Of a DNA stretch of 64,000 nucleotides, positions 1 to 64,000 are shown piece by piece. Below the pieces are notes generated by a model that searched no databases, was not told the origin of the DNA, and saw only the letters and a program-made list of their open reading frames with translations. Location of the stretch: the IMG/VR virus record IMGVR_UViG_3300024054_000008, positions 1 through 64,000 of that record; one strand, written 5' to 3'. Source of the stretch: a virus. The position numbers were made by a program, and so were the translations under genes. Position 1 is the first letter of the stretch; every line of letters begins with the position of its first letter.

Positions 1-2323
1 CTCCCTGCGGACCCGTTACTCCCTGCGGACCCGTTACTCCCTGCGGACCCGTTACTCCCTGCGGACCCGTTGCTCCCTGCGGACCAGTGACGCCGGGCGA
101 TCCCTGTGGCCCGGCGGCACCGTCTGGGCCAGTAACTCCGGGCGATCCTTGAGGCCCGGTCGAGCCAGTGACACCCGGGGGACCTTGCGGTCCAGTCGGG
201 CCGGTTGCACCAGTAACTCCACCCAAACCAGTGGCGCCCTGAGGTCCGGTTACTCCAGGTGAACCTTGAGGTCCGGTGGCCCCGGTCGGACCTTGAAGCC
301 CGGTGGCGCCTATGGCTCCGGTGGAACCTTGTGGCCCAGTTACACCCTGCGGACCTGTCGGTCCTGTCTCGCCCTGAGGTCCGGTGGCACCAGTGACACC
401 GTCCGCGCCCTGTGGACCAGTTGCACCGGGCGACCCCTGTGGACCAGTTGCACCGGGCGACCCCTGAGGCCCGGTGGCTCCAGTAGTACCGTCAGGGCCG
501 GTGGCGCCGACTCCTGGGGACCCCTGTAGCCCCATGGCGCCAGTTGCTCCATCAGGACCGGTTACACCCTGCGGCCCGGTCGGGCCGGTGACTCCTTGCT
601 GGCCGGTCGGTCCCTGCTGGCCGGTCGGTCCATGTGGACCAGTAGCCCCTTGAGGTCCGGTTGCTCCGGTGACACCCTGTTGGCCGGTTGGACCGGTTGC
701 GCCATGAGACCCTGTCGGACCAGTCGCACCCTGTGGGCCGGTGGCTCCAGTTACACCTGGAACCCCATCAAGTCCAGTTGCCCCCTGAGGGCCAGTAGTC
801 CCTGGTGAACCTTGATTCCCCTGAAGACCAGGTGAACCTTGATTCCCCTGAAGACCAGGTGAACCCTGTGGTCCTGTAGTGCCTGGTGAACCCTGTGGAC
901 CAGTAACTCCAGTAGGACCTTGAGGACCGGTTGGACCGGGTGGGCCTGTAACACCAAGACCAGGCGGGCCTACTTGACCTGTTACACCAGGAGAACCTTG
1001 TTGTCCTTGTGGTCCTGTTGGTCCTGTTGGTCCTGTTGGTCCAGTTGCTCCACGTGGACCTGTTGGTCCAGTTGCTCCGGTAACGCCAGGTGAACCTTGA
1101 GGTCCAGTGGCGCCAGTGGCGCCACTGACTCCTTGTGGCCCTTGTGGACCTGTGGCTCCCTGCGGACCTGTTACTCCTTGTGGACCTGTTGCACCAGTGA
1201 CACCAGGAGAACCTTGTTGTCCAATTTGACCTGTTGGACCCTGTGGACCAGTTATGCCATGTTGACCAGTTGGTCCAATAGACCCTGTAGTACCGGGCGA
1301 ACCCTGATTACCTTGCGGACCAGTTGCTCCACGTGGACCTGTCGGACCAGTTGCTCCAGTGACACCAGGAGAACCTTGTTGTCCTTGCGGACCAGTAACA
1401 CCTTGCGGACCAGTAACAACTGGTCCGGTTTGACCTTGTGATCCAGTTGCTCCGGTGACACCAGGAGAACCTTGTATGCCTTGTGGTCCTGTTGACCCAG
1501 TAACACCTTGCGGACCGGTTGCACCACGTGGTCCAGTTGGTCCAGTTACGCCCGTAACACCAGGAGAACCCTGTATGCCCTGTGGTCCAGTTATTGATTG
1601 GCCGGTTGGCCCTTGTGGGCCGGTTGGTCCTGTAACACCAGGAGAACCCTGTACGCCTTGTAAACCGGTTACACCAGGTGAACCCTGTTGTCCATACGGA
1701 CCAGTCGGACCAGTAGCACCAGTAACGCCAGGAGATCCTTGTATACCCTGTTGGCCTGTCTGGCCGTAAGGACCAGTAACACCTGGCGATCCTTGAGGAC
1801 CCGCTGCACCTGTAACACCACGTACACCAGTCGCTCCTTGTGGACCGGTGACACCTGGCGATCCTTGTGGACCGGTGACACCTGGGCTTCCTTGTTCACC
1901 TTGCGGACCTGTAACGCCTAAACCTGGCGGGCCTAGTTGACCTTGTGGACCAGTTGGACCAGTTGCACCTGTTACACCAGGTGACCCTTGTATGCCTTGT
2001 TGGCCAGTAGCACCTTGCGGTCCAGTAGCTCCTTGCGGTCCAGTAGCACCTGTTATGCCAGGAGACCCCTGCGCTCCTTGCGGTCCAGTAGCTCCTTGCG
2101 GTCCAGTAGCTCCTTGCGGTCCAGTAGCTCCTTGCGGTCCAGTAACACCATCTGTACCGGCTGGACCAGTTGGTCCAACTGGTCCAGTTGCACCGTCTGT
2201 ACCGGCTGGACCAGTTGCTCCTGGAGAACCTTGTGGACCAGTTGGACCAGTTGAACCTGGTGGACCAGTTGGACCTGTAACCCCTTGCCTACCTCGGGGA
2301 TTATTTATAGAAGAAAAGGCCAC
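1..2323 (-). CDS. Collagen-like (G-X-Y repeat) protein, 3' end runs off the window (>770 aa); probable virion fibre
   Basis: GTG at 2323 directly after the 2325..3545 stop reads [32 protein letters not shown]. The frame was spot-checked at ~1930, ~1600, ~960 and 1-13 and stays in G-P-Q/G-V-T/G-A-T register. It is probably missing from the ORF track because no stop lies inside the window. Confidence 0.85.
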
Positions 2324-2324
2324 C

Positions 2325-3545
2325 TTAACTTGATGCTGTTAATGTAATGCTAATAGTTCCAGGCGTACCTGAACCTCCCTCTGCAGCTAATAATCTAACC
2401 GTCTTTGTACCTCCTGGTGAAGCCGTTTCTAACATAAAACTTATCGGGTTGTTATTTATTGGAGCTGGTCCAACCAAATCATTTATAAACATATTCTGAG
2501 ATGATTCAGCAGTATTTATTTCAACAAAATTCTCGTTTATCAATGTTGACTGTGTTTCTTCAATTCCATTGCCCCACATTAATCTTAAAATTGCATGACC
2601 ACCGTATGAACCACGCGTGTAAGTTATATAAAATGCAATTTTTCTGATTCCAGATGGAATAACATATTGTGATTGATTTGTAAATATGTTACCAATTGGC
2701 AAAATTTGAGTTGACAAATGGACAACCCTATCAAGTTCGAACGGACAACATTTAGAATTTACCAATACAGTGCTACACACAATCGGTTTGGTTTGTGGAC
2801 ATGATGACATAGTAGTACCGCACGGCTGGTGTTTACGAATTGAGGAACAAATCAATGATGTTGATTGGTGGCATTTACTTACCAACAAAACACACGGCAA
2901 AAGTGGATTTATCACGCAAAAATTTTGTTTGACAGAAGTTAATGGTGCAGTTAGTGATTCTTTGTATTCCCAAATAACATAATAATTACCAGTTGTTACG
3001 TTTACAAACCATGGAGCATAATATTTACCGGTTCCAAACCTAACAGCATAAAATTTCGGCGTAATTGCTCTATCCAAAATATCATATATTGTCCAACAAA
3101 CTATGTCAGCATCTGTCAGTATGTTATTTTCATTTCTAAGAAAGAGCGCCATATCTTTTTCTGTAAGAAGAGTTCCAGACAAAAATGTGTTGAATCCTGT
3201 TGGTGGTATACCATCGTTACATACATTATCAGTTGGACATACGTAGCTATTTGGATTAACAACAAAAAACATTGATTCTTTTTTCAGAATCGGGCCTCCA
3301 AATTTTTCTTGGTACTCCCAAATGATTTTGTAACCGCCATTCTTGCTGATAACCTTCCAAGGTGCGTAATATTCACCAACACCAGACTTTGCAGCATTTA
3401 ATTTTAGGCCAGATACGCGTTCACCATTTGACGAATAAATTGTCCATTTGACTGATACAGCGTCTTTCGGATAACCAAGATCGTTATTTAACTTAAAAGT
3501 TAAATCGCATTTAGATAAACATGTGTCAGGAAAGAAAAGTGTCAT
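2325..3545 (-). CDS. Putative structural protein with two internally duplicated Ig-like/beta-sandwich domains
   Basis: Internal repeat VKWTIY...[11 protein letters not shown]...GGYKIIWEY vs VCWTIY...[11 protein letters not shown]...GNYYVIWEY, then a Cys-rich linker and a C-terminal domain. Translationally coupled to the collagen gene. Confidence 0.55.
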
Positions 3546-3931
3546 TTTGTTGTTGATGCTATTAGGGTTCCCTTTGAAGAAGGCTCAAAAAGACCAGACG
3601 GAGCAACTTCAAATTCTCTTGGTATTTCTAGAGGAACAGAATGAACCATTATGTTTATTTTCCAAAATCCGGTTCTGTCAGGAAAAAACCGTAATGAATA
3701 ATAACCAGATGATCCAAGAATTTCGTTAAAATAAAACTTACCAGATGATATTGAAGCATCAGATGTAGATGAACCATCAAGTAACGGCCAAGGTAGCGCT
3801 ATATTATTAACAAATGCTGAAACTGTTATAGCAGAAGCAGTTAGACCTTGCATTCTGACGAATGCTTGACCAGATAAAAATATATCTATTTGATCAAATG
3901 CCAAAACACCAGCTGAAATAAGACGACTCAT
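3542..3931 (-). CDS. Hypothetical beta-rich, probably structural protein
   Basis: 129-aa ORF overlapping the start of the next gene; the GYYSLRFFPDRTGFWKINI motif resembles the repeat in 2325..3545. Confidence 0.5.
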   Translation of the reverse strand: MSRLISAGVLAFDQIDIFLSGQAFVRMQGLTASAITVSAFVNNIALPWPLLDGSSTSDASISSGKFYFNEILGSSGYYSLRFFPDRTGFWKINIMVHSVPLEIPREFEVAPSGLFEPSSKGTLIASTTK

Positions 3932-4008
3932 ACTTGAGAAAAGGTATTAACGGCTTGTCGAATAATTAGAAAACTAATACCGTAAATTATGTTAAATTAT
4001 TTTAATCT

Positions 4009-4260
4009 TTACGAATTATCAAATAAAAGACGCTTGACAGCAACAATCTGTTGCGAATATTGATGAGCGTTAACTTTAGCTTCATTAGTAAAATATGATC
4101 TCTTTAAATCCTGAATGGAACCGCCAATATTTTTAAATATAAAATAAACCCGTTGGCCTTGTCTTCTTTCGCGAACTAACTCACAACCGCTAATTAACAA
4201 AAAAGCTGCAAAATAAATGTCATTCGTTTCAATTTCGTTTGTGTCTAAAACAGTTGTCAT
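4009..4260 (-). CDS. Small DUF5659-like protein
   Basis: ETNDIYFAAFLLISGCEL...RVYFIF matches my recollection of the DUF5659 pattern; 83 aa. Confidence 0.5.
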   Translation of the reverse strand: MTTVLDTNEIETNDIYFAAFLLISGCELVRERRQGQRVYFIFKNIGGSIQDLKRSYFTNEAKVNAHQYSQQIVAVKRLLFDNS

Positions 4261-4263
4261 TGA

Positions 4264-6057
4264 TCACACTGTACCAGTTAAATGCATAACCCAACGTGTT
4301 TTTCCAACGTCCCAAATTTGTTTATACCCTTGACTTTCCCTAAGTTGTTTTTCAGTAAGTTGCAAATTTAATTCTGATGATTTTTTACGCAAACCAGATT
4401 TGTGGTATCTAGCACCACCTTTTACCCAGTAATAATCTTGATTCAATTCGCCATCTTTTGTAAAACCGAGTTTTTCATACACTTTGCCAGTAAACAAACG
4501 ATTATCAGAGAATGAAACAATTGATAACGGTTTCATATCAGAAATTGAAACTTTAAACAATTTAGACATAAGGCCATTAATTCTATAACCAAGTTTACAT
4601 GACATTCTAATTAATTCATACTCATATTTTGATTGTCTTGTGGGTTTTTTGAAACTAATACATCCAACTAAAACGCCATCAAAAAAAGCGCCATAGTTAC
4701 GAGAAGTCCTGCATCCACCTATATAATGATTTTCTTCATAAAATTCATCAGCAACTGAAGAAGGAATTTTTTTAACCAAACACGAAGAAGCTCGCAATGT
4801 TATTGATTTATTTATCAGAAGACGGTTCAGAATTATAGATTTTATCTTATTTTGTGATCTTGACCATTCATCCTCAAACACCATCATGTATGAAAATCCG
4901 TTGTCTATTGCATTTTTATATTTATTAAAATCACGATGTTTAGATAGCACCAAACTATGATATTTAAGACCGTTGAATTCAATAACTAATTTAGAATCAG
5001 GGATGCAAATATCATAATTCAATTTACCAATTTTATACTCAAGAATAGACGACACTCCGTTGGAAACAAGAAACTCATGTATTCCTTTTTGTCCATTTGA
5101 TATGCGATATGTTACACACCCGCATGTCAAAGACTTACCGAGCCTAATCGAGTCCCAATTCGGTTTGTATGTTCTTTTGCATGCTGGACAAACAACACTG
5201 AATGGTTTTTTCGTTCTAGTTACAGATTCAAGCATAACAAATGGACTGTTCGGTAAATCTGATTGTGATATTGGTGGTTTTAATCTAGTGATTTCATTTT
5301 GATTTTCAAAATACCATTTCTGGATAGACTCACGACATTTGCCGCATGCGGTAGTTCTACCTCTTGTAACATTTTGTATAATAGCAGAAGTTATATTGCC
5401 ACAATCACAAATCCATTCAACTTTTTTGTTGGATCTCAAACCAATTGAACCTGGATTTAACATTCTTAACTTACCAAATTTTGACTCTTTCCAAAAATCT
5501 GATAATTTTATATCGCATTTTCCACAAGATTTAGAATGACCACGAATAACATCAGTAACAGATCGTAAAGACACACTGCCACAGTCACATATCCACTCAA
5601 CATGCTTATTTGAATATTTATGTATATCAATTGGATTCAACATTCTAAGCTTACCAAATTTTTTGTTTATCCAATCTTTAGCAAGAATTAGATTGCATTT
5701 TCCACAAGATTTGATAGACCCTGATGTTACTAATGCAATTGATACAATTGTATTCATACCACAATCACAGACCCATTCAACTTTTTTATTTGAACTACGG
5801 TTAATGCCGATCGGATTCAACATTTTCAGTTTACCGTATTTTATTGACTTAAAATGATCAGCTGTTAAGAAATTGCATTTGCCACATTTTTTTGTATGAC
5901 CATTAAAAACTTTTGCCCAAGTTTTGACTACATTTTTATTACCACAAGAACAATTAAATACAGCTGGTTTACAAGACCAACGCGGCAGTATGTCTTGTCC
6001 AGGCGCTAAAGTTAAAGTCATCAATTTAACCGTACATATCAAGTAAACCTTTACCAC
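4264..6057 (-). CDS. Free-standing endonuclease: Cys-repeat array + Vsr/DUF559-like nuclease + GNAT-like C-terminal domain (Hef-like)
   Basis: About 3.5 repeats of FGKLRMLNP...VEWICDCG...SCGKC; nuclease motif YDICIPDSKLVIEFNGLKYH...VFEDEW; C-terminal YGAFFDGVLVGCISF...YELIRM...SFSDNRLFTGKVYEKLGF. Confidence 0.75.
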   Translation of the reverse strand: MVKVYLICTVKLMTLTLAPGQDILPRWSCKPAVFNCSCGNKNVVKTWAKVFNGHTKKCGKCNFLTADHFKSIKYGKLKMLNPIGINRSSNKKVEWVCDCGMNTIVSIALVTSGSIKSCGKCNLILAKDWINKKFGKLRMLNPIDIHKYSNKHVEWICDCGSVSLRSVTDVIRGHSKSCGKCDIKLSDFWKESKFGKLRMLNPGSIGLRSNKKVEWICDCGNITSAIIQNVTRGRTTACGKCRESIQKWYFENQNEITRLKPPISQSDLPNSPFVMLESVTRTKKPFSVVCPACKRTYKPNWDSIRLGKSLTCGCVTYRISNGQKGIHEFLVSNGVSSILEYKIGKLNYDICIPDSKLVIEFNGLKYHSLVLSKHRDFNKYKNAIDNGFSYMMVFEDEWSRSQNKIKSIILNRLLINKSITLRASSCLVKKIPSSVADEFYEENHYIGGCRTSRNYGAFFDGVLVGCISFKKPTRQSKYEYELIRMSCKLGYRINGLMSKLFKVSISDMKPLSIVSFSDNRLFTGKVYEKLGFTKDGELNQDYYWVKGGARYHKSGLRKKSSELNLQLTEKQLRESQGYKQIWDVGKTRWVMHLTGTV

Positions 6058-6995
6058 AATTTTAACATTCGAATAATTGTTATGCTAACAAAAGTTAATA
6101 TAATAAACAAAGACCAAAATGGAATTTCGAACGCTTTATACTCTGGCATATAAAGAAAATTCATGCCATACACTGAAGTTAATACGTTTATCGGCATTGA
6201 TACAAGTGCGATAGCAGTTAGTTTTTTCATATTATCATTAACTTTGTGGTCTACTAACAAAACTTGGAACATAATATTGTCTGATAGTATATTTCTGTCT
6301 ACCACAGTCTCTTCCGTTATATGATCTATATTATTAACCATGTTCAACAAAAATGGCTTTGTATTTTCACTTATGTGTAAGCTGTTTCTATGGGCTAAAT
6401 GCCTTAAAGTAACTCTGAATTTATGAGCAAGATTTCTAAGGTTCAAAAGTTCCATGCTTATGACAGAAGCTTCGCCAACCAGAACTTTCATTTTTTTGTT
6501 AGAAATGTCCCACTGCATAAGTTTATGACGTAAATCGTCATGTACTTTATGATAACCATCCAAAGCATGTTGACACATTTCAAAAATTAAAAATGCCGGT
6601 CCCCGTGCTACTTTGTTAAAGTCAGTAATGTATCCATCTTTCAGTTTATTTATTATATAATTTTCGCCATTGTGAACAGTTACAAGATGTCTATACCCAA
6701 GAAGGCACCTCACAGTCTCAGTTTGAATAACATTATTGTGAAGAAAACATGTAGTTATGTTAAATAACATATCATTTTGTCGATAAACCTCAATATCATC
6801 GTATAAATTATTAACCAGATCTTTATTAATATCATTTTTAATTAAATATTCATTAATTTTTTCTGTTTTCGTAGAATCAATGTCTACCCATATAAAATTT
6901 TTCCCTAACTTTGGTATAGAAATATCGTTGTTAAAATCAACTTCTTGTTCTGATTTGTTATCAAAATCAAATTCAATAATTCTAGGTTTGTTCAC
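6051..6995 (-). CDS. corA: CorA-family Mg2+/Co2+ transporter
   Basis: 314 aa; two C-terminal hydrophobic helices flanking the signature YGMNF..MPEY; N-terminal FIWVDI motif. Confidence 0.9.
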   Translation of the reverse strand: MNKPRIIEFDFDNKSEQEVDFNNDISIPKLGKNFIWVDIDSTKTEKINEYLIKNDINKDLVNNLYDDIEVYRQNDMLFNITTCFLHNNVIQTETVRCLLGYRHLVTVHNGENYIINKLKDGYITDFNKVARGPAFLIFEMCQHALDGYHKVHDDLRHKLMQWDISNKKMKVLVGEASVISMELLNLRNLAHKFRVTLRHLAHRNSLHISENTKPFLLNMVNNIDHITEETVVDRNILSDNIMFQVLLVDHKVNDNMKKLTAIALVSMPINVLTSVYGMNFLYMPEYKAFEIPFWSLFIILTFVSITIIRMLKLW

Positions 6996-7037
6996 CTAGA
7001 ACAATACGCAGAGGTATCAGCTACTAATAAACTAACC

Positions 7038-7859
7038 TCATAGAGAGAAAACTGAAACACCATCATCTTGCAAAAACGCGGCTGCTACGCCAGCTGGCAA
7101 CCCAACTCTATCACCACCTGGTTGAAACGTAGCACTACGCATCTTTGAGAAAACACCATATGCGAATGACAATAAAACTGCCCCAGTTTCAACAAAACTT
7201 GGCGCTATAACTTCAGCTACCGCGTCAACAAGCGCGGCTTGCTTTGTTGCTGAAAGCAATGACCAAGATGATAAAGCAACTATAGCCGCAGTACTAACAT
7301 TAATCGTAGTTGGTGTTGGATAAACAGCCGCCTTAACAGACGCAACTGTGATACCTGTTACAGTAACGCCGCCGGCTGCAAACCCAACGGCGGTATTTAA
7401 AGTGCTTCCATTCACCACTGAATCAACTTGCAAACGTGCGCTTGGGCCAGCATTATCATCGGTTGTATCAATCTGAAGTTGATTAGTGCCGGCCACTGAT
7501 GCAACAAACGGTAGACCACGTGCAACGAATGCTGTGTTTAGGTCATCACGAATAGTGGTTTTAGGAACTGCAAGACCCTGAGTTACAGATATGACTTCAT
7601 AAGCATCAGCAGCGTTTCTGCGTATTCTCAATGTGTCATCTGGTCCAGTTATCGTGTCAACAGTTGCGGACATGTCAGTGCCACGCAATGACAGGAACGC
7701 AAATAAATTTAATGCTGATTCAATTTCAGCATCAGTTGGATACCGTAGAATTCTGCTTTGACCAGGTGGTTCCATAGAGAAACCGCGTTGAACACGACTC
7801 TCAACATCTGATGTGTAAAGACCTGGCCCAAGATCAGTTCTAACTATTCCTGCTCGCAT
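7038..7859 (-). CDS. Putative virion structural protein (paralog of 7887..8702)
   Basis: Ala/Thr/Val/Gly-rich, SD GAGG. Shares GIVRTDLG.G.Y.SDVESRVQR...PPGQSR and AVYPTPTTINVS, FVETGAVLLSF with its neighbour. Confidence 0.6.
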   Translation of the reverse strand: MRAGIVRTDLGPGLYTSDVESRVQRGFSMEPPGQSRILRYPTDAEIESALNLFAFLSLRGTDMSATVDTITGPDDTLRIRRNAADAYEVISVTQGLAVPKTTIRDDLNTAFVARGLPFVASVAGTNQLQIDTTDDNAGPSARLQVDSVVNGSTLNTAVGFAAGGVTVTGITVASVKAAVYPTPTTINVSTAAIVALSSWSLLSATKQAALVDAVAEVIAPSFVETGAVLLSFAYGVFSKMRSATFQPGGDRVGLPAGVAAAFLQDDGVSVFSL

Positions 7860-7886
7860 GTTTTCCTCATGTTATAACGCATAGCG

Positions 7887-8702
7887 TCAAGGATAAGTGA
7901 ATGCCGTCACACCATCGTTCTCTACTATTGCGGCAGCAATTCCGGCTGCATGCCCAGCTCTTACTCCGCCAGGTCGGAATGAAGCCTGAATAAGCTCACT
8001 TAAGACACCGCTCTGAAATGAAAGTAGAACAGCGCCAGTTTCTACAAACATTGGTGCTATAACTTCAGCTATAGCAGTAACTAGATCGTCTTTTTGAGCA
8101 GTTGTCAAACTAGCAAAGGTTGATAAAGCTGTTATTGTGGCAGAGCTAACATTAATCGTAGTTGGTGTTGGATAAACAGCCGTTTGAAGAGCTGCGACAG
8201 ACAGACCATTAGCAGTAAACCCATCCGTAAATCCAACAGCAGTTGTCAAAGTGCAACCATTCGCAACCGTATCAAGCTCCAAATGAGCACTCGGTCCAGA
8301 ATTTGGTGAAATTGAATCAATTTGAAGTTGATTCGTACCAACAACTGACGCAACAAACGGGACGCCATCTGCTACAAACGCAGCATTCAGATCATTACGA
8401 ATAGTTGTTTTTGCAGTTGCTGCACCTGCTGTTACGGTTACTACATAAAATGAACCATTACCAGGGCCACGAATCCTCAACGTATTATTTACAGCTGTAT
8501 TAACTGAGGCAGCAAGATTTGCCCCTCTATGACTTAAAAATGCAAATTCATTTAGAACTGACTCAATTTCAGTGTTAGTTGGACGGCGAACATTTCGGCT
8601 CTGACCAGGCGGTTGAAGAACAAAGTTGCGCTGAACGCGGCTTTCTACATCAGAAATGTAGACTCCATCTCCTAAATCAGTTCTAACTATGCCAACGCGC
8701 AT
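7887..8702 (-). CDS. Putative virion structural protein (paralog of 7038..7859)
   Basis: Collinear similarity to 7038..7859 over the whole length; SD GGAGG. Confidence 0.6.
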   Translation of the reverse strand: MRVGIVRTDLGDGVYISDVESRVQRNFVLQPPGQSRNVRRPTNTEIESVLNEFAFLSHRGANLAASVNTAVNNTLRIRGPGNGSFYVVTVTAGAATAKTTIRNDLNAAFVADGVPFVASVVGTNQLQIDSISPNSGPSAHLELDTVANGCTLTTAVGFTDGFTANGLSVAALQTAVYPTPTTINVSSATITALSTFASLTTAQKDDLVTAIAEVIAPMFVETGAVLLSFQSGVLSELIQASFRPGGVRAGHAAGIAAAIVENDGVTAFTYP

Positions 8703-8720
8703 ATCTTCCTCCAGTGCGGA

Positions 8721-9275
8721 TCATGTGAGCACAAACTGGTTGCTATATTTGGAGTTAGCAAAAACTCTGACTAACCAACCAGGTGTCACAGAACCAATCG
8801 TAACGGCTGCATCGGGAACAACAATGCTGACAGCAGTATGAGTCGTAAAAGACGCCTGAGAAACAAGCTGAGTAAGCCCACCCGGGCTTGTAAACTCAAC
8901 ATAAGTTAAATCAGGGGTAACAGAAAGGAAAGTCGTACCAGTCAATGTAGTGCTAGCCAAATTGACACCGGCTGTGATAACCGATGTTGCTATCAAACTA
9001 GATGTAAAGAAAAACGAACTAACGTACCCACTAGACGTTAATCCAGCTATTGTTCCACGATCAGCTGACAAAAGAACTCTGTCTGTTGGAACAAAATCGC
9101 TATACCCCTTAACAGCGGTGTTTAATGGATTCGAGTATGGAACGTAAACTTGTTGTTTTCGAAATTGTGCATACATTTCAGTATTAGACTGCCCATCATC
9201 AGCCTTATCTATCAAAATTGATCTCTGAATAGAGTCAACTTGTTCGTTGACTACTCTTAACAACGTTATAGGCAT
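8721..9275 (-). CDS. Putative structural protein
   Basis: 184 aa, Thr/Ser/Val-rich, SD GGAG, within the structural-type cluster. Confidence 0.5.
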   Translation of the reverse strand: MPITLLRVVNEQVDSIQRSILIDKADDGQSNTEMYAQFRKQQVYVPYSNPLNTAVKGYSDFVPTDRVLLSADRGTIAGLTSSGYVSSFFFTSSLIATSVITAGVNLASTTLTGTTFLSVTPDLTYVEFTSPGGLTQLVSQASFTTHTAVSIVVPDAAVTIGSVTPGWLVRVFANSKYSNQFVLT

Positions 9276-9315
9276 ACTCGTCTTCTCCTAGGATGGAGAA
9301 ATTATAAAAAACACA

Positions 9316-9954
9316 TCAGGCAACAACGCTATGCTGCATTGCGCATATAGCGTTAAAAGTTGCTGCTCCAGCATCACCTCTAGCAAACAACACAGCTGAT
9401 GTAGTATCGAATAATTCCAAATATGAAGTCGGACCTATTGTGTATTCAGGACCGCCTGGGGTTATGGCTATAAACAAATTATTTCCAGATAAATTTTTGA
9501 TTATGAATTGATCACAAGTTTTTGGTAGATTAATTTCAACTGATCCAGCCAGTGAAGCTGCCATTGGAGCATCGCCATTTAAAACAGCTGGTGGGTTTGA
9601 TGTTGGATTATAAGGAACAACCATATGGTATGCACCAAGAGTACCAAATACACCGCCCAATGGCCTTGTTGCCATTTTTAAGAAAAATGGTACACCATCA
9701 GTTATTGAATAGTCACTAGGGTCAAACAAAAATCTTACCAAATCTCTAAATCTACTATCATTAAAACCAGTATCTAAAACAGACGGAGACACATACCCGC
9801 GTCTTGGAACATCTTGAATAGTGGCAGCAGCTGCATCAAAATTAGCTGCATAAGCAAATCTATACTCAACTATTGGTGGATCTCCGCCTTGGTCGGGCGT
9901 AACTAAATCGACCAACGTTGGTCTTCTTCTTGTAATACTAAAATCCCTTGCCAT
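9316..9954 (-). CDS. Putative structural protein
   Basis: 212-aa ORF heading the 7038-9954 cluster; no recognisable catalytic motif. Confidence 0.45.
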   Translation of the reverse strand: MARDFSITRRRPTLVDLVTPDQGGDPPIVEYRFAYAANFDAAAATIQDVPRRGYVSPSVLDTGFNDSRFRDLVRFLFDPSDYSITDGVPFFLKMATRPLGGVFGTLGAYHMVVPYNPTSNPPAVLNGDAPMAASLAGSVEINLPKTCDQFIIKNLSGNNLFIAITPGGPEYTIGPTSYLELFDTTSAVLFARGDAGAATFNAICAMQHSVVA

Positions 9955-9985
9955 TTAAAAGTCAGAACTAATTAAAAATAGATTA

Positions 9986-11851
9986 CTATTTTAACTGCTT
10001 TGCAAAAACTGATTTACTAAATTCTTCAACTTTAAAAATATTAATTTTTTTAGCAAATTCACCCTCTTTCATTTTGAGTTTTTTAGCCATGTCCCATATT
10101 GTTTTTTTGTGTATTAAACGACCTGTTGAAACATCAACATAATGATAAGAATTACCGGTGTTATTCAATTTTTTCCAATTATCAGCTTTATATATAGTAC
10201 CAACATCACAAACAGTTGAATCAGAAAAACTTAATATAAGATTTATATTTGGCACATCAGATTTTAGCATTTTAGAAAATTGTTTTAAACAAAAGGTCGC
10301 AAGATTACCGCAAGACACATTTGGTCTAATGCAAAATCTTTTAAGTTCACGAATTGAATGTGATGTATATTTAGTATTAAATGCATTGTTTATTTTTTTG
10401 ATTGAATTATCACGGGTAACACCGCCATACACGCATACACATATTAATTTGTCATCATAATACGCACCATATATTATTGACGAATTTGTAAACCCTCCTA
10501 GATAATGATAGCTTGCAAGAAATTCAGACGCCAACTCACAATTAATTTTTGAAAATTTAATTTCGTCTAGATTTATTATTTCAATTTTTGGTTCTGTAAT
10601 TTTGTAAATATGATAATCTAATATTTTGTGAAGTCTGCCAATATGTAATTCATGCTCCCAAATCCATATCAACTTATGTGTTGTGTATTTTTCAATGTAT
10701 GTTGATTTGCCTCTATCTCTAGCGGTCCCGGAGTAACCATTGTCTTTAAAATTATGAAAATAGTCACCTTGGCATTCGATTAGCAAATTTGCTGAAGGAA
10801 TAAAAAAATCAAAAGAATAATTTTTAATCATAAATTCTCTAACAAATTCTATTTTATATCTATTTTTCAAAATTTTTTCAATTAATTGATTAGTAAATGG
10901 ATCTGACATTCTTTCAACAACTTCGGGAATTAGATTTACAGCATCAACACCGTATTTATTAATCAGTGAATGTTTGAGTTTTTCTCCCCTACAATTTGAA
11001 CAAGAAACTACCCCATTTGATTTCACAAATGACCTAAATTGGATGTTGACATCAGTCTTACAAAAATAACAATTTGCAACCACAATTGATTTTGATGATG
11101 AAGTTAAATTACTTGGGTCATATTTAAATTTGTCAATAGTATTATTTATCACACTTTTATTTAACCAACGATTCAATGATTTAAAGTTGGCGTAATAGTC
11201 ATACGGATTAGAGTTATCGTTACTTTTTAAGTATGAATAGTAAACCGGTTTGCATAACTTACAATGTAATATATTAGTTCTACATTTAATAAATGAATTG
11301 TATTTTAATTCAAAATGTGAGCCACAAAATCCGCATTTTGCTATTACAGGCTTTAATGAATTCAACGGCATGTAATATGGGTCATAACCATATGTTTGCT
11401 TTGTAGATTCGACATCTATAAGATCAAATCGAATCTTAGATTTAACATGTAGGAAAAACTCTCTTTCCGAAGAAAAAGAATCAGACAACAAAAAATTGTT
11501 ATAAATTGACTCACAATGTTTACATGAATTAGTTGATTTATGATATAGTGCATCAGACCTAATATTAAACTCGCGTAAACAAAATTTACATCTGTAAGTA
11601 TAAAATCCATTAGATTTAGAGGTTATATTTACTTCGTGATTTTTCAATTTTTCAATATGACTAACATAAAAATCGTGTTTTGATGAATCAGATTTTAATC
11701 TTGTAAAGGCACTTGATAAACCATTACACGACTTACAGTGCAATGGTTTATCAAGTGCCTTTACATCTCTTTCAAAATTGTTTAAGCAGAATTCACATTT
11801 AACCAGTTTTTTCCGACTTGACTTTGTTGTCGTATGTTGCCGCACTTTCAT
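9986..11851 (-). CDS. Zn-ribbon repeats + Vsr/DUF559-like nuclease + Mom-like GNAT domain fusion
   Basis: Multiple CxxC pairs; FDFFIPSANLLIECQGDYFH...WIWEHE; C-terminal FLASYHYLGG...RELKRFCIRP...SFSDSTVCDVGTIYKADNW. Confidence 0.75.
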   Translation of the reverse strand: MKVRQHTTTKSSRKKLVKCEFCLNNFERDVKALDKPLHCKSCNGLSSAFTRLKSDSSKHDFYVSHIEKLKNHEVNITSKSNGFYTYRCKFCLREFNIRSDALYHKSTNSCKHCESIYNNFLLSDSFSSEREFFLHVKSKIRFDLIDVESTKQTYGYDPYYMPLNSLKPVIAKCGFCGSHFELKYNSFIKCRTNILHCKLCKPVYYSYLKSNDNSNPYDYYANFKSLNRWLNKSVINNTIDKFKYDPSNLTSSSKSIVVANCYFCKTDVNIQFRSFVKSNGVVSCSNCRGEKLKHSLINKYGVDAVNLIPEVVERMSDPFTNQLIEKILKNRYKIEFVREFMIKNYSFDFFIPSANLLIECQGDYFHNFKDNGYSGTARDRGKSTYIEKYTTHKLIWIWEHELHIGRLHKILDYHIYKITEPKIEIINLDEIKFSKINCELASEFLASYHYLGGFTNSSIIYGAYYDDKLICVCVYGGVTRDNSIKKINNAFNTKYTSHSIRELKRFCIRPNVSCGNLATFCLKQFSKMLKSDVPNINLILSFSDSTVCDVGTIYKADNWKKLNNTGNSYHYVDVSTGRLIHKKTIWDMAKKLKMKEGEFAKKINIFKVEEFSKSVFAKQLK

Positions 11852-12194
11852 TACCTTTTTCTTGTAATGCTATCGATTGGGCTTCTGCCCAACTCTCAGT
11901 AACTTTACCACCAAAATTCGGGTTCAATTGCTTTGGTTCTCCATAACGATCTCTTTGACGTTTTTTCATTTTTTCATTTTGTTGTCTTCTGAAATTTTGG
12001 TAGTGTATGCCTTTTGATGGCCATGATCCTGTGGCCCCATCCTTAAAAACAACTTGCGGAATTGATGGTGTAAAAACATAATTGCATTGTCCACCACAAT
12101 TTTCACAATTAGGTTTAAATGTTAACCTATCATCTACTTTGCATTGTTCTTCTTGAATGTTCCCGCATTTGGAGCAAAGAAAATCATATATCAT
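11799..12194 (-). CDS. FmdB-like zinc-ribbon protein
   Basis: N-terminal IYDFLCSKCG...PNCENCGG followed by VVFKDG.TGSW.SKG. Confidence 0.75.
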   Translation of the reverse strand: MIYDFLCSKCGNIQEEQCKVDDRLTFKPNCENCGGQCNYVFTPSIPQVVFKDGATGSWPSKGIHYQNFRRQQNEKMKKRQRDRYGEPKQLNPNFGGKVTESWAEAQSIALQEKGNESAATYDNKVKSEKTG

Positions 12195-12208
12195 ATAAAC
12201 GATACAAT

Positions 12209-13408
12209 TTATGGTTTTTCTTCAAATTCTTCTACAACTTCTTCTTCTAACTCAGGTTCTTCTGTCTCTTCTCCCTCCTCTTCTAACTCAGGTTCTTCTG
12301 TCTCTTCTGTCTCTTCTGTCTCTTCTGTCTCTTCTGCCTCTTCTGCCTCTTCTTCTAACTCAGGTTCTTCTGATACCTCTTCTGCCTCTTCTTCCTCCTC
12401 TGTCTCTTCTTCTGTCTCTTCTTCAATTTCTATATCTGTTTCTGGGTGTAATTCATCAGTTTCGCTCAATGCAATACGCGAAACTGATTCCATATCGCCC
12501 CAATTTTTGTCTATTTCTTTAAGAAGTTCTTCATCACTAAGTTCCCAGTTATCTTCGAGTATGTCTTGAACAAACGAATCAAGACGTTTTATGGTTGCAT
12601 ACGTATGCTTACACAGCCAATATTTTCTATCCGGGTCTCTAACATTCGGTGGAGATGCAGTCCCATTTGGTTTATCTAATAAATAATTTTTTTCTTTAGC
12701 ATGATATTCTGGACCATTCCATCGCCAAAATGGACAAGAACACGTAAGTGCAACGTCATCCACATCCGACAATGCAACACGAACAGTTCGTTCTGGTTTA
12801 CCTTCACCAGAACTAACACCAAAAGTAAAAATCCTGCCGCGCTTATCGTACGATATTAATCTAACATCACAATATTCAGCATTATCTTTAATTTTAGTAG
12901 GTGTTCTTGGTATTAAACTTTCTGGTTTTAAGGCTAGTTTTGTGAAAAAAACCTGCGATGAATGACGAACCGGCTTTTCTTTTGTATAATATGGATATTC
13001 TTGATACCCAGTTGGATCAACATCGCTCATATATGATGTATCAGTTGGGTCTTGTATATTTTCGTCTATTTTAGTCCCATCTTCTTGGTGTTTTGTTTTT
13101 TTCCAGTAACCGTCAATGTCAAACATTGATCCTTCTTCTGTGTCGGTAACAGTTGGTTTGTCATCTTCGTCCATAACGAATGTTTTTGCGCCGAATAAAT
13201 CGCCATCTGGTGAATATGCAATTTTAGAAGCAACACGACTCGAAGCAGTCGTTACAGACTCAACTGCTATTGGTATTAAAAACATTGGTTTTAAATGATC
13301 GGGTATAGCTATGGCAAAACTTAATATATCAGGAAATACATTCTGGCACTCGTAAGCATAGAATGCACTGTCGCTAAGTATGAACCCACGAGGCGTTAAT
13401 TCACTCAT
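12209..13408 (-). CDS. SWIM zinc-finger protein with long acidic C-terminal tail
   Basis: LTCSCPFW...WLCKHTYA (SWIM CxC...CxH); last ~55 aa almost all Glu. Start moved to ATG 13408 just after the upstream stop. Confidence 0.7.
   Translation of the reverse strand: MSELTPRGFILSDSAFYAYECQNVFPDILSFAIAIPDHLKPMFLIPIAVESVTTASSRVASKIAYSPDGDLFGAKTFVMDEDDKPTVTDTEEGSMFDIDGYWKKTKHQEDGTKIDENIQDPTDTSYMSDVDPTGYQEYPYYTKEKPVRHSSQVFFTKLALKPESLIPRTPTKIKDNAEYCDVRLISYDKRGRIFTFGVSSGEGKPERTVRVALSDVDDVALTCSCPFWRWNGPEYHAKEKNYLLDKPNGTASPPNVRDPDRKYWLCKHTYATIKRLDSFVQDILEDNWELSDEELLKEIDKNWGDMESVSRIALSETDELHPETDIEIEEETEEETEEEEEAEEVSEEPELEEEAEEAEETEETEETEETEEPELEEEGEETEEPELEEEVVEEFEEKP
12245..12420 (-). repeat. Coding microrepeats producing the poly-acidic tail (EETE, EEPELEEE)
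   Basis: Tandem 9-nt tcttctgtc/tcttctgcc units and three copies of tcttctaactcaggttcttctg on the + strand. Confidence 0.8.
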
Positions 13409-13412
13409 TGTT

Positions 13413-13799
13413 CTACCATGAAATGTCATCTTCTGAAGATTGTTCATCAAAACGAATTTGTAAACCAGTCCTACGTGGTATATTTACCCTTATGTCTTCA
13501 AGCATTTTCTCAAGTTGGTCAATTTTTTCAGGCCTAAGTGATTGTTTTATTTCTTCTGAATCAAGTCTATTAACAGCGAATGCAGCAGCGTCCAAAGATT
13601 TTTCGAGTTTTAAAAGTTCCATAGGCGCTGCGTGTATTAAATCACCAGCAACTGCATAAAAATGGTCCTTTTTTTGACTACTGTTTATTAACTCAAGAAC
13701 CTTTACAACAATTCTTTTTAACTCATCACAATGCAGACGAGCATCAGAAAGCTCTTCTTGAATATATACACTAACGTTTGCTTTATGACTACGACTCAT
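13413..13799 (-). CDS. Hypothetical helical protein
   Basis: ~128-aa ORF, coiled-coil-like composition. Confidence 0.55.
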   Translation of the reverse strand: MSRSHKANVSVYIQEELSDARLHCDELKRIVVKVLELINSSQKKDHFYAVAGDLIHAAPMELLKLEKSLDAAAFAVNRLDSEEIKQSLRPEKIDQLEKMLEDIRVNIPRRTGLQIRFDEQSSEDDISW

Positions 13800-13835
13800 C
13801 AATATAATTAATCAATAAGAAATTAATTATTAATT

Positions 13836-14831
13836 TCAACGAAACTGTTTCGGAAATTCTTTTTCTAAAGCCCGCCTGAAATTATCACCCTCAGCTGCAT
13901 AAACAGCTTCAAGCGTCTGAGGATCAGTACCATATGATTTCAAAGTGTTCATCCTCTCTGATAATTTACCGTCAAAGCTCCAATCAATTGGAAAATCAGG
14001 CTTAATATGACGTGCTATGCGTATTCTGGTTGGGATTTTCATGTCAATTTTCAAACCATTTGAATTAAGATGTAAACCTGGTTTAGATTGCCTTGAACTA
14101 GTATCTTCAACTGAAATTCCCTCAGAACTTATTTTCTCAGATTTTCTTACTTTGCCTATTACTGTTCCTTCATTTTCTTCTTCATTTATAGTGGGAGACA
14201 CACTGCCGACATTTGTTTTTATTTCGACACCTTCTTTAAGAATAACGTTTTGATTTGGCTTTTTGCCAATTGGCTTTGGCATCTCCAATTCATTCAACTT
14301 TTTCCCATAATCAGTGTCTCTTGAAACATCGACAGATTCAGCTTTTGCTGGCGATCTGATCCTTCCTACAACTTCGCCATCTTGGTCTTGTACGCCTTTT
14401 TTAACAGACGCGGTTAATTTGCGCGGTTCTGGACGTTCAGTAACACCGGGTTTACCTTTGTCTTGCCTGTCGCTAATACTAAGAATAGTTTGTTCATCAA
14501 TATCAGCAGTTTCTAAAACTCCACTATCTGATCTTTGAACTTTCGACAGATCAGTGTTTATTGTTTGAGCTTTTGCTATTTTACGATGTGGTTGAACAGA
14601 TTGTGGTAAATCACTGATATCATTACCAACTGATACTAACCACCCAGTTTTTATTGCACCACGCAACGACGGGCTAGTAATTTCAGCTCCAGCGTATTTT
14701 AATATAGTACCATCATATTCAATTTCATCGCCCTGTTCAATTTGCATTATACCTTGTGAATTTTGACCAATGCGAATTTTCATACGGGCTAAAAATTTGT
14801 GATAATTACCCCTCTGCCATTGGATATCCAT
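13836..14831 (-). CDS. Hypothetical protein
   Basis: 331-aa ORF with SD GGAG; charged, low-complexity centre. Confidence 0.6.
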   Translation of the reverse strand: MDIQWQRGNYHKFLARMKIRIGQNSQGIMQIEQGDEIEYDGTILKYAGAEITSPSLRGAIKTGWLVSVGNDISDLPQSVQPHRKIAKAQTINTDLSKVQRSDSGVLETADIDEQTILSISDRQDKGKPGVTERPEPRKLTASVKKGVQDQDGEVVGRIRSPAKAESVDVSRDTDYGKKLNELEMPKPIGKKPNQNVILKEGVEIKTNVGSVSPTINEEENEGTVIGKVRKSEKISSEGISVEDTSSRQSKPGLHLNSNGLKIDMKIPTRIRIARHIKPDFPIDWSFDGKLSERMNTLKSYGTDPQTLEAVYAAEGDNFRRALEKEFPKQFR

Positions 14832-14894
14832 ATCAACAACTCCTATTTGAATATACTATACAGAATGAAGTTTATGAACTTTATTAAAAATTGA

Positions 14895-15428
14895 TTAAGG
14901 AGCAGACGTTATAACTTCTGATTCTGGCATTTCTTTTTCAGAACCTTTAAATGAATTTATAAATTTGTCTATTTGCCTCTTAAGCAATTTTAACTTAGAC
15001 TCAAGGTTTTCTTCATTATTAGTCTCTTTACGAGCATCGTCCCATTTCAGAACAGTTCTTTCACCTTCATCAAGATCCCATAAACCAAGCTCCTCAGCTT
15101 CTTGAGCAATTCGAATCATTACAGAAGCTATACGTTTGCATATATCATCAACTGCTATCTTCTTTATAGTTGTACTATCATAATTTTGGTTATTAAACCC
15201 ATCCAAAGACTTAATTATATGATCAAATTGATCATCAACAGACACATCAACAGAAATTTTGGCAGGAATGTTTGGTCCAATCCTCCTAGAAGAAGCAGTT
15301 CTAGAAAGAAGACTTAATAACACCAATTTCAGATCATTGACTACTAAATCTTGATTTGGATGTTTTGATATTTCTAATTTTGACGCAATTAACCTAAGAC
15401 GTTCCGATATTTGATTAGGAGTTTCCAT
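14895..15428 (-). CDS. Hypothetical protein carrying an RxIAS...P..LV..D module (putative virion/head protein)
   Basis: N-terminal SERLRLIASKLEISKHPNQDLVVNDLKLVLLSL resembles the duplicated module in 18210..18950. Confidence 0.55.
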   Translation of the reverse strand: METPNQISERLRLIASKLEISKHPNQDLVVNDLKLVLLSLLSRTASSRRIGPNIPAKISVDVSVDDQFDHIIKSLDGFNNQNYDSTTIKKIAVDDICKRIASVMIRIAQEAEELGLWDLDEGERTVLKWDDARKETNNEENLESKLKLLKRQIDKFINSFKGSEKEMPESEVITSAP

Positions 15429-15482
15429 TAGTTATAACCATCAATCAAAGTTTCAGTATAAATGTCAATGTAGTATATTTAT

Positions 15483-17459
15483 ATGACAAATAAAAATAAA
15501 TTAATATTAATAACTATAGTTTCTCTTGCAATTTATTTGTTTTTGCCGATTTTGGCAAAATTTATTTTGATTAAAAAATTGGATAGCATTGAGATACCAT
15601 CAGACGTAGAATCGGTCAACTTAACATGGTTTGGAATAAATGCAAAAAATGTTCGTTCAAAAATTTGTAACAACAAAATATATACAAATTTTGAGAACAT
15701 ATCAGTCAAAATTGGGTTAGACTTAGAAATAAAACATATAAGATTAGAAAATGGTTCTATAGACATAAAGTCTATAGAATGTGTAGACAAAAAGACCTAT
15801 GCAAAATCAAAAAGAAGAAACACCAAATTTGAATTGGTAGATTCTTCAGTAAATTTGAGTGGCAATCTACCAAATACAACATTAGAAGGTGTTAATATAA
15901 ATAAAACAGACAATAAAACAGAATTTAATATAGAAAGCGTAGACATCAAATGGAAAGCAAACATAAAGTTAAAGAACGTTCATATTCTGAAATTAGATGA
16001 TAACATACAAATAAACAGCAAAGAATTAATGGTTAATAAACTAACCACTACTCTAACCACCACTAAAACAAATGAACAATCAAATGAATTTGATAAAATT
16101 TGGAATTATGTAGACAAAACATTTCCAATAGAATCGAAATTATCAGACACAAAATATACGGTAAAATTTGAATCAGAAAATACAAAAATAAATGATAATG
16201 AATTCAGCTTGGAATTCAATTTACGAAAAAACAATATTGAATTTAAAATAACAACAAACAACAAACAACAAATAAATGCAAATATCGTTTATGAAAAAAA
16301 GAATGACACGTTAAACTATGATTTAAATTTAGACGTTAAAAACATCAACGTAAATAATAAATTGATTTCAGATGAAAATGTGATTTTGAATTTACAAACA
16401 AATTTGAAAGGAAAACTAGAAAAAAATGCGTTAATAGGAACTGGCATATTCAATGTTTCTGACACATATACGACTATGTCATATAAATTAAAACGTGAGA
16501 CAGATCAATCAATAATTGAACTTGAAGCATCGTTGCAAGATTCACCGTGCCAAAAAGTAATAAATTCAATACCAAGCGGTATGAAAGGGAAACTAGAAAA
16601 AATAGAAGTTGAAGGAACATTCGGATTCGATACAAGCATAAAATACTATAGTAAGAACAAAGAAAAATCGGACGCGAAATTAAATATAAAAATGAAATGC
16701 AAGAAATGGTCTGTACCAAATGAAATGAACGTTAAAAATTTCAAAAAACCATTTGAACATATTGTATATGATATAAATAAAAATCAAAAATCAACAAAGT
16801 TAGGCCCAGGAACAAAAGATTGGTTTCCGATTGGTGCAATGTCGAGGTTTATAACATTATCAATAACAACAACAGAAGACCCGGGTTATGGAAAACATGC
16901 TGGCGTTATACCAAAAGCATTAGAAAATTCTCTTATAGAAAACTTGAAATCTGGCAGATTTGTAAGAGGTGGCAGCACAATACCGATGCAGCTCGCCAAA
17001 AATTTGTGGTTAGGCAGAAAGAAGAATATAGCCAGAAAAATTCAAGAGTTGTTTTTATCATCTTATTTAGTTGAATCAATAACTCAAGAAGAACTATTAG
17101 AACTATATCTAAACATTATTGAATACGGGCCGAATGTATATGGTATAAAACCAGCATCAGAATATTATTTTGACAAAAACCCGTCAAACTTATCATTGAG
17201 CCAATCATTGTTTATAGCATCAATACTACCAAACCCAAACAAACAAAGATTTGACTCAGACGGAAAATTAAATCAAGGAGCGCTGTTGTGGATAAAAAGA
17301 GTCATGAAGTCAATGTTAGATAACAATAAAATATCAGAAATTGAATATGAAAGAGGAATGCAAGAATGGCCAAAATTTAAAAAATCCGATTCATCTTCAG
17401 AAAGCCAAAAATTCTCTGATGAAGAGTTAAAAATAATCAAAGAATTGGAAACACACTAA
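15483..17459 (+). CDS. Membrane-anchored peptidoglycan glycosyltransferase (GT51, monofunctional MtgA-like domain) with large N-terminal region
   Basis: N-terminal TM helix; GT51 motifs TEDPGYGKHAG, RGGSTIPMQLAKNL, RKIQE, LELYLNIIEYG, SLFIASILPNP. No transpeptidase domain. Confidence 0.88.
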   Translation: MTNKNKLILITIVSLAIYLFLPILAKFILIKKLDSIEIPSDVESVNLTWFGINAKNVRSKICNNKIYTNFENISVKIGLDLEIKHIRLENGSIDIKSIECVDKKTYAKSKRRNTKFELVDSSVNLSGNLPNTTLEGVNINKTDNKTEFNIESVDIKWKANIKLKNVHILKLDDNIQINSKELMVNKLTTTLTTTKTNEQSNEFDKIWNYVDKTFPIESKLSDTKYTVKFESENTKINDNEFSLEFNLRKNNIEFKITTNNKQQINANIVYEKKNDTLNYDLNLDVKNINVNNKLISDENVILNLQTNLKGKLEKNALIGTGIFNVSDTYTTMSYKLKRETDQSIIELEASLQDSPCQKVINSIPSGMKGKLEKIEVEGTFGFDTSIKYYSKNKEKSDAKLNIKMKCKKWSVPNEMNVKNFKKPFEHIVYDINKNQKSTKLGPGTKDWFPIGAMSRFITLSITTTEDPGYGKHAGVIPKALENSLIENLKSGRFVRGGSTIPMQLAKNLWLGRKKNIARKIQELFLSSYLVESITQEELLELYLNIIEYGPNVYGIKPASEYYFDKNPSNLSLSQSLFIASILPNPNKQRFDSDGKLNQGALLWIKRVMKSMLDNNKISEIEYERGMQEWPKFKKSDSSSESQKFSDEELKIIKELETH

Positions 17460-17872
17460 TCAGCTCCGATTTCCGATTTAATTTTATTACAAAATGCAGC
17501 CGGGTCACCAACATCCGGCATGTCATCTTTAACTTTTTTCATACACTTTGTCATAGTTTCTCCAACTGATTCCCAAAATTTTCTCTTTGATTTTTCAGTC
17601 CAATCTTCTAAACCTTTAGCATATCTCATTGAAGAAAACCTGAACAAAGCACGCTTAGCAATATCAGATAAAGGAAATTTTGGCGCACCATAAGAAGACA
17701 CAGAAGCAATTTTCGGGCACGGGCATGAACACTCAGGACCACAAGTACAATATCCGCCATTTTCGCAAGCACACCCAGTTGCACAGTGTCCAACACATTC
17801 TTTAGAAATTTGTTTTTTAGTAAATTTGTAAACTGCATTTAAAGCGGTATTGTTAGACATGATAATCTCCAC
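17456..17872 (-). CDS. Small protein with metallothionein-like Cys cluster
   Basis: CVGHCATGCACENGGYCTCGPECSCPC: 9 Cys + 1 His in 27 aa. Confidence 0.55.
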   Translation of the reverse strand: MEIIMSNNTALNAVYKFTKKQISKECVGHCATGCACENGGYCTCGPECSCPCPKIASVSSYGAPKFPLSDIAKRALFRFSSMRYAKGLEDWTEKSKRKFWESVGETMTKCMKKVKDDMPDVGDPAAFCNKIKSEIGAD

Positions 17873-18209
17873 GACACAAACAACATTAGAAAGTCAAACA
17901 TCAGATACATTTATCATGGATAATCAATATGGATTATCAGATATAACATATGGAAATACGAATGTATTTGGAAATACAAATGTGATTAATATAACAGGAC
18001 AAAGTGTAACAAACCAAAATCAAATTTGGTGGATACCAAATGATAACTCAGTCAACGTCAACGAACCATCATTAATATATGGGTCCAACTTCGATATCAA
18101 AGAAATATTAAAAGCATATATGAAACAAGCGATACAACAATCAATGGACCCTGGTGACATCAGAAAAATGTTGGATGAAATTATTACAGAAGAAGTCGTA
18201 GATAGTTAA
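17850..18209 (+). CDS. Hypothetical protein with C-terminal ITEEVVDS tag (start uncertain)
   Basis: ORF ends LDEIITEEVVDS*, nearly identical to the end of 25181..25489; the 5' end overlaps the divergent gene, so the real start may be later. Confidence 0.5.
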   Translation: MLDMIISTTQTTLESQTSDTFIMDNQYGLSDITYGNTNVFGNTNVINITGQSVTNQNQIWWIPNDNSVNVNEPSLIYGSNFDIKEILKAYMKQAIQQSMDPGDIRKMLDEIITEEVVDS

Positions 18210-18950
18210 TTAGCTTTCAAGAACTGAAAGCAACTGTTTAATATCTTTAGCAACCAAAGCCGGGTCTGGTTTTTTAGAAGCTTCAATACCAGAAGCTATC
18301 TTACGAAGAGCTTCAACCGTATCTTTTGGAGAAAGTTCTTTTTTCTTCGGTTCTGGATTTAAGCTAGAAATGACATTTTTAATATCTTTAGCAACCAAAG
18401 CCGGGTCTGGATTTTTAGAGTTATCTATGCCAGATGCAATTCGACGAAGAGTTTCAGCTATATCTTTCGGAGTCGGTTTTGTCATATTAATATTTTTTAT
18501 TGAAATTCTAGCAGCTATTCTAGGTATTAAATTTCTGGCCAATAAATATAATTCATTAAGGTTGAGAGCATTGTTGACAGCTGATTCTATTGCGCCTGTT
18601 TCAGTTCCGGGCATGATATCTGATTCATCAGCTTCATCGGCAGTTGGAACAAATTCATGTTTGTGAGTTAACCCAAGCAAATTTTTCTTTAAATTCAAGA
18701 CTAACGGCTTTGAATCAAATGATTTTGGATTAAGCAATTCTCTAGCAATCTGGTCAGCTATATTCGTGTCAATTATTGATTCAATTTCAGAATCACTAAT
18801 GTTAGATTCAATATTGACTCTTCTAAATTCTTTGATTAAATCATCCCAATATTTATCAAGTGATTCGTAAATTCTATTTTCAACCAAATGAGTTCCATAA
18901 GTTTTATACAAAGCATCCATCATCTCATGAGAGATACTAGAAAGTCTCAT
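18210..18950 (-). CDS. Hypothetical protein with duplicated C-terminal ~40-aa module
   Basis: ETLRRIASGIDNSKNPDPALVAKDIK and EALRKIASGIEASKKPDPALVAKDIK; exact 33-nt DNA repeat at 18237-18269 and 18378-18410. Confidence 0.65.
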   Translation of the reverse strand: MRLSSISHEMMDALYKTYGTHLVENRIYESLDKYWDDLIKEFRRVNIESNISDSEIESIIDTNIADQIARELLNPKSFDSKPLVLNLKKNLLGLTHKHEFVPTADEADESDIMPGTETGAIESAVNNALNLNELYLLARNLIPRIAARISIKNINMTKPTPKDIAETLRRIASGIDNSKNPDPALVAKDIKNVISSLNPEPKKKELSPKDTVEALRKIASGIEASKKPDPALVAKDIKQLLSVLES

Positions 18951-18973
18951 AATAAATAATAACAAAAGAAGGT

Positions 18974-19243
18974 CTAATCAATAATTAAATTTAATACATT
19001 CAGTTCATTTTTTAGTTTAAAATTCTTGCCAAAATTAATTTCAAACACCAAAGTTTCACTATTAAAAAATAATGGCACAGAGAACCCGCTTGGATAGTAT
19101 TTGTGCAAATAGGATGCAACACCAATAAGATTATCTTGGACATTAAGGTATTTATCTCCATCGAAATTATCGTGGTAAGCGAATACAAATACGCCATCAC
19201 CAAGTTTAAATGAATTAGTTATGACTATTGGTTTCGGCGCCAT
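18974..19243 (-). CDS. Hypothetical protein
   Basis: 89-aa ATG-initiated ORF filling the gap. Confidence 0.45.
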   Translation of the reverse strand: MAPKPIVITNSFKLGDGVFVFAYHDNFDGDKYLNVQDNLIGVASYLHKYYPSGFSVPLFFNSETLVFEINFGKNFKLKNELNVLNLIID

Positions 19244-19307
19244 ACTAGTACTACGTAAAAACTAATATTATTTACAGTGAGTGAGGTTTTATTGAAATAC
19301 ATATAGT

Positions 19308-19526
19308 ATGGATTTATTGTTAATAGCATCAAAAATAACTTGGATGGAATTGTCACAAATTGAACCAAAAAAAACTCAAGAATATACAACAGAAATTGAA
19401 AACCTGGCTAAGAGTATAAATTCATTCACAAGATATTATCAAATCAACAATGTAGGAGGTCCACAAAAAATGCTGAAAATGATGGACGACATAGACAAAA
19501 TTTCAAAAGAATTAAAAGCCGCATAA
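19308..19526 (+). CDS. Small hypothetical protein (N-terminal LIASKI motif)
   Basis: 72-aa ORF preceding the collagen gene. Confidence 0.45.
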   Translation: MDLLLIASKITWMELSQIEPKKTQEYTTEIENLAKSINSFTRYYQINNVGGPQKMLKMMDDIDKISKELKAA

Positions 19527-19549
19527 TTTAATATAAGGTATTGTCCATC

Positions 19550-22468
19550 ATGGCTGTTACGGTTGGAGTTCAAAAGGTTGCTTCAGAACAAGCAGATGTT
19601 GTTCAAGCAGTCGTGTTATTAAATTCAGATATTGAACTAAAAAATCCGTTATTGTCATTATCTGAACAAGAAAATTTAAACAAAATTTTCACAGCACTTG
19701 GCATAAATTCATCAACGCATGATTTAGCTCAAGTTTCATTAAATACAGTACAGGTCCCATTCTATAACCACTTCACATACAATTTCTCAGTACGTTTCAT
19801 AAAGAAAAACACACCAAATGTAAATCTTCAATTCCAAGGACCGCCTGGTATACAAGGAAAACAAGGAAAACAAGGTGTGCCAGGAAATCCTGGTGGTCCA
19901 CCAGGACCACCAGGAGCAACAGGACCAAAAGGACAAACTGGACCTACTGGGCCACAAGGGGCGACCGGTCTTCAAGGCGCTACCGGCATAACTGGTGCTA
20001 CTGGTCCACAAGGTGTAACCGGACCAAAAGGTGCTACTGGACCACAAGGAGCTACAGGTGTACAAGGACCAACTGGAGTTACTGGTCCAACTGGTGCACA
20101 AGGAGCGACTGGACCGTCTGTAACAGGACCGCAAGGTGCTACAGGTGTACAAGGGCCAACCGGCCCGACAGGACCACAAGGTCAAACTGGTCCGGCAATT
20201 ACTGGGCCACAAGGTGCTACAGGTGTACAAGGTCCAACCGGACCAACTGGTTCACAAGGAGCGACTGGTCCAGTAGTAACTGGTCCACAAGGTGCGACCG
20301 GGTTACAAGGAGAGACTGGTGCAACTGGTCCTACTGGCCAACAAGGTGCAACTGGCCAACAAGGTGCAACTGGCCAACAAGGTGCAACTGGTGCAACTGG
20401 TCCTACTGGTCCGCAAGGTGAGACAGGTCCAGTTGTAACCGGGCCACAAGGTGCCACCGGGCCACAAGGTGCCACAGGTGTACAAGGGCCAACTGGTTCA
20501 CAAGGTGAGACTGGGCCAGTAGTAACTGGGCCACAAGGTCCAACAGGCGTACAGGGGCCAACAGGCGCTACCGGTCCTACTGGGCCACAAGGTGCTACTG
20601 GTCCAGTTGTAACAGGTCAACAAGGTGCTACCGGCGTACAGGGCATACAAGGTTCACCAGGTGTAACCGGAGCAACAGGACCGACTGGAGCACAAGGAGC
20701 AACAGGAGCGCAGGGACCAACAGGTCAAAATGGTCCTACTGGGCCGCAGGGTGCTACTGGTCCAGCTGTTACTGGACCACAGGGGGCAACCGGAGAACAA
20801 GGTGTTCAAGGTTCACCAGGTGTTACTGGTGCAACAGGTGCGACTGGGCCGCAGGGTGCTACTGGACAAGGCGCAACTGGTGCACAAGGACCAACTGGTG
20901 CACAGGGTGAAACTGGACCAGTAGTAACTGGTCCGCAGGGTGCTACTGGTCCACAAGGATCAACTGGGGCTATTGGATCTACCGGTGCTACTGGGCCACA
21001 AGGAGCTACTGGGCCGCAGGGTGCTACTGGGCCGCAGGGTGCTACTGGATTACAAGGACCAACGGGTGTACAAGGAGAGACCGGACCGCAGGGTGCAACC
21101 GGGCCGCAGGGGGCCACTGGCATACAAGGAGCTACTGGACCGCAGGGTGCTACTGGACCGCAGGGTGCTACTGGACCGCAGGGTGCTACTGGACCGCAGG
21201 GTGCTACTGGGCCACAAGGAGCAACTGGGGCAACCGGACCAACTGGTGCACAAGGAGAGACTGGTCCATCTGTAACCGGGCCGCAGGGTGCTACTGGATT
21301 ACAAGGGCCTACTGGTGCACAAGGAGCTACTGGTGCACAAGGAGCTACTGGACCACAAGGAGCAACTGGTCTACAAGGTGCTACCGGCGTACAGGGTGTT
21401 ACTGGTGCAACCGGACCACAAGGCGAAACCGGGCCGCAGGGAGCTACTGGACCACAAGGAGCCACAGGCATCCAAGGACCTACTGGGCCGCAGGGCGCTA
21501 CTGGGCCGCAGGGCGCTACTGGTCAACAAGGTGCTACTGGATTACAAGGGTCGACCGGAGCGACTGGGCCGACTGGACCACAAGGCGAGACCGGACCGCA
21601 GGGTGCTACTGGACAAATTGGTCCTCAAGGATCGCCAGGTGTTACTGGGGCAACTGGTCCAACAGGTGCAACTGGGCCACAAGGCGAAACCGGACCGCAA
21701 GGTGCAACTGGGCCACAAGGCATACAAGGATCGCCAGGTGTTACTGGGTCTACTGGACCGCAGGGTGCTACTGGACCGCAGGGTGCTACTGGACAAATTG
21801 GTCCGCAAGGATCGCCAGGGGTCACCGGAGCGACCGGACCACAAGGCGAAACCGGTCCGCAGGGTGCTACCGGACCACAAGGAGCCACAGGCATCCAAGG
21901 ACCAACTGGTCCTGGCAGTGGCGGTGGTGACGCAGCTTCCGTTACAGCAAATGATACAGCACCAACATTTGGATTTTCATATGTACAAGGTGCAATAGAC
22001 AAAATAAAAAATGTGCTCAATCCTGGTGTAACAGGGCCAGCTGGTGTAACTGGAACAGTTGTGCATACAATATCAAAAGTTCAACATGTTGTTGGGGTTG
22101 CTGGTAAACAATCATCAAACGCAACAGGGTTTGCATCTGTTGGTGCTATAAATTTTGATCCGCGTGATTACAGACCGGCGGTTCCAACCGCATCACAACA
22201 TATTAGATTTGCGGCTGTTATAGAATCGTCAGCAGGTCTTACTGGTACAGCTAGATTGTACGATCTAGCCGTTGGTACATATGTACCAAATTCGATACTT
22301 GCAACAGTTAATAGTACACCAACTTTATTGCGTTCTCCAGATCTTGGTTTGTCACAATTAGATAAAACATATGAAATACAAGTAAGCCTCGGAAGTTCAG
22401 CGACTGGGCCGACTGGATCTGATTCGGTTATTGTGAAATTGGCCAGGATTGAAATTCATCATGAATAA
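19550..22468 (+). CDS. Collagen-like protein: N-terminal domain, ~690-aa G-X-Y region, ~185-aa C-terminal globular domain; probable fibre
   Basis: G-P-Q/G-A-T/G-P-T triplets from ~19838 to ~21915. ATG 19550 is preferred over TTG 19541 by spacing to the AAGGT SD. Confidence 0.9.
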
Positions 22469-22507
22469 TTGCGGTAAATACTAATTAGCTTAATGTAATA
22501 TCGGTAA

Positions 22508-23929
22508 ATGAAAATATGGAATGTAAGACTTGGATTTGCTACAAATTCTAGCTCTTCTCACTCGTTGATTTTTCTAAAAAATATAAAAGATGATATCGAT
22601 GATAAAAACTATTTTGGATGGGAATGTTTTACAGCGGCAAGCAAAGAATTAAAACAAAATTATTTAGCTGCAACACTATACAGCAACCTTGCACACGTTT
22701 CTGATAAAAACACGGCAATTAATATAGTAAAAGAATGGTGTGCAATTAATGAAACAGAACGAGAGTTAGCAATAACTGAAGAAATTGTTGATAATGATAC
22801 TAAAGAATTCGATATAACTATAGACCATCAATCAATTTATTCTTTACCATTAAATTGGGAAGAATCATCAATAGATGAAAATTTTTTCAAAGATTTCAAA
22901 GATTTTTTATTGCAAGATGAACTTGTAATTTTAGGCGGAAACGATAATGGGGATGAACACCCTTTAAGCAATGGATCATTCAAATTAAATTTGGAAAAAG
23001 ATGTTAAACCAAGTTCGGTGGCAAAAAAGGATGACAACTTTTGGACTATCTTCAACAGAAGAAATGGAGCAAAAGTTAGACTTTCATTCGAAAAACCGGA
23101 GCAGAAACTAGAAAAACCAATCAAATCATCAACACCCGAATTAATAGACATTAAAATTACAGATTATTGCCCATTTAATTGCGAATATTGTTATCAGGGA
23201 TCAACAATAAAAGGGAGACATGCAGATCTGAACAACATTCAAAAAATCGTTGATGCAGCTGCTAATATGAAAGTATTTGAAGTAGCACTTGGTGGCGGTG
23301 AAACAACTCTGCATCCAGAATTTTTAACTATCCTTCAAATGTTTAAAAAGAAAAACGTTATACCAAATTTCACAACAAAATCATTAAAATGGTTAAAGTC
23401 TGAGAACGCAGACGAAATATTAAAAACATGTGGTTCGTTTGCATTTTCTGTTGAATGTATTAATGATATAAACGAATTATCGAAATACGAATTCGGATAT
23501 GGTTCGGAAAAACCATCTATTCAATATGTAATGGGGTCTACTGATATTGAAACATTCAAAAAAATTCTTGATATAACGGCAAAATCTGGGCATAAAATAA
23601 CACTCCTAGGATATAAACAAACAGGAAGGGGGCATAACTTTAAGCCATTCAATTATTCTAATTGGTTTGAGATTGTAAAAGAAAAAACAGAATCAGAATA
23701 CATTAGAATTGCGATTGACACGGCGTTAGCATCAGAATCAATTCACACACTTCAAGAAGAAGTATACGAATTTTCGTATTTTACAGATGAAGGTAAATTC
23801 TCCATGTACATCGATGCTGTTGAAAACAAAATTGGGCCGTCATCATATTGTGAACAATTGAAAATGAAAAAATTAAATAAAGACGAAAATTTCACTGCTC
23901 AAATTCTCAATCATTATTCAAAATGGTAA
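22508..23929 (+). CDS. Radical SAM protein fused to an N-terminal TNSSS-motif domain
   Basis: CPFNCEYC (CxxxCxxC), ALGGGETTLHP, NFTT; N-terminus RLGFATNSSSSHS. Confidence 0.85.
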   Translation: MKIWNVRLGFATNSSSSHSLIFLKNIKDDIDDKNYFGWECFTAASKELKQNYLAATLYSNLAHVSDKNTAINIVKEWCAINETERELAITEEIVDNDTKEFDITIDHQSIYSLPLNWEESSIDENFFKDFKDFLLQDELVILGGNDNGDEHPLSNGSFKLNLEKDVKPSSVAKKDDNFWTIFNRRNGAKVRLSFEKPEQKLEKPIKSSTPELIDIKITDYCPFNCEYCYQGSTIKGRHADLNNIQKIVDAAANMKVFEVALGGGETTLHPEFLTILQMFKKKNVIPNFTTKSLKWLKSENADEILKTCGSFAFSVECINDINELSKYEFGYGSEKPSIQYVMGSTDIETFKKILDITAKSGHKITLLGYKQTGRGHNFKPFNYSNWFEIVKEKTESEYIRIAIDTALASESIHTLQEEVYEFSYFTDEGKFSMYIDAVENKIGPSSYCEQLKMKKLNKDENFTAQILNHYSKW

Positions 23930-23930
23930 T

Positions 23931-24362
23931 TTACACACCAAGCAAATCTCTAGTTATTTTTTCATTCCAAGCGGCCTCAATTAATTCTTTCCAATCATCA
24001 AGCGTGATACCTTTATTATAATTATGACCAACCAATTTTTCTAAATTTGATATTAATTTTCGTCGTATGTATTTATTTCTTAAATCAACAGCTTCGTCTA
24101 TTGATATATTTTTTGGTGAACCACCAATATCAACAAACATAACTGATTTTAAAACATCACTTCTATTAATTACAGAATGTTTTTCACAAAGACCTATTGG
24201 TCGATCTAGACCCTCAGCACCAAGGTTGTAACTAAACGCAATTGTTGCTAATTTCTTACACCGTTTAATTAAGCCTTTACTATATCCACCAAGGACTAAT
24301 TTAGCTTCTAAATCAGATCTATTCAATACATAAGCACATTGCATGTACCTCACGCCTATCAT
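23931..24362 (-). CDS. Hypothetical protein
   Basis: 143-aa ORF ending WNEKITRDLLGV*, a looser version of the shared C-terminal tag. Confidence 0.5.
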   Translation of the reverse strand: MIGVRYMQCAYVLNRSDLEAKLVLGGYSKGLIKRCKKLATIAFSYNLGAEGLDRPIGLCEKHSVINRSDVLKSVMFVDIGGSPKNISIDEAVDLRNKYIRRKLISNLEKLVGHNYNKGITLDDWKELIEAAWNEKITRDLLGV

Positions 24363-24377
24363 GTTTAAAATTTACAT

Positions 24378-25157
24378 TTATGTCGTAACAGAGGCCATCT
24401 GAGCCTTTTCCTCTTCAAGATAAGGCGAGACAGCGTTAAAAAATTCTTTTAACAAACTCTTCGATTTTGTTGGGTCACCAGAATGTTCTTTTAATATGTC
24501 AGAATAATGGTCAATAGCACCTTCCAAACTCATAGTCGGTTTAGTTGATGGCTTGGTCTCAACTTTGTCTTCTTCAAGTTCAATACGAGCAGCAGGTTCG
24601 AGCAAATGTTTATATAAACCCTTTTTAATACTTTCTCCAGATTTAACCAAAATGTCAATTTTTGACATCAAATTATCAATTGATGGTTTAGATGGTTTAA
24701 TACGAATCTTCTCCATAGATTTCAAAACATCAGAAACACCATCAAAAAACAATTTGTTATCTTCACGTTCTTTTTCCATATAATAAGAAGGATCAGCCCA
24801 TTCAGATTTACCCTCAACAAATTCATCAACATCCATCATGTATGATGGATGTATTGAAGTGTCTTCTTCAACATCTTTTGGTTTTTTGAAAAACCACTTT
24901 AATTTGTCCCAAATACCAGCCACAACAACACTGGCTGATTTTGACTTTTGCAAAAGTTTTTTAAGTTCTTCCTCTTCAGCCAACTCTTCTTTGAAGAATT
25001 TTGAGAATTCTTCAACATCTTCGTAGTCAGCCAGAGCCTTATTTAAATCTTGTCGCAATGATTTTAATACACCAAGAGCGTCATCAACATGCTCTTCTAG
25101 CCGCTTAAATTCTGGGTTAACCACGGCTATGCGGCATGCTATACGACTAAAATTCAT
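24378..25157 (-). CDS. Hypothetical helical protein with N-terminal RIACRIA motif
   Basis: Acidic/helical ~260-aa ORF; start placed at ATG 25157. Confidence 0.55.
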   Translation of the reverse strand: MNFSRIACRIAVVNPEFKRLEEHVDDALGVLKSLRQDLNKALADYEDVEEFSKFFKEELAEEEELKKLLQKSKSASVVVAGIWDKLKWFFKKPKDVEEDTSIHPSYMMDVDEFVEGKSEWADPSYYMEKEREDNKLFFDGVSDVLKSMEKIRIKPSKPSIDNLMSKIDILVKSGESIKKGLYKHLLEPAARIELEEDKVETKPSTKPTMSLEGAIDHYSDILKEHSGDPTKSKSLLKEFFNAVSPYLEEEKAQMASVTT

Positions 25158-25180
25158 ACCAAACAAATTCAAAAATAGAT

Positions 25181-25489
25181 TTATGAATTTACAACTTCTT
25201 CAGTAATTTCAATTGCGCAATGTTGTTCGATTGATTTTAAAGAAATTGCAACAGCGTCCTTAAAATCAGACGGTAAATCACCATTAATTAACCATTGACC
25301 AAAATCATATAATTCAACAACATCTATGGTATGTTTACCAGACGGTAATTCTGTAAAACTTTTCATATTTTGTCTAAACCATGCCGCACCACATCCTTGA
25401 CATATCGGATTAGGACAATAATATATGCCAGCGCATTCGACATCTTCACTTTCATATCCACAAAAGGAACATCTAGAAATATCGTCCAC
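25181..25489 (-). CDS. Small Cys-rich (Zn-finger-like) protein with C-terminal ITEEVVNS tag
   Basis: CSFCG...C...YCPNPICQGC; ends IEITEEVVNS*. Confidence 0.55.
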   Translation of the reverse strand: MDDISRCSFCGYESEDVECAGIYYCPNPICQGCGAAWFRQNMKSFTELPSGKHTIDVVELYDFGQWLINGDLPSDFKDAVAISLKSIEQHCAIEITEEVVNS

Positions 25490-25518
25490 ATAAGATTTTA
25501 CATTTGTAATGTGTTAAT

Positions 25519-26559
25519 ATGTCTACTTGGTTTGTAACTGGTGGATTAGGTGTGATAGGTTCAAAATTTGTTGAAATAATCATAAACAAAGGAGACAAAT
25601 CAATCATACTCGATGCAGCAGAAGAACCGAGAAACATATGGATTGCTGACAAATTAAAATCAAAATTTAAAGACCGTGTTGAAATTATAACATCAAGATT
25701 AGAAAAAGAACCGTTGGATGAAATAATTAAAAAAAGTGATGCAATTTTACACGCCGCAGCTCATACCGGGATACCACATAGTACAGATTTTCCTTCAGAC
25801 GATTGGATATCGAATGTTGATGCAACAAGACTGTTGTTAGAATCAATAAGAAAAACAAAACCAAACACACCAACTATAATGTTATCAAGCGTAAAACCAT
25901 ATAAAACGGACCATATCAAATGTAAACCTGGAAAATCAAGAATGATATGGAATGATAATTTTAATGGTATAGATGAATCTGTCATATTAGAACCAGATGA
26001 ACCGTATGCTGCATCCAAAATGGCGCAATCCGCACTTGGTATGGCATACGGTAGAACTTACAACATTCCAGTAACAGTGTTGCGCTGTTCAAATTTGTAT
26101 GGAGATGCTCCATGCCACGGCCCAAGACACGGATGGCTAACATGGTTTTGTATATCAGCCGCTCTTGATTGGCACATAGAACTACAAGGGTCTGGAGTTC
26201 AAACTAGAGACATGTTGTTTTCAAATGACGTGGCAAGTGCCGTATTAGCGTCATATGAAAACATAGGCAATATGAAAGGCAATGTATATAACATAGGAGG
26301 AGGAGCAGAAAACACCATAAGCTGTATAGAAGCAATTCACTTATTACAAGATATAACAAAAAAAGAAATGAAGATAAAAACTAAACCGAGTCGAAAAAAC
26401 GAAGATTTATTATTTTTAACAAATTTTAACAAATTTAATTCAATTACAAATTGGAAACCAACAATAGGAGTTAGAAAAGGAATAGAATTTATTTATAATT
26501 GGGCAATTTCTAATAAAGAAGACCTAGGTAAAATTTATGCTGAAGTTAAACCTAGCTAG
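25519..26559 (+). CDS. NAD-dependent epimerase/dehydratase (extended SDR, nucleotide-sugar modifying)
   Basis: VTGGLGVIGS (GxxGxxG), HAAA, YAASK (YxxxK), LRCSNLYG, QTRDMLF...DVA, YNIGGG. Confidence 0.92.
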   Translation: MSTWFVTGGLGVIGSKFVEIIINKGDKSIILDAAEEPRNIWIADKLKSKFKDRVEIITSRLEKEPLDEIIKKSDAILHAAAHTGIPHSTDFPSDDWISNVDATRLLLESIRKTKPNTPTIMLSSVKPYKTDHIKCKPGKSRMIWNDNFNGIDESVILEPDEPYAASKMAQSALGMAYGRTYNIPVTVLRCSNLYGDAPCHGPRHGWLTWFCISAALDWHIELQGSGVQTRDMLFSNDVASAVLASYENIGNMKGNVYNIGGGAENTISCIEAIHLLQDITKKEMKIKTKPSRKNEDLLFLTNFNKFNSITNWKPTIGVRKGIEFIYNWAISNKEDLGKIYAEVKPS

Positions 26560-27049
26560 TGGAACTGACATAAGAGATGGGTGGTTGAACCTTGATATTG
26601 TTAAGAAATGGCCGTTGGCTAAAAGAGAATGTGATATAATATGGGACGCTAGAAAAGATAAAATTCCATTTCAAGATGACTCCGTATCAGAGATATATGC
26701 TGGTTATTTACTTTTGCATTTAGCACCACGATATCATGAAAAAGTGTTACAAGAAATAAGACGTGTTTTACTACCGACCGGTATATTAACAGTTGGTGAA
26801 GTTGATATGAAAATCGTTATGAAAATGTGGTTGGAAAATCCGGAGTCGGTTAATTTATCGGAGTTGATTTGGGGTGAACAAGGATCAACACACGGGGAAG
26901 AATTATCTGATTACGACAAACATTGCTGGGGTTGGACAGAAGAAAAACTGACGAAATTTTTACATTCTAATGGGTTCAAAAATATAAACAGAACGAAAAT
27001 TCATTGTTCAGAAGTTTTTTACGAATTGACATTAACATGCCAGAAATGA
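26537..27049 (+). CDS. Class I SAM-dependent methyltransferase (Methyltransf_11-like)
   Basis: KLNLASG..GWLNLD, IPFQDDSVSEIYA, EIRRVLLPTG. Confidence 0.85.
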   Translation: MLKLNLASGTDIRDGWLNLDIVKKWPLAKRECDIIWDARKDKIPFQDDSVSEIYAGYLLLHLAPRYHEKVLQEIRRVLLPTGILTVGEVDMKIVMKMWLENPESVNLSELIWGEQGSTHGEELSDYDKHCWGWTEEKLTKFLHSNGFKNINRTKIHCSEVFYELTLTCQK

Positions 27050-27972
27050 CACCATACGTATCAATAGTTGTACCAACCATAAGAGTGGGCGGGCTTGATG
27101 TTTTATTAAACAGCTTGAATGGTCAAACATTTAAAAATTTTGAATTAATTCTAATAGATGGAATATTTGATTATAGACATGAATTGATATCAAACAAACT
27201 AGAGAAATTTGATTTCAAAATTGTGCATAAACCGCCATTTAATAATCCTTTCCCAATAAACAGCTTTTGCAAATTCGCAAATACTGGACTTGTTCACGCA
27301 AATGGAGAAATTGTATTATTCGTTACTGATTACACATGGTTATTAAACAATTGCGTTGAGATTCACGCTAATTTTCATAAATCTAACAACGATTTACAAG
27401 CCTTAATGTGCCCACACAATTATTTCGAACCACCAACGTTAAAAAAAGATTTTCCAATATACAAATTAGAGACTGTTCTAGATCACAAACAAGAACAAAT
27501 TGATATTTATATCGATGATTTAAAATCTGGAAAATTAAATAATTATATGTGGAGCATATTCGAACAAGAATTTTCTAATATTGAAAATTTGCATCCAGAT
27601 CAAGTTTTTTGGAATACAGACCCAAAATTAACACACCAAAAAGGATGTATACAACCAATATTTTTCCATGCAAAAAATGAAAGCTGTAAACTTGAAAAAG
27701 TAATGCGAATAAACGGTTGGGATGAAGATTTAGATGGATCACATTGCTATCAAGATTCAGACTTAGCAGAAAGATTATCACAGATTTCAGGATTAAACTG
27801 GCATTGTGATCCAACAAACATTGCGTACATAATAAACCCAAGAAAACACATTCCGCGTGCCAGACGGTTAAGACCAATAGAAACAAATCATACAATGTGG
27901 ATGAATAAAAAATTGTCAGGGTATCCAACACCTAATTCTTGGAGTTTAATTGAAAAGAAACAACAGATGTAA
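27046..27972 (+). CDS. Glycosyltransferase family 2 (GT-A fold)
   Basis: VSIVVPT, FELILIDG, ANGEIVLFVTD, NGWDEDLDG...QDSDLAERL; ATGA overlap with the methyltransferase stop. Confidence 0.85.
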   Translation: MTPYVSIVVPTIRVGGLDVLLNSLNGQTFKNFELILIDGIFDYRHELISNKLEKFDFKIVHKPPFNNPFPINSFCKFANTGLVHANGEIVLFVTDYTWLLNNCVEIHANFHKSNNDLQALMCPHNYFEPPTLKKDFPIYKLETVLDHKQEQIDIYIDDLKSGKLNNYMWSIFEQEFSNIENLHPDQVFWNTDPKLTHQKGCIQPIFFHAKNESCKLEKVMRINGWDEDLDGSHCYQDSDLAERLSQISGLNWHCDPTNIAYIINPRKHIPRARRLRPIETNHTMWMNKKLSGYPTPNSWSLIEKKQQM

Positions 27973-27980
27973 TATTTAAT

Positions 27981-28460
27981 ATGAATAAATGCAAAGTTTT
28001 ATCAATAAACGGGAATTGTATAACAGCAGCCGATTTTAAAAACAAAAGAGTTTATACTTTCATATCAATTAATGAAAATAAAGATTTGGGTGAGAATATA
28101 GACATATTTTTAGATGTAAAAGGTCTTCTTAACGGAACCACGGTCATAAAAGCAATACAAAGAAAAATTGGAAACATTGATTCAGAGTGGAAACATTATT
28201 TTCTGGGACCAACAATTTGGTTAACAAATGATCCAAATGATAAGACTAAATTTGTTAGACAAGAAGATATTATTAACGATGTCAGTATTGGTTCAAAATG
28301 GGCAAACAAAGAAAACAAATCTAAAATTATTGAAATAGTAAAAATGACCGGGAACGACATGGATGATATAATAATGGTTAAATTATTGGATACAAACAAT
28401 AACTTCATAGCCAGATCTATGAAAATTGACAGCCTATTGCGTAGTTACACAAAGTGCTAA
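27981..28460 (+). CDS. Hypothetical protein
   Basis: 159-aa ORF preceded by a TG-TAATAT box. Confidence 0.55.
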   Translation: MNKCKVLSINGNCITAADFKNKRVYTFISINENKDLGENIDIFLDVKGLLNGTTVIKAIQRKIGNIDSEWKHYFLGPTIWLTNDPNDKTKFVRQEDIINDVSIGSKWANKENKSKIIEIVKMTGNDMDDIIMVKLLDTNNNFIARSMKIDSLLRSYTKC

Positions 28461-28738
28461 AGACTGAATTAATACTTTATGCAATAACTTCAAAATATAA
28501 TAATGAAAATTTATTCATATTAGTTAATAAATCAGATTATAAAATTATGAAAACTGATTTTATAAACATTCGTACTGGACCTGTAACTTTTATAGCAGGA
28601 CTTCCAATGATAATATCAAATGATGTTAAAGAAGGTTATTTTTATGTTTTAGATGTCCCAGAGTTTGAGTTAATTCATGCTATAAATAACGAATACAAAT
28701 ATAGTGATGTATTAGCAGAATTTCAATCTACACAGTAA
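28454..28738 (+). CDS. Hypothetical protein
   Basis: 94-aa ORF overlapping the previous stop; start uncertain. Confidence 0.4.
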   Translation: MLKTELILYAITSKYNNENLFILVNKSDYKIMKTDFINIRTGPVTFIAGLPMIISNDVKEGYFYVLDVPEFELIHAINNEYKYSDVLAEFQSTQ

Positions 28739-28743
28739 TAAAT

Positions 28744-29019
28744 TCAGTCTGTGGAAGAAGAATCAGACTGTGCATCAGATCCAGAATCTGACATAGACCC
28801 AGCTGACCCACCGGTTGAAGATCCTGACGATCCACCAGAAGATGACCCAGCGGCGCCGTCCGTTGACGTTCCGGCTGCGCCACCAGTGGCCGAACCGGCT
28901 GAACCACCAGTTGAAGCTCCGGCCGCTCCTCCAGTACCACCAGACTTCTTATCTTCATCATCACTGCCGCAGTTAACGACAGCCAAACCAACTATTAAAG
29001 CCACGGTGAATTTCTTCAT
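28744..29019 (-). CDS. Small putative lipoprotein with Gly/Ser/Ala-rich linker-like body
   Basis: MKKFTVALIVGLAVVN-C-GSDD: basic N-region, hydrophobic core, lipobox-like Cys; remainder GGAAG/GSSS repeats; SD GGAG. Confidence 0.65.
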   Translation of the reverse strand: MKKFTVALIVGLAVVNCGSDDEDKKSGGTGGAAGASTGGSAGSATGGAAGTSTDGAAGSSSGGSSGSSTGGSAGSMSDSGSDAQSDSSSTD

Positions 29020-29074
29020 AGTCTACTCCAAGCTATTCCTACATGTTTAATTTTATAAATGCTTGGAAATTAAA

Positions 29075-29287
29075 CGGGCCGGGAGTTCAGACTGAAATGG
29101 TCGTTACTAACAGCTGACACCTAAAGACTTGGGGCTTTGTGCTTATGGCTGACAAGTCTGAGTGCTAAATGCTACAATATCAGTGCCAGTGTAGATCGAT
29201 GATTCCACAGAGTGCTTCAAGCTGAGCGTACCATACGCCCAGCTCAGAACTCCATGGACAACCATTCATATCATCCCTCCCGGTCCG
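29075..29287 (-). ncRNA. Candidate ~213-nt structured RNA (multi-stem) downstream of the DIP1984-like gene
   Basis: Closing helix 29277-29287/29075-29085 (11 bp, 1 mismatch); second helix 29258-29266/29096-29104 (9 bp); hairpins 29220-29244 (11 bp), 29190-29209 and 29125-29159 (7 bp). Three G-U wobbles work on the minus strand (one on plus). GC-richer than the flanking intergenic DNA. Confidence 0.55.
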
Positions 29288-29296
29288 GAACGCATA

Positions 29297-29800
29297 TCAC
29301 AGCAAAACTGTGATATGGTTCATCTTCTCGACCGAATTATTTAAACGGTCGAATTGATCTTGGAGCTTCTCAACAAATGCTGAGCGTTCTGCTTCTGGTA
29401 AATCACATTTATAATGTGTAGTTGTTCTAATACGCTTGCCATCGTCATTATAGTCCCAACTATCATCTTTGGTGTCAACATGGGCACGACACGGCAAACC
29501 TTTCACCCAAACAATTTGACCTTTCAATTCCTGAAGGGTGCGAACTGCTTCAGCAAGATTTGTGGTTTTACCTTCAAAATCGAACGTAGTATTAGCATTA
29601 GTAATATAAACCATAGACTCTAGTTTTATAAGCTGATTCCTAATTTCATCAGACTTTTCAAGAGTTGCTTTAAATGAAAAAGCGGGCTTATTATCAACTA
29701 CATATGAAACGGACGAAGAAGCCCTAGCAAGATTGTCAGACAATTGACCCTTGAGCTTTTTAATTTGACGAAGAGCTTGTGAAATAGTTAGATTAGCCAT
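29297..29800 (-). CDS. DIP1984/DUF6847-like coiled-coil protein
   Basis: Pattern TISQALRQIKKL...ITNANTT..FEGKT.NLAEAV...L.QFDRLN..VE.MNH.T.L matches my recollection of the DIP1984 family layout. Confidence 0.6.
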   Translation of the reverse strand: MANLTISQALRQIKKLKGQLSDNLARASSSVSYVVDNKPAFSFKATLEKSDEIRNQLIKLESMVYITNANTTFDFEGKTTNLAEAVRTLQELKGQIVWVKGLPCRAHVDTKDDSWDYNDDGKRIRTTTHYKCDLPEAERSAFVEKLQDQFDRLNNSVEKMNHITVLL

Positions 29801-29902
29801 GCACGATACTACACCGACTTAGTTGTCAATAGTTCAGAAACTTCAGAAACCGGCTTTTTGTTTGTCAATCATGTTCATTAGGTGTATTAAATAGACTATA
29901 TA

Positions 29903-30586
29903 TTATATAGATGGAATGTACAAACCGTGCGAAACTGAATGGTAAGGAACGTTTGAAATTTCCTTATAATCAAACCCATTTATAAGAATTTCTCTAATTT
30001 CATCGGGTATTGATTGTCTAACAAAAATATGATTTTCAATTAGAAATTTTGGTTTATGTTTTTTAATCAGATTTAAGGCTCCGTTTAATGCCTCAACTTC
30101 GGCCCCTTCAACGTCGAATTTAACCCAATCAATTTTATTTGGCTGAACGCGTTCGTGCCAAACGTCAAGCGGCTCAACTTCAATAACATATGGATCATCA
30201 ATATTATCAACTAATGTTTGTGAACACACATTCAGATGACCGGTCGATGAATACACTCCAGATTTATATATAATGCATTTATCTGACCAACCATTTAATT
30301 TAAGAGATTCTTCAAGAGTCTCTTTCTCAGTTCTTTCATTTGGTGGACCCTGTGGTGACCAAGCATAAACAAAATTTGCCCCAACAGCTAGAGCTGTCAA
30401 AGCATATGAACCATAAGCCGCACCAACATCTAAAACAACATCGCCACTTGATATATGCCAATCACGGTCACGAACCGATGATTCATCATCAAATGAGAAC
30501 CAACTAGGATGATACGGATAAGTCTCCAAGCATTCTATTTTATACGAAAAACCGCGGAATGATAACTCCCTAACTGGCATCCACAA
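29903..30586 (-). CDS. FkbM-family methyltransferase
   Basis: VVLDVGAAYGSYAL, IDWVKFDVEGAEVEALNGA, PKFLIENH. Confidence 0.9.
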   Translation of the reverse strand: MWMPVRELSFRGFSYKIECLETYPYHPSWFSFDDESSVRDRDWHISSGDVVLDVGAAYGSYALTALAVGANFVYAWSPQGPPNERTEKETLEESLKLNGWSDKCIIYKSGVYSSTGHLNVCSQTLVDNIDDPYVIEVEPLDVWHERVQPNKIDWVKFDVEGAEVEALNGALNLIKKHKPKFLIENHIFVRQSIPDEIREILINGFDYKEISNVPYHSVSHGLYIPSI

Positions 30587-30591
30587 CTATA

Positions 30592-31803
30592 CTATCCTTT
30601 AATGTTAACTATTTCTTTCAAAGTATAAACAATGTCAACAAGATCAGATTGTGCGGCCATGACTGCGTTTATGTCTTTATATGCGGCTGGACTTTCATCG
30701 AGAACGCCGCTATCTTGACGACAAATTGTTCCAGAAGTTGCCTCTTTGTGCTGTGCTAACGTTATTGAACGTTTAGCATCACCACGGCTCATTACTCTTC
30801 CAGCACCATGAGAGCAACTACAAAAACTATCCGGATTTCCTTTTCCTTTAACAATATATGAAAACCCTGACATCGCACCAGGAATAATTCCTAACTCGTC
30901 CTGTCTGGCACTGATTGCACCTTTACGTGTTATCCAAACTTGCTCACCGAAATGTTCTTCTTTTCTAATATAGTTGTGATGATTATTTATAACTTCACCT
31001 TTTAAAGTGAATTTTGGGATACCGCTCTTCCTCATTGCGTCAATAACTGTTCTCAAGATTAGCTCACGATTAACTCTTGCGTACTCTTGACACCAATCAA
31101 CTGCATTCACATAATCATTAAAATGTTCAGCATCTTCTTCAAAATACGCGAGGTCTTTGTTTGGAAGTCTTACACCGAGACGTTCCATATCTTTTTTAGC
31201 AAGCTCTATGAAATGAGAACCAATTTTATTGCCAACGCCACGTGAACCGGAGTGGATCAAAATCCATACATTATCATCTTGATCTAAATTGATAGACACG
31301 AAATGGTTGCCACCACCAAGCGTTCCAAGTTGTTCAACGACTGGAGCTATTTTTGATCTACCATGGCGTCCAACAATTCCATCAAAATCAGGCTTCAGTT
31401 TCTCCCAGGCGTTATTGACGTAGCCTGGGGTTTTGCCCCATTGTCCTTCTCTGGCCTTATCAGCACTACCAACCGGCAAGACTTTTGATATGTGGTCATA
31501 TAAAAGTTGATCAGCTTTATCCTGGAGTTTATCGGCAGTCAATGAAGTCTGAATACTAATTACACCACAACCAATATCAACTCCGACCATAGCAGGTACA
31601 ATTGCTTTAATTGTTGGTATGACACTGCCAACCGTCGAACCTCGGCCAAAATGGACATCTGGCATAACAGCTATATGTTTATGAATAAATGAAAGAAGGG
31701 CAGTCTGAAGTAATTGGAGCTTAGCACCAGGTTCAAATGGGACGCCCTTAGTCCATGAATAGACAGGGACGTTTCCGCCTTCTAGGATTTCATAATTACT
31801 CAC
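30592..31803 (-). CDS. rtcB: RtcB-family RNA 2',3'-cyclic/3'-phosphate, 5'-OH ligase
   Basis: MPDVH, VGVDIGCG, GTLGGGNHF, HSGSRG, NHHNY, RKGA, SHGAGRVMSR, DESPAAYK. Confidence 0.96.
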   Translation of the reverse strand: MSNYEILEGGNVPVYSWTKGVPFEPGAKLQLLQTALLSFIHKHIAVMPDVHFGRGSTVGSVIPTIKAIVPAMVGVDIGCGVISIQTSLTADKLQDKADQLLYDHISKVLPVGSADKAREGQWGKTPGYVNNAWEKLKPDFDGIVGRHGRSKIAPVVEQLGTLGGGNHFVSINLDQDDNVWILIHSGSRGVGNKIGSHFIELAKKDMERLGVRLPNKDLAYFEEDAEHFNDYVNAVDWCQEYARVNRELILRTVIDAMRKSGIPKFTLKGEVINNHHNYIRKEEHFGEQVWITRKGAISARQDELGIIPGAMSGFSYIVKGKGNPDSFCSCSHGAGRVMSRGDAKRSITLAQHKEATSGTICRQDSGVLDESPAAYKDINAVMAAQSDLVDIVYTLKEIVNIKG

Positions 31804-31844
31804 GAAGGCAAGTTACATTAAACAAAAATAAATTTGCGGATAAT

Positions 31845-32588
31845 TTAATCTTCTTCTTCATCTTTACCAGCTTCTGGATTTAAATGTAAGACGCCATCAA
31901 TTACTTTATGGTTGTTATTAAATAACCAGTCAAAAAACTTGCCTTCACCCCATTCTGGGATTTCATTTTTATGTTTAGCAACCGAATCTTCAAAAACTTC
32001 TGAAGCGCGAGTTGCCAATTCTTCACCAGTATAACCAATTTCTTGCCAAGACCAATCATTGGCTTCAGCTGTCACATCTACCCCGTCAATTTCCAATTTG
32101 TGCCAAATTACAAAGCCTTGACCAGACTCGACATCCATAGAAACTTCTTCTTTTGGAGTTCTGCCAGCATCAATTTCAAACGTGATATCAATGCGCTCAA
32201 TATTAACACCGCCTTTATAATGAACGGTAAGATTATAATTACGAAGTTCATAACCTGGCCCGGAATCAGGAGCTATTCTAACGCCATCACCGGTCTTAGT
32301 TATTGCTGACGGTGGTTTACTTTTATTTTGTTTATATTCCTTTGCTGCATCATTCATAGACTTTTGTAATTTTCCATTTAAGTAAACGTCAAGAGACGGA
32401 CCAGCAAATCCGCCTTTTTGTTCTTTAACCTTTAAAGTCCAACCGGTGTCAATCTCACCTTCATATGTGTCAGGGGCAATTTCTTGCATGGCTGGCGGAT
32501 AAACGCCTTCAGATTCAAAAGCAGCTTCAACTTCATTCAGAACATATGAGCGAGAAGCAATCCTTGAAGCAATCCTGCGAAATTTCAT
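31845..32588 (-). CDS. Acidic hypothetical protein with N-terminal RRIASRIASR
   Basis: 247-aa ORF. Confidence 0.6.
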   Translation of the reverse strand: MKFRRIASRIASRSYVLNEVEAAFESEGVYPPAMQEIAPDTYEGEIDTGWTLKVKEQKGGFAGPSLDVYLNGKLQKSMNDAAKEYKQNKSKPPSAITKTGDGVRIAPDSGPGYELRNYNLTVHYKGGVNIERIDITFEIDAGRTPKEEVSMDVESGQGFVIWHKLEIDGVDVTAEANDWSWQEIGYTGEELATRASEVFEDSVAKHKNEIPEWGEGKFFDWLFNNNHKVIDGVLHLNPEAGKDEEED

Positions 32589-32618
32589 ATTTAAAGTTTT
32601 TAATGCAAAGTTTAAAAT

Positions 32619-32876
32619 ATGATTTCAAAAATAGCTTCAAAAATTGCTTCATCACCGCTTTCTGAAAGATATGATTATGGAACTGAGGCTGAAACGTTCC
32701 CGTACAGTCATGAAGATTATTCATTAGAAGAATGGGACGAAATTTCTGAAAAAATACCAGAGGTTTACAAATTATTCCGTTCAACAGGGATTGACTACCC
32801 AGCACAGGACGATCCGGTGTGGGAAGACGTTATGAAATTGGTTGAAAAAGCTGACATAAAACCGGCAAGTAAATAA
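32619..32876 (+). CDS. Small acidic hypothetical protein with N-terminal KIASKIAS
   Basis: 85-aa ORF divergent from 31845..32588. Confidence 0.55.
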   Translation: MISKIASKIASSPLSERYDYGTEAETFPYSHEDYSLEEWDEISEKIPEVYKLFRSTGIDYPAQDDPVWEDVMKLVEKADIKPASK

Positions 32877-32903
32877 TTATTCTTCAACAACACTCTTTGT
32901 TAA

Positions 32904-34511
32904 TTATCGATACAAAACAAATTTCAATTTTGATTTAGTTGGCTTCTTCTCATAACCAAATTTCTCTGCGTATTCACGTTCTTTCATTTTCATTTTTTGA
33001 GCATGTTCGTAAAGAGTTTTTTTGTGAACGACATATCCTTCTGGACTAATATAAAAATAACTAACTGATGTTTCTTTTAAAAATTTCCAATTTGAAGCCT
33101 TATATATGGTTCCTGTATGGCCAAATGTTGGGTCTGCAAATGATATTATTACATCAATTGATTTAAATTCATCAAATAACAGTTTTGAACATCTGGATAA
33201 AAACCAGCTTGCAAAATTTTTCTTTTGATAATTTGGATGAATACAAAAACGATCAAGCTCAATAACTTTAGATGGGCTCAAATTCATAGAAGTTGCAACT
33301 TCTTTTCTGATAATTGGCGTAAATTTACACACCGCAATAAGATCTTTTTCAAGAAAAGCACCAACCACTAATTTTTCTTTCCTACCATATTGTGCGTAAT
33401 GAAACGAATTCAAAAAATCAACATACACATGGTTTTTTGAATTTCGATTTTTATCAATTTCATTGAACTTTCTAACTATAACATTTTCAAAATCAAACTT
33501 ATGTTGAATTTCATTAAAATCCTTTAATACAAATTTAGAAATCTTTTGTTTCACAATTTCTGGGTTAAAAAAATCTCGTTCATGAAGATACAAAATACGA
33601 AAATTTTGAAAATATTTATCAATGTACGAAAATTTTGAAGAGTCTCTTCTCATACCGTCAGGGGTATCATGCCAATATTCACCTTGAACCTCCACAAGCA
33701 CAGAATGGTCTGGAATAAAAAAATCAAAAAGATAATATCCAATTGCAAATTGTTGTTCAAATTTTAAATCTAAACTTTTTAAAATGTTGCCTGTAGCAAT
33801 CTCTATATTTGAACGATATCCATCAGTTGATACCTTCTGTACAGCTTTTAAACGTATGTGTTTAGCTTTCTCGCTTATTTCATAACACGAACGACATATA
33901 TACCGAAAAGATTCCGAAGATTTTCTCTTATGCCGTCTAATAGCATTTTTTAAAGAGTCAAATCTAATTATTATCTCATTATTACAACAAGAACAAACAA
34001 CTATTACTTTTTTACCTTTATCACGATACGAACCAAATTGTTGTAATGTTTTCTCTTGATTAATGGCAGAATCAATATCTGATTGCACTGGCATAGACCC
34101 GCCTGATTTACACTTTCTGCAAACGTATTTATAAATTAATCCATTTTTCTTATATTCCCATATTCTAAATTTTAGAGAACATATCTTTATACTATGGTAC
34201 GAATTGCACACAGAACATAAAACTACTACTAAACTATGTTTATTTTTTGGAGTGCCGTGAAGAAGTTTTGTTTTTTCAACAGAAACATGAGTTATTATTT
34301 CTGGATCTAATCGATTTTTGTTTTTTCTAGTGCAATAATTACATAGTATTATAGTATTATACCCATTACGACGAAGTCTAACTTTTAAAGAATTTAAGTT
34401 TATTACTGATTCACGCCCACAAGGACAATTGATAATTACTGGTGATTTGTTTTTAGGATTTCCATATACATCAATAGTTTTATTTTTGTCATAAAATTTA
34501 GACAAATCCAT
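32904..34511 (-). CDS. Zn-ribbon repeats + Vsr/DUF559-like nuclease + Mom-like GNAT domain fusion
   Basis: Three T...YG/HG/FG..P...V.V.C..C repeats; FDFFIPDHSVLVEVQGEYWH...LHERDF; IELDRFCIHPNYQKKNFASWF...SFADPTFGHTGTIYKASNW. Confidence 0.8.
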   Translation of the reverse strand: MDLSKFYDKNKTIDVYGNPKNKSPVIINCPCGRESVINLNSLKVRLRRNGYNTIILCNYCTRKNKNRLDPEIITHVSVEKTKLLHGTPKNKHSLVVVLCSVCNSYHSIKICSLKFRIWEYKKNGLIYKYVCRKCKSGGSMPVQSDIDSAINQEKTLQQFGSYRDKGKKVIVVCSCCNNEIIIRFDSLKNAIRRHKRKSSESFRYICRSCYEISEKAKHIRLKAVQKVSTDGYRSNIEIATGNILKSLDLKFEQQFAIGYYLFDFFIPDHSVLVEVQGEYWHDTPDGMRRDSSKFSYIDKYFQNFRILYLHERDFFNPEIVKQKISKFVLKDFNEIQHKFDFENVIVRKFNEIDKNRNSKNHVYVDFLNSFHYAQYGRKEKLVVGAFLEKDLIAVCKFTPIIRKEVATSMNLSPSKVIELDRFCIHPNYQKKNFASWFLSRCSKLLFDEFKSIDVIISFADPTFGHTGTIYKASNWKFLKETSVSYFYISPEGYVVHKKTLYEHAQKMKMKEREYAEKFGYEKKPTKSKLKFVLYR

Positions 34512-34689
34512 ATATAATTATACAAGAATGATTACGAAAAAAATTTGTAATATTATTAACATGTAAACTACAGAATTTTTACACCGAAATCTTCGATCGT
34601 ATTATATTTCAACTAAAGAAAATAGAAAAGAGAACAAACTAAAGAAAAATTAAATATACAAACTAAAATTTAAGGATGAAAACAAATAC

Positions 34690-34724
34690 TTTTTCGCCCG
34701 AGGTTTTCGGCCTCGGGCGAAAAA
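34690..34724. terminator. Perfect 14-bp stem-loop downstream of the major capsid gene (terminator or 3' stabilising hairpin)
   Basis: tttttcgcccgagg-ttttcgg-cctcgggcgaaaaa, 24 nt past the MCP stop. On the minus strand it is followed by GUAUUUGUUUU rather than a canonical immediate U-tract. Confidence 0.6.
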
Positions 34725-34747
34725 GAGTTCTTAAAAGCTCAGAAAGC

Positions 34748-35635
34748 TCACCGCGTAATGATGAGACGCACCAACCCGCGTGGGTTAAATGCTCCGATCC
34801 CGAGATTTTCGAACATACTGAAACCAATCGTGCGCTCTTCTGGATTGTCTGCCGACAATACAGTCAACTCTGTACGGACTGGTATCCGTCCAAAGAACTC
34901 TGGCTCGCAACAGACGTACACAATGCCAGCCGGAACGAGACGTGACACAATGAACTGAGCGTTCCAACCGCTCGCCATCATACCACTCTTCCACAGCGTT
35001 GCTTGACTCTCAATGTCAAGAACGTCGCGACCGAACTTACGGATATCTGCGTAATCAGTCGCGTTCATATAAACGCGAGCAACACGCAGGTCGTGGCGTT
35101 CAATTTCGGCGAACGCGTCCGCGAGGACGGCCGGAGAAACTGGCGCAACAACTGGAATATCCGGGTTCGTGCCGCCAGGCAGCGAGTCAAAACCGCTGAC
35201 CGCGATGGCATCAAGAATCGAGAACACACGGTCGTCCTCGGCAGCCTGAATCTGAGCTTTGCCCAGATCTTGCATACGCTTAAGCAGATCGTACCGGCGC
35301 TCCTTCACCTGTGTGAGCGGGGCTTTCGGCAGAGCCGCAATTTCGAAAAGCGGGAAAATCACGCGCCGTGGCTTTGCAACGGCTGTAATGCTCTCGCCTT
35401 CCTCACCAATCACGTATGCAATCACGTCCGGATCTTTGTCATAGATCGGAAGCGCTCCATCCGGAAGCTGCTCAACCAAGAAGGTCTTACGGCCTACAGA
35501 CGAGTAATCTCTGCGCTCACGCAGAGGCTGAACCATCGAAGCCGCTAAGCGACGACGGCCAGATGAACTGCCAATGTATTGGTCGACAACCTTTTCTTTG
35601 ACTGCGTTGTCGACAACCTGAACTCCAAACGGCAT
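34748..35635 (-). CDS. Major capsid protein, HK97 fold, Bxz1-like type
   Basis: RRLAASMVQPLRERRDY..VGRK..LVEQLPDGALPIYD and PLFEIAA.P......ERRYDLL..MQD..KAQIQAAEDDRVF parallel the Bxz1-type MCP as I recall it; last gene of the protease-scaffold-decoration operon; strong SD GGAGG; high GC. Confidence 0.85.
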   Translation of the reverse strand: MPFGVQVVDNAVKEKVVDQYIGSSSGRRRLAASMVQPLRERRDYSSVGRKTFLVEQLPDGALPIYDKDPDVIAYVIGEEGESITAVAKPRRVIFPLFEIAALPKAPLTQVKERRYDLLKRMQDLGKAQIQAAEDDRVFSILDAIAVSGFDSLPGGTNPDIPVVAPVSPAVLADAFAEIERHDLRVARVYMNATDYADIRKFGRDVLDIESQATLWKSGMMASGWNAQFIVSRLVPAGIVYVCCEPEFFGRIPVRTELTVLSADNPEERTIGFSMFENLGIGAFNPRGLVRLIITR

Positions 35636-35658
35636 CTTGCTATCCTCCTAAGCCTGAA

Positions 35659-36330
35659 TCAGGCGTAGAGCTCCACAAACAGCTCGGTGCTGCTGGAGTC
35701 CGGTGCAGAAAGAACAACGCCCATACGAGTTAAATCCGGTTCAATAGCAGCGCCGCCACCGCCAGAACCAGAAGTTGCAGCTGTGATCCACTGAGTCTCA
35801 TACGAATCTTGCCAACGGTTCGTTAAATAACCATTGACAGACGCGTACAGGAGCTGACCTTCATCATATGATGTCAGCGGGTTACCAATCACGCCACCGC
35901 CAACTGTTGTCTGCACCTGAGTCTCGTAGATTTTCGTTCCGATTGCACCACCACGAACAAATGGCCCTTTTCCTGAGGCCACGCCGGGTGTGTTCTCGTA
36001 CGCATTTCCAAGAGCGTCGTTGATGAAGATGCCGAGGGGGCGAACGTTTGCAATGTAGGTTGGACCAGCCGTTACCTTGGCTCCGCCTACAGTGTTCGTT
36101 CCCGCGTCAGGTCGAACCAATGCTACCGAACCGCCAAGCACGCCCAGCTTCACGTTAGCTGGCAAAGTCGTAGACCGCGCGCTTGTGGTAGTCTCAACGT
36201 TCGGGTTATTCTGCGTAAATGCATCCGATGCAAGATCCGGAATTGAATCTTTTACATAGGAATACAGAATGCGCAGCGAGCTATTCGAAAGGCGAAAATC
36301 GCCTGATGCTTGACCGCCGATGTTTCCCAT
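35659..36330 (-). CDS. Probable capsid decoration/cement protein
   Basis: 223 aa, Gly/Thr/Ala-rich (PLGIFINDA, ASGKGPF, LYASVNGYLTN), immediately upstream of the MCP. Confidence 0.6.
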   Translation of the reverse strand: MGNIGGQASGDFRLSNSSLRILYSYVKDSIPDLASDAFTQNNPNVETTTSARSTTLPANVKLGVLGGSVALVRPDAGTNTVGGAKVTAGPTYIANVRPLGIFINDALGNAYENTPGVASGKGPFVRGGAIGTKIYETQVQTTVGGGVIGNPLTSYDEGQLLYASVNGYLTNRWQDSYETQWITAATSGSGGGGAAIEPDLTRMGVVLSAPDSSSTELFVELYA

Positions 36331-36524
36331 TACTATCTCCCAGATCCCAAAAGACTTGCACTTAGCTTATCAAACTGTCTAAAGTTAAACGATTTCAGTC
36401 CACCATTGGCGCGAAACCATTATTTAACTTCATTCAATTCAACCGCTTCGTTTAAATCCTCCGAAATTTCAGGCCAGGTCTGCGTCTTTGTTTCCCAATA
36501 TCACCGGCAGCATGCCGGATAATC

Positions 36525-37751
36525 TCAAGCTCCTGGTCGATCCCAAAGAGCTTCTAACATTGTGTCCTCAGTTGGTTTCTTACTTGGCTGGACAGCACCA
36601 AGTTTCTTAGTTGGATTTGTTGAAGCCGTGCGACCAGCAATTGGCTGGAAGTCTTGCTCTGAGGCAGCCTTCAGCTCACGTTGCGCCTTAACTTCTTCAT
36701 GATCTGAGAAGAGACGATCTAAAGCGTCATCGTCTCCGGGCAACTTCGACGCTGTGTGGACATCGTCATCACCGCCATCGAATGAGATCTCAACCTCACC
36801 AGGTGATTTGTTTTCAGAAGCCGCAATTGGAGCAGCTGGTTGTTCAGTTGTCTGGAACAACGCATGAAGATCATCAACTGGCGCAGCCTCTGTAACTGGT
36901 GGCTGTGCGCCTGGAGCGCCTGGTGGCGGACCAAGCTCCTCAGTCAACATTTGTTCAACTTCTTTAGCTTCGGCTGAAGTAATTCCTTCGCCTTCGCCTT
37001 CGCCTTCTGGCTCTTTCTTCTCAGTCATTGTCTGAGAAGTTTTCTTCTCAGTCATTGTCTGAGAAGTTTCTGTTTCTTCTTCCTCTTCAGCTTCTTCCTC
37101 TGTCTCATCATCAGCAATTCGGACCGAAGCTACTGCTCCAATTATGCCTTTCAACACCTTATCATCAGCAGCGTAAAAAGCACGGGCGACAGTTTCAATT
37201 GCATTATCACCGGCACTCTCGCCAAGCATACGCGCTGCCAATTTAGTGCACGCCATAGCTCGATTGTAACGAGCTTTCGGCTCCATCGAATCAGGAGACG
37301 CCTCTCGCATACGTTTTAATGTAGAAACTATAACTTGATTCGGTAAACTCATAAAATCAACAATTTGATCTTCTACAACCTTGTCACTGGCAGTATGCAA
37401 AACGGCACGTGCCAGTTTCTCAACGGCCGCAGCCTTTCTTTCGGCCGCAGTACGCCGATTATCGTACTTACCTTTGCTATCACGACCCCATTTATCTGAG
37501 TCTTTGTGGTCCCAGGTGTCATTCCTAAACTCTGGGAAACCAACTTCGTTGCGCTTTACAGCGCCACCTTCATATTCTGAATCAACACGACCCGGGCCAT
37601 GCCATGACTCAGCCCACTCATCTGGATTGCCGCTCTCATACTCAACTGGAGTTGGTTGAGGATGCTCTTGATTCATGTCGTAAATATCAGCTTTTCTAGC
37701 TGTAGCAGCTTGATGAGCTTTCCCAGATTCCCAAGTTGTGCGCTTACGCAT
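36525..37751 (-). CDS. Probable scaffolding protein
   Basis: 408 aa, acidic/helical with low-complexity linkers, positioned between the protease and capsid genes. Confidence 0.55.
   Translation of the reverse strand: MRKRTTWESGKAHQAATARKADIYDMNQEHPQPTPVEYESGNPDEWAESWHGPGRVDSEYEGGAVKRNEVGFPEFRNDTWDHKDSDKWGRDSKGKYDNRRTAAERKAAAVEKLARAVLHTASDKVVEDQIVDFMSLPNQVIVSTLKRMREASPDSMEPKARYNRAMACTKLAARMLGESAGDNAIETVARAFYAADDKVLKGIIGAVASVRIADDETEEEAEEEEETETSQTMTEKKTSQTMTEKKEPEGEGEGEGITSAEAKEVEQMLTEELGPPPGAPGAQPPVTEAAPVDDLHALFQTTEQPAAPIAASENKSPGEVEISFDGGDDDVHTASKLPGDDDALDRLFSDHEEVKAQRELKAASEQDFQPIAGRTASTNPTKKLGAVQPSKKPTEDTMLEALWDRPGA
37014..37067 (-). repeat. Exact 27-nt tandem duplication encoding TSQTMTEKK x2
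   Basis: tttcttctcagtcattgtctgagaagt at 37014-37040 and 37041-37067. Confidence 0.9.
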
Positions 37752-37803
37752 GATCGTGTAATCTCCTATAGGGACTTTCCATTAAAATCATATGAAAAAT
37801 CCA

Positions 37804-40677
37804 TTAGTTTCCAATCGCCAGTGACGATATTTTACCCTTCCAAATGAAGAACCTTTCTTCATTTGGTGTTAGTTTTCGACCCAATTTGATGCTACATGCG
37901 GCCAGATATGACTGCTGACTTGGGTACAATTTCATTGGTCCAACAGCTAAAACTACTTTATAAAGACTTGATAAAGTAGAATTATCATGACCTAACCTAA
38001 TTCTATCTTCTACCCAAGATAGAAGAACCAAATCACGGCTATGCAAATGATTTGCTTTTATGGCACGCAAACCACCGTAATGAACAATTTTATAATTTTT
38101 CTCTGACCACTCAATCAATTTTTTGTTAGATCCGAATTGCTTTCGAAGCCCGTTTTTGAATTTCAAATATTTGTGATCTGCAGTTGAACCAAGCACCAAA
38201 TTATCATTGTAACCAGTAACACCGACAGGCTGCGTCGGACTTTCGGCATACCCAACATCTTCAGGTTTCGGACCAAATCTTTCTTTGATTCGGTTTGAAA
38301 GAGCCTCAACAATCGTTTCTTGTATGCTGTCTATTAATTTATCAATTTTTTCATCAACGGGAACTTCTTTTGATTCTTCTTTTTCCGGCTTTTCATCGGC
38401 CTTTTCATCAGCTGGCTTGTCAGCTTTATCAAATTCTGTCGGAGCTTCATCAGCTGGCTTATCTTCTGCCGGCTTCTCTTCAGGCTCCTGTGCAATTTTC
38501 ATTGAAGCTGCATGTTTGATACCATCAGGTAAAGGCTGAGACGATCTTACGTCATAAATTTGTTGAGATGCAGCAAATTGTGAATTTGGTACTAAAGTTG
38601 GATTCAAAAGATTGCGTTTAACAGCACCTTTGAAAGCCGGATTTTTAACCCAAGAAGCTTCAATAAATTGATTGCTCTTTGGTACAGAAACGTGACCAAT
38701 TAATTCAGAAATTTGATTCTCTGCGCCAGTATCATCAATAAATTTGTTACCTTTTCCTTCGTATAAAATGCAGGAGCAAAGATTACTATCGTCTGCAGCA
38801 ACATTCCCACACTTTGTACAAATGGTAAAAAGTGATATACAATTAGATACACCAATACCGTTTACGACATATGAATGATCATTATCAACTTGCATATCGT
38901 AAACAAACCCACGGTACTCAGTTTTATCGATTTTCTTTATACGCGAGAATAAATAACCACCAGCAATCCATCGATCTGAATTTCCTGATTTATATTGAAT
39001 TTCTGATTTATTTTTTTGGATTTTTACAGATGGAATTTTTACTGATCCGTCATTTCTAATTCTGATTTGATAATCAATACCGCTTGCATTTGGAAGTAAT
39101 TTAGTACCTTTTCTACGAATTGATGAGACAGTACTTATTATTCCACATCTAGCAAGTAGTAAGAAATACTGATTAGCTAAATTCCTATTACGAGTTGATA
39201 TGAAAACTTGTTTTGTGCCGTTTTTAGTCGTGCTAACACAACCGTCGGAATCAACAACTCCAGATAAAAATGCCAATTGATGATCAATCGGCCATGACAT
39301 GACATCCTGAGAAATCGATTTCTCAAGAGCCTTACGACCGTGCGTATAAGCGTCAATTAAATTCCGAACTGCATGACTAGAAGAAACAAGGTAATAAGCG
39401 TTCTTTCTTTGTTGGCAGGATACAGCTTTTGGTTCCTTGCGCGGATCTGATAAAAATGCTGTGCCTTTTTCTTTATAAGAATTTACCCAATTATAACCAG
39501 TTCTACGACTAACACCAGCACGTTTGCATAAACTGGCGAATGATTTATCATTCTCAGACCAAGCTGAAATGAATTGCGACCTACTAAAAAATTCACCATT
39601 TGCTACAACACGAGTTTCTTTAGACTTCCAAGAAATACGATCAATAATTGATGACATTTCCTTAGCTATGTCAGGATAGCTAACATCACAACATAAACCA
39701 ACCCCAATTGAAGAATCATGTTTATTTTCCCATTTCCAACCGTCACCAATCCAATAACCTAATAATCTAGCTTCTTCAAGTGTAACAGCAGGTTTGATGG
39801 TGTTGGTCGGGATTGGTGTAGCAATAATATCATTGATTTGAATCTTGTCAGCGTTTAATTTTTCAAAGTTATATGTAGTTTGTACAAATTTGTTGTTCTT
39901 ATAAATAACACTATCACGCGGAACAACATAAAAATCATGGTTGCTTGTAGCATTAACAACAGGAAGACCAACGGCTTTGATTTTATAAATCGACCAACGA
40001 TTTTCTCTGATTTGTAAATTGTTTACCCGACACACATTACCTTTTTGAGAAAGGACTTCCATATCAGGTCTGATATCTTCAATCGGTAGGACAGAACCGT
40101 CTCCTAAAGTAACCAAAGACCCTGGAACAAAACAGCCCATCGATTGAGCTGTTATTTCTTCAGATAAAATATCGTCAATTAATTTAGTGTGTTTTCTATC
40201 AGTTGCACAAAGAATGTCAATATAAACTGAATTGCCAACATCTCTTGCTATTGCATCAACAATGAATCCTTTTGACAACTCAGGGATCTGTATGTGCTCT
40301 AAATAAACGTTGGCACCTACAAAAGTTTTGTATGTTGCTAACAATAACGGACGCGCCCATCCGTCCATATTATTGTTCACGATGTTCAAACATTCAGGTT
40401 TAATTCTATAATCTGGATGTCTAACGTCAATCTCCATTCCTCTAACAAGTTGTTTGCCAAGTTTAACATTTTTAGGTTCATAAGTATCAACGGACGCAAC
40501 GATTGTGCTGTGTGATAATAAATATTGATTCGGGTTACATTTTCTCAATAAAGTCTTTGCAACTCTATTAGTATGATCTGACACTCCCTCATTGGGTCTG
40601 CGTAATTCCTCAACCCACTGGTCGTACTTTATATTTGGATTACATACCAAACTACTGGATGTTTTTCTAAACGCCAT
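37804..40677 (-). CDS. Prohead (capsid maturation) protease, intein-containing (~526 aa after splicing)
   Basis: Extein motifs VYLEH, QSMG|C, TICTKCGN and FIEASWVKNPAF (cf. S-I-G and E-x-S-x-V-x-x-P-A of HK97-type proteases); synteny upstream of scaffold and MCP. Confidence 0.75.
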   Translation of the reverse strand: MAFRKTSSSLVCNPNIKYDQWVEELRRPNEGVSDHTNRVAKTLLRKCNPNQYLLSHSTIVASVDTYEPKNVKLGKQLVRGMEIDVRHPDYRIKPECLNIVNNNMDGWARPLLLATYKTFVGANVYLEHIQIPELSKGFIVDAIARDVGNSVYIDILCATDRKHTKLIDDILSEEITAQSMGCFVPGSLVTLGDGSVLPIEDIRPDMEVLSQKGNVCRVNNLQIRENRWSIYKIKAVGLPVVNATSNHDFYVVPRDSVIYKNNKFVQTTYNFEKLNADKIQINDIIATPIPTNTIKPAVTLEEARLLGYWIGDGWKWENKHDSSIGVGLCCDVSYPDIAKEMSSIIDRISWKSKETRVVANGEFFSRSQFISAWSENDKSFASLCKRAGVSRRTGYNWVNSYKEKGTAFLSDPRKEPKAVSCQQRKNAYYLVSSSHAVRNLIDAYTHGRKALEKSISQDVMSWPIDHQLAFLSGVVDSDGCVSTTKNGTKQVFISTRNRNLANQYFLLLARCGIISTVSSIRRKGTKLLPNASGIDYQIRIRNDGSVKIPSVKIQKNKSEIQYKSGNSDRWIAGGYLFSRIKKIDKTEYRGFVYDMQVDNDHSYVVNGIGVSNCISLFTICTKCGNVAADDSNLCSCILYEGKGNKFIDDTGAENQISELIGHVSVPKSNQFIEASWVKNPAFKGAVKRNLLNPTLVPNSQFAASQQIYDVRSSQPLPDGIKHAASMKIAQEPEEKPAEDKPADEAPTEFDKADKPADEKADEKPEKEESKEVPVDEKIDKLIDSIQETIVEALSNRIKERFGPKPEDVGYAESPTQPVGVTGYNDNLVLGSTADHKYLKFKNGLRKQFGSNKKLIEWSEKNYKIVHYGGLRAIKANHLHSRDLVLLSWVEDRIRLGHDNSTLSSLYKVVLAVGPMKLYPSQQSYLAACSIKLGRKLTPNEERFFIWKGKISSLAIGN
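38842..40134 (-). mobile_element. Intein (431 aa) with LAGLIDADG endonuclease in the prohead protease
   Basis: Starts CFVPGSLVTLGDG, block B ATSNHDFYV, blocks C/E LLGYWIGDG / FLSGVVDSDG, ends VYDMQVDNDHSYVVNGIGVSN with +1 Cys. Confidence 0.92.
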
Positions 40678-40714
40678 AGTCTAAATTGACTTAATAATAA
40701 AGACCTGAAATAAA

Positions 40715-41458
40715 TCACTCAACAACTAAATCAGATGGTTTTATGCAAAATCCACATGCCTTACATTGTAATAACCTAGCTCCATGTTTATATGTTCTGG
40801 GCTTCAAAAAAGTTTTGCATCTTGGACATGATAATTTTCCACTTGATCTTTCACGCTTTGTAACTTTATACTTTCTGTTACCATCTTTCCAATAAAGCGC
40901 AATCCTTCTTCCAAGTTCATATAAATTTGATATCGTTATCCTTATAGCTTCTGACCCATGTTGATCTGAAAATAATGAACTCAAACGACGAAATGCGTCT
41001 ATTTCAGTTTCACCTGTATGCCATGCTTTGCAGGCTTGCCTCCAAACCGGCATAGTCCGTTTTTCATATCTACGAACAGCACGTTCTAAAATAGTTTCAG
41101 ACGATGCCGATTTTAATAATTTCTTTCTCCATTTTTCATCAAGTTTCAAAGTTTCTTCGTCATTGGTATGACGACTCTGGTCCAGTGATGAATAACTTTG
41201 ATCAACCCAAAGCATTGGTAATTTATCAGTCCTATCAGGATGGACTTTTACAAGCTCAGTCGGGGTCTCTTCTTCAATACCCCACGGCCACTGGACCTTG
41301 ACTCGACCAGTATCAGGATTAGATACAATAACACGGCCCAAATATGGAGTGAGGAAGAAATCGTGCAACCCGCCACGTTGCACCATATCCCCAGAATTAA
41401 ATTCCAAGGCCATTAGCTGATTATCTATATACGCAATTCTTTTATTATGTTCAGACAT
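40715..41458 (-). CDS. Hypothetical protein with C-terminal zinc ribbon
   Basis: CPRCK...LQCKACG at the C-terminus; located in the head module. Confidence 0.6.
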   Translation of the reverse strand: MSEHNKRIAYIDNQLMALEFNSGDMVQRGGLHDFFLTPYLGRVIVSNPDTGRVKVQWPWGIEEETPTELVKVHPDRTDKLPMLWVDQSYSSLDQSRHTNDEETLKLDEKWRKKLLKSASSETILERAVRRYEKRTMPVWRQACKAWHTGETEIDAFRRLSSLFSDQHGSEAIRITISNLYELGRRIALYWKDGNRKYKVTKRERSSGKLSCPRCKTFLKPRTYKHGARLLQCKACGFCIKPSDLVVE

Positions 41459-41484
41459 GGCTTAAATCAATTTCCATAATCTAT

Positions 41485-43008
41485 TTAAGATTTATATATC
41501 CAAAGTTTCTTACCAAGATCCCAAATTTTTCTACCATTTTGTTCATCAAATTTCAGTCTTTTCTGACCATTCACGACCCAATAGACAGGTTCAATGTTAT
41601 TAGCAAATTTAAATCCTAATTTTTGAAAAATTGACCCATCATCAATTCTGTTATCAGAATATGCATACACAAATTTTGGACAATAACTAATAACAAATTG
41701 ACTCAGAATTTTCTCTAAACCACCACAAACTTCGAATTTATTGTTAGTTGATATGGAAAGACACCAAGAATTTTGTTCTATATCAAACTCATAGAACGAA
41801 ACACACATGACTAACAAATTATTATAATAAATGCCATAATTTACATCAGTCCCATTGGTTTTGTCATAACAAAATTCTTTATAAAAAGAATTTGCCGTAT
41901 CCTTTGAAATCAAATTTATATGGTAATTATGTATCAGTTGTTCGATGTGTAATTTACCAATGATCAAATTTTTTATTTGTTTATGTTTACCAACCCATTC
42001 ATCCTCAAAAATCATTAGGTAATTAAATCCGCTTGATTTGGCCATTTCATATTTAGCAAGATCATATTTTTTAGAATTTGTTTGTGAATGCCATCGAAGT
42101 CCATTATATTCGATAAGTAAATTGTTAACCGGAACGAAAATATCGTATGTAAAATTATTAATCTTATATTCAAGCACTGGATCAACATCAAAAGAATTAA
42201 TAAAATTGAACAAGGATTGTTGTTGCCCAGAAATTTTATTATAAGAACACCCACATGTTATTGAAATTCCACGACGAATATCATTCCATCTTGGTTTATA
42301 CTTAGAATTGCAAGCATTACATACGGCCAGAAATGGCCTCATAGTTGATTTGATAGGTTCAAGAACTTCAATAAATTCTTTTATATCATCAGGAAAAATT
42401 GGAAATTTCAACGAATGTATTAATTTTTTGTTTATTTCGTATTTTTTCCATGCATTTTGATAACACTTACCACAAGTTTTTGTATCGCCACGTGTAACAC
42501 TCGAAACTGTAATACATTTTTTACCACCACAGCTACACAGCCAATTTACTTTTGAATGTGAATTTTTATGTATATCAATCGGGTTTTCTATACGAAGACG
42601 TCCGAAAGTAATAGATGATAAATAATCTTTGGACAAGACATGACACTTACCACAAGTTTTCTGGCGTTTAGAAGTAACATTTATGATATTTGCAAAAGTA
42701 TGATCACCGCAATCACAGTCCCATTTTATTTTCTTATTTGATTTAAGATGATAATCGGATGGTTCAGACATCCGAAGTGATCCAAATTTAGTTTGCTCCC
42801 AAAACAGTTTTGGGAGCACATTGCATTCACCGCAAGTTTTCTGACCACCAACTACTCTATAAACTTTTATATATTTTTCTTTGCCACAATCACAAACCCA
42901 AATTACCCCTTTATTCGATCCAGAATGAATCGGGATCGGGGTTTTCATCCTTAATGACCCAAATTTTCTTTCCCAAAACTGGGCGGGTTTCAAATTTCTA
43001 TTTATCAA
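41485..43008 (-). CDS. Free-standing endonuclease, paralog of 4264..6057 (Cys repeats + Vsr/DUF559-like + degenerate GNAT-like domain)
   Basis: Three FG.LR...W.C.CG...TCG.C repeats; YDIFVPVNNLLIEYNGLRWH...IFEDEW; YSDNRIDDGSIFQKLGF. Confidence 0.75.
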   Translation of the reverse strand: MINRNLKPAQFWERKFGSLRMKTPIPIHSGSNKGVIWVCDCGKEKYIKVYRVVGGQKTCGECNVLPKLFWEQTKFGSLRMSEPSDYHLKSNKKIKWDCDCGDHTFANIINVTSKRQKTCGKCHVLSKDYLSSITFGRLRIENPIDIHKNSHSKVNWLCSCGGKKCITVSSVTRGDTKTCGKCYQNAWKKYEINKKLIHSLKFPIFPDDIKEFIEVLEPIKSTMRPFLAVCNACNSKYKPRWNDIRRGISITCGCSYNKISGQQQSLFNFINSFDVDPVLEYKINNFTYDIFVPVNNLLIEYNGLRWHSQTNSKKYDLAKYEMAKSSGFNYLMIFEDEWVGKHKQIKNLIIGKLHIEQLIHNYHINLISKDTANSFYKEFCYDKTNGTDVNYGIYYNNLLVMCVSFYEFDIEQNSWCLSISTNNKFEVCGGLEKILSQFVISYCPKFVYAYSDNRIDDGSIFQKLGFKFANNIEPVYWVVNGQKRLKFDEQNGRKIWDLGKKLWIYKS

Positions 43009-43520
43009 CCCCAGGCTGTGCTCTTACCAGCCGGACCTTTTGACCAAGACGGCTGTTTCTTTGTGCCGCTAGACCATTCACTTTCTTCACGAACCGTATA
43101 TTCATCACGCTCAGTAACCTGAGAAGTATCATCAGAATCGTAAGTCGGAACTCCCTTGCCGTGGAAAGTCGGACCGGTGTGGTGCATATAAGGTTCGTCA
43201 GATTCGCCCTCAATAACTTTCTGCGGATTTTCAAAAGTTTTCATGTAGGATTCATCAGAATCCTGTTCAATAACTTTAGCCTGACGTTTTCTAAACGATT
43301 CTTCACCAAAAACTTCGGCTTCAAGTTTATCGGAGAACGAATCTATATTCTTAATAATTGAAGCTGTAACCTCAGTTTTTGGAAGCTTTTTTTCCTCAAC
43401 TAGAGCTTCAATATTGCTAGCAATATTCTCCAAAGTCGAGAGTACGTGACTGGCAACCCGCTTGTCCATATTCATAATCTCCGTTCTTTTCGGATAGAGC
43501 ATAGAAGCCCCAACATTCAA
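43005..43520 (-). CDS. Small acidic head-region protein
   Basis: 171-aa ORF (true start may be the later MDKRVAS); contains RVAS and NIAS motifs. Confidence 0.55.
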   Translation of the reverse strand: MNVGASMLYPKRTEIMNMDKRVASHVLSTLENIASNIEALVEEKKLPKTEVTASIIKNIDSFSDKLEAEVFGEESFRKRQAKVIEQDSDESYMKTFENPQKVIEGESDEPYMHHTGPTFHGKGVPTYDSDDTSQVTERDEYTVREESEWSSGTKKQPSWSKGPAGKSTAWG

Positions 43521-43536
43521 ATCATTTCTTGACTAC

Positions 43537-46068
43537 TCACCAATTCATATCATCCTTAGTAATTGATGCTTTTTTTACTTTAGGTGGCTTTATTTTTGGT
43601 TTTGATTTCTCTGGTTTTTTCTCAACTTCTTTTTCTTTTTTCACTGGTGGTACCGGCTTATCTTTTTTTACTTTTTTAGAAGTCTTCTTCGGCTTCTTTT
43701 TGGAAGCAACGAACAATAACGGAAGCAACGCAGTTTTAACATGTTCATTCTTACTAGCTACACGAGCAAGAACGTTGGCGTTTACATACGTGTTAGATGC
43801 CATCTTGTTAACAATTATTTCAATTGTGTCCAAATGTTTAGAAGAGGCCCAATGGTTTTCAGCTCTTAAAGCAATAAGAGCATCATTAATTTGCTGAACA
43901 AACAAATCTGCATACATAGAGGCGGTTTTCTTTTTAATCATATCGCCCATCTCTTGGAAAGCCTCAACAAAGGCATCAACATCAAGATCCTTCAGAGCTT
44001 TATCAAACTCATCAGAAATTTTCTTAGCGTCAGTGAAAACTTCTTTTAATTCATCAACACTAAGATCAGCTAAAGATTTTGTCTCTAAAATTTCCAAACC
44101 ACCAGTCATGGTTTGCGAAGTTTGGGCCCCACCGCCACCTTCAACAGTCATAGGCATTGGAGGAACAGCCTCCATATCAGTCTTCATTGGGTCACTGGCT
44201 TTATCAGTAACAGAAGCTAATCTAGATGAAATTTTTTTAATGGTCTTTCCCATCTCTTGGAAAGCCTCAACAAACGCCTCTATATCCTCATTATCTAAAG
44301 CTTTTTTAAGCTCCTGCTGACGCTTTTCAAGTTCCTTTGTATCTAACTCAGGGTTATCTTGAGCTATTCGCATAGAATCACTTTGAGCCATTATACTACG
44401 TAAACTTTGAATTAATTTTATTGACTCAGCTGGATTTGAATGTTGCAAATCACTAGCTAACCTAAGGATATTACCTATACTTTCGCGCTTTGTCATTGAC
44501 GCCTTCTTGCTTTTATTTGAGTGCATGGTCTCAGTAAACAAATCTATGTCATCACCTGATAAACGATTCAGAAGCATGTTATAGGTTTCAACGTCTATTT
44601 TATTTTGATACAAATTATCATCAGCCAAATGTATAGCGACATCTAACGCTGCTCTAATTGGCGCGTCAGGCGACCCACTACCCCATCCGTTTTTGAACCA
44701 ATTTTCTTTCAATAAATCTTTTGCAAATGATAGTATTGATTTGTAATTATCAGATGTTAAATATCTCTTATCTAGAGATTTCCATCCGGTATTTGTTGGT
44801 CCACTTGGGTGGCCTTGCTGGATATGACCATGAAATGTCGCAGTCTTATTCATATATTTATGTGTACATTGCTTATTAGAGGCTGCTCGTTTAAATCCCT
44901 TAAATATTGCGGATAATTCGGATGGTATATTATCATATTTATTTTTCATAGAACTTTCAAATTCATCCATCAATTCATTTAATTCGAATGAATAAGGTTT
45001 ATTCTTACTTTCAATCATGTTTTCAATGCCCCTTAGGGCAGAATCATACCCCTTAGCAAATGTCCATTTCTCACCAGGCTTAATTTCACCAAGTTGCTCA
45101 ACAGATTTTTCCCAAACGTCCATAAAAATTTCTATTTCTTTAAGCTTAGTCAATTCTTTGTAAGTTCGATCAACTGCATCATTTATAGCAGTTGCAATTT
45201 TATTAAAACTTGGTTCATGTGGCATTTTTTCAAGAATGTCATGAATTACAACTAACGCAGCATGTTTAGTAGCAGTTCTGTTATCGATTCTAGATAATGA
45301 TTTCTTACCCATTCCATCTAAAATCTTCTTTAAAAATTTCCTCTCTTCTATTTCCTCAGTTGGTTTTGATTCAAGAACTAATGACAAATATTCAGGCAAT
45401 CCTTTTAGATTTGAAAATTTGTTTTTAGCGCCGTCAACAGCGCGTAAAATAGCTGATTTTTTGCCCCAATTTCCACCACCAAGTGGCCATATAGATTTAA
45501 TTATCCCATAAATTTCTTCAGCGTCCTTAGCAGACACAAGTTTAGTCTCTGTGTCTTTTACAACTTTATCGCTATTTTCATTTACTTCAGAATTAATTTT
45601 TGATTGTGATAGATTATTTTCTTTAGCGTATTTAACAAAATCGTCGCGCAAAATTTTATTAAACTTGTCTATGTCTTTTGGAAATACAATTTCTGGTTTT
45701 TTTGTCTGTTTTTCTTTTGGCTCTTCGGATTTTGGACCAGACTTTGGAAATCCTTTCATTTTTTCTAATTTTTCAAGCATAAGCTCTCTTTGGCTTTTTA
45801 CCTCCTTAGGTTTTTCAGGACTTTCTTGTGCTAAGAAGACACGAAGAGCAATATCAGCTAAAGTTGACCCACCAATATTCTTGTAATTCATTGATAAATC
45901 AGGATCTGATTTTTTTAAATCAGCATCATCAGTCTTCATTCGCTGTCTTCTATTATCTCTTTTTGGCCCTTTTTTAGGTTTATATTTCCTGCTACGTGGA
46001 GGCTTGCCCCTTTCCAAGAGCCGCTCAACTTCACGCTCTTCTTTTTTAGAAGGAGACAACTCAGGCAT
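43537..46068 (-). CDS. Large head-region protein (843 aa), function unknown
   Basis: Directly downstream of the portal; basic termini; internal repeat AFVEAFQEMG (26-nt identical DNA at 43946-43971 and 44249-44274). Confidence 0.6.
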   Translation of the reverse strand: MPELSPSKKEEREVERLLERGKPPRSRKYKPKKGPKRDNRRQRMKTDDADLKKSDPDLSMNYKNIGGSTLADIALRVFLAQESPEKPKEVKSQRELMLEKLEKMKGFPKSGPKSEEPKEKQTKKPEIVFPKDIDKFNKILRDDFVKYAKENNLSQSKINSEVNENSDKVVKDTETKLVSAKDAEEIYGIIKSIWPLGGGNWGKKSAILRAVDGAKNKFSNLKGLPEYLSLVLESKPTEEIEERKFLKKILDGMGKKSLSRIDNRTATKHAALVVIHDILEKMPHEPSFNKIATAINDAVDRTYKELTKLKEIEIFMDVWEKSVEQLGEIKPGEKWTFAKGYDSALRGIENMIESKNKPYSFELNELMDEFESSMKNKYDNIPSELSAIFKGFKRAASNKQCTHKYMNKTATFHGHIQQGHPSGPTNTGWKSLDKRYLTSDNYKSILSFAKDLLKENWFKNGWGSGSPDAPIRAALDVAIHLADDNLYQNKIDVETYNMLLNRLSGDDIDLFTETMHSNKSKKASMTKRESIGNILRLASDLQHSNPAESIKLIQSLRSIMAQSDSMRIAQDNPELDTKELEKRQQELKKALDNEDIEAFVEAFQEMGKTIKKISSRLASVTDKASDPMKTDMEAVPPMPMTVEGGGGAQTSQTMTGGLEILETKSLADLSVDELKEVFTDAKKISDEFDKALKDLDVDAFVEAFQEMGDMIKKKTASMYADLFVQQINDALIALRAENHWASSKHLDTIEIIVNKMASNTYVNANVLARVASKNEHVKTALLPLLFVASKKKPKKTSKKVKKDKPVPPVKKEKEVEKKPEKSKPKIKPPKVKKASITKDDMNW

Positions 46069-46097
46069 TTACATAAACTCTATAAAATAAATTTAAA

Positions 46098-49000
46098 TTA
46101 TTCTCCGAACCTATCACCACCATCTTTACCAGTCTTAGTAAGACCCATATTCTTAATTAAACGATCGACAACATCAGTCTTCTCAACTATAGAGGTTGCA
46201 GCTTCTTCGAGAATCTTCCTTATAACCTCATTGAAAACAGCATCCTTCGGTGTGAACATATCTGATTTCAATCTAGCATGCACATCATCAGTGTCTATGT
46301 TAATCAACTCAAGTATGTAATCAATCGGCAATGAACCCTTCTGGTATAGATTAAACATGAAATCTTGAAGTTCCGTGTTGTCACGCAGTGCTAGCCTGGT
46401 AAACTGAAGTTTTGGAAACAATAAAATTCTGTTGCCGAATTCGTCTGTCTCATAGAATCCTTTTTTATGGGCAACTGGAGCAAACAAATATTGTTCAACA
46501 TACTCAGCTAAACTTTCTCTGTATAACAAATACATAGTATTCATAACATCAAGATGAATCCGCTCACCAGCATATGTAGATTCACCAGTCAACATTGGCT
46601 CTGTAACTCTGAGACCAATAAATAATCGTTTATTTGTTATTTCATACTCAGAACTCAAATCCAGCAAACGATCGCGCGATCCAATTTCATCCCAATGAAC
46701 TTCAAAGTTTGTAACAATTGAAAAGTCAGGATCAATCAAAGCCTGGTCCACTTGATCACGTAAATCATCAGTATCAATAGTGCTCATTTTATCAGCCCAA
46801 ACAACACGCTTTGGGGTCATAGCACGAGATGCGATGCTGGTCTGTGCTTGTCGAAGTTTATCTGAGAAAATAAGGTCGTGTAGACAGTTTTTAGTTAGTG
46901 AAAAACCAGCAAAGAATGTGTGGTCAACCTCAACATTCAAGCTAAAAACATCCCCAGAGAAACGGTCTGACAATACTTCTTTTACTTTATAATATGTGTT
47001 ACCACACCAGTTCTTCGATTTTATATCCAAAGAAATGACGCATGGCGGGTCAACATTAAATTTAGACAATTTTGGTGTAAATCCAGATGATTTTATTGAT
47101 GCAACATCATTTCTAATTGAAAAATTCAACGTGTGTAATGGTTTTGGATTTTTACAATATGTGCCATTTGCTTGACGAACTGGTTTAGTTTTTGTTCTTA
47201 TTTTATAACTTGGTGATAGACCAAGCCCGGTGCACATTATGAATAATTGTTGTACCAAATTTTTGGTTGTTACAGATATATTTATGGTATTACTATTGTA
47301 CTTCCCTTTTGATACAGAGCCATCTGAATCAATTAACCCCCTAAGTATGCCAAATTTGAATGATTCAGGAGTCTCATTTATCCATTCTGGCAAACATTTA
47401 TCATTTTTATTATGTCCAAAACTTCTACCGATCCAACGGCTAAACCAGTCATCATGGAAATGCATCCACCCAAGTTCATAGTTGTGACAAGAAATGTTAA
47501 GACCTAAATTTTCTGCTATGTTAAAAATATGTTCAGCTGATTTTTGACTATTTTCAGAATCTTGTTGCCAACATATTCCGCTAGGACCATATTTAGTAGC
47601 AGATGGCTTACTTGTTTCTGTCCAACCATCGCCCAAATAATATCCAACCAAATATCCAAGATCACCATTCAGGTCTAACCATCTTGGGCAGATTTTGTTA
47701 ACACGGATTTCATATAAAATAGAAGGATCAACATGGGCAGGCCTAAACAATCTAGCTATTGGTTTGTATTTAAGATCTGATTTTATGCAAGGGATTGCAT
47801 ACCCAAGACTTTCAAGATCGCTTATAATGGATTTGTATACAGAGTCATCTGATAAATCAAATTTGCTTATAAATGCTGATGAGGTTATCTCAATTGGAGC
47901 TTCAAGATTCTTTATCCAATCACATATTTCATACAATCTTTCTTTACGAGATATTCGTTGTGGATTTTTATCGTTAAACAAATAGTGCAAAACTAAAGTA
48001 TCATCGCCAGATTCTTCAACATTAATAAATAACGGTAAATCAATCTGAGAACGACGACAACGGAATACCCATTCTTCTTCCTGGAAAAAAGTAAACAAAT
48101 CAAACTTGTTTAATAACTTTTCGGATTTAACAGAAACAACCTTTAAATAATCTCCGGGCATAACATCAATTGCTTCTGTGTCAATTAATTCATCTTGACG
48201 CAAAATTTGTAATTTATGGTCTGATGTAGACCAAATTGTACTTGGAAGTTTATGAACGTTAAGACCAGTTATTTTCCCATCGTATGAACGCTGGCCGCAT
48301 TGAAATTTCCTCCAATGTCCAGATCCGCCAAGCACTTCATCCGTTTCCGGATTAAGTTTTTCTATTGGAACCTGCAAAATTTGACCGTTTCTGCGCGCCG
48401 TGACCTCGGTCCCTGGTAGATGACATCTTTCTATTAAAGAAACACCACGATCATCATATGCTGACTTTTTATGCGCTAAGTGATAAACAAAAGATGAGCA
48501 TAAATAATCATCATATGGACTTGTATTAAGTGGTATTGGTTTGCCAGATTCAAGATTTTCGCGTATCTGTTCTGGTATATCTTCAGCTATTCTGACAGCG
48601 TCTTCGTCACCATCTTGCATAGCCTTCATAACGACAAGTCTATCTTTATCAGACGGAATTAAATCAATTTTAACTTTGTCTGTGTATTGAAAAACTTCGA
48701 GTCTGATTTGTTCTGGTGGTAAAATCCTAAGTCTTTGCCATCCTTGGTAATTTTTTATAACGTATTCTTTTATTGTTGCTATTTGTTCTTCAGCTGATTT
48801 TTCAACATATGTTTTTTCTTTGCGAGTTTGTAGAATGCCTTGCTCATCAATTTCACCAATCTCTTCTTCAACTTCATTTAATAATAATTCATCTGGTATT
48901 TCAATATCATGATCTTCAGCAAATATATAACAGTTATGAGTTGATATGAAACCAGCTTGATAGGTATGATCATCTTCAACTTCAAAATTATATACAATAT

Positions 49001-51845
49001 CACTCTGATCAGTAGTTACTGACTCAATTTTGAAACAAATTGAGTCACCAATCTTTATGAAATCTTCTACGCCATTTGGGTTTACAGTATATTGATGTCT
49101 ATTAAAATACCAGTCCCTTTTTAAACTCGGTATTTTTCCAAGCCTGAAAAATATGTCTCTGGCTAATATTGCTGAATTACGTTTATTAAACGCAAATCCA
49201 TTGTTAGTTTTATTGCAAGCGTCAATCATCCCTTGCAATACAAATTTTTGTTTTGCAATTGGAAGCACAACAATCCATTCTGGCACAGAATTTGACAAAT
49301 TTTTTAAAGCCCAATCCACAAAAATTGGGTTTTTATTTGTGTCTATATACACATTTAAATAATTTGATACAACACAATCACCAAATATCTCAGTAAGAAT
49401 ATTGTTTAAATTATTAGAAGAATTTTCATCAACACATTTTATTTCAAAGTAATTGATACCACCACGTTTAACTATTCGACCAGATGAAAGCCAATAGCCT
49501 ATAACATACAAAAGCTTATCATTCACATTGAGTGAATGCGGAAAATTAATAAATGTACCATTTGATTTAACACAATCAAACCATTCGGCCGGAATCTTAT
49601 CCAAAGGATTCCATACAGTCTTTGATCCTTGACTACCCTTAATAGACTCCTTTACGTATAAAGGAACACCAACTTCTTTAGATAGGCCGGCAATTATACT
49701 TGTTATTGTATGCAACCCAACTTTAAATTCTTTAGCAAATTCTCCACACGATTTTATGGCGGGCCCAGTCAATGATAAAACAAACCCGATTATCTTTGAT
49801 CGAATTTCGTCATTACTAATTTTATTATTTGATTTCTTTCTACGTATAGAATATCCGAAACCAGCTTGTGTGTATTTATCATTATCAATTAATTTTATTG
49901 TGTCTATGTCTATAAACTCAGTTGGCCAAGTAACACGAACATAATCATTAGAATTTAGGCTTTCGGAGTCTACAAATACAAATTCATTGTTCCTGTAAAC
50001 CTCAATCGGATGATTAAAAAACCCAACTGAATCGGGAAGTCCATTTATTTTTATATTAGATATAAATTTTGATTCTCTTGAAAATACAGCCTTAACTCTT
50101 TTGAATCTTCCTTCGTTAGTCAAAAGTCTGTCGTTTACACTTATATTTTTTGCTTGTTTAACACCATTAGATGTTCTTATAAGAGTCGATTTGCTACAAC
50201 ACATACCTTGCAACCAATATTCATGTGTAGCATCATAAAGAGTCTGGAATAGCTTTATTCTAGTACACATTTGTTCAAAAAAATGGAGTATTTGTCGATT
50301 TCGTACCTGGTCTTTTCCTTTTGGCAAGGAAAGACGAATTTTGCTCATTGGTACGTCAGTATTATGAGTCGCTAATCCATAAGCTACATAACTTTTTCTC
50401 TTTCCTTCGCCATCAACTTCAATGTTATACACGGAACCAGTATATTGAATGGCTTCGGCCTTTTCTATTTTCCTTAATGTATTAGAACCAATCCGAACAC
50501 AATATTCACGAGTTGTGTTAGCACTATAGTTACCACGCACAAAATTAGCATATTTTGAGAATTCGGTATAAAAACGATACGGAATTATTATACGATAAGT
50601 TGGTCCGTTTGACTTAAAACCAGTGTTATACTGTTTTGGTTCACTAGAATGAAGTGTTGGGGCAAATCCGACCTTTAAAGCTAAAGCATAAATTTGATGA
50701 GCCAACTGCTTTGACACTGTAGTAGCAACATACCCATTTTTAGTAAGACTTCCATCTCCATTCCAATATGCACCTAAAAACTCAAGTATGTCTTCCCTTG
50801 GTGAGTCAATTATGTCTTGGCTCAATTTCTTATTATGCGATCCACTTCCAACATGTTTAAAACAAAACTCTGCAAAATCATTCTTGTAACATCTAATTTC
50901 ACATGCATTGCAATCCTTCCTAATGTATTTCCGTGAACGATGATTATACTCAACATCAAACATTTCAGTGATTTCATTTGCAATAGTATCGAATTCATTG
51001 ATGTTTAAAGTAAATACAACCCTATCAAGTTTTCCATATTCCGTGCGCGATAATGAACCCTCAGCTGCATAATAACCAAGCAATCGCAGTTGTGCTATAC
51101 TAAAAACAGACTTAGAACTGACCATAGATGGCGAACATATATAATCACCAATCTTTAAATCTTTTGCAAACACAAATTGTGGTTCACCTATACCAAATCC
51201 TGAACATCGGTTCTGTTTACAAACAAATTTTGTACCGCTCTTACAAACTCCAACATTTTGTTTATGAAATTTGCAATCAACTTGTTCAGCACGATAAACC
51301 AAAAACGGATGATTTCCAGTACAATCAATGTTACCCTGAATACCACGAACCTTTAAACGAATTACTTCATCACATATATCATGTTTAAAAGTACGAACAA
51401 CTTTTGTTGATTCACCTAATCCGTTTATTACTTCATCACCCACATTTAATGATTCTATGGGATTGACTGACCCATCTTTCATCATAACTGGGGCGCCAGG
51501 CGGGAAACAATGAAAATCTATGGCGGCACCAACTATTGGGTGCTTTGTGTACCAAAATCTAAATAGCTCCCTTTTTTCACGTTCAGACTGTGGTTGCTCA
51601 AGAAAATCTGTAGAAAGCTGAGGGCTGTAAAACGAAAAATCGGCGCTTTTAATATTGGCATTATTAATATTAGAGAATCCACCAGTATTAGAAAAAGAAG
51701 CAACACGAATTGATTGAGCTGCTTCTCTTCTGGCTTGCTTTTCAAGACGAGTCAATCTGTTCTTAGGCACAGATTGACTATCGACTCTAATAATCTTTTT
51801 TCCACCGTTCGCGTTTGGTTTAACACCAAGTTTCTTGCCAGGCAT
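46098..51845 (-). CDS. Portal protein interrupted by three inteins (1915 aa precursor, ~596 aa spliced)
   Basis: Spliced extein reads WYTKHPIVGAAIDFH-TDVPMSK...HEYWLQGM-CYIF...HLAHKKSAYDDRGVSLIER-CLHDL, portal-like motifs; lies downstream of TerL and upstream of protease and MCP. Confidence 0.85.
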   Translation of the reverse strand: MPGKKLGVKPNANGGKKIIRVDSQSVPKNRLTRLEKQARREAAQSIRVASFSNTGGFSNINNANIKSADFSFYSPQLSTDFLEQPQSEREKRELFRFWYTKHPIVGAAIDFHCFPPGAPVMMKDGSVNPIESLNVGDEVINGLGESTKVVRTFKHDICDEVIRLKVRGIQGNIDCTGNHPFLVYRAEQVDCKFHKQNVGVCKSGTKFVCKQNRCSGFGIGEPQFVFAKDLKIGDYICSPSMVSSKSVFSIAQLRLLGYYAAEGSLSRTEYGKLDRVVFTLNINEFDTIANEITEMFDVEYNHRSRKYIRKDCNACEIRCYKNDFAEFCFKHVGSGSHNKKLSQDIIDSPREDILEFLGAYWNGDGSLTKNGYVATTVSKQLAHQIYALALKVGFAPTLHSSEPKQYNTGFKSNGPTYRIIIPYRFYTEFSKYANFVRGNYSANTTREYCVRIGSNTLRKIEKAEAIQYTGSVYNIEVDGEGKRKSYVAYGLATHNTDVPMSKIRLSLPKGKDQVRNRQILHFFEQMCTRIKLFQTLYDATHEYWLQGMCCSKSTLIRTSNGVKQAKNISVNDRLLTNEGRFKRVKAVFSRESKFISNIKINGLPDSVGFFNHPIEVYRNNEFVFVDSESLNSNDYVRVTWPTEFIDIDTIKLIDNDKYTQAGFGYSIRRKKSNNKISNDEIRSKIIGFVLSLTGPAIKSCGEFAKEFKVGLHTITSIIAGLSKEVGVPLYVKESIKGSQGSKTVWNPLDKIPAEWFDCVKSNGTFINFPHSLNVNDKLLYVIGYWLSSGRIVKRGGINYFEIKCVDENSSNNLNNILTEIFGDCVVSNYLNVYIDTNKNPIFVDWALKNLSNSVPEWIVVLPIAKQKFVLQGMIDACNKTNNGFAFNKRNSAILARDIFFRLGKIPSLKRDWYFNRHQYTVNPNGVEDFIKIGDSICFKIESVTTDQSDIVYNFEVEDDHTYQAGFISTHNCYIFAEDHDIEIPDELLLNEVEEEIGEIDEQGILQTRKEKTYVEKSAEEQIATIKEYVIKNYQGWQRLRILPPEQIRLEVFQYTDKVKIDLIPSDKDRLVVMKAMQDGDEDAVRIAEDIPEQIRENLESGKPIPLNTSPYDDYLCSSFVYHLAHKKSAYDDRGVSLIERCHLPGTEVTARRNGQILQVPIEKLNPETDEVLGGSGHWRKFQCGQRSYDGKITGLNVHKLPSTIWSTSDHKLQILRQDELIDTEAIDVMPGDYLKVVSVKSEKLLNKFDLFTFFQEEEWVFRCRRSQIDLPLFINVEESGDDTLVLHYLFNDKNPQRISRKERLYEICDWIKNLEAPIEITSSAFISKFDLSDDSVYKSIISDLESLGYAIPCIKSDLKYKPIARLFRPAHVDPSILYEIRVNKICPRWLDLNGDLGYLVGYYLGDGWTETSKPSATKYGPSGICWQQDSENSQKSAEHIFNIAENLGLNISCHNYELGWMHFHDDWFSRWIGRSFGHNKNDKCLPEWINETPESFKFGILRGLIDSDGSVSKGKYNSNTINISVTTKNLVQQLFIMCTGLGLSPSYKIRTKTKPVRQANGTYCKNPKPLHTLNFSIRNDVASIKSSGFTPKLSKFNVDPPCVISLDIKSKNWCGNTYYKVKEVLSDRFSGDVFSLNVEVDHTFFAGFSLTKNCLHDLIFSDKLRQAQTSIASRAMTPKRVVWADKMSTIDTDDLRDQVDQALIDPDFSIVTNFEVHWDEIGSRDRLLDLSSEYEITNKRLFIGLRVTEPMLTGESTYAGERIHLDVMNTMYLLYRESLAEYVEQYLFAPVAHKKGFYETDEFGNRILLFPKLQFTRLALRDNTELQDFMFNLYQKGSLPIDYILELINIDTDDVHARLKSDMFTPKDAVFNEVIRKILEEAATSIVEKTDVVDRLIKNMGLTKTGKDGGDRFGE
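46887..48425 (-). mobile_element. Portal intein 3 (513 aa), LAGLIDADG
   Basis: CHLPGTEV start; STSDHKL block B; LVGYYLGDG / ILRGLIDSDG; ends VFSLNVEVDHTFFAGFSLTKN with +1 Cys. Confidence 0.92.
48933..50201 (-). mobile_element. Portal intein 2 (423 aa), degenerate LAGLIDADG motifs
   Basis: CCSKSTLIRTSNG start; ends VYNFEVEDDHTYQAGFISTHN with +1 Cys; motifs VIGYWLSSG and VLQGMIDAC lack the usual acidic-Gly ends. Confidence 0.9.
50361..51509 (-). mobile_element. Portal intein 1 (383 aa), LAGLIDADG
   Basis: CFPPGAPV start; CTGNHPFLV block B; LLGYYAAEG / FLGAYWNGDG; ends ATHN with +1 Thr. Confidence 0.92.
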
Positions 51846-51877
51846 GATTCAACCCAAGTTCAAACTTACCACTCAAT

Positions 51878-52210
51878 TTAAGATTGATTATTGAAATTTT
51901 CTACTATGCGATCTCTGTCTGAAATAAATCTACGCACATGCTTAAATGCAGTGATAAATTTACTTCTGGAAACTAAAATAATTTTAGCTAATTCATTAAG
52001 CCTGGAATGTCTAAATGCCAATATTATTTCTGGATCACGGGAAATTTTTATAGCTGACAAAATTTTTGTTACATCGTTAGAAATGTCATTCAAAGAATCA
52101 TTCAATTTAGCAAATTTAGTATCCAATTTATCTATTGAGTCTAAAATTTGAAAAACCGAATCAGATTTTTCATGTTTCCTTAATTCGTTCTTCCTTAATT
52201 CATGATTCAT
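51878..52210 (-). CDS. Hypothetical coiled-coil protein
   Basis: 110-aa ORF between TerL and portal. Confidence 0.5.
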   Translation of the reverse strand: MNHELRKNELRKHEKSDSVFQILDSIDKLDTKFAKLNDSLNDISNDVTKILSAIKISRDPEIILAFRHSRLNELAKIILVSRSKFITAFKHVRRFISDRDRIVENFNNQS

Positions 52211-52449
52211 TATACAACAATACTATTATTATTTATAGAAGCTTCTATGCATGTCTCAAGAATAGAAACATGACTCATGTCACCGTCTAAAAGCAACTCC
52301 CAAGAGCCGCCATTGTGGTAAAAATTTGAGCATATGTTTAGAAATTCATTTTCATCTAACTCTTGGTCAGCACCCCATGAATGATTTATTAATTGACGAA
52401 CAATGCGCCAAGCTGACGTATCTTTTACACCAAGTTGACTAGATTTCAC
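52210..52449 (-). CDS. Hypothetical protein
   Basis: 79-aa ORF, stop/start overlap with the next gene. Confidence 0.45.
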   Translation of the reverse strand: MKSSQLGVKDTSAWRIVRQLINHSWGADQELDENEFLNICSNFYHNGGSWELLLDGDMSHVSILETCIEASINNNSIVV

Positions 52450-52480
52450 ATTTAAATATTACTACTAACAATTCAATGAT

Positions 52481-54415
52481 TCAACGTCTCCTATTTTGGA
52501 TAGGAACGATTCTATTTTTGTCTGGCAACCCGTGCATTCTAGTTCTAATTCTTTGATAGTGTTTATAACTTCTGATCGGTGAAACATTCTGACCGCCTTG
52601 AGACGCAATATAATTTTCGTCAGTTAAAACATCTGGATGATCCTTTACAAATTCAGCCGCCAACAAAATGCTTCTAGCTAACGCATCAGACATATCATCG
52701 TGCTTACCTGAAACATCAGGTGCTGCTACTGTCATTATATTTTTTTCTGATGCGGTTGATTGTAGTTCTAATAATTCTTGTATCAGTGGCGAATGACGAA
52801 TCATACCACTATCATCTAATAATATCTCAGGTACTGGATAATCATATAGTCTAAGTTGTTGACTATACATAAACATCTTGAATGTTTGATACATTTGAGA
52901 CGATCCAACTTTAAAAAAATTTCTCATTTCAAATTGTGTTAAACCGCGTTTGTGTAATTCATTTTCGAAAACTATTCCGACCCATTGGTCAAACAATCCT
53001 TTTTGTATATAAAATCTTTTCGATAATGCTAATATCCAGTCCGATATTTGTTCTAGATCCAATCTTTTAATATCGTGTAAAATCTTCGCGTATGGAACTA
53101 TTGGTTCTGACAAATGGGGGTTGACTTCTTCCCATCTTTTTCCGGCATACCAAACTTCATGATATGCAAGTTCAATTTTACCTTTATTTATATGAGTTAA
53201 AGCAACTGCGGAACCGTCTTCTACGAGACCAAGATCGAACCCAAAAAAATACGGTTTTCTTGGAGAACCGCGAAATGCTGGTTTTAAATCAACATCAACA
53301 CAATTTGTCAAATCTGTTGCATTCTCTATCCAACCACGAACACGATCAGAGAATTGAGCACCAAACTCAGTCCAAAATTTATTTGGATCTTTATGATATT
53401 CTGTTTCGTAGTATTCAGTAGATATAGTTGGGTTTATTTCCCACGTTGGAGCTTGTAGCATAAGCATATTTTTTGAAGCCGCAGAATTTTCAAGCGACAT
53501 TTGATATAACTTAAAAAAGAATCCAGATTTAGCATTTGGGGACGAAATTGATATAACGCGACCATCTGATGGTCCGATTGGCACATGTTTATTGTTAATA
53601 TCTTTAGGAGAAAAAGCAGCAGTGCTTGGTGTTATAGCATTGTAAACTTTATCGGCTGACGTGCCACCCTCTTCCACGAAGTGTGCTAATTCGTCCAAAA
53701 TCAGAAGTATTGTACCACGACCACGAAGCCCTTTAGCAACAGAACTTTTGAAGGTTGCTTTAATGGTTGCTTTGCCACGACCGAAAACTACTCTATCATT
53801 TTCAGTTTGGAACCTCATATATGTTTGTGTATTGTTAAAAAGTGATTTTTTGAAAAAATCAACTCTTTCAACATGACCTTTCATATCATTGAAAACAATT
53901 GACGCTTGATCTTTATCATTTGCTATGCAAAACAACTGAATTTCTGAATTTGGTGGTATACCATAAAAACCTTGCGGGTTTCCTCTTGCTATCAATTTAT
54001 ACAGTTCATACGCAGCAAACAAAGCAACTAAAGTACTCTTTGAACCTCTTCGACCAATAACTAATATTAATTCACGTCTGTCTTTTCCGTCTTGTTCTTT
54101 TATGTTGCAACGGCCTTGATCATACAAGTACTTTAAATATTCAGTCTCAGTGAAAGAGTATAAGACTTTAGTATTAAATTTATCAGTTACATTTATGGTT
54201 TTTTCTTTATAATCTAATGGAATGTTATAATATAACTTAACTATGAATTTTTGTGCTGGATATAAACCATATGGCAATAATTGAAATCTGTCAATAAAAT
54301 CTAATACTGATAAAAACTCAGATTTATCTGTATCATAGTCAACACGTTTATCATCTAAAAATTTATTAACCGCACCAAGCAGTTGACTCTGAAAAGTCCG
54401 TTCTACACTAGGCAT
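52481..54415 (-). CDS. terL: Terminase large subunit
   Basis: Walker A VIGRRGSKS, Walker B LLILDE, coupling motif ISSP, nuclease motifs FFGFDLG and KHDDMSDA. Confidence 0.93.
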   Translation of the reverse strand: MPSVERTFQSQLLGAVNKFLDDKRVDYDTDKSEFLSVLDFIDRFQLLPYGLYPAQKFIVKLYYNIPLDYKEKTINVTDKFNTKVLYSFTETEYLKYLYDQGRCNIKEQDGKDRRELILVIGRRGSKSTLVALFAAYELYKLIARGNPQGFYGIPPNSEIQLFCIANDKDQASIVFNDMKGHVERVDFFKKSLFNNTQTYMRFQTENDRVVFGRGKATIKATFKSSVAKGLRGRGTILLILDELAHFVEEGGTSADKVYNAITPSTAAFSPKDINNKHVPIGPSDGRVISISSPNAKSGFFFKLYQMSLENSAASKNMLMLQAPTWEINPTISTEYYETEYHKDPNKFWTEFGAQFSDRVRGWIENATDLTNCVDVDLKPAFRGSPRKPYFFGFDLGLVEDGSAVALTHINKGKIELAYHEVWYAGKRWEEVNPHLSEPIVPYAKILHDIKRLDLEQISDWILALSKRFYIQKGLFDQWVGIVFENELHKRGLTQFEMRNFFKVGSSQMYQTFKMFMYSQQLRLYDYPVPEILLDDSGMIRHSPLIQELLELQSTASEKNIMTVAAPDVSGKHDDMSDALARSILLAAEFVKDHPDVLTDENYIASQGGQNVSPIRSYKHYQRIRTRMHGLPDKNRIVPIQNRRR

Positions 54416-54992
54416 CGAAAGCCTTTAATTCTTCAATCATTTTCTGTTCCCACTCAGGAAGGTCAGATTGAATTTGACCAAATACAATATCGATGTCAGC
54501 TTTACTTATTTTTGATTTTTCCATACAATTATAGAAAAATTCCATCCAAATTTGAAACAATTTCTGCACTTTAGGCGATTTAAAATCAAGCGATTCATCA
54601 ACGAAAGTTTGTCTTTTCTTAATCAAAACTTCAGATAACGATTTTAAACTAGCGATTCTTGCTATTGTGTAATTTGATGGATTTTTACCATCTTTTATCG
54701 CCTGGCGCCGTTCCCATTTTAAATGAGCTATTTCTTCAGTTATCTCTTTAATTACTAAATCTAAAAAATTAGATGACCCGACCTTTTCATTAATTGCTTT
54801 TACTAAAGATTGTTTATTTACAAAAATTTCTCTTTCACGTAAACTTTGATCGATTTCGTCTGGATCAATTATTTCAGGAGTTGGAACTTGACCACTCTGA
54901 CCAATTACATAGTCAGCACCAATATCAGACGGATCAACTATCTGACCATCTAAAACAATTTGAACGCCATTCTGTTTTTTAGAATGGGCCAT
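54408..54992 (-). CDS. Candidate terminase small subunit
   Basis: ~195-aa helical protein overlapping the TerL start; called by position only. Confidence 0.4.
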   Translation of the reverse strand: MAHSKKQNGVQIVLDGQIVDPSDIGADYVIGQSGQVPTPEIIDPDEIDQSLREREIFVNKQSLVKAINEKVGSSNFLDLVIKEITEEIAHLKWERRQAIKDGKNPSNYTIARIASLKSLSEVLIKKRQTFVDESLDFKSPKVQKLFQIWMEFFYNCMEKSKISKADIDIVFGQIQSDLPEWEQKMIEELKAFDA

Positions 54993-55003
54993 TATTAACA
55001 ATA

Positions 55004-56908
55004 CTAATCTGTCAACACAAATGGTTCTATGTTAATGTCAATGTTATTACTTTTAACTGATTCGACATCAAATGACAATTCAGAAGCCAATTCATACTTT
55101 TCAATCGGATTTTCAACAGTTTCTTTTGTTATAGGAACGTTCTTTTTCTTGAATGCAACACGCGCTTCATCTGGTATGCTTCTAAGTAAATCTTTTGCGT
55201 ATTTTGAACATTTTCCAGGAACAAGTTGATAAGTGCACCCAGTGCACTTATCACCAGCAACCAAATACGGGACATTGTTCTTCTTGAACATAGAAGAACC
55301 TCTTGAACAACCTTGGCCATAATCTGGATAGACGGATGGATCTATAAAATAATAGCCCTGCACACCATCATTATTTGATGCATATAAACCAATTTCTGGT
55401 GCTCTAACCAGATCTGATTTAGTATACATATTGGTTATGGCAGCAACAAGCCTTGAACCTTTTAGACCAACATTTAAAAAATGAGAGATTGCAATTCTGA
55501 TATCATTCAAATTAACCTTTGACTCATTTGAGTCAAAGGTTTGTCTACCATGGAAGAAAGAACTAGAACCGCTGGCATATTTATTAACGCCACTAGCCGG
55601 TTCAAAAACATTAAGTTGAGACGTTAAACGTCTCCAATCCATATTATCAGTAACATTTGATGTTATCACACGAGCTTGATCAAATGTTATGCGATTTTGT
55701 TGTAAAGCCCTTTCAATTGCGCACGCAAATGAACTCCTTTCTATCTTCTTTGTATTCTTTGTTATCTTATGTGATTTACACAATATTGAACATGCACCGT
55801 CATTGAGATTTTTACAAACTTCACAAGATGAATTTCTTTTAACTATATAATCTGGGGATAAATTTCTTTCTTTAATAAATGAAAGAGTTTTTCTACATCC
55901 GCCTAAAGCATCCATATCAAGATAAGAATAACCAAGCAAGCCATATTCATTAGAAAGAGTGCGAAGTTCTGAGTCGGTTGAACTTAATAAAACATTCCTG
56001 TCATCAAACCCCGCCATCATACGGCGAGCATATGCCATATACGCTGGACCAGGCAATTTGACAGAGGCTTGTGATTGTCTATTTAAAAAATTGTTTACAT
56101 CAGTTTCTGTTGGATTATACTTAACTGGTTTATCTTGTTGTCTTACAGTTTGGACTACATCAGATCTAAACCTGATAACAGGGGACAAAAAAGAAGCCCG
56201 TAAGCGTTCTTTAACATCACCAACACTGCTGTATTTGCGACCACTCTCATCAAAATATTTAGAATAATGACCAAACAAACGTTCATCATATGGAACTGAA
56301 CTAACCAACCGTTTTTTAAACGAAGAACAAACGCCAGAATTATTACAAACACAATCAGAACATTCTTGTCTTGCTACAACAAAAACTGCATGTTTACAAT
56401 AATCATTTGCTACTTTTATATTATCGCCACCTTGTGCACAACGCGGAAAATGAGAAGAATTTATATAAACATTTCCAAGTAAACCACGTTCATCTATAAC
56501 TTCTTTAATAACTGGCAAATGTTTCCTTAATTCTGGTTCACCAAATTCCAAAGTTAGACGATTTTTAGTATCTTCAAGACCAAAACCTGACATAACATAT
56601 GAAGCAACACGATTTCTTATGGATGTTTCTGAATCAATAACACCAAGTGGGGCAGATGTTGATTTGCTATTTACTACAGTATGAGGACGAAGTGGTATTA
56701 TAGACGGAACTGGTTCATTCGGTTCTTTTCTTAAAGCATGTTGAAGTTCTGGTATAATATCAAGATTTTGTTTTGGTAACGCCTCATATTCTCTATATAC
56801 TTGTTCATCAACTGCTAACCACGATAAATCAGCAACACCTTGGTTGTGTAGGATGTCTCTGATATCATCCATACCTCTGTCAGCATCAATATCACGTTTA
56901 ATAGTCAT
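55004..56908 (-). CDS. Hypothetical protein with three Cys-rich internal repeats
   Basis: Repeats of G(L/V)xG..Y(I/L)(D/N)...C...CxxC-x6/7-CS. Confidence 0.6.
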   Translation of the reverse strand: MTIKRDIDADRGMDDIRDILHNQGVADLSWLAVDEQVYREYEALPKQNLDIIPELQHALRKEPNEPVPSIIPLRPHTVVNSKSTSAPLGVIDSETSIRNRVASYVMSGFGLEDTKNRLTLEFGEPELRKHLPVIKEVIDERGLLGNVYINSSHFPRCAQGGDNIKVANDYCKHAVFVVARQECSDCVCNNSGVCSSFKKRLVSSVPYDERLFGHYSKYFDESGRKYSSVGDVKERLRASFLSPVIRFRSDVVQTVRQQDKPVKYNPTETDVNNFLNRQSQASVKLPGPAYMAYARRMMAGFDDRNVLLSSTDSELRTLSNEYGLLGYSYLDMDALGGCRKTLSFIKERNLSPDYIVKRNSSCEVCKNLNDGACSILCKSHKITKNTKKIERSSFACAIERALQQNRITFDQARVITSNVTDNMDWRRLTSQLNVFEPASGVNKYASGSSSFFHGRQTFDSNESKVNLNDIRIAISHFLNVGLKGSRLVAAITNMYTKSDLVRAPEIGLYASNNDGVQGYYFIDPSVYPDYGQGCSRGSSMFKKNNVPYLVAGDKCTGCTYQLVPGKCSKYAKDLLRSIPDEARVAFKKKNVPITKETVENPIEKYELASELSFDVESVKSNNIDINIEPFVLTD

Positions 56909-56912
56909 TAAA

Positions 56913-57989
56913 TCACGCCCTTGCCATCAGTTTGGCAACATCTGATATGCATTTCAGTAAAACATCAGACGCAGTCTTGTTTTTAGTGTTTGATATCTGC
57001 AGAGATATCAATTGTCGATGAATATCAGTCAATGAAGATTTATGTGTGGAAGCAGTCTTGGCAACTGGGAATGTGTCCATTGAATCATTCACATAAATTT
57101 GATGCCTAAGTTTCAGACATCGTATTATATCACTAGCTAAATATTGTCTAAAACCATTACCAGTTTCCTGTAAATACGAAAGAATATTTCTCCGTGTTAT
57201 ATTTTTCTTTCCGTATTTCTTAATAAAATCAGATGCAAGTTGGCCAGCAATATCAGTATTGTTGGCTGTTCTAGTATTTCTATCGTAGTTCATGGCCAAC
57301 AACTTTCCTCCAGAATCATCGTCTTGATTTGATTTTGGATAGTTAACATTCTCTGCATATTCCATTGATGGAAACCCATAAGAATCCTGTAAATCTTCTA
57401 TTTCATAACCAGACCAAAAATTACCAAGTGAACTTAAAAAGTTATCCAATGTAACATCATTCTTTCTTGGTATGGGCAAAGACTCAAGACTAGAATAAGA
57501 CCCCGAATCTTCATCTGCCCAATAATCACTTTCAGAGATATAATCTTTCAGACCAAGTACTAATCTGTCGTAATAATCAGATCTAGAAGATGGGTTTTGA
57601 TCATCTGACGGTAATTCTGAATGACGCTGTATGGTCGGTCCAGCCAAATTTCCTTCAAAATCTGAATACTCTGGCAATTTTGGCGTTGTAGGACCGGTCG
57701 GATTATTTCTCCAACCTCTCCAATGCCCCTTCTCGTTAGGTGGTAAATCATAATCACCTGGCAACATAGATGGTGACGAAACCTTAGGAGTTTGTGGGTA
57801 ACTTAAAAATTCAGGATTGCTTAATGGATTATCTGATGGACCACCATCCGGAAGGCTTTTCTTAGGTGCATCAAACTCTTCGTCATCTTCACCTTTTTTA
57901 GATGCGTCACTTACTGAATCGTATGGTCCTATACCAAAATCTTTAAGTTTCCTAAACGGGGAGATTGGAGATGGCAAATTAGATGGCAC
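56913..57989 (-). CDS. Hypothetical acidic/Pro-rich protein (putative virion/head protein)
   Basis: GTG start at 57989 with upstream AAGGA; KTAS motifs near the C-terminus. Confidence 0.55.
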   Translation of the reverse strand: MPSNLPSPISPFRKLKDFGIGPYDSVSDASKKGEDDEEFDAPKKSLPDGGPSDNPLSNPEFLSYPQTPKVSSPSMLPGDYDLPPNEKGHWRGWRNNPTGPTTPKLPEYSDFEGNLAGPTIQRHSELPSDDQNPSSRSDYYDRLVLGLKDYISESDYWADEDSGSYSSLESLPIPRKNDVTLDNFLSSLGNFWSGYEIEDLQDSYGFPSMEYAENVNYPKSNQDDDSGGKLLAMNYDRNTRTANNTDIAGQLASDFIKKYGKKNITRRNILSYLQETGNGFRQYLASDIIRCLKLRHQIYVNDSMDTFPVAKTASTHKSSLTDIHRQLISLQISNTKNKTASDVLLKCISDVAKLMARA

Positions 57990-59013
57990 CTGATATGTCC
58001 TTATCCCATAATTTGCTATTGAACTCTTTGTGTTTGCGAATTGGCTTTGAATAATCAAACGTTGGATCAGACATTTGCTTCATAATAGACATTTCTTTGT
58101 CAGTCAAACCTGGTCTATACCAATCTAATGGTCGTTCATTATTTGCACCAGGCAACCATGAATATGTATCAAGTTTTGCCTTCTTTTTCCTCGCACCTTT
58201 CAAAACTGTAACATCTCCGTCAGTTGGATTTGGATTAGGCGGATTGCTCAAATCATATTCACCAGATCCTGGATATTCTGAAAAATCAGAATGTGGTGAA
58301 ATTTCATCAGACGGAAAATCTGATGGAGGATTAAATGAACCTTCATATCCTGATCCAGAAGCCGGTCCGATTCTGTCAACCCTAGGTCCAGGGAGTGTGC
58401 TGACCGGAACCGAAGAATTCCCACCAGCTAATTTTGATTTAGTTGCTGAAGTTTGAAAAAATTGATGTTCATCATCATCTTCTGATGAAGATGATGAATC
58501 ATCTGTGTCTATAATAGGGTTTTCTGGTTTTGGATTCTCGAATATTTCTTGTTCGTATTCTTGTTCAACGTGCTGTTCAGGATTAGATCGAATTTCTTGA
58601 ACGTCATCTACAATTTCTTCAATCTCATCAGATGTAGCGTTTCTCCAGTGTGGAGCACTAATTTCATCGTGGATTGTATCAGAAAATGATGACAATAATT
58701 CAACAGAATTTGCAAGAGCGGCTCTTAGGTCCTTTACTGATTGTATATACCCACGTCCACCAAGAAGTCCATCAGGGCTAAATTTTGAAGATGACATTTT
58801 AGAAAAAATTCTAAAAGCTGCAGTTGCATAACTATGTGACCTTTGTGCAGCCCACAAGATTTTAGCTAAATCTCGATGCGAATTAGAGTCAAATTCAAAT
58901 TCACGAAATCTTATATCCCTTCGTAGCGGTCCTTGGTCTTTCTTAAATTCTATTAACCCGGCTGTCCGAGTGTGTGAATTTGAGATCCGCTTTGCAATGT
59001 CTTCTAAACTCAT
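57979..59013 (-). CDS. Hypothetical protein (putative virion/head protein)
   Basis: ATG 59013 with GAGG SD; folded-looking N-terminal half, acidic disordered C-terminal half. Confidence 0.55.
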   Translation of the reverse strand: MSLEDIAKRISNSHTRTAGLIEFKKDQGPLRRDIRFREFEFDSNSHRDLAKILWAAQRSHSYATAAFRIFSKMSSSKFSPDGLLGGRGYIQSVKDLRAALANSVELLSSFSDTIHDEISAPHWRNATSDEIEEIVDDVQEIRSNPEQHVEQEYEQEIFENPKPENPIIDTDDSSSSSEDDDEHQFFQTSATKSKLAGGNSSVPVSTLPGPRVDRIGPASGSGYEGSFNPPSDFPSDEISPHSDFSEYPGSGEYDLSNPPNPNPTDGDVTVLKGARKKKAKLDTYSWLPGANNERPLDWYRPGLTDKEMSIMKQMSDPTFDYSKPIRKHKEFNSKLWDKDISGAI

Positions 59014-59014
59014 T

Positions 59015-59263
59015 TTAAACCTCAACTACAGGACCTTGATCATCATCAACAAGACGCTCTATGTAAGACCCGTTTTCATCTTCACCTAGTTTCCAAAAGT
59101 CATTTTTTGAAAGTCTAACTAATTTGTCATCGGCAACAAATTGAAACCCAGCCAAATCAAGTAAACCAGCAATTCTCATTCTGTTGCCAGCTTGACGAGA
59201 TTTTGGCGGATTAAAAAAATCATCAACTGAACTCGATGATAGCCTTATGTCCTCTATCTTCAT
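59015..59263 (-). CDS. Small hypothetical protein
   Basis: 82-aa ORF tightly packed in the operon. Confidence 0.55.
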   Translation of the reverse strand: MKIEDIRLSSSSVDDFFNPPKSRQAGNRMRIAGLLDLAGFQFVADDKLVRLSKNDFWKLGEDENGSYIERLVDDDQGPVVEV

Positions 59264-59266
59264 GAC

Positions 59267-60175
59267 TTACTCCTCTGTCACATTAAGAGTTATTGGAATA
59301 TCTATATACTGATTAGAAGCTGTTGGTGATTGAATACGGATTGTATCATTGTATACGCCAACTATTTGAGGAACAGCACCAGCAACAATAGACAACGAAA
59401 CTGTAGTTGATTCACCGCCAATAAGTGGGCCGCCAGAAATTGGGTCTATTGATAACCATGCACTAGTATTATTAACTTTTGCAACAGTAAATGTCATAGT
59501 TGACGTAACAGGGCCAACATTTGAAACAGTCAATATGCTGATACCAGACGAAGAAGAACCGACAGCTATTGAAAATGTAACTGTTAATGGCAGAACTGAA
59601 ATTACTGGTTTTGGTAACACAGTAACAACAACTGAAACGGTCGATAACATATTAGAATTACTTTGATCTGATATTGTTATTGACCCACTATAAGGTGATT
59701 CAGACGCATATAATTGTGACGGATCAACACGAACTCCAAATGTTGCAGTTAAATTTTGTGATATTCCGACGGCTTGGGTTGGAGTTGTTGATAGCCAAGC
59801 TGCGCCTGGAACAGCGTTAGCTGTTAAAAACGACCCGAATGCACCGTTGTTCATTATTATAACGTCACCAACGTCTTCAGGCGAAGATCCTTCAGTAACA
59901 GTAAGAACAAACAAAGCCGGACTTGGAGACACGAGATATATTGATGATTGAACCTGTTGAGTCATAGAAGTTATGGAATTTGCCATAGCTTCAACGACAT
60001 CACCTGGAAGTGGTAAATTTACGCTATTAAGCGGTCCAAAAGGCGACCTAATATCAATTATTTCAAATCTTTGCCCATACCCATTTATATTGTTTGCTCT
60101 CGTAGTCCATAGCCATGTGCCACCAACAGATGGTATGCTAAATTCAAATCCACCACCAGAAACAGTATAGGCCAT
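59267..60175 (-). CDS. Putative structural protein with two BACON/Ig-like domains
   Basis: Repeated AAWLSTTPT / SAWLSIDPISG with Y.GSITI / YNDTIRI strands; Ser/Thr/Val-rich. Confidence 0.6.
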   Translation of the reverse strand: MAYTVSGGGFEFSIPSVGGTWLWTTRANNINGYGQRFEIIDIRSPFGPLNSVNLPLPGDVVEAMANSITSMTQQVQSSIYLVSPSPALFVLTVTEGSSPEDVGDVIIMNNGAFGSFLTANAVPGAAWLSTTPTQAVGISQNLTATFGVRVDPSQLYASESPYSGSITISDQSNSNMLSTVSVVVTVLPKPVISVLPLTVTFSIAVGSSSSGISILTVSNVGPVTSTMTFTVAKVNNTSAWLSIDPISGGPLIGGESTTVSLSIVAGAVPQIVGVYNDTIRIQSPTASNQYIDIPITLNVTEE

Positions 60176-60239
60176 GCCTAATTATCTACCACAATGAAAG
60201 TTTAACCAAAAAAGAAACTATAAAAATGTAAGTTCTGGC

Positions 60240-60497
60240 ATGAACGAACCACAACCGCCAAAAAACCTAAACTCTATTTTGCCATTTTGTCCATATTGCG
60301 GAAACATAGTCTATCCATTGTCTCTTGACGAATGCGTAATAAAATGTGAAGTAAGTTGTCACACTATTGGATGGAATAGACAATTATGGATACCTAAAAT
60401 TGTCGAACATTGTGAAAAATATGGATTCAATAAGTCACAATATGAAAAATATCTAAAAGAATGCGAAATAAAAACAAAAGAAATAATCGAAAGCTAA
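60240..60497 (+). CDS. Small Cys-containing protein with C-terminal TKEIIES tag
   Basis: FCPYCG...C...C..SCH; ends CEIKTKEIIES*. Confidence 0.5.
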   Translation: MNEPQPPKNLNSILPFCPYCGNIVYPLSLDECVIKCEVSCHTIGWNRQLWIPKIVEHCEKYGFNKSQYEKYLKECEIKTKEIIES

Positions 60498-60576
60498 TCT
60501 TATTCTCAAAATTATTTCACTTTCCAATCATAACGAACAGCTATGCGAAAATCTAAGTCATATTACCATCCAATAT

Positions 60577-61122
60577 TTAACCATACAAATATTTTGATAA
60601 ATCTTCAGCCCAAACACTCAAACTCTTAAATGTTGGATGTATACCGTCAAATAACTCCATGTCTAATTTCGAAGCGTCGTGCCAACGATCAGCCCCTGAT
60701 TGCTCAACACCAGATTTTATGAAGTCAGTCTTAACCTTCTTCGGGTTTAATTTCGGTGGCAACAACCAAACAATTTCGACGTTTTGTTTATGTGCTATGT
60801 TTACGATTTTCTTAGCATTTTTTGGGAATGCCTCTCGGTTAACTTTTACGCCCCAATCGTTAACGCCAAGAGAAACCAAAACAGTTTTTGGTTTAAAATC
60901 AGACAAAGCCTGCCTAAACCATCCTTTTGTTATCCATTGATTAGTATTAGTTCCACCGCGAGAAGTGTCACGAAGAATTTGACCGTGTTTTTTACTAGCA
61001 ATTCTTAACGGCCTAGCAAGCATATAAGCTAGGCTATCTCCAATCAACAAGTTTGGTTTAGACTCTTCAGCAAAAATGTTAGGTGCAACTAATAACGACA
61101 ATAAAAAAGAACGGCGACGCAT
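60577..61122 (-). CDS. SGNH/GDSL-family hydrolase with twin-arginine-like signal
   Basis: MRRRSFLLSLL; blocks IGDSL, SRGG, SLGVND, DGIHP. Confidence 0.85.
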   Translation of the reverse strand: MRRRSFLLSLLVAPNIFAEESKPNLLIGDSLAYMLARPLRIASKKHGQILRDTSRGGTNTNQWITKGWFRQALSDFKPKTVLVSLGVNDWGVKVNREAFPKNAKKIVNIAHKQNVEIVWLLPPKLNPKKVKTDFIKSGVEQSGADRWHDASKLDMELFDGIHPTFKSLSVWAEDLSKYLYG

Positions 61123-61143
61123 TGCAAATATTACAGTTGATAA

Positions 61144-63003
61144 TCAATCACGAGTCAACACAAACTTTGTTTTTGATTTGCCAAACACCTTCATATACCC
61201 AAATTGATTAACATAATCGGATTCTGATTTTCCCATCTTTTGAGCATGATCATACAATGTTTTTTTATGTATAACAAATCCTTCTTGACTAATATAGTGA
61301 TAATCAGGTTTTGTAACATGTAGCTGTTTCCAATTTGAAGCTTTATAGATTGTACCAAAATGACCAAAGGTTGAATCTGCAAAACTGACAAGAACCAATA
61401 ATTTAGAATTTTCAGAAAATATTAGTTTAGAACACCGCGATATGAACCAAGACGCAAAATTCTTTTTTTGATATTGAGGGTGTATACAAAATCTATCCAA
61501 TTCCAACATTTGACTGAAAGCATAATTCATTGAAGTCGCTACTTCTTTTCTAACCGGTGATGCAAATTTACAAACTCCAATCAATTTTTCATCAAGAAAA
61601 GCCCCATACACAACTTTAGCTGTTCTACCATATCCAGCATAATGGAATGACTGCAAAAATTCTTCAGGAGCAGAATAATAAGAATTGGGTTCTAATTTTT
61701 TCGGATTTAATTTATTAATTCGAACCTGATCAAAAGAAAAGTCACACTGTTCAATCTGGGAGCTGTTATCAAACAATTCTTTGGTTAATTTTTGTTTGAT
61801 TAGGCCAGGATTTAAAAAATCACGCTCCCACAAATACAAAATACGATAATCAGGAAAATATTTGTCTATATATGAAAATTTTGATGCATCATCCGATTTT
61901 CGTATAGAATGCCAATACTCACCATTACATTCTACCAATAAATTATGATCAGGAACATAAAGATCAAACTCAAAATAACCAATAACATGATGTCTAACAA
62001 ATTTAATATCAAGTGATTCTAATAATTGTTGAGCAACTCTTTCAAGGATACTATCTTTACCATTGAATAAAATTGATGAACGTGCTTTCGCCATCTTTTC
62101 TTTAAAAACGGGGTCACTCCACCTACTCTTAAAAAACTCAGATACTCTAATTTTGTGTTTTGGATCTGAATAGGTTTCCTTGATTTTAGCAGTTATATCA
62201 GAACGAATCTTTTGATTTTTCCATTGATTCTTGGCATTTTCTGATTTGAGAATACATAAATTCTTATCAGAAGCCGCCTTTAGTTGTTTTTCTATGTATA
62301 TCGGATCTTTCCACAATTTTTTTACATTATCTGACACCAATTTTCTTAATTCAACATTAGACCAAACCAATTTTTGCGATTTAATAATCAAATTTCTATA
62401 TTCTAAATTTTTCCAACGCTCAATGGCTAAATCAGATTGCAAATATCTATATTCACTAGTGGATTTAAATAATCTTTGTTTTTCAACATATTCTTCATTT
62501 TTGTGTAATTTACGGATCTTTTCACGTTGAAGTTCTACATTTTTTGGATCAGACCAATATTTAACGTATTTATTTCTATATATTGGATCTTTCCATAGAT
62601 TAGAAGTCGTTATTGATGCTTGTCGTCTTTTACTTGTATCTTTCCAAACTTCACTCAAAGTTGTCCTGAGTTTTTGGACCGATTCTGGGTTTGACCATCG
62701 TTCTTTTGAAATTTCAGACTGTTTCTTTCTTTTGTCGTCAGACCAAGATTTAATAATTCCGTGTTTATGTCTTTCTTGATAAATTTTATCAGTGTGCTTT
62801 GATTTTATCCCACAGGATAAACACCTATAATGTCCAACTCTCTTAATAGTTCTTAAGATTGAGGAAATCTTTAATTTTAATTTGGTTCCACAAGAACATC
62901 TTATTACTATTTGGGATTTTCTAGATATTTTGATTATATCAGTTAAAGAATCAATATCAACAATATGCGCTGGTATGCCAATCTGTTCTAATTGTTGCAA
63001 CAT
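61144..63003 (-). CDS. Helical W-x-D/N-P repeats (NUMOD3-like) + Vsr/DUF559-like nuclease + Mom-like GNAT domain fusion
   Basis: About 12 short repeats (WSNP, WKDP, WSDP...); FDLYVPDHNLLVECNGEYWH...LWERDF; LELDRFCIHPQYQKKNFASWF...SFADSTFGHFGTIYKASNW. Confidence 0.8.
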   Translation of the reverse strand: MLQQLEQIGIPAHIVDIDSLTDIIKISRKSQIVIRCSCGTKLKLKISSILRTIKRVGHYRCLSCGIKSKHTDKIYQERHKHGIIKSWSDDKRKKQSEISKERWSNPESVQKLRTTLSEVWKDTSKRRQASITTSNLWKDPIYRNKYVKYWSDPKNVELQREKIRKLHKNEEYVEKQRLFKSTSEYRYLQSDLAIERWKNLEYRNLIIKSQKLVWSNVELRKLVSDNVKKLWKDPIYIEKQLKAASDKNLCILKSENAKNQWKNQKIRSDITAKIKETYSDPKHKIRVSEFFKSRWSDPVFKEKMAKARSSILFNGKDSILERVAQQLLESLDIKFVRHHVIGYFEFDLYVPDHNLLVECNGEYWHSIRKSDDASKFSYIDKYFPDYRILYLWERDFLNPGLIKQKLTKELFDNSSQIEQCDFSFDQVRINKLNPKKLEPNSYYSAPEEFLQSFHYAGYGRTAKVVYGAFLDEKLIGVCKFASPVRKEVATSMNYAFSQMLELDRFCIHPQYQKKNFASWFISRCSKLIFSENSKLLVLVSFADSTFGHFGTIYKASNWKQLHVTKPDYHYISQEGFVIHKKTLYDHAQKMGKSESDYVNQFGYMKVFGKSKTKFVLTRD

Positions 63004-63037
63004 CTGATAAATACTTTACAGTGTTGCACATGATAAA

Positions 63038-63805
63038 TCAACCAATAGGTAAAATTTGTGCATCACCACGGTCTGCAAACTGAGGAAAGACAACCTCGTG
63101 TAAGAGGTTGAAATGCTTGTCACTTATAGCGAAAAATACTTTCCAATACTTAGAATATTTACTATTGTGAATACATTTTTCTAGGTCTTCTTTGGCTGAT
63201 TCTATAAGTTCTGTGTGTTCACTTTGACTAACTAACATTTGTACGTAAGTTTGTTTATCTCTAACTTCGTTGGCGATAAGTTCCTTTATACGATTTAAAG
63301 CTCTGAAAAACCTGTGACGAACCCGTCCTTGAGTCAACCCCATTTGCTTTGCTATTTCACTTTGACATGTTGTTTCATACATTCTCCATAATATTTCCCT
63401 GTCTTGTTCATTGAATTTTGGTCCAAGTTCAATGTCGAAGTCTTCTCTGTTCAGTTCCGGAATTGTTCTAAGAAACCTAATTCTCTTAATACCACGGTGA
63501 AGCCGATATGAAACAGCTGCTTGTGTTATACCAAATAACCTGGCTATCTGCTCTTGTTTTAATCTATCTTTATGATATAATTTAATTAGGTCAGCTTCGC
63601 GAGCTGGAATTCTTTCCAAATATGGCAAAATAGCATCAAAATCTAATTTCTTACCATTAAATAAATTTTCTTCTTTATCACGCTGTAAATTTTGTTCAAT
63701 TAATTGATCAAGATCAGCATCGGCTTCTTCCCAACCAAGCCTTTTTTCATTGCTAAATTTTGCAGACATATCATCCGGGCTCTGTATCAAAATGTGAGAC
63801 GACAT
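63038..63805 (-). CDS. Protein with two tandem sigma-70 region-4-like HTH domains
   Basis: IPAREADLIKLY...LKQEQIARLFGITQAAVSYRLHRG and FNEQDREILWRM...CQSEIAKQMGLTQGRVRHRFFRA; no region-2 motif recognised. Confidence 0.75.
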   Translation of the reverse strand: MSSHILIQSPDDMSAKFSNEKRLGWEEADADLDQLIEQNLQRDKEENLFNGKKLDFDAILPYLERIPAREADLIKLYHKDRLKQEQIARLFGITQAAVSYRLHRGIKRIRFLRTIPELNREDFDIELGPKFNEQDREILWRMYETTCQSEIAKQMGLTQGRVRHRFFRALNRIKELIANEVRDKQTYVQMLVSQSEHTELIESAKEDLEKCIHNSKYSKYWKVFFAISDKHFNLLHEVVFPQFADRGDAQILPIG

Positions 63806-64000
63806 ACCAAGCTCCAGTGCTAGATTACTAGCAGTGATGTTGATTTAGGTATGTGTCTGCGTTTGCCCGGTTTTATTTATGTCTAAATATAACCTGCAGC
63901 TGGAGCACTGACAGGCTGATATCTAACTATACAAATCAAACCGGGTCCAAAAATCCAAGAGAATCAGAAATTATTATTTTCTTGCCAGACCCAACTTTGA

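Follow-up and report, generated by a model that had tools for sequence, protein, structure and literature searches.

Seven paralogous genes of an uncultured huge phage are probably free-standing EDxHD (Vsr-like, 'Hef-like') homing endonucleases, to judge from sequence comparison with characterised enzymes and related genomes. They would be selfish genes that occupy intergenic slots in the virion-gene region. Five lie inside the window, the whole 64,000-nt stretch of DNA that was analysed, as intact frames on the minus strand. The preliminary description had counted five members; these five are real, but the family numbers seven in the complete 182,739-bp record. All five window ORFs share one layout, in which a variable set of zinc-ribbon or helical DNA-binding repeats is followed by a Vsr-like (EDxHD) nuclease and a C-terminal GNAT domain. 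The GNAT domain is of the Mom type in copies 1, 2, 3, and 5, which retain most or all of the residues important in phage Mu Mom. The family is a large one and has hundreds of homologs in metagenomes. The window genes add five members to a family already on record, and in one of the five the modifier domain is dead; for the window itself this is mainly annotation. The copies and their domains are as follows.

4264..6057, minus strand: copy 1, subfamily A, 597 aa counted from the GTG at 6057
4813..5100, minus strand: copy 1 nuclease core, about aa 320-415, with Pfam REase_MTES_1575 at aa 325-412
4276..4779, minus strand: copy 1 Mom domain, aa 427-594, PF25680 at 23.7 bits (28.7 summed in frame)
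9986..11851, minus strand: copy 2, subfamily B, 621 aa
10607..10879, minus strand: copy 2 nuclease core, about aa 325-415, weak DUF559 match, with D, E, H, and D columns invariant in the paralog alignment
10034..10561, minus strand: copy 2 Mom domain, PF25680 at 79.9 to 82.6 bits
32904..34511, minus strand: copy 3, subfamily B, 535 aa
33522..33818, minus strand: copy 3 nuclease core, aa 232-330, DUF559 at 21.4 bits against a cut-off of 20.6
32907..33422, minus strand: copy 3 Mom domain, aa 364-535, PF25680 at 85.7 bits
41485..43008, minus strand: copy 4, subfamily A, 507 aa
41953..42228, minus strand: copy 4 nuclease core, aa 261-352, REase_MTES_1575 at aa 264-349, with D, E, N, H, and D retained
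41491..41940, minus strand: copy 4 GNAT-fold domain (AlphaFold model), aa 357-506, catalytically degenerate
61144..63003, minus strand: copy 5, subfamily B, 619 aa
61759..62061, minus strand: copy 5 nuclease core, about aa 315-415, DUF559 at aa 331-394, 16.4 bits
61204..61665, minus strand: copy 5 Mom domain, PF25680 at 83.9 to 87.5 bits
about 90424-91863 of the record, beyond the window, minus strand: copy 6, subfamily B
about 95386-97332 of the record, beyond the window, plus strand: copy 7, subfamily A

Subfamily A is composed of the copies at 4264, 41485, and 95386 and is marked by DUF4379 zinc-ribbon repeats; subfamily B is made up of those at 9986, 32904, 61144, and 90424. The predicted DNA-binding region that precedes the nuclease is modular and unlike from copy to copy, being built of zinc ribbons or helical repeats. 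Copy 1 possesses four to five DUF4379 treble-clef zinc-ribbon repeats, then the EDxHD nuclease and the Mom domain; the ATG at residue 13 may be its true start, and one public gene call gives a 497-aa form. Copy 4 is 36-39% identical to copy 1 over its full length and has three DUF4379 treble-clef repeats, an EDxHD nuclease with intact catalytic residues, and a degenerate GNAT domain. Copy 2 contains Cys-rich zinc-ribbon modules ahead of a DUF559-like nuclease and a Mom domain. Copy 3, directly downstream of the major capsid gene (34748-35635), has three zinc-ribbon-plus-helix modules, the EDxHD nuclease, and the Mom domain, and three modules are present in the AlphaFold models of both copy 3 (pLDDT 92.6) and copy 4. 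Copy 5 begins with one zinc ribbon followed by about 12 helical W-x-[DN]-P repeats, which lead into the EDxHD nuclease and the Mom domain.

The nuclease belongs with the EDxHD enzymes, whose active-site residues, including those of I-Bth0305I, were identified by Taylor et al. 2011, who also placed Hef-type enzymes in this family. The subfamily-B nuclease profile matches I-Bth0305I (3r3p) at an E-value of 1e-13 (54 bits), and the single sequence of copy 3 does so at 4e-3. A Vsr match is observed in the L001 ortholog (24.7 bits), while the REase_MTES_1575 match of subfamily A stays below the cut-off. D, E, N/Q, H, and D are kept in all five window copies. They correspond to D349, E360, N362, H367, and D376 in copy 1, which are conserved in 120 homologs; in copy 3, E237, D263, E274, Q276, H281, and D290 are conserved. 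Conservation was measured in 234 diverged homologs of 32-63% identity (114 of subfamily B and 120 of subfamily A), and in both sets the EDxHD residues are 96-100% conserved. The nuclease motif in the preliminary description was one residue short; the proper form is [IV]E-x-[NQ]-G-x-x-[YW]-H. Its assignment of a Vsr/DUF559-type nuclease joined to a Mom-like GNAT domain is borne out by the profile matches and by the AlphaFold model of copy 3, and the EL-x-R, SF[AS]D, and GTIYKAxNW motifs that it listed are present in copies 2, 3, and 5.

The C-terminal domain is recognised by the Pfam Mom family PF25680, which has a gathering cut-off of 27.1 bits. Copies 2, 3, and 5 are well identified (79.9, 85.7, and 83.9 bits), copy 1 passes only when its matches are summed in frame, and a PF25680 search of copy 4 gave no match. 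The structural comparison proposed at the outset placed Mu Mom (8bv8) at the top for copy 3 (Foldseek E 9e-11; TM 0.63-0.66 on the target). In the copy 3 model, a two-helix insert at aa 497-518 sits between the last strands, where Mu Mom has an HTH-like insertion that is essential to it. Within the record and the relatives examined, Mom matches always fall inside open frames of 485-659 aa, and no free-standing Mom gene was seen among them.

Mu Mom protects DNA against restriction. As established in 2026, it transfers glycine from a charged tRNA, Gly-tRNA(Gly), to adenine N6, and the residues important to it are H58, Y59, R111, S124, D149, R151, and Y159 (Silva et al. 2026). Among the homologs, the counterparts of H58, Y59, R111, D149, and Y159 are 98-100% conserved and that of S124 is 86-95% conserved. 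All seven residues are retained in copies 1 and 7; in copy 1 they read H, Y, R, S, D, R, Y, identical to Mu Mom. Copy 3 retains six, with Thr at R151. This Thr is typical of subfamily B, to which copies 2 and 5 also belong: 92% of the sequences have it, and three residues further on stands an invariant His peculiar to the family. Because the R151A mutant of Mu Mom is inactive (Silva et al. 2026), subfamily B cannot be taken to be active, and its chemistry or donor may differ from that of Mu Mom. The near-invariance of the important residues across the 234 homologs nevertheless argues that the fused Mom domain is an enzyme and not a leftover.

The same near-invariance bears on whether the domain instead acts without catalysis, as a DNA-binding, base-flipping, or dimerisation module through which a nicking Vsr-type domain could achieve a double-strand break. 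Mu Mom forms a tight dimer, has a cleft for binding DNA, and in modelling flips out the adenine that it targets (Silva et al. 2026), I-Bth0305I requires oligomerisation to cleave (Taylor et al. 2011), and the GNAT fold of copy 4 persists without four of the seven residues, all of which would suit such a module. A structural role by itself, however, would not require seven residues to be almost invariant in 234 homologs, with several lost only in copy 4, and W48, which serves dimerisation in Mu Mom, aligns with a stretch of the profile that varies. A purely structural role is thus distinctly improbable, and an enzymatic Mom domain is preferred.

Copy 4 is the exception within the family. At the seven Mom positions it has C, Y, S, E, D, R, and F, so that only the counterparts of Y59, D149, and R151 are left. 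Its AlphaFold model retains a GNAT fold and is missing the Mom-specific helical insert; a structure search with this domain returns generic GNATs, with Mom at rank 5. An intact nuclease together with a GNAT domain lacking four of the seven residues is seen in copy 4 alone among the 120 subfamily-A sequences. A modifier therefore does not always stand beside the nuclease, as membership in a restriction-modification-like system would have it, and the nuclease can be carried without Mom-based protection. Copy 4 has lost Mom function; probably it is either decaying or shielded by a difference at the target site.

Genome comparison shows that closely related phages differ by the gain or loss of these genes, each as a block of one gene. 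Five complete relatives, with terminal repeats and capsid proteins 86-93% identical, carry 0, 0, 6, 1 (plus a 122-aa relic), and 13 copies; the two without a copy of either subfamily are G001 and G002. Of the seven slots of the record, three (two of which lie in the window) are empty in relatives, where they measure 21-176 bp. The copy 2 slot is reduced to 72 bp in G001, the copy 4 slot has a length of 85 bp there and of 90 bp in G005, and the copy 7 slot is empty at 21 and 176 bp. Among the 50 related loci with enough flank around the capsid-side slot, 9 have a gene of the copy 3 type there. Presence is scattered on the capsid tree and close to random, with 7 changes compared to 8.2 +/- 0.8 in shuffles. 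The genes have a GC content of 0.285-0.327, against 0.35-0.49 for their flanks, and some copies in the relatives have internal stop codons. A co-conversion signal was looked for in the capsid gene adjoining the slot, and none was found. Precise presence and absence in related phages gives good support to the homing-unit half of what was first proposed for these genes.

Some copies look more settled. Copy 5 has a 51%-identical ortholog and copy 6 a 42%-identical ortholog in G005, each in the same slot and orientation, although G001 has no copy 5 gene. The frames are tightly packed against their neighbours, with overlaps of 4-53 nt. These features would fit former homing genes that have been domesticated, no longer move, and now serve the phage in competitor exclusion, host shut-off, or DNA processing. 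Yet relatives have most of the slots empty, and G005 also has copies that are inverted or displaced by one gene. Relics and stop-containing copies exist, and presence is near-random on the capsid tree, making domestication very unlikely.

The preliminary description proposed a 'cut-and-protect' function, in which one polypeptide modifies resident DNA and cuts unmodified DNA. This reading is plausible and is not new, as a logic of restriction plus momylation was predicted for the Mom-REase fusions of jumbo phages by Iyer et al. 2021, Viruses 13:63 (PMC7824862). No experimental test of a fused Mom domain was found in the literature searched. [quoted passage not shown] Besides the published prediction, restriction protection is what Mu Mom does, conservation is strong at the positions that matter in Mu Mom, and several paralogs could cover several specificities. 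Against this, the lineage does not retain the genes as a protective function would lead one to expect, with copy number ranging from 0 to 13. A genome-wide protective role of the Mom domain is unlikely because two complete close relatives are without any copy. Single-gene indels, relics, and internal stops form the pattern of a selfish element, the nuclease has characterised homing enzymes among its homologs, and the long modular arrays suggest rare, long target sites and not genome-wide action. The phage-level weapon is accordingly given little credence, and selfish homing endonucleases remain the favoured interpretation.

The homing mechanism for these proteins rests on homology. During co-infection, the nuclease would cut the gene-less allele of a related phage beside the empty slot, as suggested by I-Bth0305I and Hef, and recombinational repair off the gene-carrying genome would then copy the gene in. 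Homing endonucleases are thought to spare their own genome in that the target there is disrupted or is different in sequence. Here, the Mom domain shares the array that reads DNA for the nuclease, and it would add an acyl or aminoacyl group to adenine N6 in the resident genome, at the cognate site or close to it. The donor would be a charged tRNA, as in Mu Mom, and the element would thereby be immune to the nuclease that it encodes, in the manner of a single-chain (Type IIG-like) restriction-modification enzyme. Modification of a resident adenine from a charged-tRNA donor, with self-immunity as the outcome, is by analogy a serious possibility that falls somewhat short of probable. If true, chemical marking of the element's own site would be a third solution and would tie selfish homing genes to restriction-modification. 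With known Mom chemistry and near-invariant residues, the question is directly testable with cloned genes.

Details of this chemistry can be suggested. The Thr in place of Arg151 and the invariant His of subfamily B might reflect a different acyl donor or product than in Mu Mom. The genome also encodes a PurZ-like enzyme, and the substrate base of the Mom domain might for this reason be 2-aminoadenine. If one chain is to cut a site and also protect it, a kinetic rule is needed against self-cleavage after replication; none is apparent from sequence comparison.

A LAGLIDADG homing nuclease, from an unrelated family, is found in the same capsid-side slot of relatives and is fused to an amino-methyltransferase. 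The EDxHD-Mom and LAGLIDADG-amino-methyltransferase proteins are a convergent nuclease-plus-base-modifier design. A broader and more doubtful proposal is that both are self-immunising homing elements, in which the modifier marks the element's own target so that the element could keep this target intact and cut unmarked rivals. Such an element would amount to a mobile restriction-modification unit in one chain, with 'self' meaning the element and neither the phage nor the host.

The closest known systems include Hef of T-even phage U5 and the Hef-like proteins of Campylobacter phages CP220, CPX, and NCTC12673, Acinetobacter phage Acj9, and Dickeya phage LIMEstone (F-LimIII, VII, VIII, and X). 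Copy 1 aligns over its full length (94% coverage), including the C-terminal Mom-like part, to annotated Hef-like homing endonucleases of Campylobacter phages and to that of Acj9, and PHROG 559 and 3339 are also full-length matches. Hef-like genes are likewise free-standing, lie beside conserved virion or replication genes, are present several to a genome (10-11 copies in each Campylobacter phage), and are counted in the EDxHD family. They differ in that identity is only about 25-28%, the N-terminal arrays are unlike, and the phage here is huge and uncultured.

I-Bth0305I, the EDxHD prototype, has a homologous nuclease core, with counterparts of E170, D196, N208, H213, and D222 kept here, and is also bipartite with an N-terminal DNA-binding region. 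It is intron-encoded, contains NUMOD/HTH motifs, and ends after the nuclease without a Mom domain, whereas the proteins described here are free-standing and have zinc ribbons or helical repeats and a C-terminal Mom domain.

Mu Mom (8bv8; PF25680) shares H58, Y59, R111, S124, D149, and Y159, the two-helix insert, and, in subfamily A, R151. In contrast to the domain here, which occurs only fused to a nuclease, it is a stand-alone 231-aa late gene product of a temperate phage. Subfamily B departs from it by its Thr at R151 and invariant His, and W48 is not conserved in this family.

Type IIG and IIL enzymes, e.g., MmeI, also combine a nuclease, a base modifier, and a shared DNA-recognition part in one polypeptide. 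The likeness is one of analogy only: their modifier is a SAM methyltransferase and their domains are unrelated, whereas here the modifier would be a tRNA- or acyl-dependent GNAT. They are cellular defence genes, not phage selfish elements, and the shared recognition part here is putative.

The Mom-REase fusions of group 2 jumbo phages, e.g., the five 'momylating enzymes' of PA5oct (Iyer et al. 2021), have the same architecture, the same multiplicity per genome, and the same proposed restriction-plus-protection logic. Iyer et al. 2021 place them in a frame of phage defence and counter-defence, whereas the genome comparisons made here favour selfish, mobile homing genes, which may be missing from an entire genome.

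The five window genes reported in the preliminary description as a family of nuclease-Mom fusions are real. All are intact and mutually paralogous, and a search of the whole record adds two copies, giving seven per 183 kb.

Members of the nuclease-Mom family in the record
Copy 1: 4264-6057, minus strand, subfamily A
Copy 2: 9986-11851, minus strand, subfamily B
Copy 3: 32904-34511, minus strand, subfamily B
Copy 4: 41485-43008, minus strand, subfamily A
Copy 5: 61144-63003, minus strand, subfamily B
Copy 6: C1:90424-91863, minus strand, outside the window, subfamily B
Copy 7: C1:95386-97332, plus strand, outside the window, subfamily A

In subfamily A, DUF4379 zinc-ribbon repeats are combined with an MTES_1575-like core; members of subfamily B have a DUF559/Vsr-like core. 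Over their full length, the five window copies all match PHROG 559, PHROG 3339, or both, two families with HNH or homing endonuclease annotations, and they also match the Mom-like PHROG family 1384. For copy 1, the public gene call P0125 is 497 aa long and starts within a zinc-ribbon repeat. The longer frame is favored because an intact repeat (residues 36-61) lies upstream of that start. With its GTG start at 6057, this frame overlaps the end of the preceding gene by 7 nt.

The EDxHD family of Vsr-like homing endonucleases is defined by E170, D196, N208, H213, and D222, together with an acidic residue at the position of Vsr F62, and includes the Hef-type phage homing endonucleases (Taylor et al. 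2011). When 114 subfamily-B homologs are combined into a profile, it hits the sequence of the I-Bth0305I crystal structure (PDB 3r3p) at E 1e-13. The EDxHD positions are 96-100% conserved in subfamilies A and B and are kept by every window copy. The identity of the fusion genes as homing endonucleases is well supported.

A Mom-like GNAT domain had been proposed for all five window copies. The Pfam Mom family, PF25680, is found well above cut-off in copies 2, 3, and 5, is marginal in copy 1, and is not matched in copy 4. Structure prediction agrees with the proposal for copy 3, whose AlphaFold model (pLDDT 92.6) has phage Mu Mom (PDB 8bv8) as its best PDB match at E 9e-11; ordinary GNATs fall short of this by five to six orders of magnitude. 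Two helices of this model (497-518) occupy the place of the HTH-like insertion of Mu Mom, deletion of which abolishes activity (Silva et al. 2026). Mu Mom moves glycine from Gly-tRNA(Gly) onto adenine N6; R111, S124, and R151 are essential, and H58, Y59, W48, Y159, and W181 are important (Silva et al. 2026). D149 is implicated by earlier work that is cited there.

Mom residues were placed on the fusions through a HMMER alignment to 8bv8. In subfamily A, all seven residues (H58, Y59, R111, S124, D149, R151, and Y159) are present in 101 of 120 members, and each is at least 98% conserved except S124 (86%). Subfamily B keeps H58, Y59, R111, D149, and Y159 in 114/114 members and S124 in 108; R151 is replaced by Thr in 105 of the 114, with an invariant His three residues later. 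Since these residues are conserved despite 32-63% overall identity, the alignments mean that the Mom domain is likely under selection as an enzyme. A purely structural role for the domain fits poorly, as the positions that matter in Mu Mom hold invariant residues. In the genomes searched, the Mom domain is seen solely as a nuclease fusion and should thus reach the DNA sites of the nuclease via the common N-terminal array. Six of the seven copies probably have an active Mom domain.

The one clear exception to Mom-residue conservation is copy 4, where the seven positions are C, Y, S, E, D, R, and F. Its model is without the helical insertion and is matched about as well by generic GNATs as by Mom. 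The nuclease residues are intact. Judged by its residues, copy 4 is a case in which a nuclease that looks active can persist, for some time at least, with no functional modifier.

The source record, from IMG/VR, is 182,739 bp long with a CheckV completeness of 43%, and the window is its first 64 kb. Complete related records, which have terminal repeats, measure 362-436 kb, so the record covers only part of the genome of an uncultured huge phage. No GenBank phage was matched in a megablast search with 20 kb of the window, and thus no close cultured relative is available. Among the proteins encoded in the window are collagen-like tail fibers.

Other genes of the window
19541-22468: collagen-like fiber gene, GC 0.46
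22508-23929: radical-SAM gene
25519-26559: epimerase-like gene
30592-31803: RtcB
34748-35635: major head protein
52481-54415: large terminase

The GC-rich stretches 1-4000 and 20001-24000 were considered as rRNA or foreign DNA and rejected, being collagen-like tail-fiber genes. The 18 kb from 14895 to 32588 have almost no synteny with the related genomes G001 or G005, and homologs of their genes, where present, are dispersed elsewhere in G001. This region, which contains the first four genes listed above, is apparently an accessory island, or a rearranged one, within the virion module. The adjacent genes 7038-7859 and 7887-8702 (273 and 271 aa) share one counterpart in G001 and in G005, which suggests a tandem duplication peculiar to this phage.

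A locus search from three poorly conserved neighbor genes returned 0 or 1 relative, and whole records were therefore compared with the complete relatives G001 and G005.

Sites of the copies in related genomes
Copy 1: slot occupied in G005 by a relative at 49% identity, inverted
Copy 2: flanking genes 72 bp apart in G001; copy-2-like gene one gene over in G005, inverted
Copy 4: gap between flanking genes 85 bp (G001) and 90 bp (G005)
Copies 5 and 6: same-slot orthologs in G005 (51% and 42% identity), none in G001
Copy 7: flanking genes 21 bp and 176 bp apart in two complete relatives

Five complete relatives, with capsid proteins 86-93% identical, carry 0, 0, 6, 1, and 13 copies. The single-copy relative, G004, also has a 122-aa internally deleted nuclease-Mom relic (C1:358931-359224), in which a subfamily-A zinc-ribbon fragment (query residues 124-182) is joined straight to the last 40 Mom residues. 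Internal stop codons, a mix of TAG and TGA, are observed in 4 of roughly 27 copies in relatives. An alternative genetic code is an unlikely source of these stops, given the mixed codons, the few copies affected, and the reading of most copies as open under table 11. In the slot behind the capsid gene, a Vsr-Mom gene is present in 9 of 50 related loci. Its presence requires 7 changes on the capsid tree versus 8.2 +/- 0.8 in shuffles, which is near random scatter. The GC content of the five genes is 0.285-0.327, versus 0.35-0.49 in their flanks.

Together, the empty slots, copy-number range, relics, stops, tree scatter, and low GC fit a cycle of homing-gene gain, decay, and loss. The suggestion that each gene is a homing unit is well supported by the precision of the empty slots, the copy numbers of 0 to 13, and the scatter over the capsid tree. 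In a test for co-conversion over the 3' part of the capsid gene, loci with a Vsr-Mom gene resemble one another no more than do loci lacking one. There is no sign of recent homing tracts, which at ~80% DNA identity is not evidence against homing. Rfam and tRNA scans across the window gave zero matches, excluding copies encoded within a recognizable group I intron.

The slot directly downstream of the major capsid gene (window 32589-34747) is a hotspot of homing endonuclease genes. Relatives have a Vsr-Mom gene, a LAGLIDADG endonuclease (in many cases with an amino-methyltransferase attached), short relics, or nothing at this site. A different gene cluster fills it in about half of the related loci, and many of its members are short relics. 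Ten of the 16 long members are LAGLIDADG_2 endonucleases. Six long members have a C-terminal amino-methyltransferase that matches PF03602 and PF01555; its motif I is DPFLGWG, and SPP[FY] or DPPF comes ~70 residues further on. At least one protein, of 771 aa, has both LAGLIDADG and methyltransferase parts (L038:7394-9709).

Example loci at the capsid-side slot
L038:7394-9709
L071:3878-6397
L054:9165-11480
L023:8950-10614

With these LAGLIDADG-methyltransferase proteins, the phage clade has another homing nuclease family, unrelated to the first, that likewise occurs in fusion with a DNA base modifier. No paper describing this fusion was found in the literature searched. Outside the window, the present record has one LAGLIDADG-like stretch akin to the capsid-slot cluster (C1:156650-157186).

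Iyer et al. (2021) proposed a genome-wide protective role for the phage. This fits poorly with the existence of complete relatives without the nuclease-Mom family. The most economical function of the Mom domain would be to make the resident genome immune to the nuclease that the element itself encodes. An experimental test of a fused Mom domain was not found in the literature searched.

A PurZ-like adenylosuccinate-synthetase homolog (C1:89232-90431, plus strand, outside the window; also L121:5233-6432) converges on copy 6 with an ORF overlap of 11 nt. Its best NCBIfam match is PurZ, not PurA, at 179.9 bits, under the 300-bit cut-off. Counterparts in G001 (65% identity) and G005 (57%) mark it as a conserved core gene, in contrast to the Mom fusions. 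Should the genome use 2-aminoadenine, the substrate base of Mom would differ from that of Mu.

The initial finding was correctly read in outline, and the genes are new members of a described family. The nuclease-Mom architecture, its presence in multiple copies in jumbo phages, and the idea of restriction plus momylation were published in 2021 (Iyer et al. 2021, PMC7824862). Useful specifics are the 0 to 13 copy range, slots that are cleanly empty in relatives, the copy with a dead modifier, and, for subfamily B, the signature Thr in place of R151. Hef was reportedly first described by Sandegren et al. in 2005, and Hef-like homing endonucleases have been known from that year on. In LIMEstone1, Hef-like genes are given as free-standing homing endonucleases adjoining virion genes. 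Over 94% of its length, copy 1 aligns to proteins annotated "Hef-like homing endonuclease", which are found at 10-11 copies per genome in Campylobacter phages and also in Acj9.

What the first reader, a model, noticed from the sequence alone, without database searches (positions are those of the whole stretch)
29075..29800. DIP1984-like coiled-coil gene followed by a ~213-nt multi-stem RNA, near rtcB: candidate ribonucleoprotein system
Seen on the minus strand, starting 10 nt after the 29297 stop: 5' CGGACCGGGAG pairs with 3' CUCCCGGCCCG to close the whole element; AAUGGUUGU pairs with ACGACCAUU; inside are hairpins AGCUGGGCGUA/UACGCUCAGCU, UGUGGA/UCUACA and AGACUUG/CAAGUCU, plus repeated AGCAC(UC) and UGUCAGC words. 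An inner GGAGUUC (29247-29253) can also pair with the 3' GAACUCC (29082-29088), competing with the closing helix (switch or pseudoknot). This is far more structure than a terminator needs. The gene has its own TG-TAGTAT box, so gene plus RNA may form one transcript. Inference: the protein binds its cognate RNA. Because the RNA ends are juxtaposed and RtcB is encoded two genes upstream, processing or circularisation is conceivable but speculative.
Basis: partly seen in the sequence, partly recalled or inferred. Interest (0 to 1): 0.75.

Follow-up and report, generated by a model that had tools for sequence, protein, structure and literature searches.

The report
Phage heptad-repeat RNA with partner protein
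Right after a small helical-protein gene, this large uncultivated phage encodes a real, conserved 213-base folded RNA that carries ten evenly spaced 7-base "UNAGC" units; gene and RNA always travel together and match no catalogued RNA family, so they are probably two halves of an undescribed protein-RNA particle, while the neighbouring RtcB ligase gene is not part of it.

Summary
Window 29075-29287 (minus) is a 213-nt structured RNA that starts 10 nt after the stop of a 167-aa gene. The protein has the DIP1984/3KDQ fold, but its sequence scores below the family cut-offs.

- **Conservation:** all 35 distinct homologous loci that keep downstream DNA carry the same element on the same strand (one match is weak because the contig ends).
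- **Closing helix:** it covaries strongly. Ten of 11 pairs change on both sides, and 91.6% of cells pair against 42-54% in slid controls.
a core of about ten heptads, consensus U-N-A-G-C-N-N, with AG at strict 7-nt spacing. Consensus folding leaves this core unpaired.
- **Distant homologues:** at 24-36% identity, including phage T5 gene T5.085, the downstream gap also holds an end-paired element with a roughly 7-nt period but a different repeat word.
- **Databases:** no Rfam match, and no paper on the protein family's function.

My reading: gene and RNA are co-transcribed, and several protein copies bind the heptad array, as TRAP or HutP bind spaced triplets. Binding is inferred, not shown.

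The RtcB link, circularisation and the competing helix are not supported. This scan has found the same gene-RNA pair before on other DNA.

The parts
29297..29800 (-). 167-aa gene for a DIP1984-fold (DUF6847-like) protein: four long helices plus two beta-hairpins
   Evidence: ORF. Weak PF20935 and NF038048 matches, both below cut-off. AlphaFold2 model has pLDDT 97.8. Foldseek best hits are 3KDQ chains, TM 0.77-0.83. 289 representative relatives found.
29806..29813 (-). TGTAGTAT box 6 nt before the ATG; a possible extended -10 that would give a nearly leaderless mRNA
   Evidence: Only 3 copies in the window, not enriched, so its function is untested.
29075..29287 (-). The whole 213-nt heptad-repeat RNA element
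   Evidence: Fold z = -3.6. It is the only hit of covariance model R1 in the window and in the 183-kb record, at 113.7 bits. No Rfam match.
29277..29287 (-). P1 closing helix, 5' arm (purine-rich, holds GGGAG)
   Evidence: Covariation on 25 sequences: 10 of 11 pairs change on both sides, 0 of 500 shuffles reach the observed score.
29075..29085 (-). P1 closing helix, 3' arm
   Evidence: G-U to A-C ratio is 24:8, which fits folding of this strand as RNA.
29063..29074 (-). U-rich tail (UUUAAUUUCC) directly after P1; the likely 3' end by termination
   Evidence: A U-rich stretch follows the P1 3' arm in most homologues. Inferred, not mapped.
29258..29266 (-). P2 helix, 5' arm
   Evidence: A helix of different sequence lies at the equivalent place in many relatives, but it is weak per sequence (median z about 1).
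29096..29104 (-). P2 helix, 3' arm, directly after the last heptad
29220..29244 (-). P3 hairpin (11-bp stem); the variable region of the family
   Evidence: Relatives carry one or two hairpins of unrelated sequence here.
29190..29209 (-). P4 hairpin (UGUGGA/UCUACA)
   Evidence: A hairpin with many different stem sequences lies at this position in the relatives, seen by eye in the alignment; not formally counted.
29175..29183 (-). Conserved YGAUAY motif (CUGAUAUUG) just before the heptad array
   Evidence: Alignments.
29104..29175 (-). Array of ten heptads (3, then a 2-nt spacer, then 7): GUAGCAU UUAGCAC UCAGACU / UCAGCCA UAAGCAC AAAGCCC CAAGUCU UUAGGUG UCAGCUG UUAGUAA
   Evidence: Over 31 elements, 216 AG-AG distances equal 7, against about 41 for other distances. 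The logo is U at -2, A, G, then C at +2. RNAalifold does not pair this core in the consensus.

Best explanation
The 213-nt element is one member of an uncatalogued family of structured RNAs encoded directly 3' of genes for DIP1984-fold (DUF6847-like) proteins.

Proposed mechanism:
1. Gene and RNA are transcribed together from a promoter upstream of the gene.
2. The long closing helix P1, followed by a U-tract, ends the transcript and clamps the two RNA ends into a nuclease-resistant domain.
3. Inside, about 70 nt of ten evenly spaced U-N-A-G-C units stay largely single-stranded. Each unit is bound by one copy, or one half of a dimer, of the upstream protein. The result is a defined multi-subunit protein-RNA particle, much as the TRAP ring binds spaced GAG/UAG triplets or HutP binds UAG-N4 repeats.

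**Shown here:** the RNA fold and its covariation, the 7-nt periodicity, the strict gene-RNA linkage, and the protein fold.

**Inferred:** co-transcription, protein binding and stoichiometry.

**Unknown:** what the particle does. The company it keeps (RNase P RNA, tRNA arrays, RtcB, NADAR, Macro genes) points loosely to RNA or tRNA-centred phage-host conflict.
For: - **Linkage.** The heptad core or the full model was found directly downstream, on the same strand, in all 35 distinct related loci that keep downstream DNA (nhmmer; covariance-model; loci). One of these matches is weak because the contig ends (L072).
- **Structure.** P1 covaries. Ten of 11 pairs change on both sides. 91.6% of cells pair, against 42-54% when partners are slid. 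There are 72 compensatory cells against 21 +/- 5 in shuffles. P1 was also found independently in 22 of 22 sequences by a plain helix search and by RNAalifold on a MAFFT alignment.
- **Strand.** G-U to A-C is 24:8 in P1, and a U-tract follows P1.
- **Repeats.** AG has lag-7 periodicity (216 against about 41). Only AG(C), and U two bases before it, are conserved within each heptad, while the other positions vary freely. That is the signature of a repeated protein-binding word. The array is unpaired in the consensus fold.
- **Motif changes with the protein.** Homologues at 24-36% identity have an end-paired downstream element with other words: AAG in L077, AGG in L080, UCAA in the Bacteroidota loci and AAAG in T5.
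- **Protein.** Conserved polar residues (N68, N154, E158, N161, R11, R26) sit on a confidently modelled helical scaffold.
Against: - No direct evidence of binding or of a discrete transcript.
- The protein is not basic (pI 7.8; family median 6.7).
- It has no recognised RNA-binding domain.
- Parts of the array can pair in single-sequence folds (P5, P6).
- In the distant homologues the 7-nt period is clear in only 3 of 9, and model R1 does not hit them. The change of repeat word with the protein therefore rests on a few loci read by eye.
- Gene order alone could be kept for expression reasons.
Confidence: 0.6

Rival explanations
1. The element is a cis-acting 3' untranslated region or attenuator. 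The protein, or another factor, binds the heptads to control formation of the P1 terminator. That would set mRNA stability, feedback on the protein's own synthesis, or read-through into whatever lies downstream, as TRAP and HutP do in 5' leaders.
For: The RNA starts 10 nt after the stop codon, and no separate promoter is predicted before it. P1 followed by a U-run looks like a long-range terminator. In eight relatives an RNase P RNA gene follows within tens to hundreds of nt on the same strand.
Against: The downstream neighbours differ from locus to locus: a lipoprotein-like ORF, NADAR, PadR, RNase P RNA, tRNAs. The 91-aa genes after the window copy and after L002 are unrelated. So no common regulated target exists. 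A 200-300-nt multi-domain RNA with conserved hairpins is more than attenuation needs. In L030 and L073 the RNA lies 150-170 nt from the stop.
Confidence: 0.2
2. The RNA acts without the upstream protein, as a sponge or decoy. The ten UNAGC units would titrate a host RNA-binding protein or a host defence ribonuclease. The adjacent gene would be linked only for expression, or would serve as a helper.
For: Multi-copy short motifs are typical of sponge RNAs such as CsrB (established knowledge). Neighbouring genes in several loci are counter-defence or RNA-repair types: RtcB, NADAR, Macro, YAcAr. tRNA and RNase P RNA genes lie nearby.
Against: The linkage to this one protein family holds across very different phages and G+C contents. 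The repeat word differs in distant protein branches. Both are easier to explain if the encoded protein is the ligand than if it is a host factor.
Confidence: 0.13
3. The element works at the DNA level, as an origin, a packaging site or an iteron array flanked by an inverted repeat and bound by the DIP1984-like protein.
For: It has an inverted repeat plus short direct repeats. The Atlas lists a structural resemblance (TM 0.75) to a 'Siphovirus Gp157 family' cluster. From my own knowledge, not checked here, such genes sit in replication modules.
Against: A 7-bp period does not fit the DNA helix. G-U pairs outnumber A-C 3:1, which points to one strand folding. The internal hairpins also vary in sequence while keeping pairing. 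A U-tract follows P1 on the gene strand only. The element sits among RNA genes in the same orientation.
Confidence: 0.04
4. One reading: the juxtaposed ends are cut and joined or repaired by the nearby RtcB, giving a circular or processed RNA.
For: RtcB is two genes upstream in this window, and the RNA ends are paired.
Against: No RtcB lies next to the pair in any other locus with gene calls. None was found anywhere in four related phage records of 130-354 kb. The 3' end looks like an ordinary terminator end.
Confidence: 0.02

Closest known systems
DIP1984 family / Pfam DUF6847 (PF20935; NCBIfam NF038048; crystal structure 3KDQ of Corynebacterium diphtheriae), function unknown
   Same: Same fold: four-helix scaffold with beta-hairpins, TM 0.77-0.83. 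There are weak end-to-end profile matches. Closer relatives of the window protein carry precomputed PF20935 hits. Two canonical DUF6847 genes in Bacteroidota genomes also have an end-paired, terminator-tailed gap downstream.
   Different: The window protein scores below both curated cut-offs. It is only 15-16% identical to 3KDQ. It belongs to a branch seen so far only in uncultivated phages. No function has been published for the family.
TRAP-trp leader and HutP-hut terminator RNA of Bacillus (oligomeric proteins that read evenly spaced GAG/UAG triplets); from established knowledge
   Same: A row of about 10 short words with an invariant AG, free spacers and regular spacing. HutP sites are UAG-N4, which is also a 7-nt period. 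The first three window units are UAG-N4-UAG-N4-CAG.
   Different: The protein fold is unrelated. The array lies 3' of the protein's own gene inside a large closed RNA domain, not in the 5' leader of a regulated operon. There is no terminator/antiterminator alternative. Binding has not been shown.
CsrB/RsmZ-type sponge RNAs that bind many CsrA dimers; from established knowledge
   Same: A stand-alone structured RNA that presents many copies of a short word.
   Different: CsrB words (GGA) sit in hairpin loops at irregular spacing, and the protein is encoded elsewhere. Here the words are strictly periodic and the presumed partner is encoded next door.
Type III toxin-antitoxin systems (ToxIN); from established knowledge
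   Same: A protein gene coupled to a repeat-containing RNA in one transcription unit.
   Different: In those systems 36-45-nt repeats lie upstream of an endoribonuclease toxin and are processed into units. Here 7-nt units lie downstream of a helical protein with no nuclease fold.
Rsr(Ro)-Y RNA-RtcB modules of bacteria and mycobacteriophages; from established knowledge
   Same: An end-paired non-coding RNA near RtcB and tRNA-related genes.
   Different: There is no TROVE/Ro protein and no Y-RNA match in Rfam. RtcB is not conserved with the pair.
   Same: Nothing measurable here.
   Different: No match at E up to 10 in the region, at E up to 1 in the whole 183-kb record, or at E up to 1 in nine distant loci.

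Membership tests
DIP1984 family (NF038048) / DUF6847 (PF20935) | Profile score at or above the curated cut-off | tested here: not met
   NF038048 23.8 bits against a cut-off of 70. PF20935 17.9 bits against 27. The genome-wide rescan gives 22.5 bits.
DIP1984 family (NF038048) / DUF6847 (PF20935) | Fold of the founding structure 3KDQ | tested here: met
   The AlphaFold2 model (pLDDT 97.8) has 3KDQ chains as its top two Foldseek hits, TM 0.77-0.83 and prob 1.00; every other hit has TM 0.36 or less. The family profile A1 finds 3KDQ only at E 0.095.
Any Rfam 15 family (including Y RNA, 6S, tmRNA, RAGATH-27) | Covariance-model match at the gathering score, or at least a suggestive E-value | tested here: not met
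   No hit at gathering score in the window. Nothing overlaps the element at E up to 10. RF03100 has no hit at E up to 1. ARAGORN finds no tRNA or tmRNA.
Heptad-repeat RNA paired with DIP1984-like genes (uncatalogued; defined here and in earlier notes of this scan) | Lies directly 3' of a DIP1984-fold gene on the same strand | tested here: met
   It starts 10 nt after the stop. The arrangement is the same in all 35 related loci with downstream DNA.
Heptad-repeat RNA paired with DIP1984-like genes (uncatalogued; defined here and in earlier notes of this scan) | Long covarying helix that pairs the two ends, followed by a U-rich tail | tested here: met
   window arms at 29287-29277 and 29085-29075.
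Heptad-repeat RNA paired with DIP1984-like genes (uncatalogued; defined here and in earlier notes of this scan) | Row of about 6-15 units with a 7-nt period and a short conserved word | tested here: met
   Ten units in the window; median 10 per element in its subgroup; word U-N-A-G-C.
TRAP / HutP-type protein-RNA attenuation systems | TRAP or HutP protein fold | tested here: not met
   No Pfam hit to either family. The fold is a helical bundle of the 3KDQ type.
TRAP / HutP-type protein-RNA attenuation systems | Repeat array overlaps mutually exclusive terminator and antiterminator helices in a 5' leader | tested here: not met
   The array lies 3' of the gene. A conserved alternative partner for the P1 arm is absent (1 of 31 elements above the 95% shuffle level).
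TRAP / HutP-type protein-RNA attenuation systems | Protein oligomer binds one repeat per subunit | not testable with these tools
Type III toxin-antitoxin | Tandem 36-45-nt RNA repeats upstream of an endoribonuclease toxin gene | tested here: not met
   The units are 7 nt and lie downstream of the gene. The protein has no nuclease family or fold match.

The most novel reading that the evidence does not exclude
DIP1984-fold proteins and their heptad-repeat RNAs form a widespread, so far unnoticed class of ribonucleoprotein particles. About ten subunits would assemble as a ring or rod on a 70-nt array. The class would be carried by many large phages, including the model phage T5, and by some cellular genomes. 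It would act in the fight over tRNA and RNA integrity, for instance as a decoy or scaffold against host RNA-cutting defences. That would explain why it sits beside phage tRNA arrays, RNase P RNA, RtcB, NADAR and Macro genes.
Probability: 0.25. Interest if true: 0.85.

Novelty: categorically new. Interest (0 to 1): 0.7.

Why it matters
DIP1984/DUF6847 is a structurally solved protein family with no known function. No paper in the searched library discusses its role. Showing that its phage branch is always coupled to a dedicated structured RNA with a periodic binding-site-like array gives the family its first concrete, testable hypothesis.

It also adds a new structured RNA class of 200-300 nt to phage biology. 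Such classes are rare outside tRNA, tmRNA and RNase P RNA.

A weak homologue with a comparable downstream element exists in phage T5 (T5.085, currently annotated 'tail fiber protein'). The hypothesis can therefore be tested with ordinary genetics and biochemistry in a laboratory phage.

Tried and rejected
- **Rfam.** Searched the whole window at gathering score, the region at E up to 10, 15 related loci and 9 distant loci, and RF03100 on its own. Nothing overlaps the element.
- **tRNA or tmRNA.** ARAGORN finds none in the window.
- **Cultured phages.** blastn of the RNA and tblastn of the protein against the GenBank phage collection gave no match.
- **Close-relative scan of viral contigs with the single protein.** Nothing found.
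- **RNAduplex with shuffles as a test of P1.** Uninformative, because long interior loops let shuffles score as well. I replaced it with a strict helix search.
- **P2.** A helix lies at the equivalent place in many relatives, but per sequence it is not significant (median z about 1).
- **P5 and P6 inside the array.** They pair in the window and in some relatives but in different registers, and RNAalifold does not keep them. I treat the array as mainly unpaired.
- **Competing helix or switch.** Not conserved.
- **RtcB linkage.** Rejected.
- **Conserved 91-aa downstream gene.** Rejected. The equal lengths are coincidence.
- **Pattern scan of viral contigs for AGC heptads.** It returned mostly simple 7-nt microsatellites without the gene. 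Among the 80 loci returned, only the already known contig gave a full-length model hit. This is only a limited test of whether the RNA occurs without the gene.
- **PF20935 in cellular genomes.** In 301 small genomes of one phylum and 401 Bacteroidota genomes the family is rare (1 and 2 genomes over the cut-off).
- **Literature.** Searches for DIP1984, DUF6847, Gp157, heptanucleotide repeats, phage RNase P RNA and T5 non-coding RNA found nothing relevant.

Full report
**Setting.** The window is the first 64 kb of a 182.7-kb IMG/VR virus record that CheckV rates 43% complete. It is probably a jumbo phage, and the window carries portal, protease and collagen-like genes. On the minus strand the order is:
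- a Mom-like/DUF559 fusion (32904-34511);
- an unassigned 247-aa ORF;
- RtcB (30592-31803);
- an FkbM-type methyltransferase (29903-30586);
- the 167-aa gene (29297-29800);
- a 277-nt gap;
- a 91-aa lipoprotein-like ORF.

**The observation.** The 213-nt stretch 29287-29075 folds at -85 to -86 kcal/mol, better than all 200 dinucleotide shuffles (z = -3.6). It has 50% G+C in a 37% window. Rfam 15 has nothing here at gathering score, or at E up to 10. ARAGORN finds no tRNA or tmRNA.

**The protein.** Sequence matches to DUF6847 and DIP1984 lie below the curated cut-offs. An AlphaFold2 model built on 83 relatives is very confident (pLDDT 97.8). Its only good structural neighbours are the chains of 3KDQ, the DIP1984 crystal structure, at TM 0.77-0.83. 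An exhaustive phmmer search finds 289 representative relatives. The Atlas places the nearest clusters mostly in viruses. No cultured phage in the GenBank collection has a detectable homologue of the window protein. No paper in the library discusses DIP1984 or DUF6847 function.

**Comparative test.** I fetched contigs encoding relatives of 29-59% identity from four sources:
- Logan, JGI and ENA assemblies;
- IMG/VR;
- JGI metagenomes.

This gave 35 distinct sequences that keep DNA after the gene. Their G+C ranges from 33% to 64%. A profile of the repeat core or covariance model R1 finds the element in every one, always on the gene's strand. It begins 3-50 nt after the stop in most, and about 150-170 nt after it in L030 and L073. 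One match (L072) is cut by the contig end and is weak. In the window, and in the whole 183-kb record, the model hits only this site (113.7 bits).

**Structure.**
- *P1.* A plain helix search finds an end-closing helix of 11-30 bp at the equivalent place in 22 of 22 sequences, with very different arm sequences and usually a U-rich tail after the 3' arm. RNAalifold recovers it from a MAFFT alignment.
- *P1 covariation.* On the 25-sequence model alignment, 10 of 11 pairs show changes on both sides. 91.6% of cells pair, against 42-54% when partners are slid by 1-3 columns. There are 72 compensatory cells against 21 +/- 5 in shuffles, and none of 500 shuffles reaches the observed values on four of five measures. 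The alignment was fitted to the structure, which favours it; the independent helix search and the slid controls argue that the result is real.
- *Strand.* G-U pairs outnumber A-C 24 to 8, as expected if this strand folds as RNA.
- *P2.* A second helix lies directly after the repeat array in many members, but it is too short to be significant per sequence.
- *P4.* A hairpin before the array keeps pairing through many different stem sequences. I saw this by eye and did not count it.
- *Variable region.* One or two further hairpins fill it.

**The repeat array.** After a conserved YGAUAY motif come about ten units of 7 nt. In the window there are three units, a 2-nt spacer, then seven units (29175-29104).
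- Across 31 elements, AG-AG distances of exactly 7 occur 216 times, with 167 at 14 and 128 at 21. The mean for other distances is 41.
- In the window element 10 AG pairs lie at distance 7, and none at 1-6 or 8.
- Within a unit only AG (by construction), C after it (63-82%) and U two bases before it (65-84%) are conserved. The rest is free.
- The consensus fold leaves the array unpaired. The pairings seen in single folds (P5, P6) use different registers in different members.

Conserved short words at fixed spacing, with free spacers and no conserved pairing, are what a multi-site protein-binding array looks like.

**Distant branches.** I examined homologues at 24-36% identity:
- L077, L078 and L080;
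- six Bacteroidota genome loci;
- two canonical DUF6847 genes in Bacteroidota;
- T5.085 of phage T5, a weak profile match at E 4.8e-4.

All are followed by a 200-540-nt gap. Reading these gaps by eye, I found an end-pairing helix and usually a U-tail. Read by eye, the repeat word is different: AAG, AGG, UCAA, CACA and AAAG.

The 7-nt period exceeds all 200 shuffles in 3 of the 9 metagenome and genome loci analysed (T5 was not among them) and is weaker in the others. Model R1 does not recognise the four of these loci it was run on (L077-L080). This part is therefore suggestive only. If it holds, the word changes with the protein, which is the pattern expected of a cognate pair.

**Context.** RtcB is not part of the module. 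No other locus with gene calls has it nearby, and four related phage records of 130-354 kb lack it entirely. What does recur is other RNA biology:
- In eight relatives a complete class-A RNase P RNA follows the element on the same strand (250-308 bits).
- In two relatives tRNA arrays follow.
- Two tRNAs precede a canonical DUF6847 gene in L091.
- NADAR, Macro and YAcAr genes occur nearby in others.

This hints at, but does not show, a role in RNA- or tRNA-centred conflict.

**Interpretation.** I take the element to be the RNA half of a protein-RNA particle whose protein half is the upstream gene product. I hold this at about 0.6. Rival readings are:
- a cis-acting 3' UTR or attenuator (0.2);
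- a sponge for a host factor (0.13);
- a DNA-level element (0.04);
- an RtcB substrate (0.02).

The TGTAGTAT box sits 6 nt before the ATG here, and also 6 nt before the gene at 15483, but it occurs only three times in the window.

**Relation to earlier notes of this scan.** A word search showed that the same kind of gene-RNA pair had been reported from other genomes: phages, a giant virus, Asgard archaea and a megaplasmid.
- I had reached the heptad array and the TRAP/HutP analogy before reading those notes, so they agree with this report but are not independent evidence.
- I partly checked the T5 claim, with a weak protein match and a plausible element read by eye.
- I checked the RAGATH-27 suggestion, and it does not hold for this window.

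**Limits.**
- No expression data were available.
- Protein-RNA binding and oligomeric state are untested.
- P2-P4 were not formally tested for covariation.
- The test for RNA copies without the gene was limited to 80 pattern hits.

Noticed in passing
L017:2314-2653, L019:2312-2641, L021:2301-2791, L022:2722-3065, L030:2480-2843, L032:2414-2775, L033:2307-2645, L035:2476-2976: Eight related uncultivated phages encode a complete bacterial class-A RNase P RNA (250-308 bits) directly after the heptad-repeat RNA on the same strand. Phage-borne RNase P RNA is unusual in itself. The window's own record has none in its 183 kb.
   Followed up: partly
L026:2935-3166 and L031:2734-2964; L091:1187-1396: tRNA arrays lie just downstream of the pair in two phage loci. 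Two tRNAs lie just upstream of a canonical DUF6847 gene in a Bacteroidota genome.
   Followed up: no
T5 record NC_005859: 43505-44143 (T5.085) and the gap 43142-43504: T5.085 is annotated 'tail fiber protein', as is PHROG 1491, which weakly matches this family. It gives a weak profile match to the DIP1984-like family (E 4.8e-4). Its downstream gap holds an end-paired stretch with a GAUAUUACCGACA motif and about 11 AAAG units spaced 7-8 nt. The annotation may be wrong.
   Followed up: partly
L118:7074-7142, L112:5504-5591, L160:7629-7709, L146:1515-1581, L097:3044-3105, L172:9447-9527: Other IMG/VR phage contigs carry near-perfect tandem heptanucleotide arrays, (UCAGCGG)n, (UCAGCCG)n and (UCAGCUU)n, of 9-14 units. 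They have no DIP1984-like gene within the fetched flanks and no closing helix. The search pattern selects for such arrays, so kinship with the element is unproven.
   Followed up: partly
window 32904-34511 (-): A 535-aa ORF combines a DUF559 (Vsr-like endonuclease) region with a Mom-family domain (E 4.6e-24). This suggests a DNA-modification function fused to a nuclease-like domain.
   Followed up: no
window 29903-30586 (-) and L077:1790-2410: An FkbM-type methyltransferase (PF05050) lies just upstream of the DIP1984-like gene in the window. It is also close upstream of a 26%-identical homologue in an unrelated contig. This may be coincidence or a loose association.
   Followed up: no
window 29806-29813 (-) and 15469-15476 (+): TGTAGTAT ends 6 nt before the start codon of two genes that have no visible Shine-Dalgarno sequence in between. 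This would give nearly leaderless mRNAs. There are only three copies in the window, not above chance.
   Followed up: partly
window 28744-29019 (-): The 91-aa ORF after the RNA starts with a lipoprotein-like signal (hydrophobic stretch, then Cys) followed by a Gly-rich tract. It is unrelated to the 91-aa genes after the element in L002 and L005.
   Followed up: partly
L080 = G001:C15 (NCBI assembly GCA_964573855.1): A 31%-identical, N-terminally extended homologue (217 aa) with a 542-nt downstream gap sits in a 0.9-Mb genome bin next to IleRS and TrmB genes. The family is otherwise almost absent from that phylum (1 of 301 genomes over the cut-off). It may be a phage-derived insert or a binning artefact.
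   Followed up: partly
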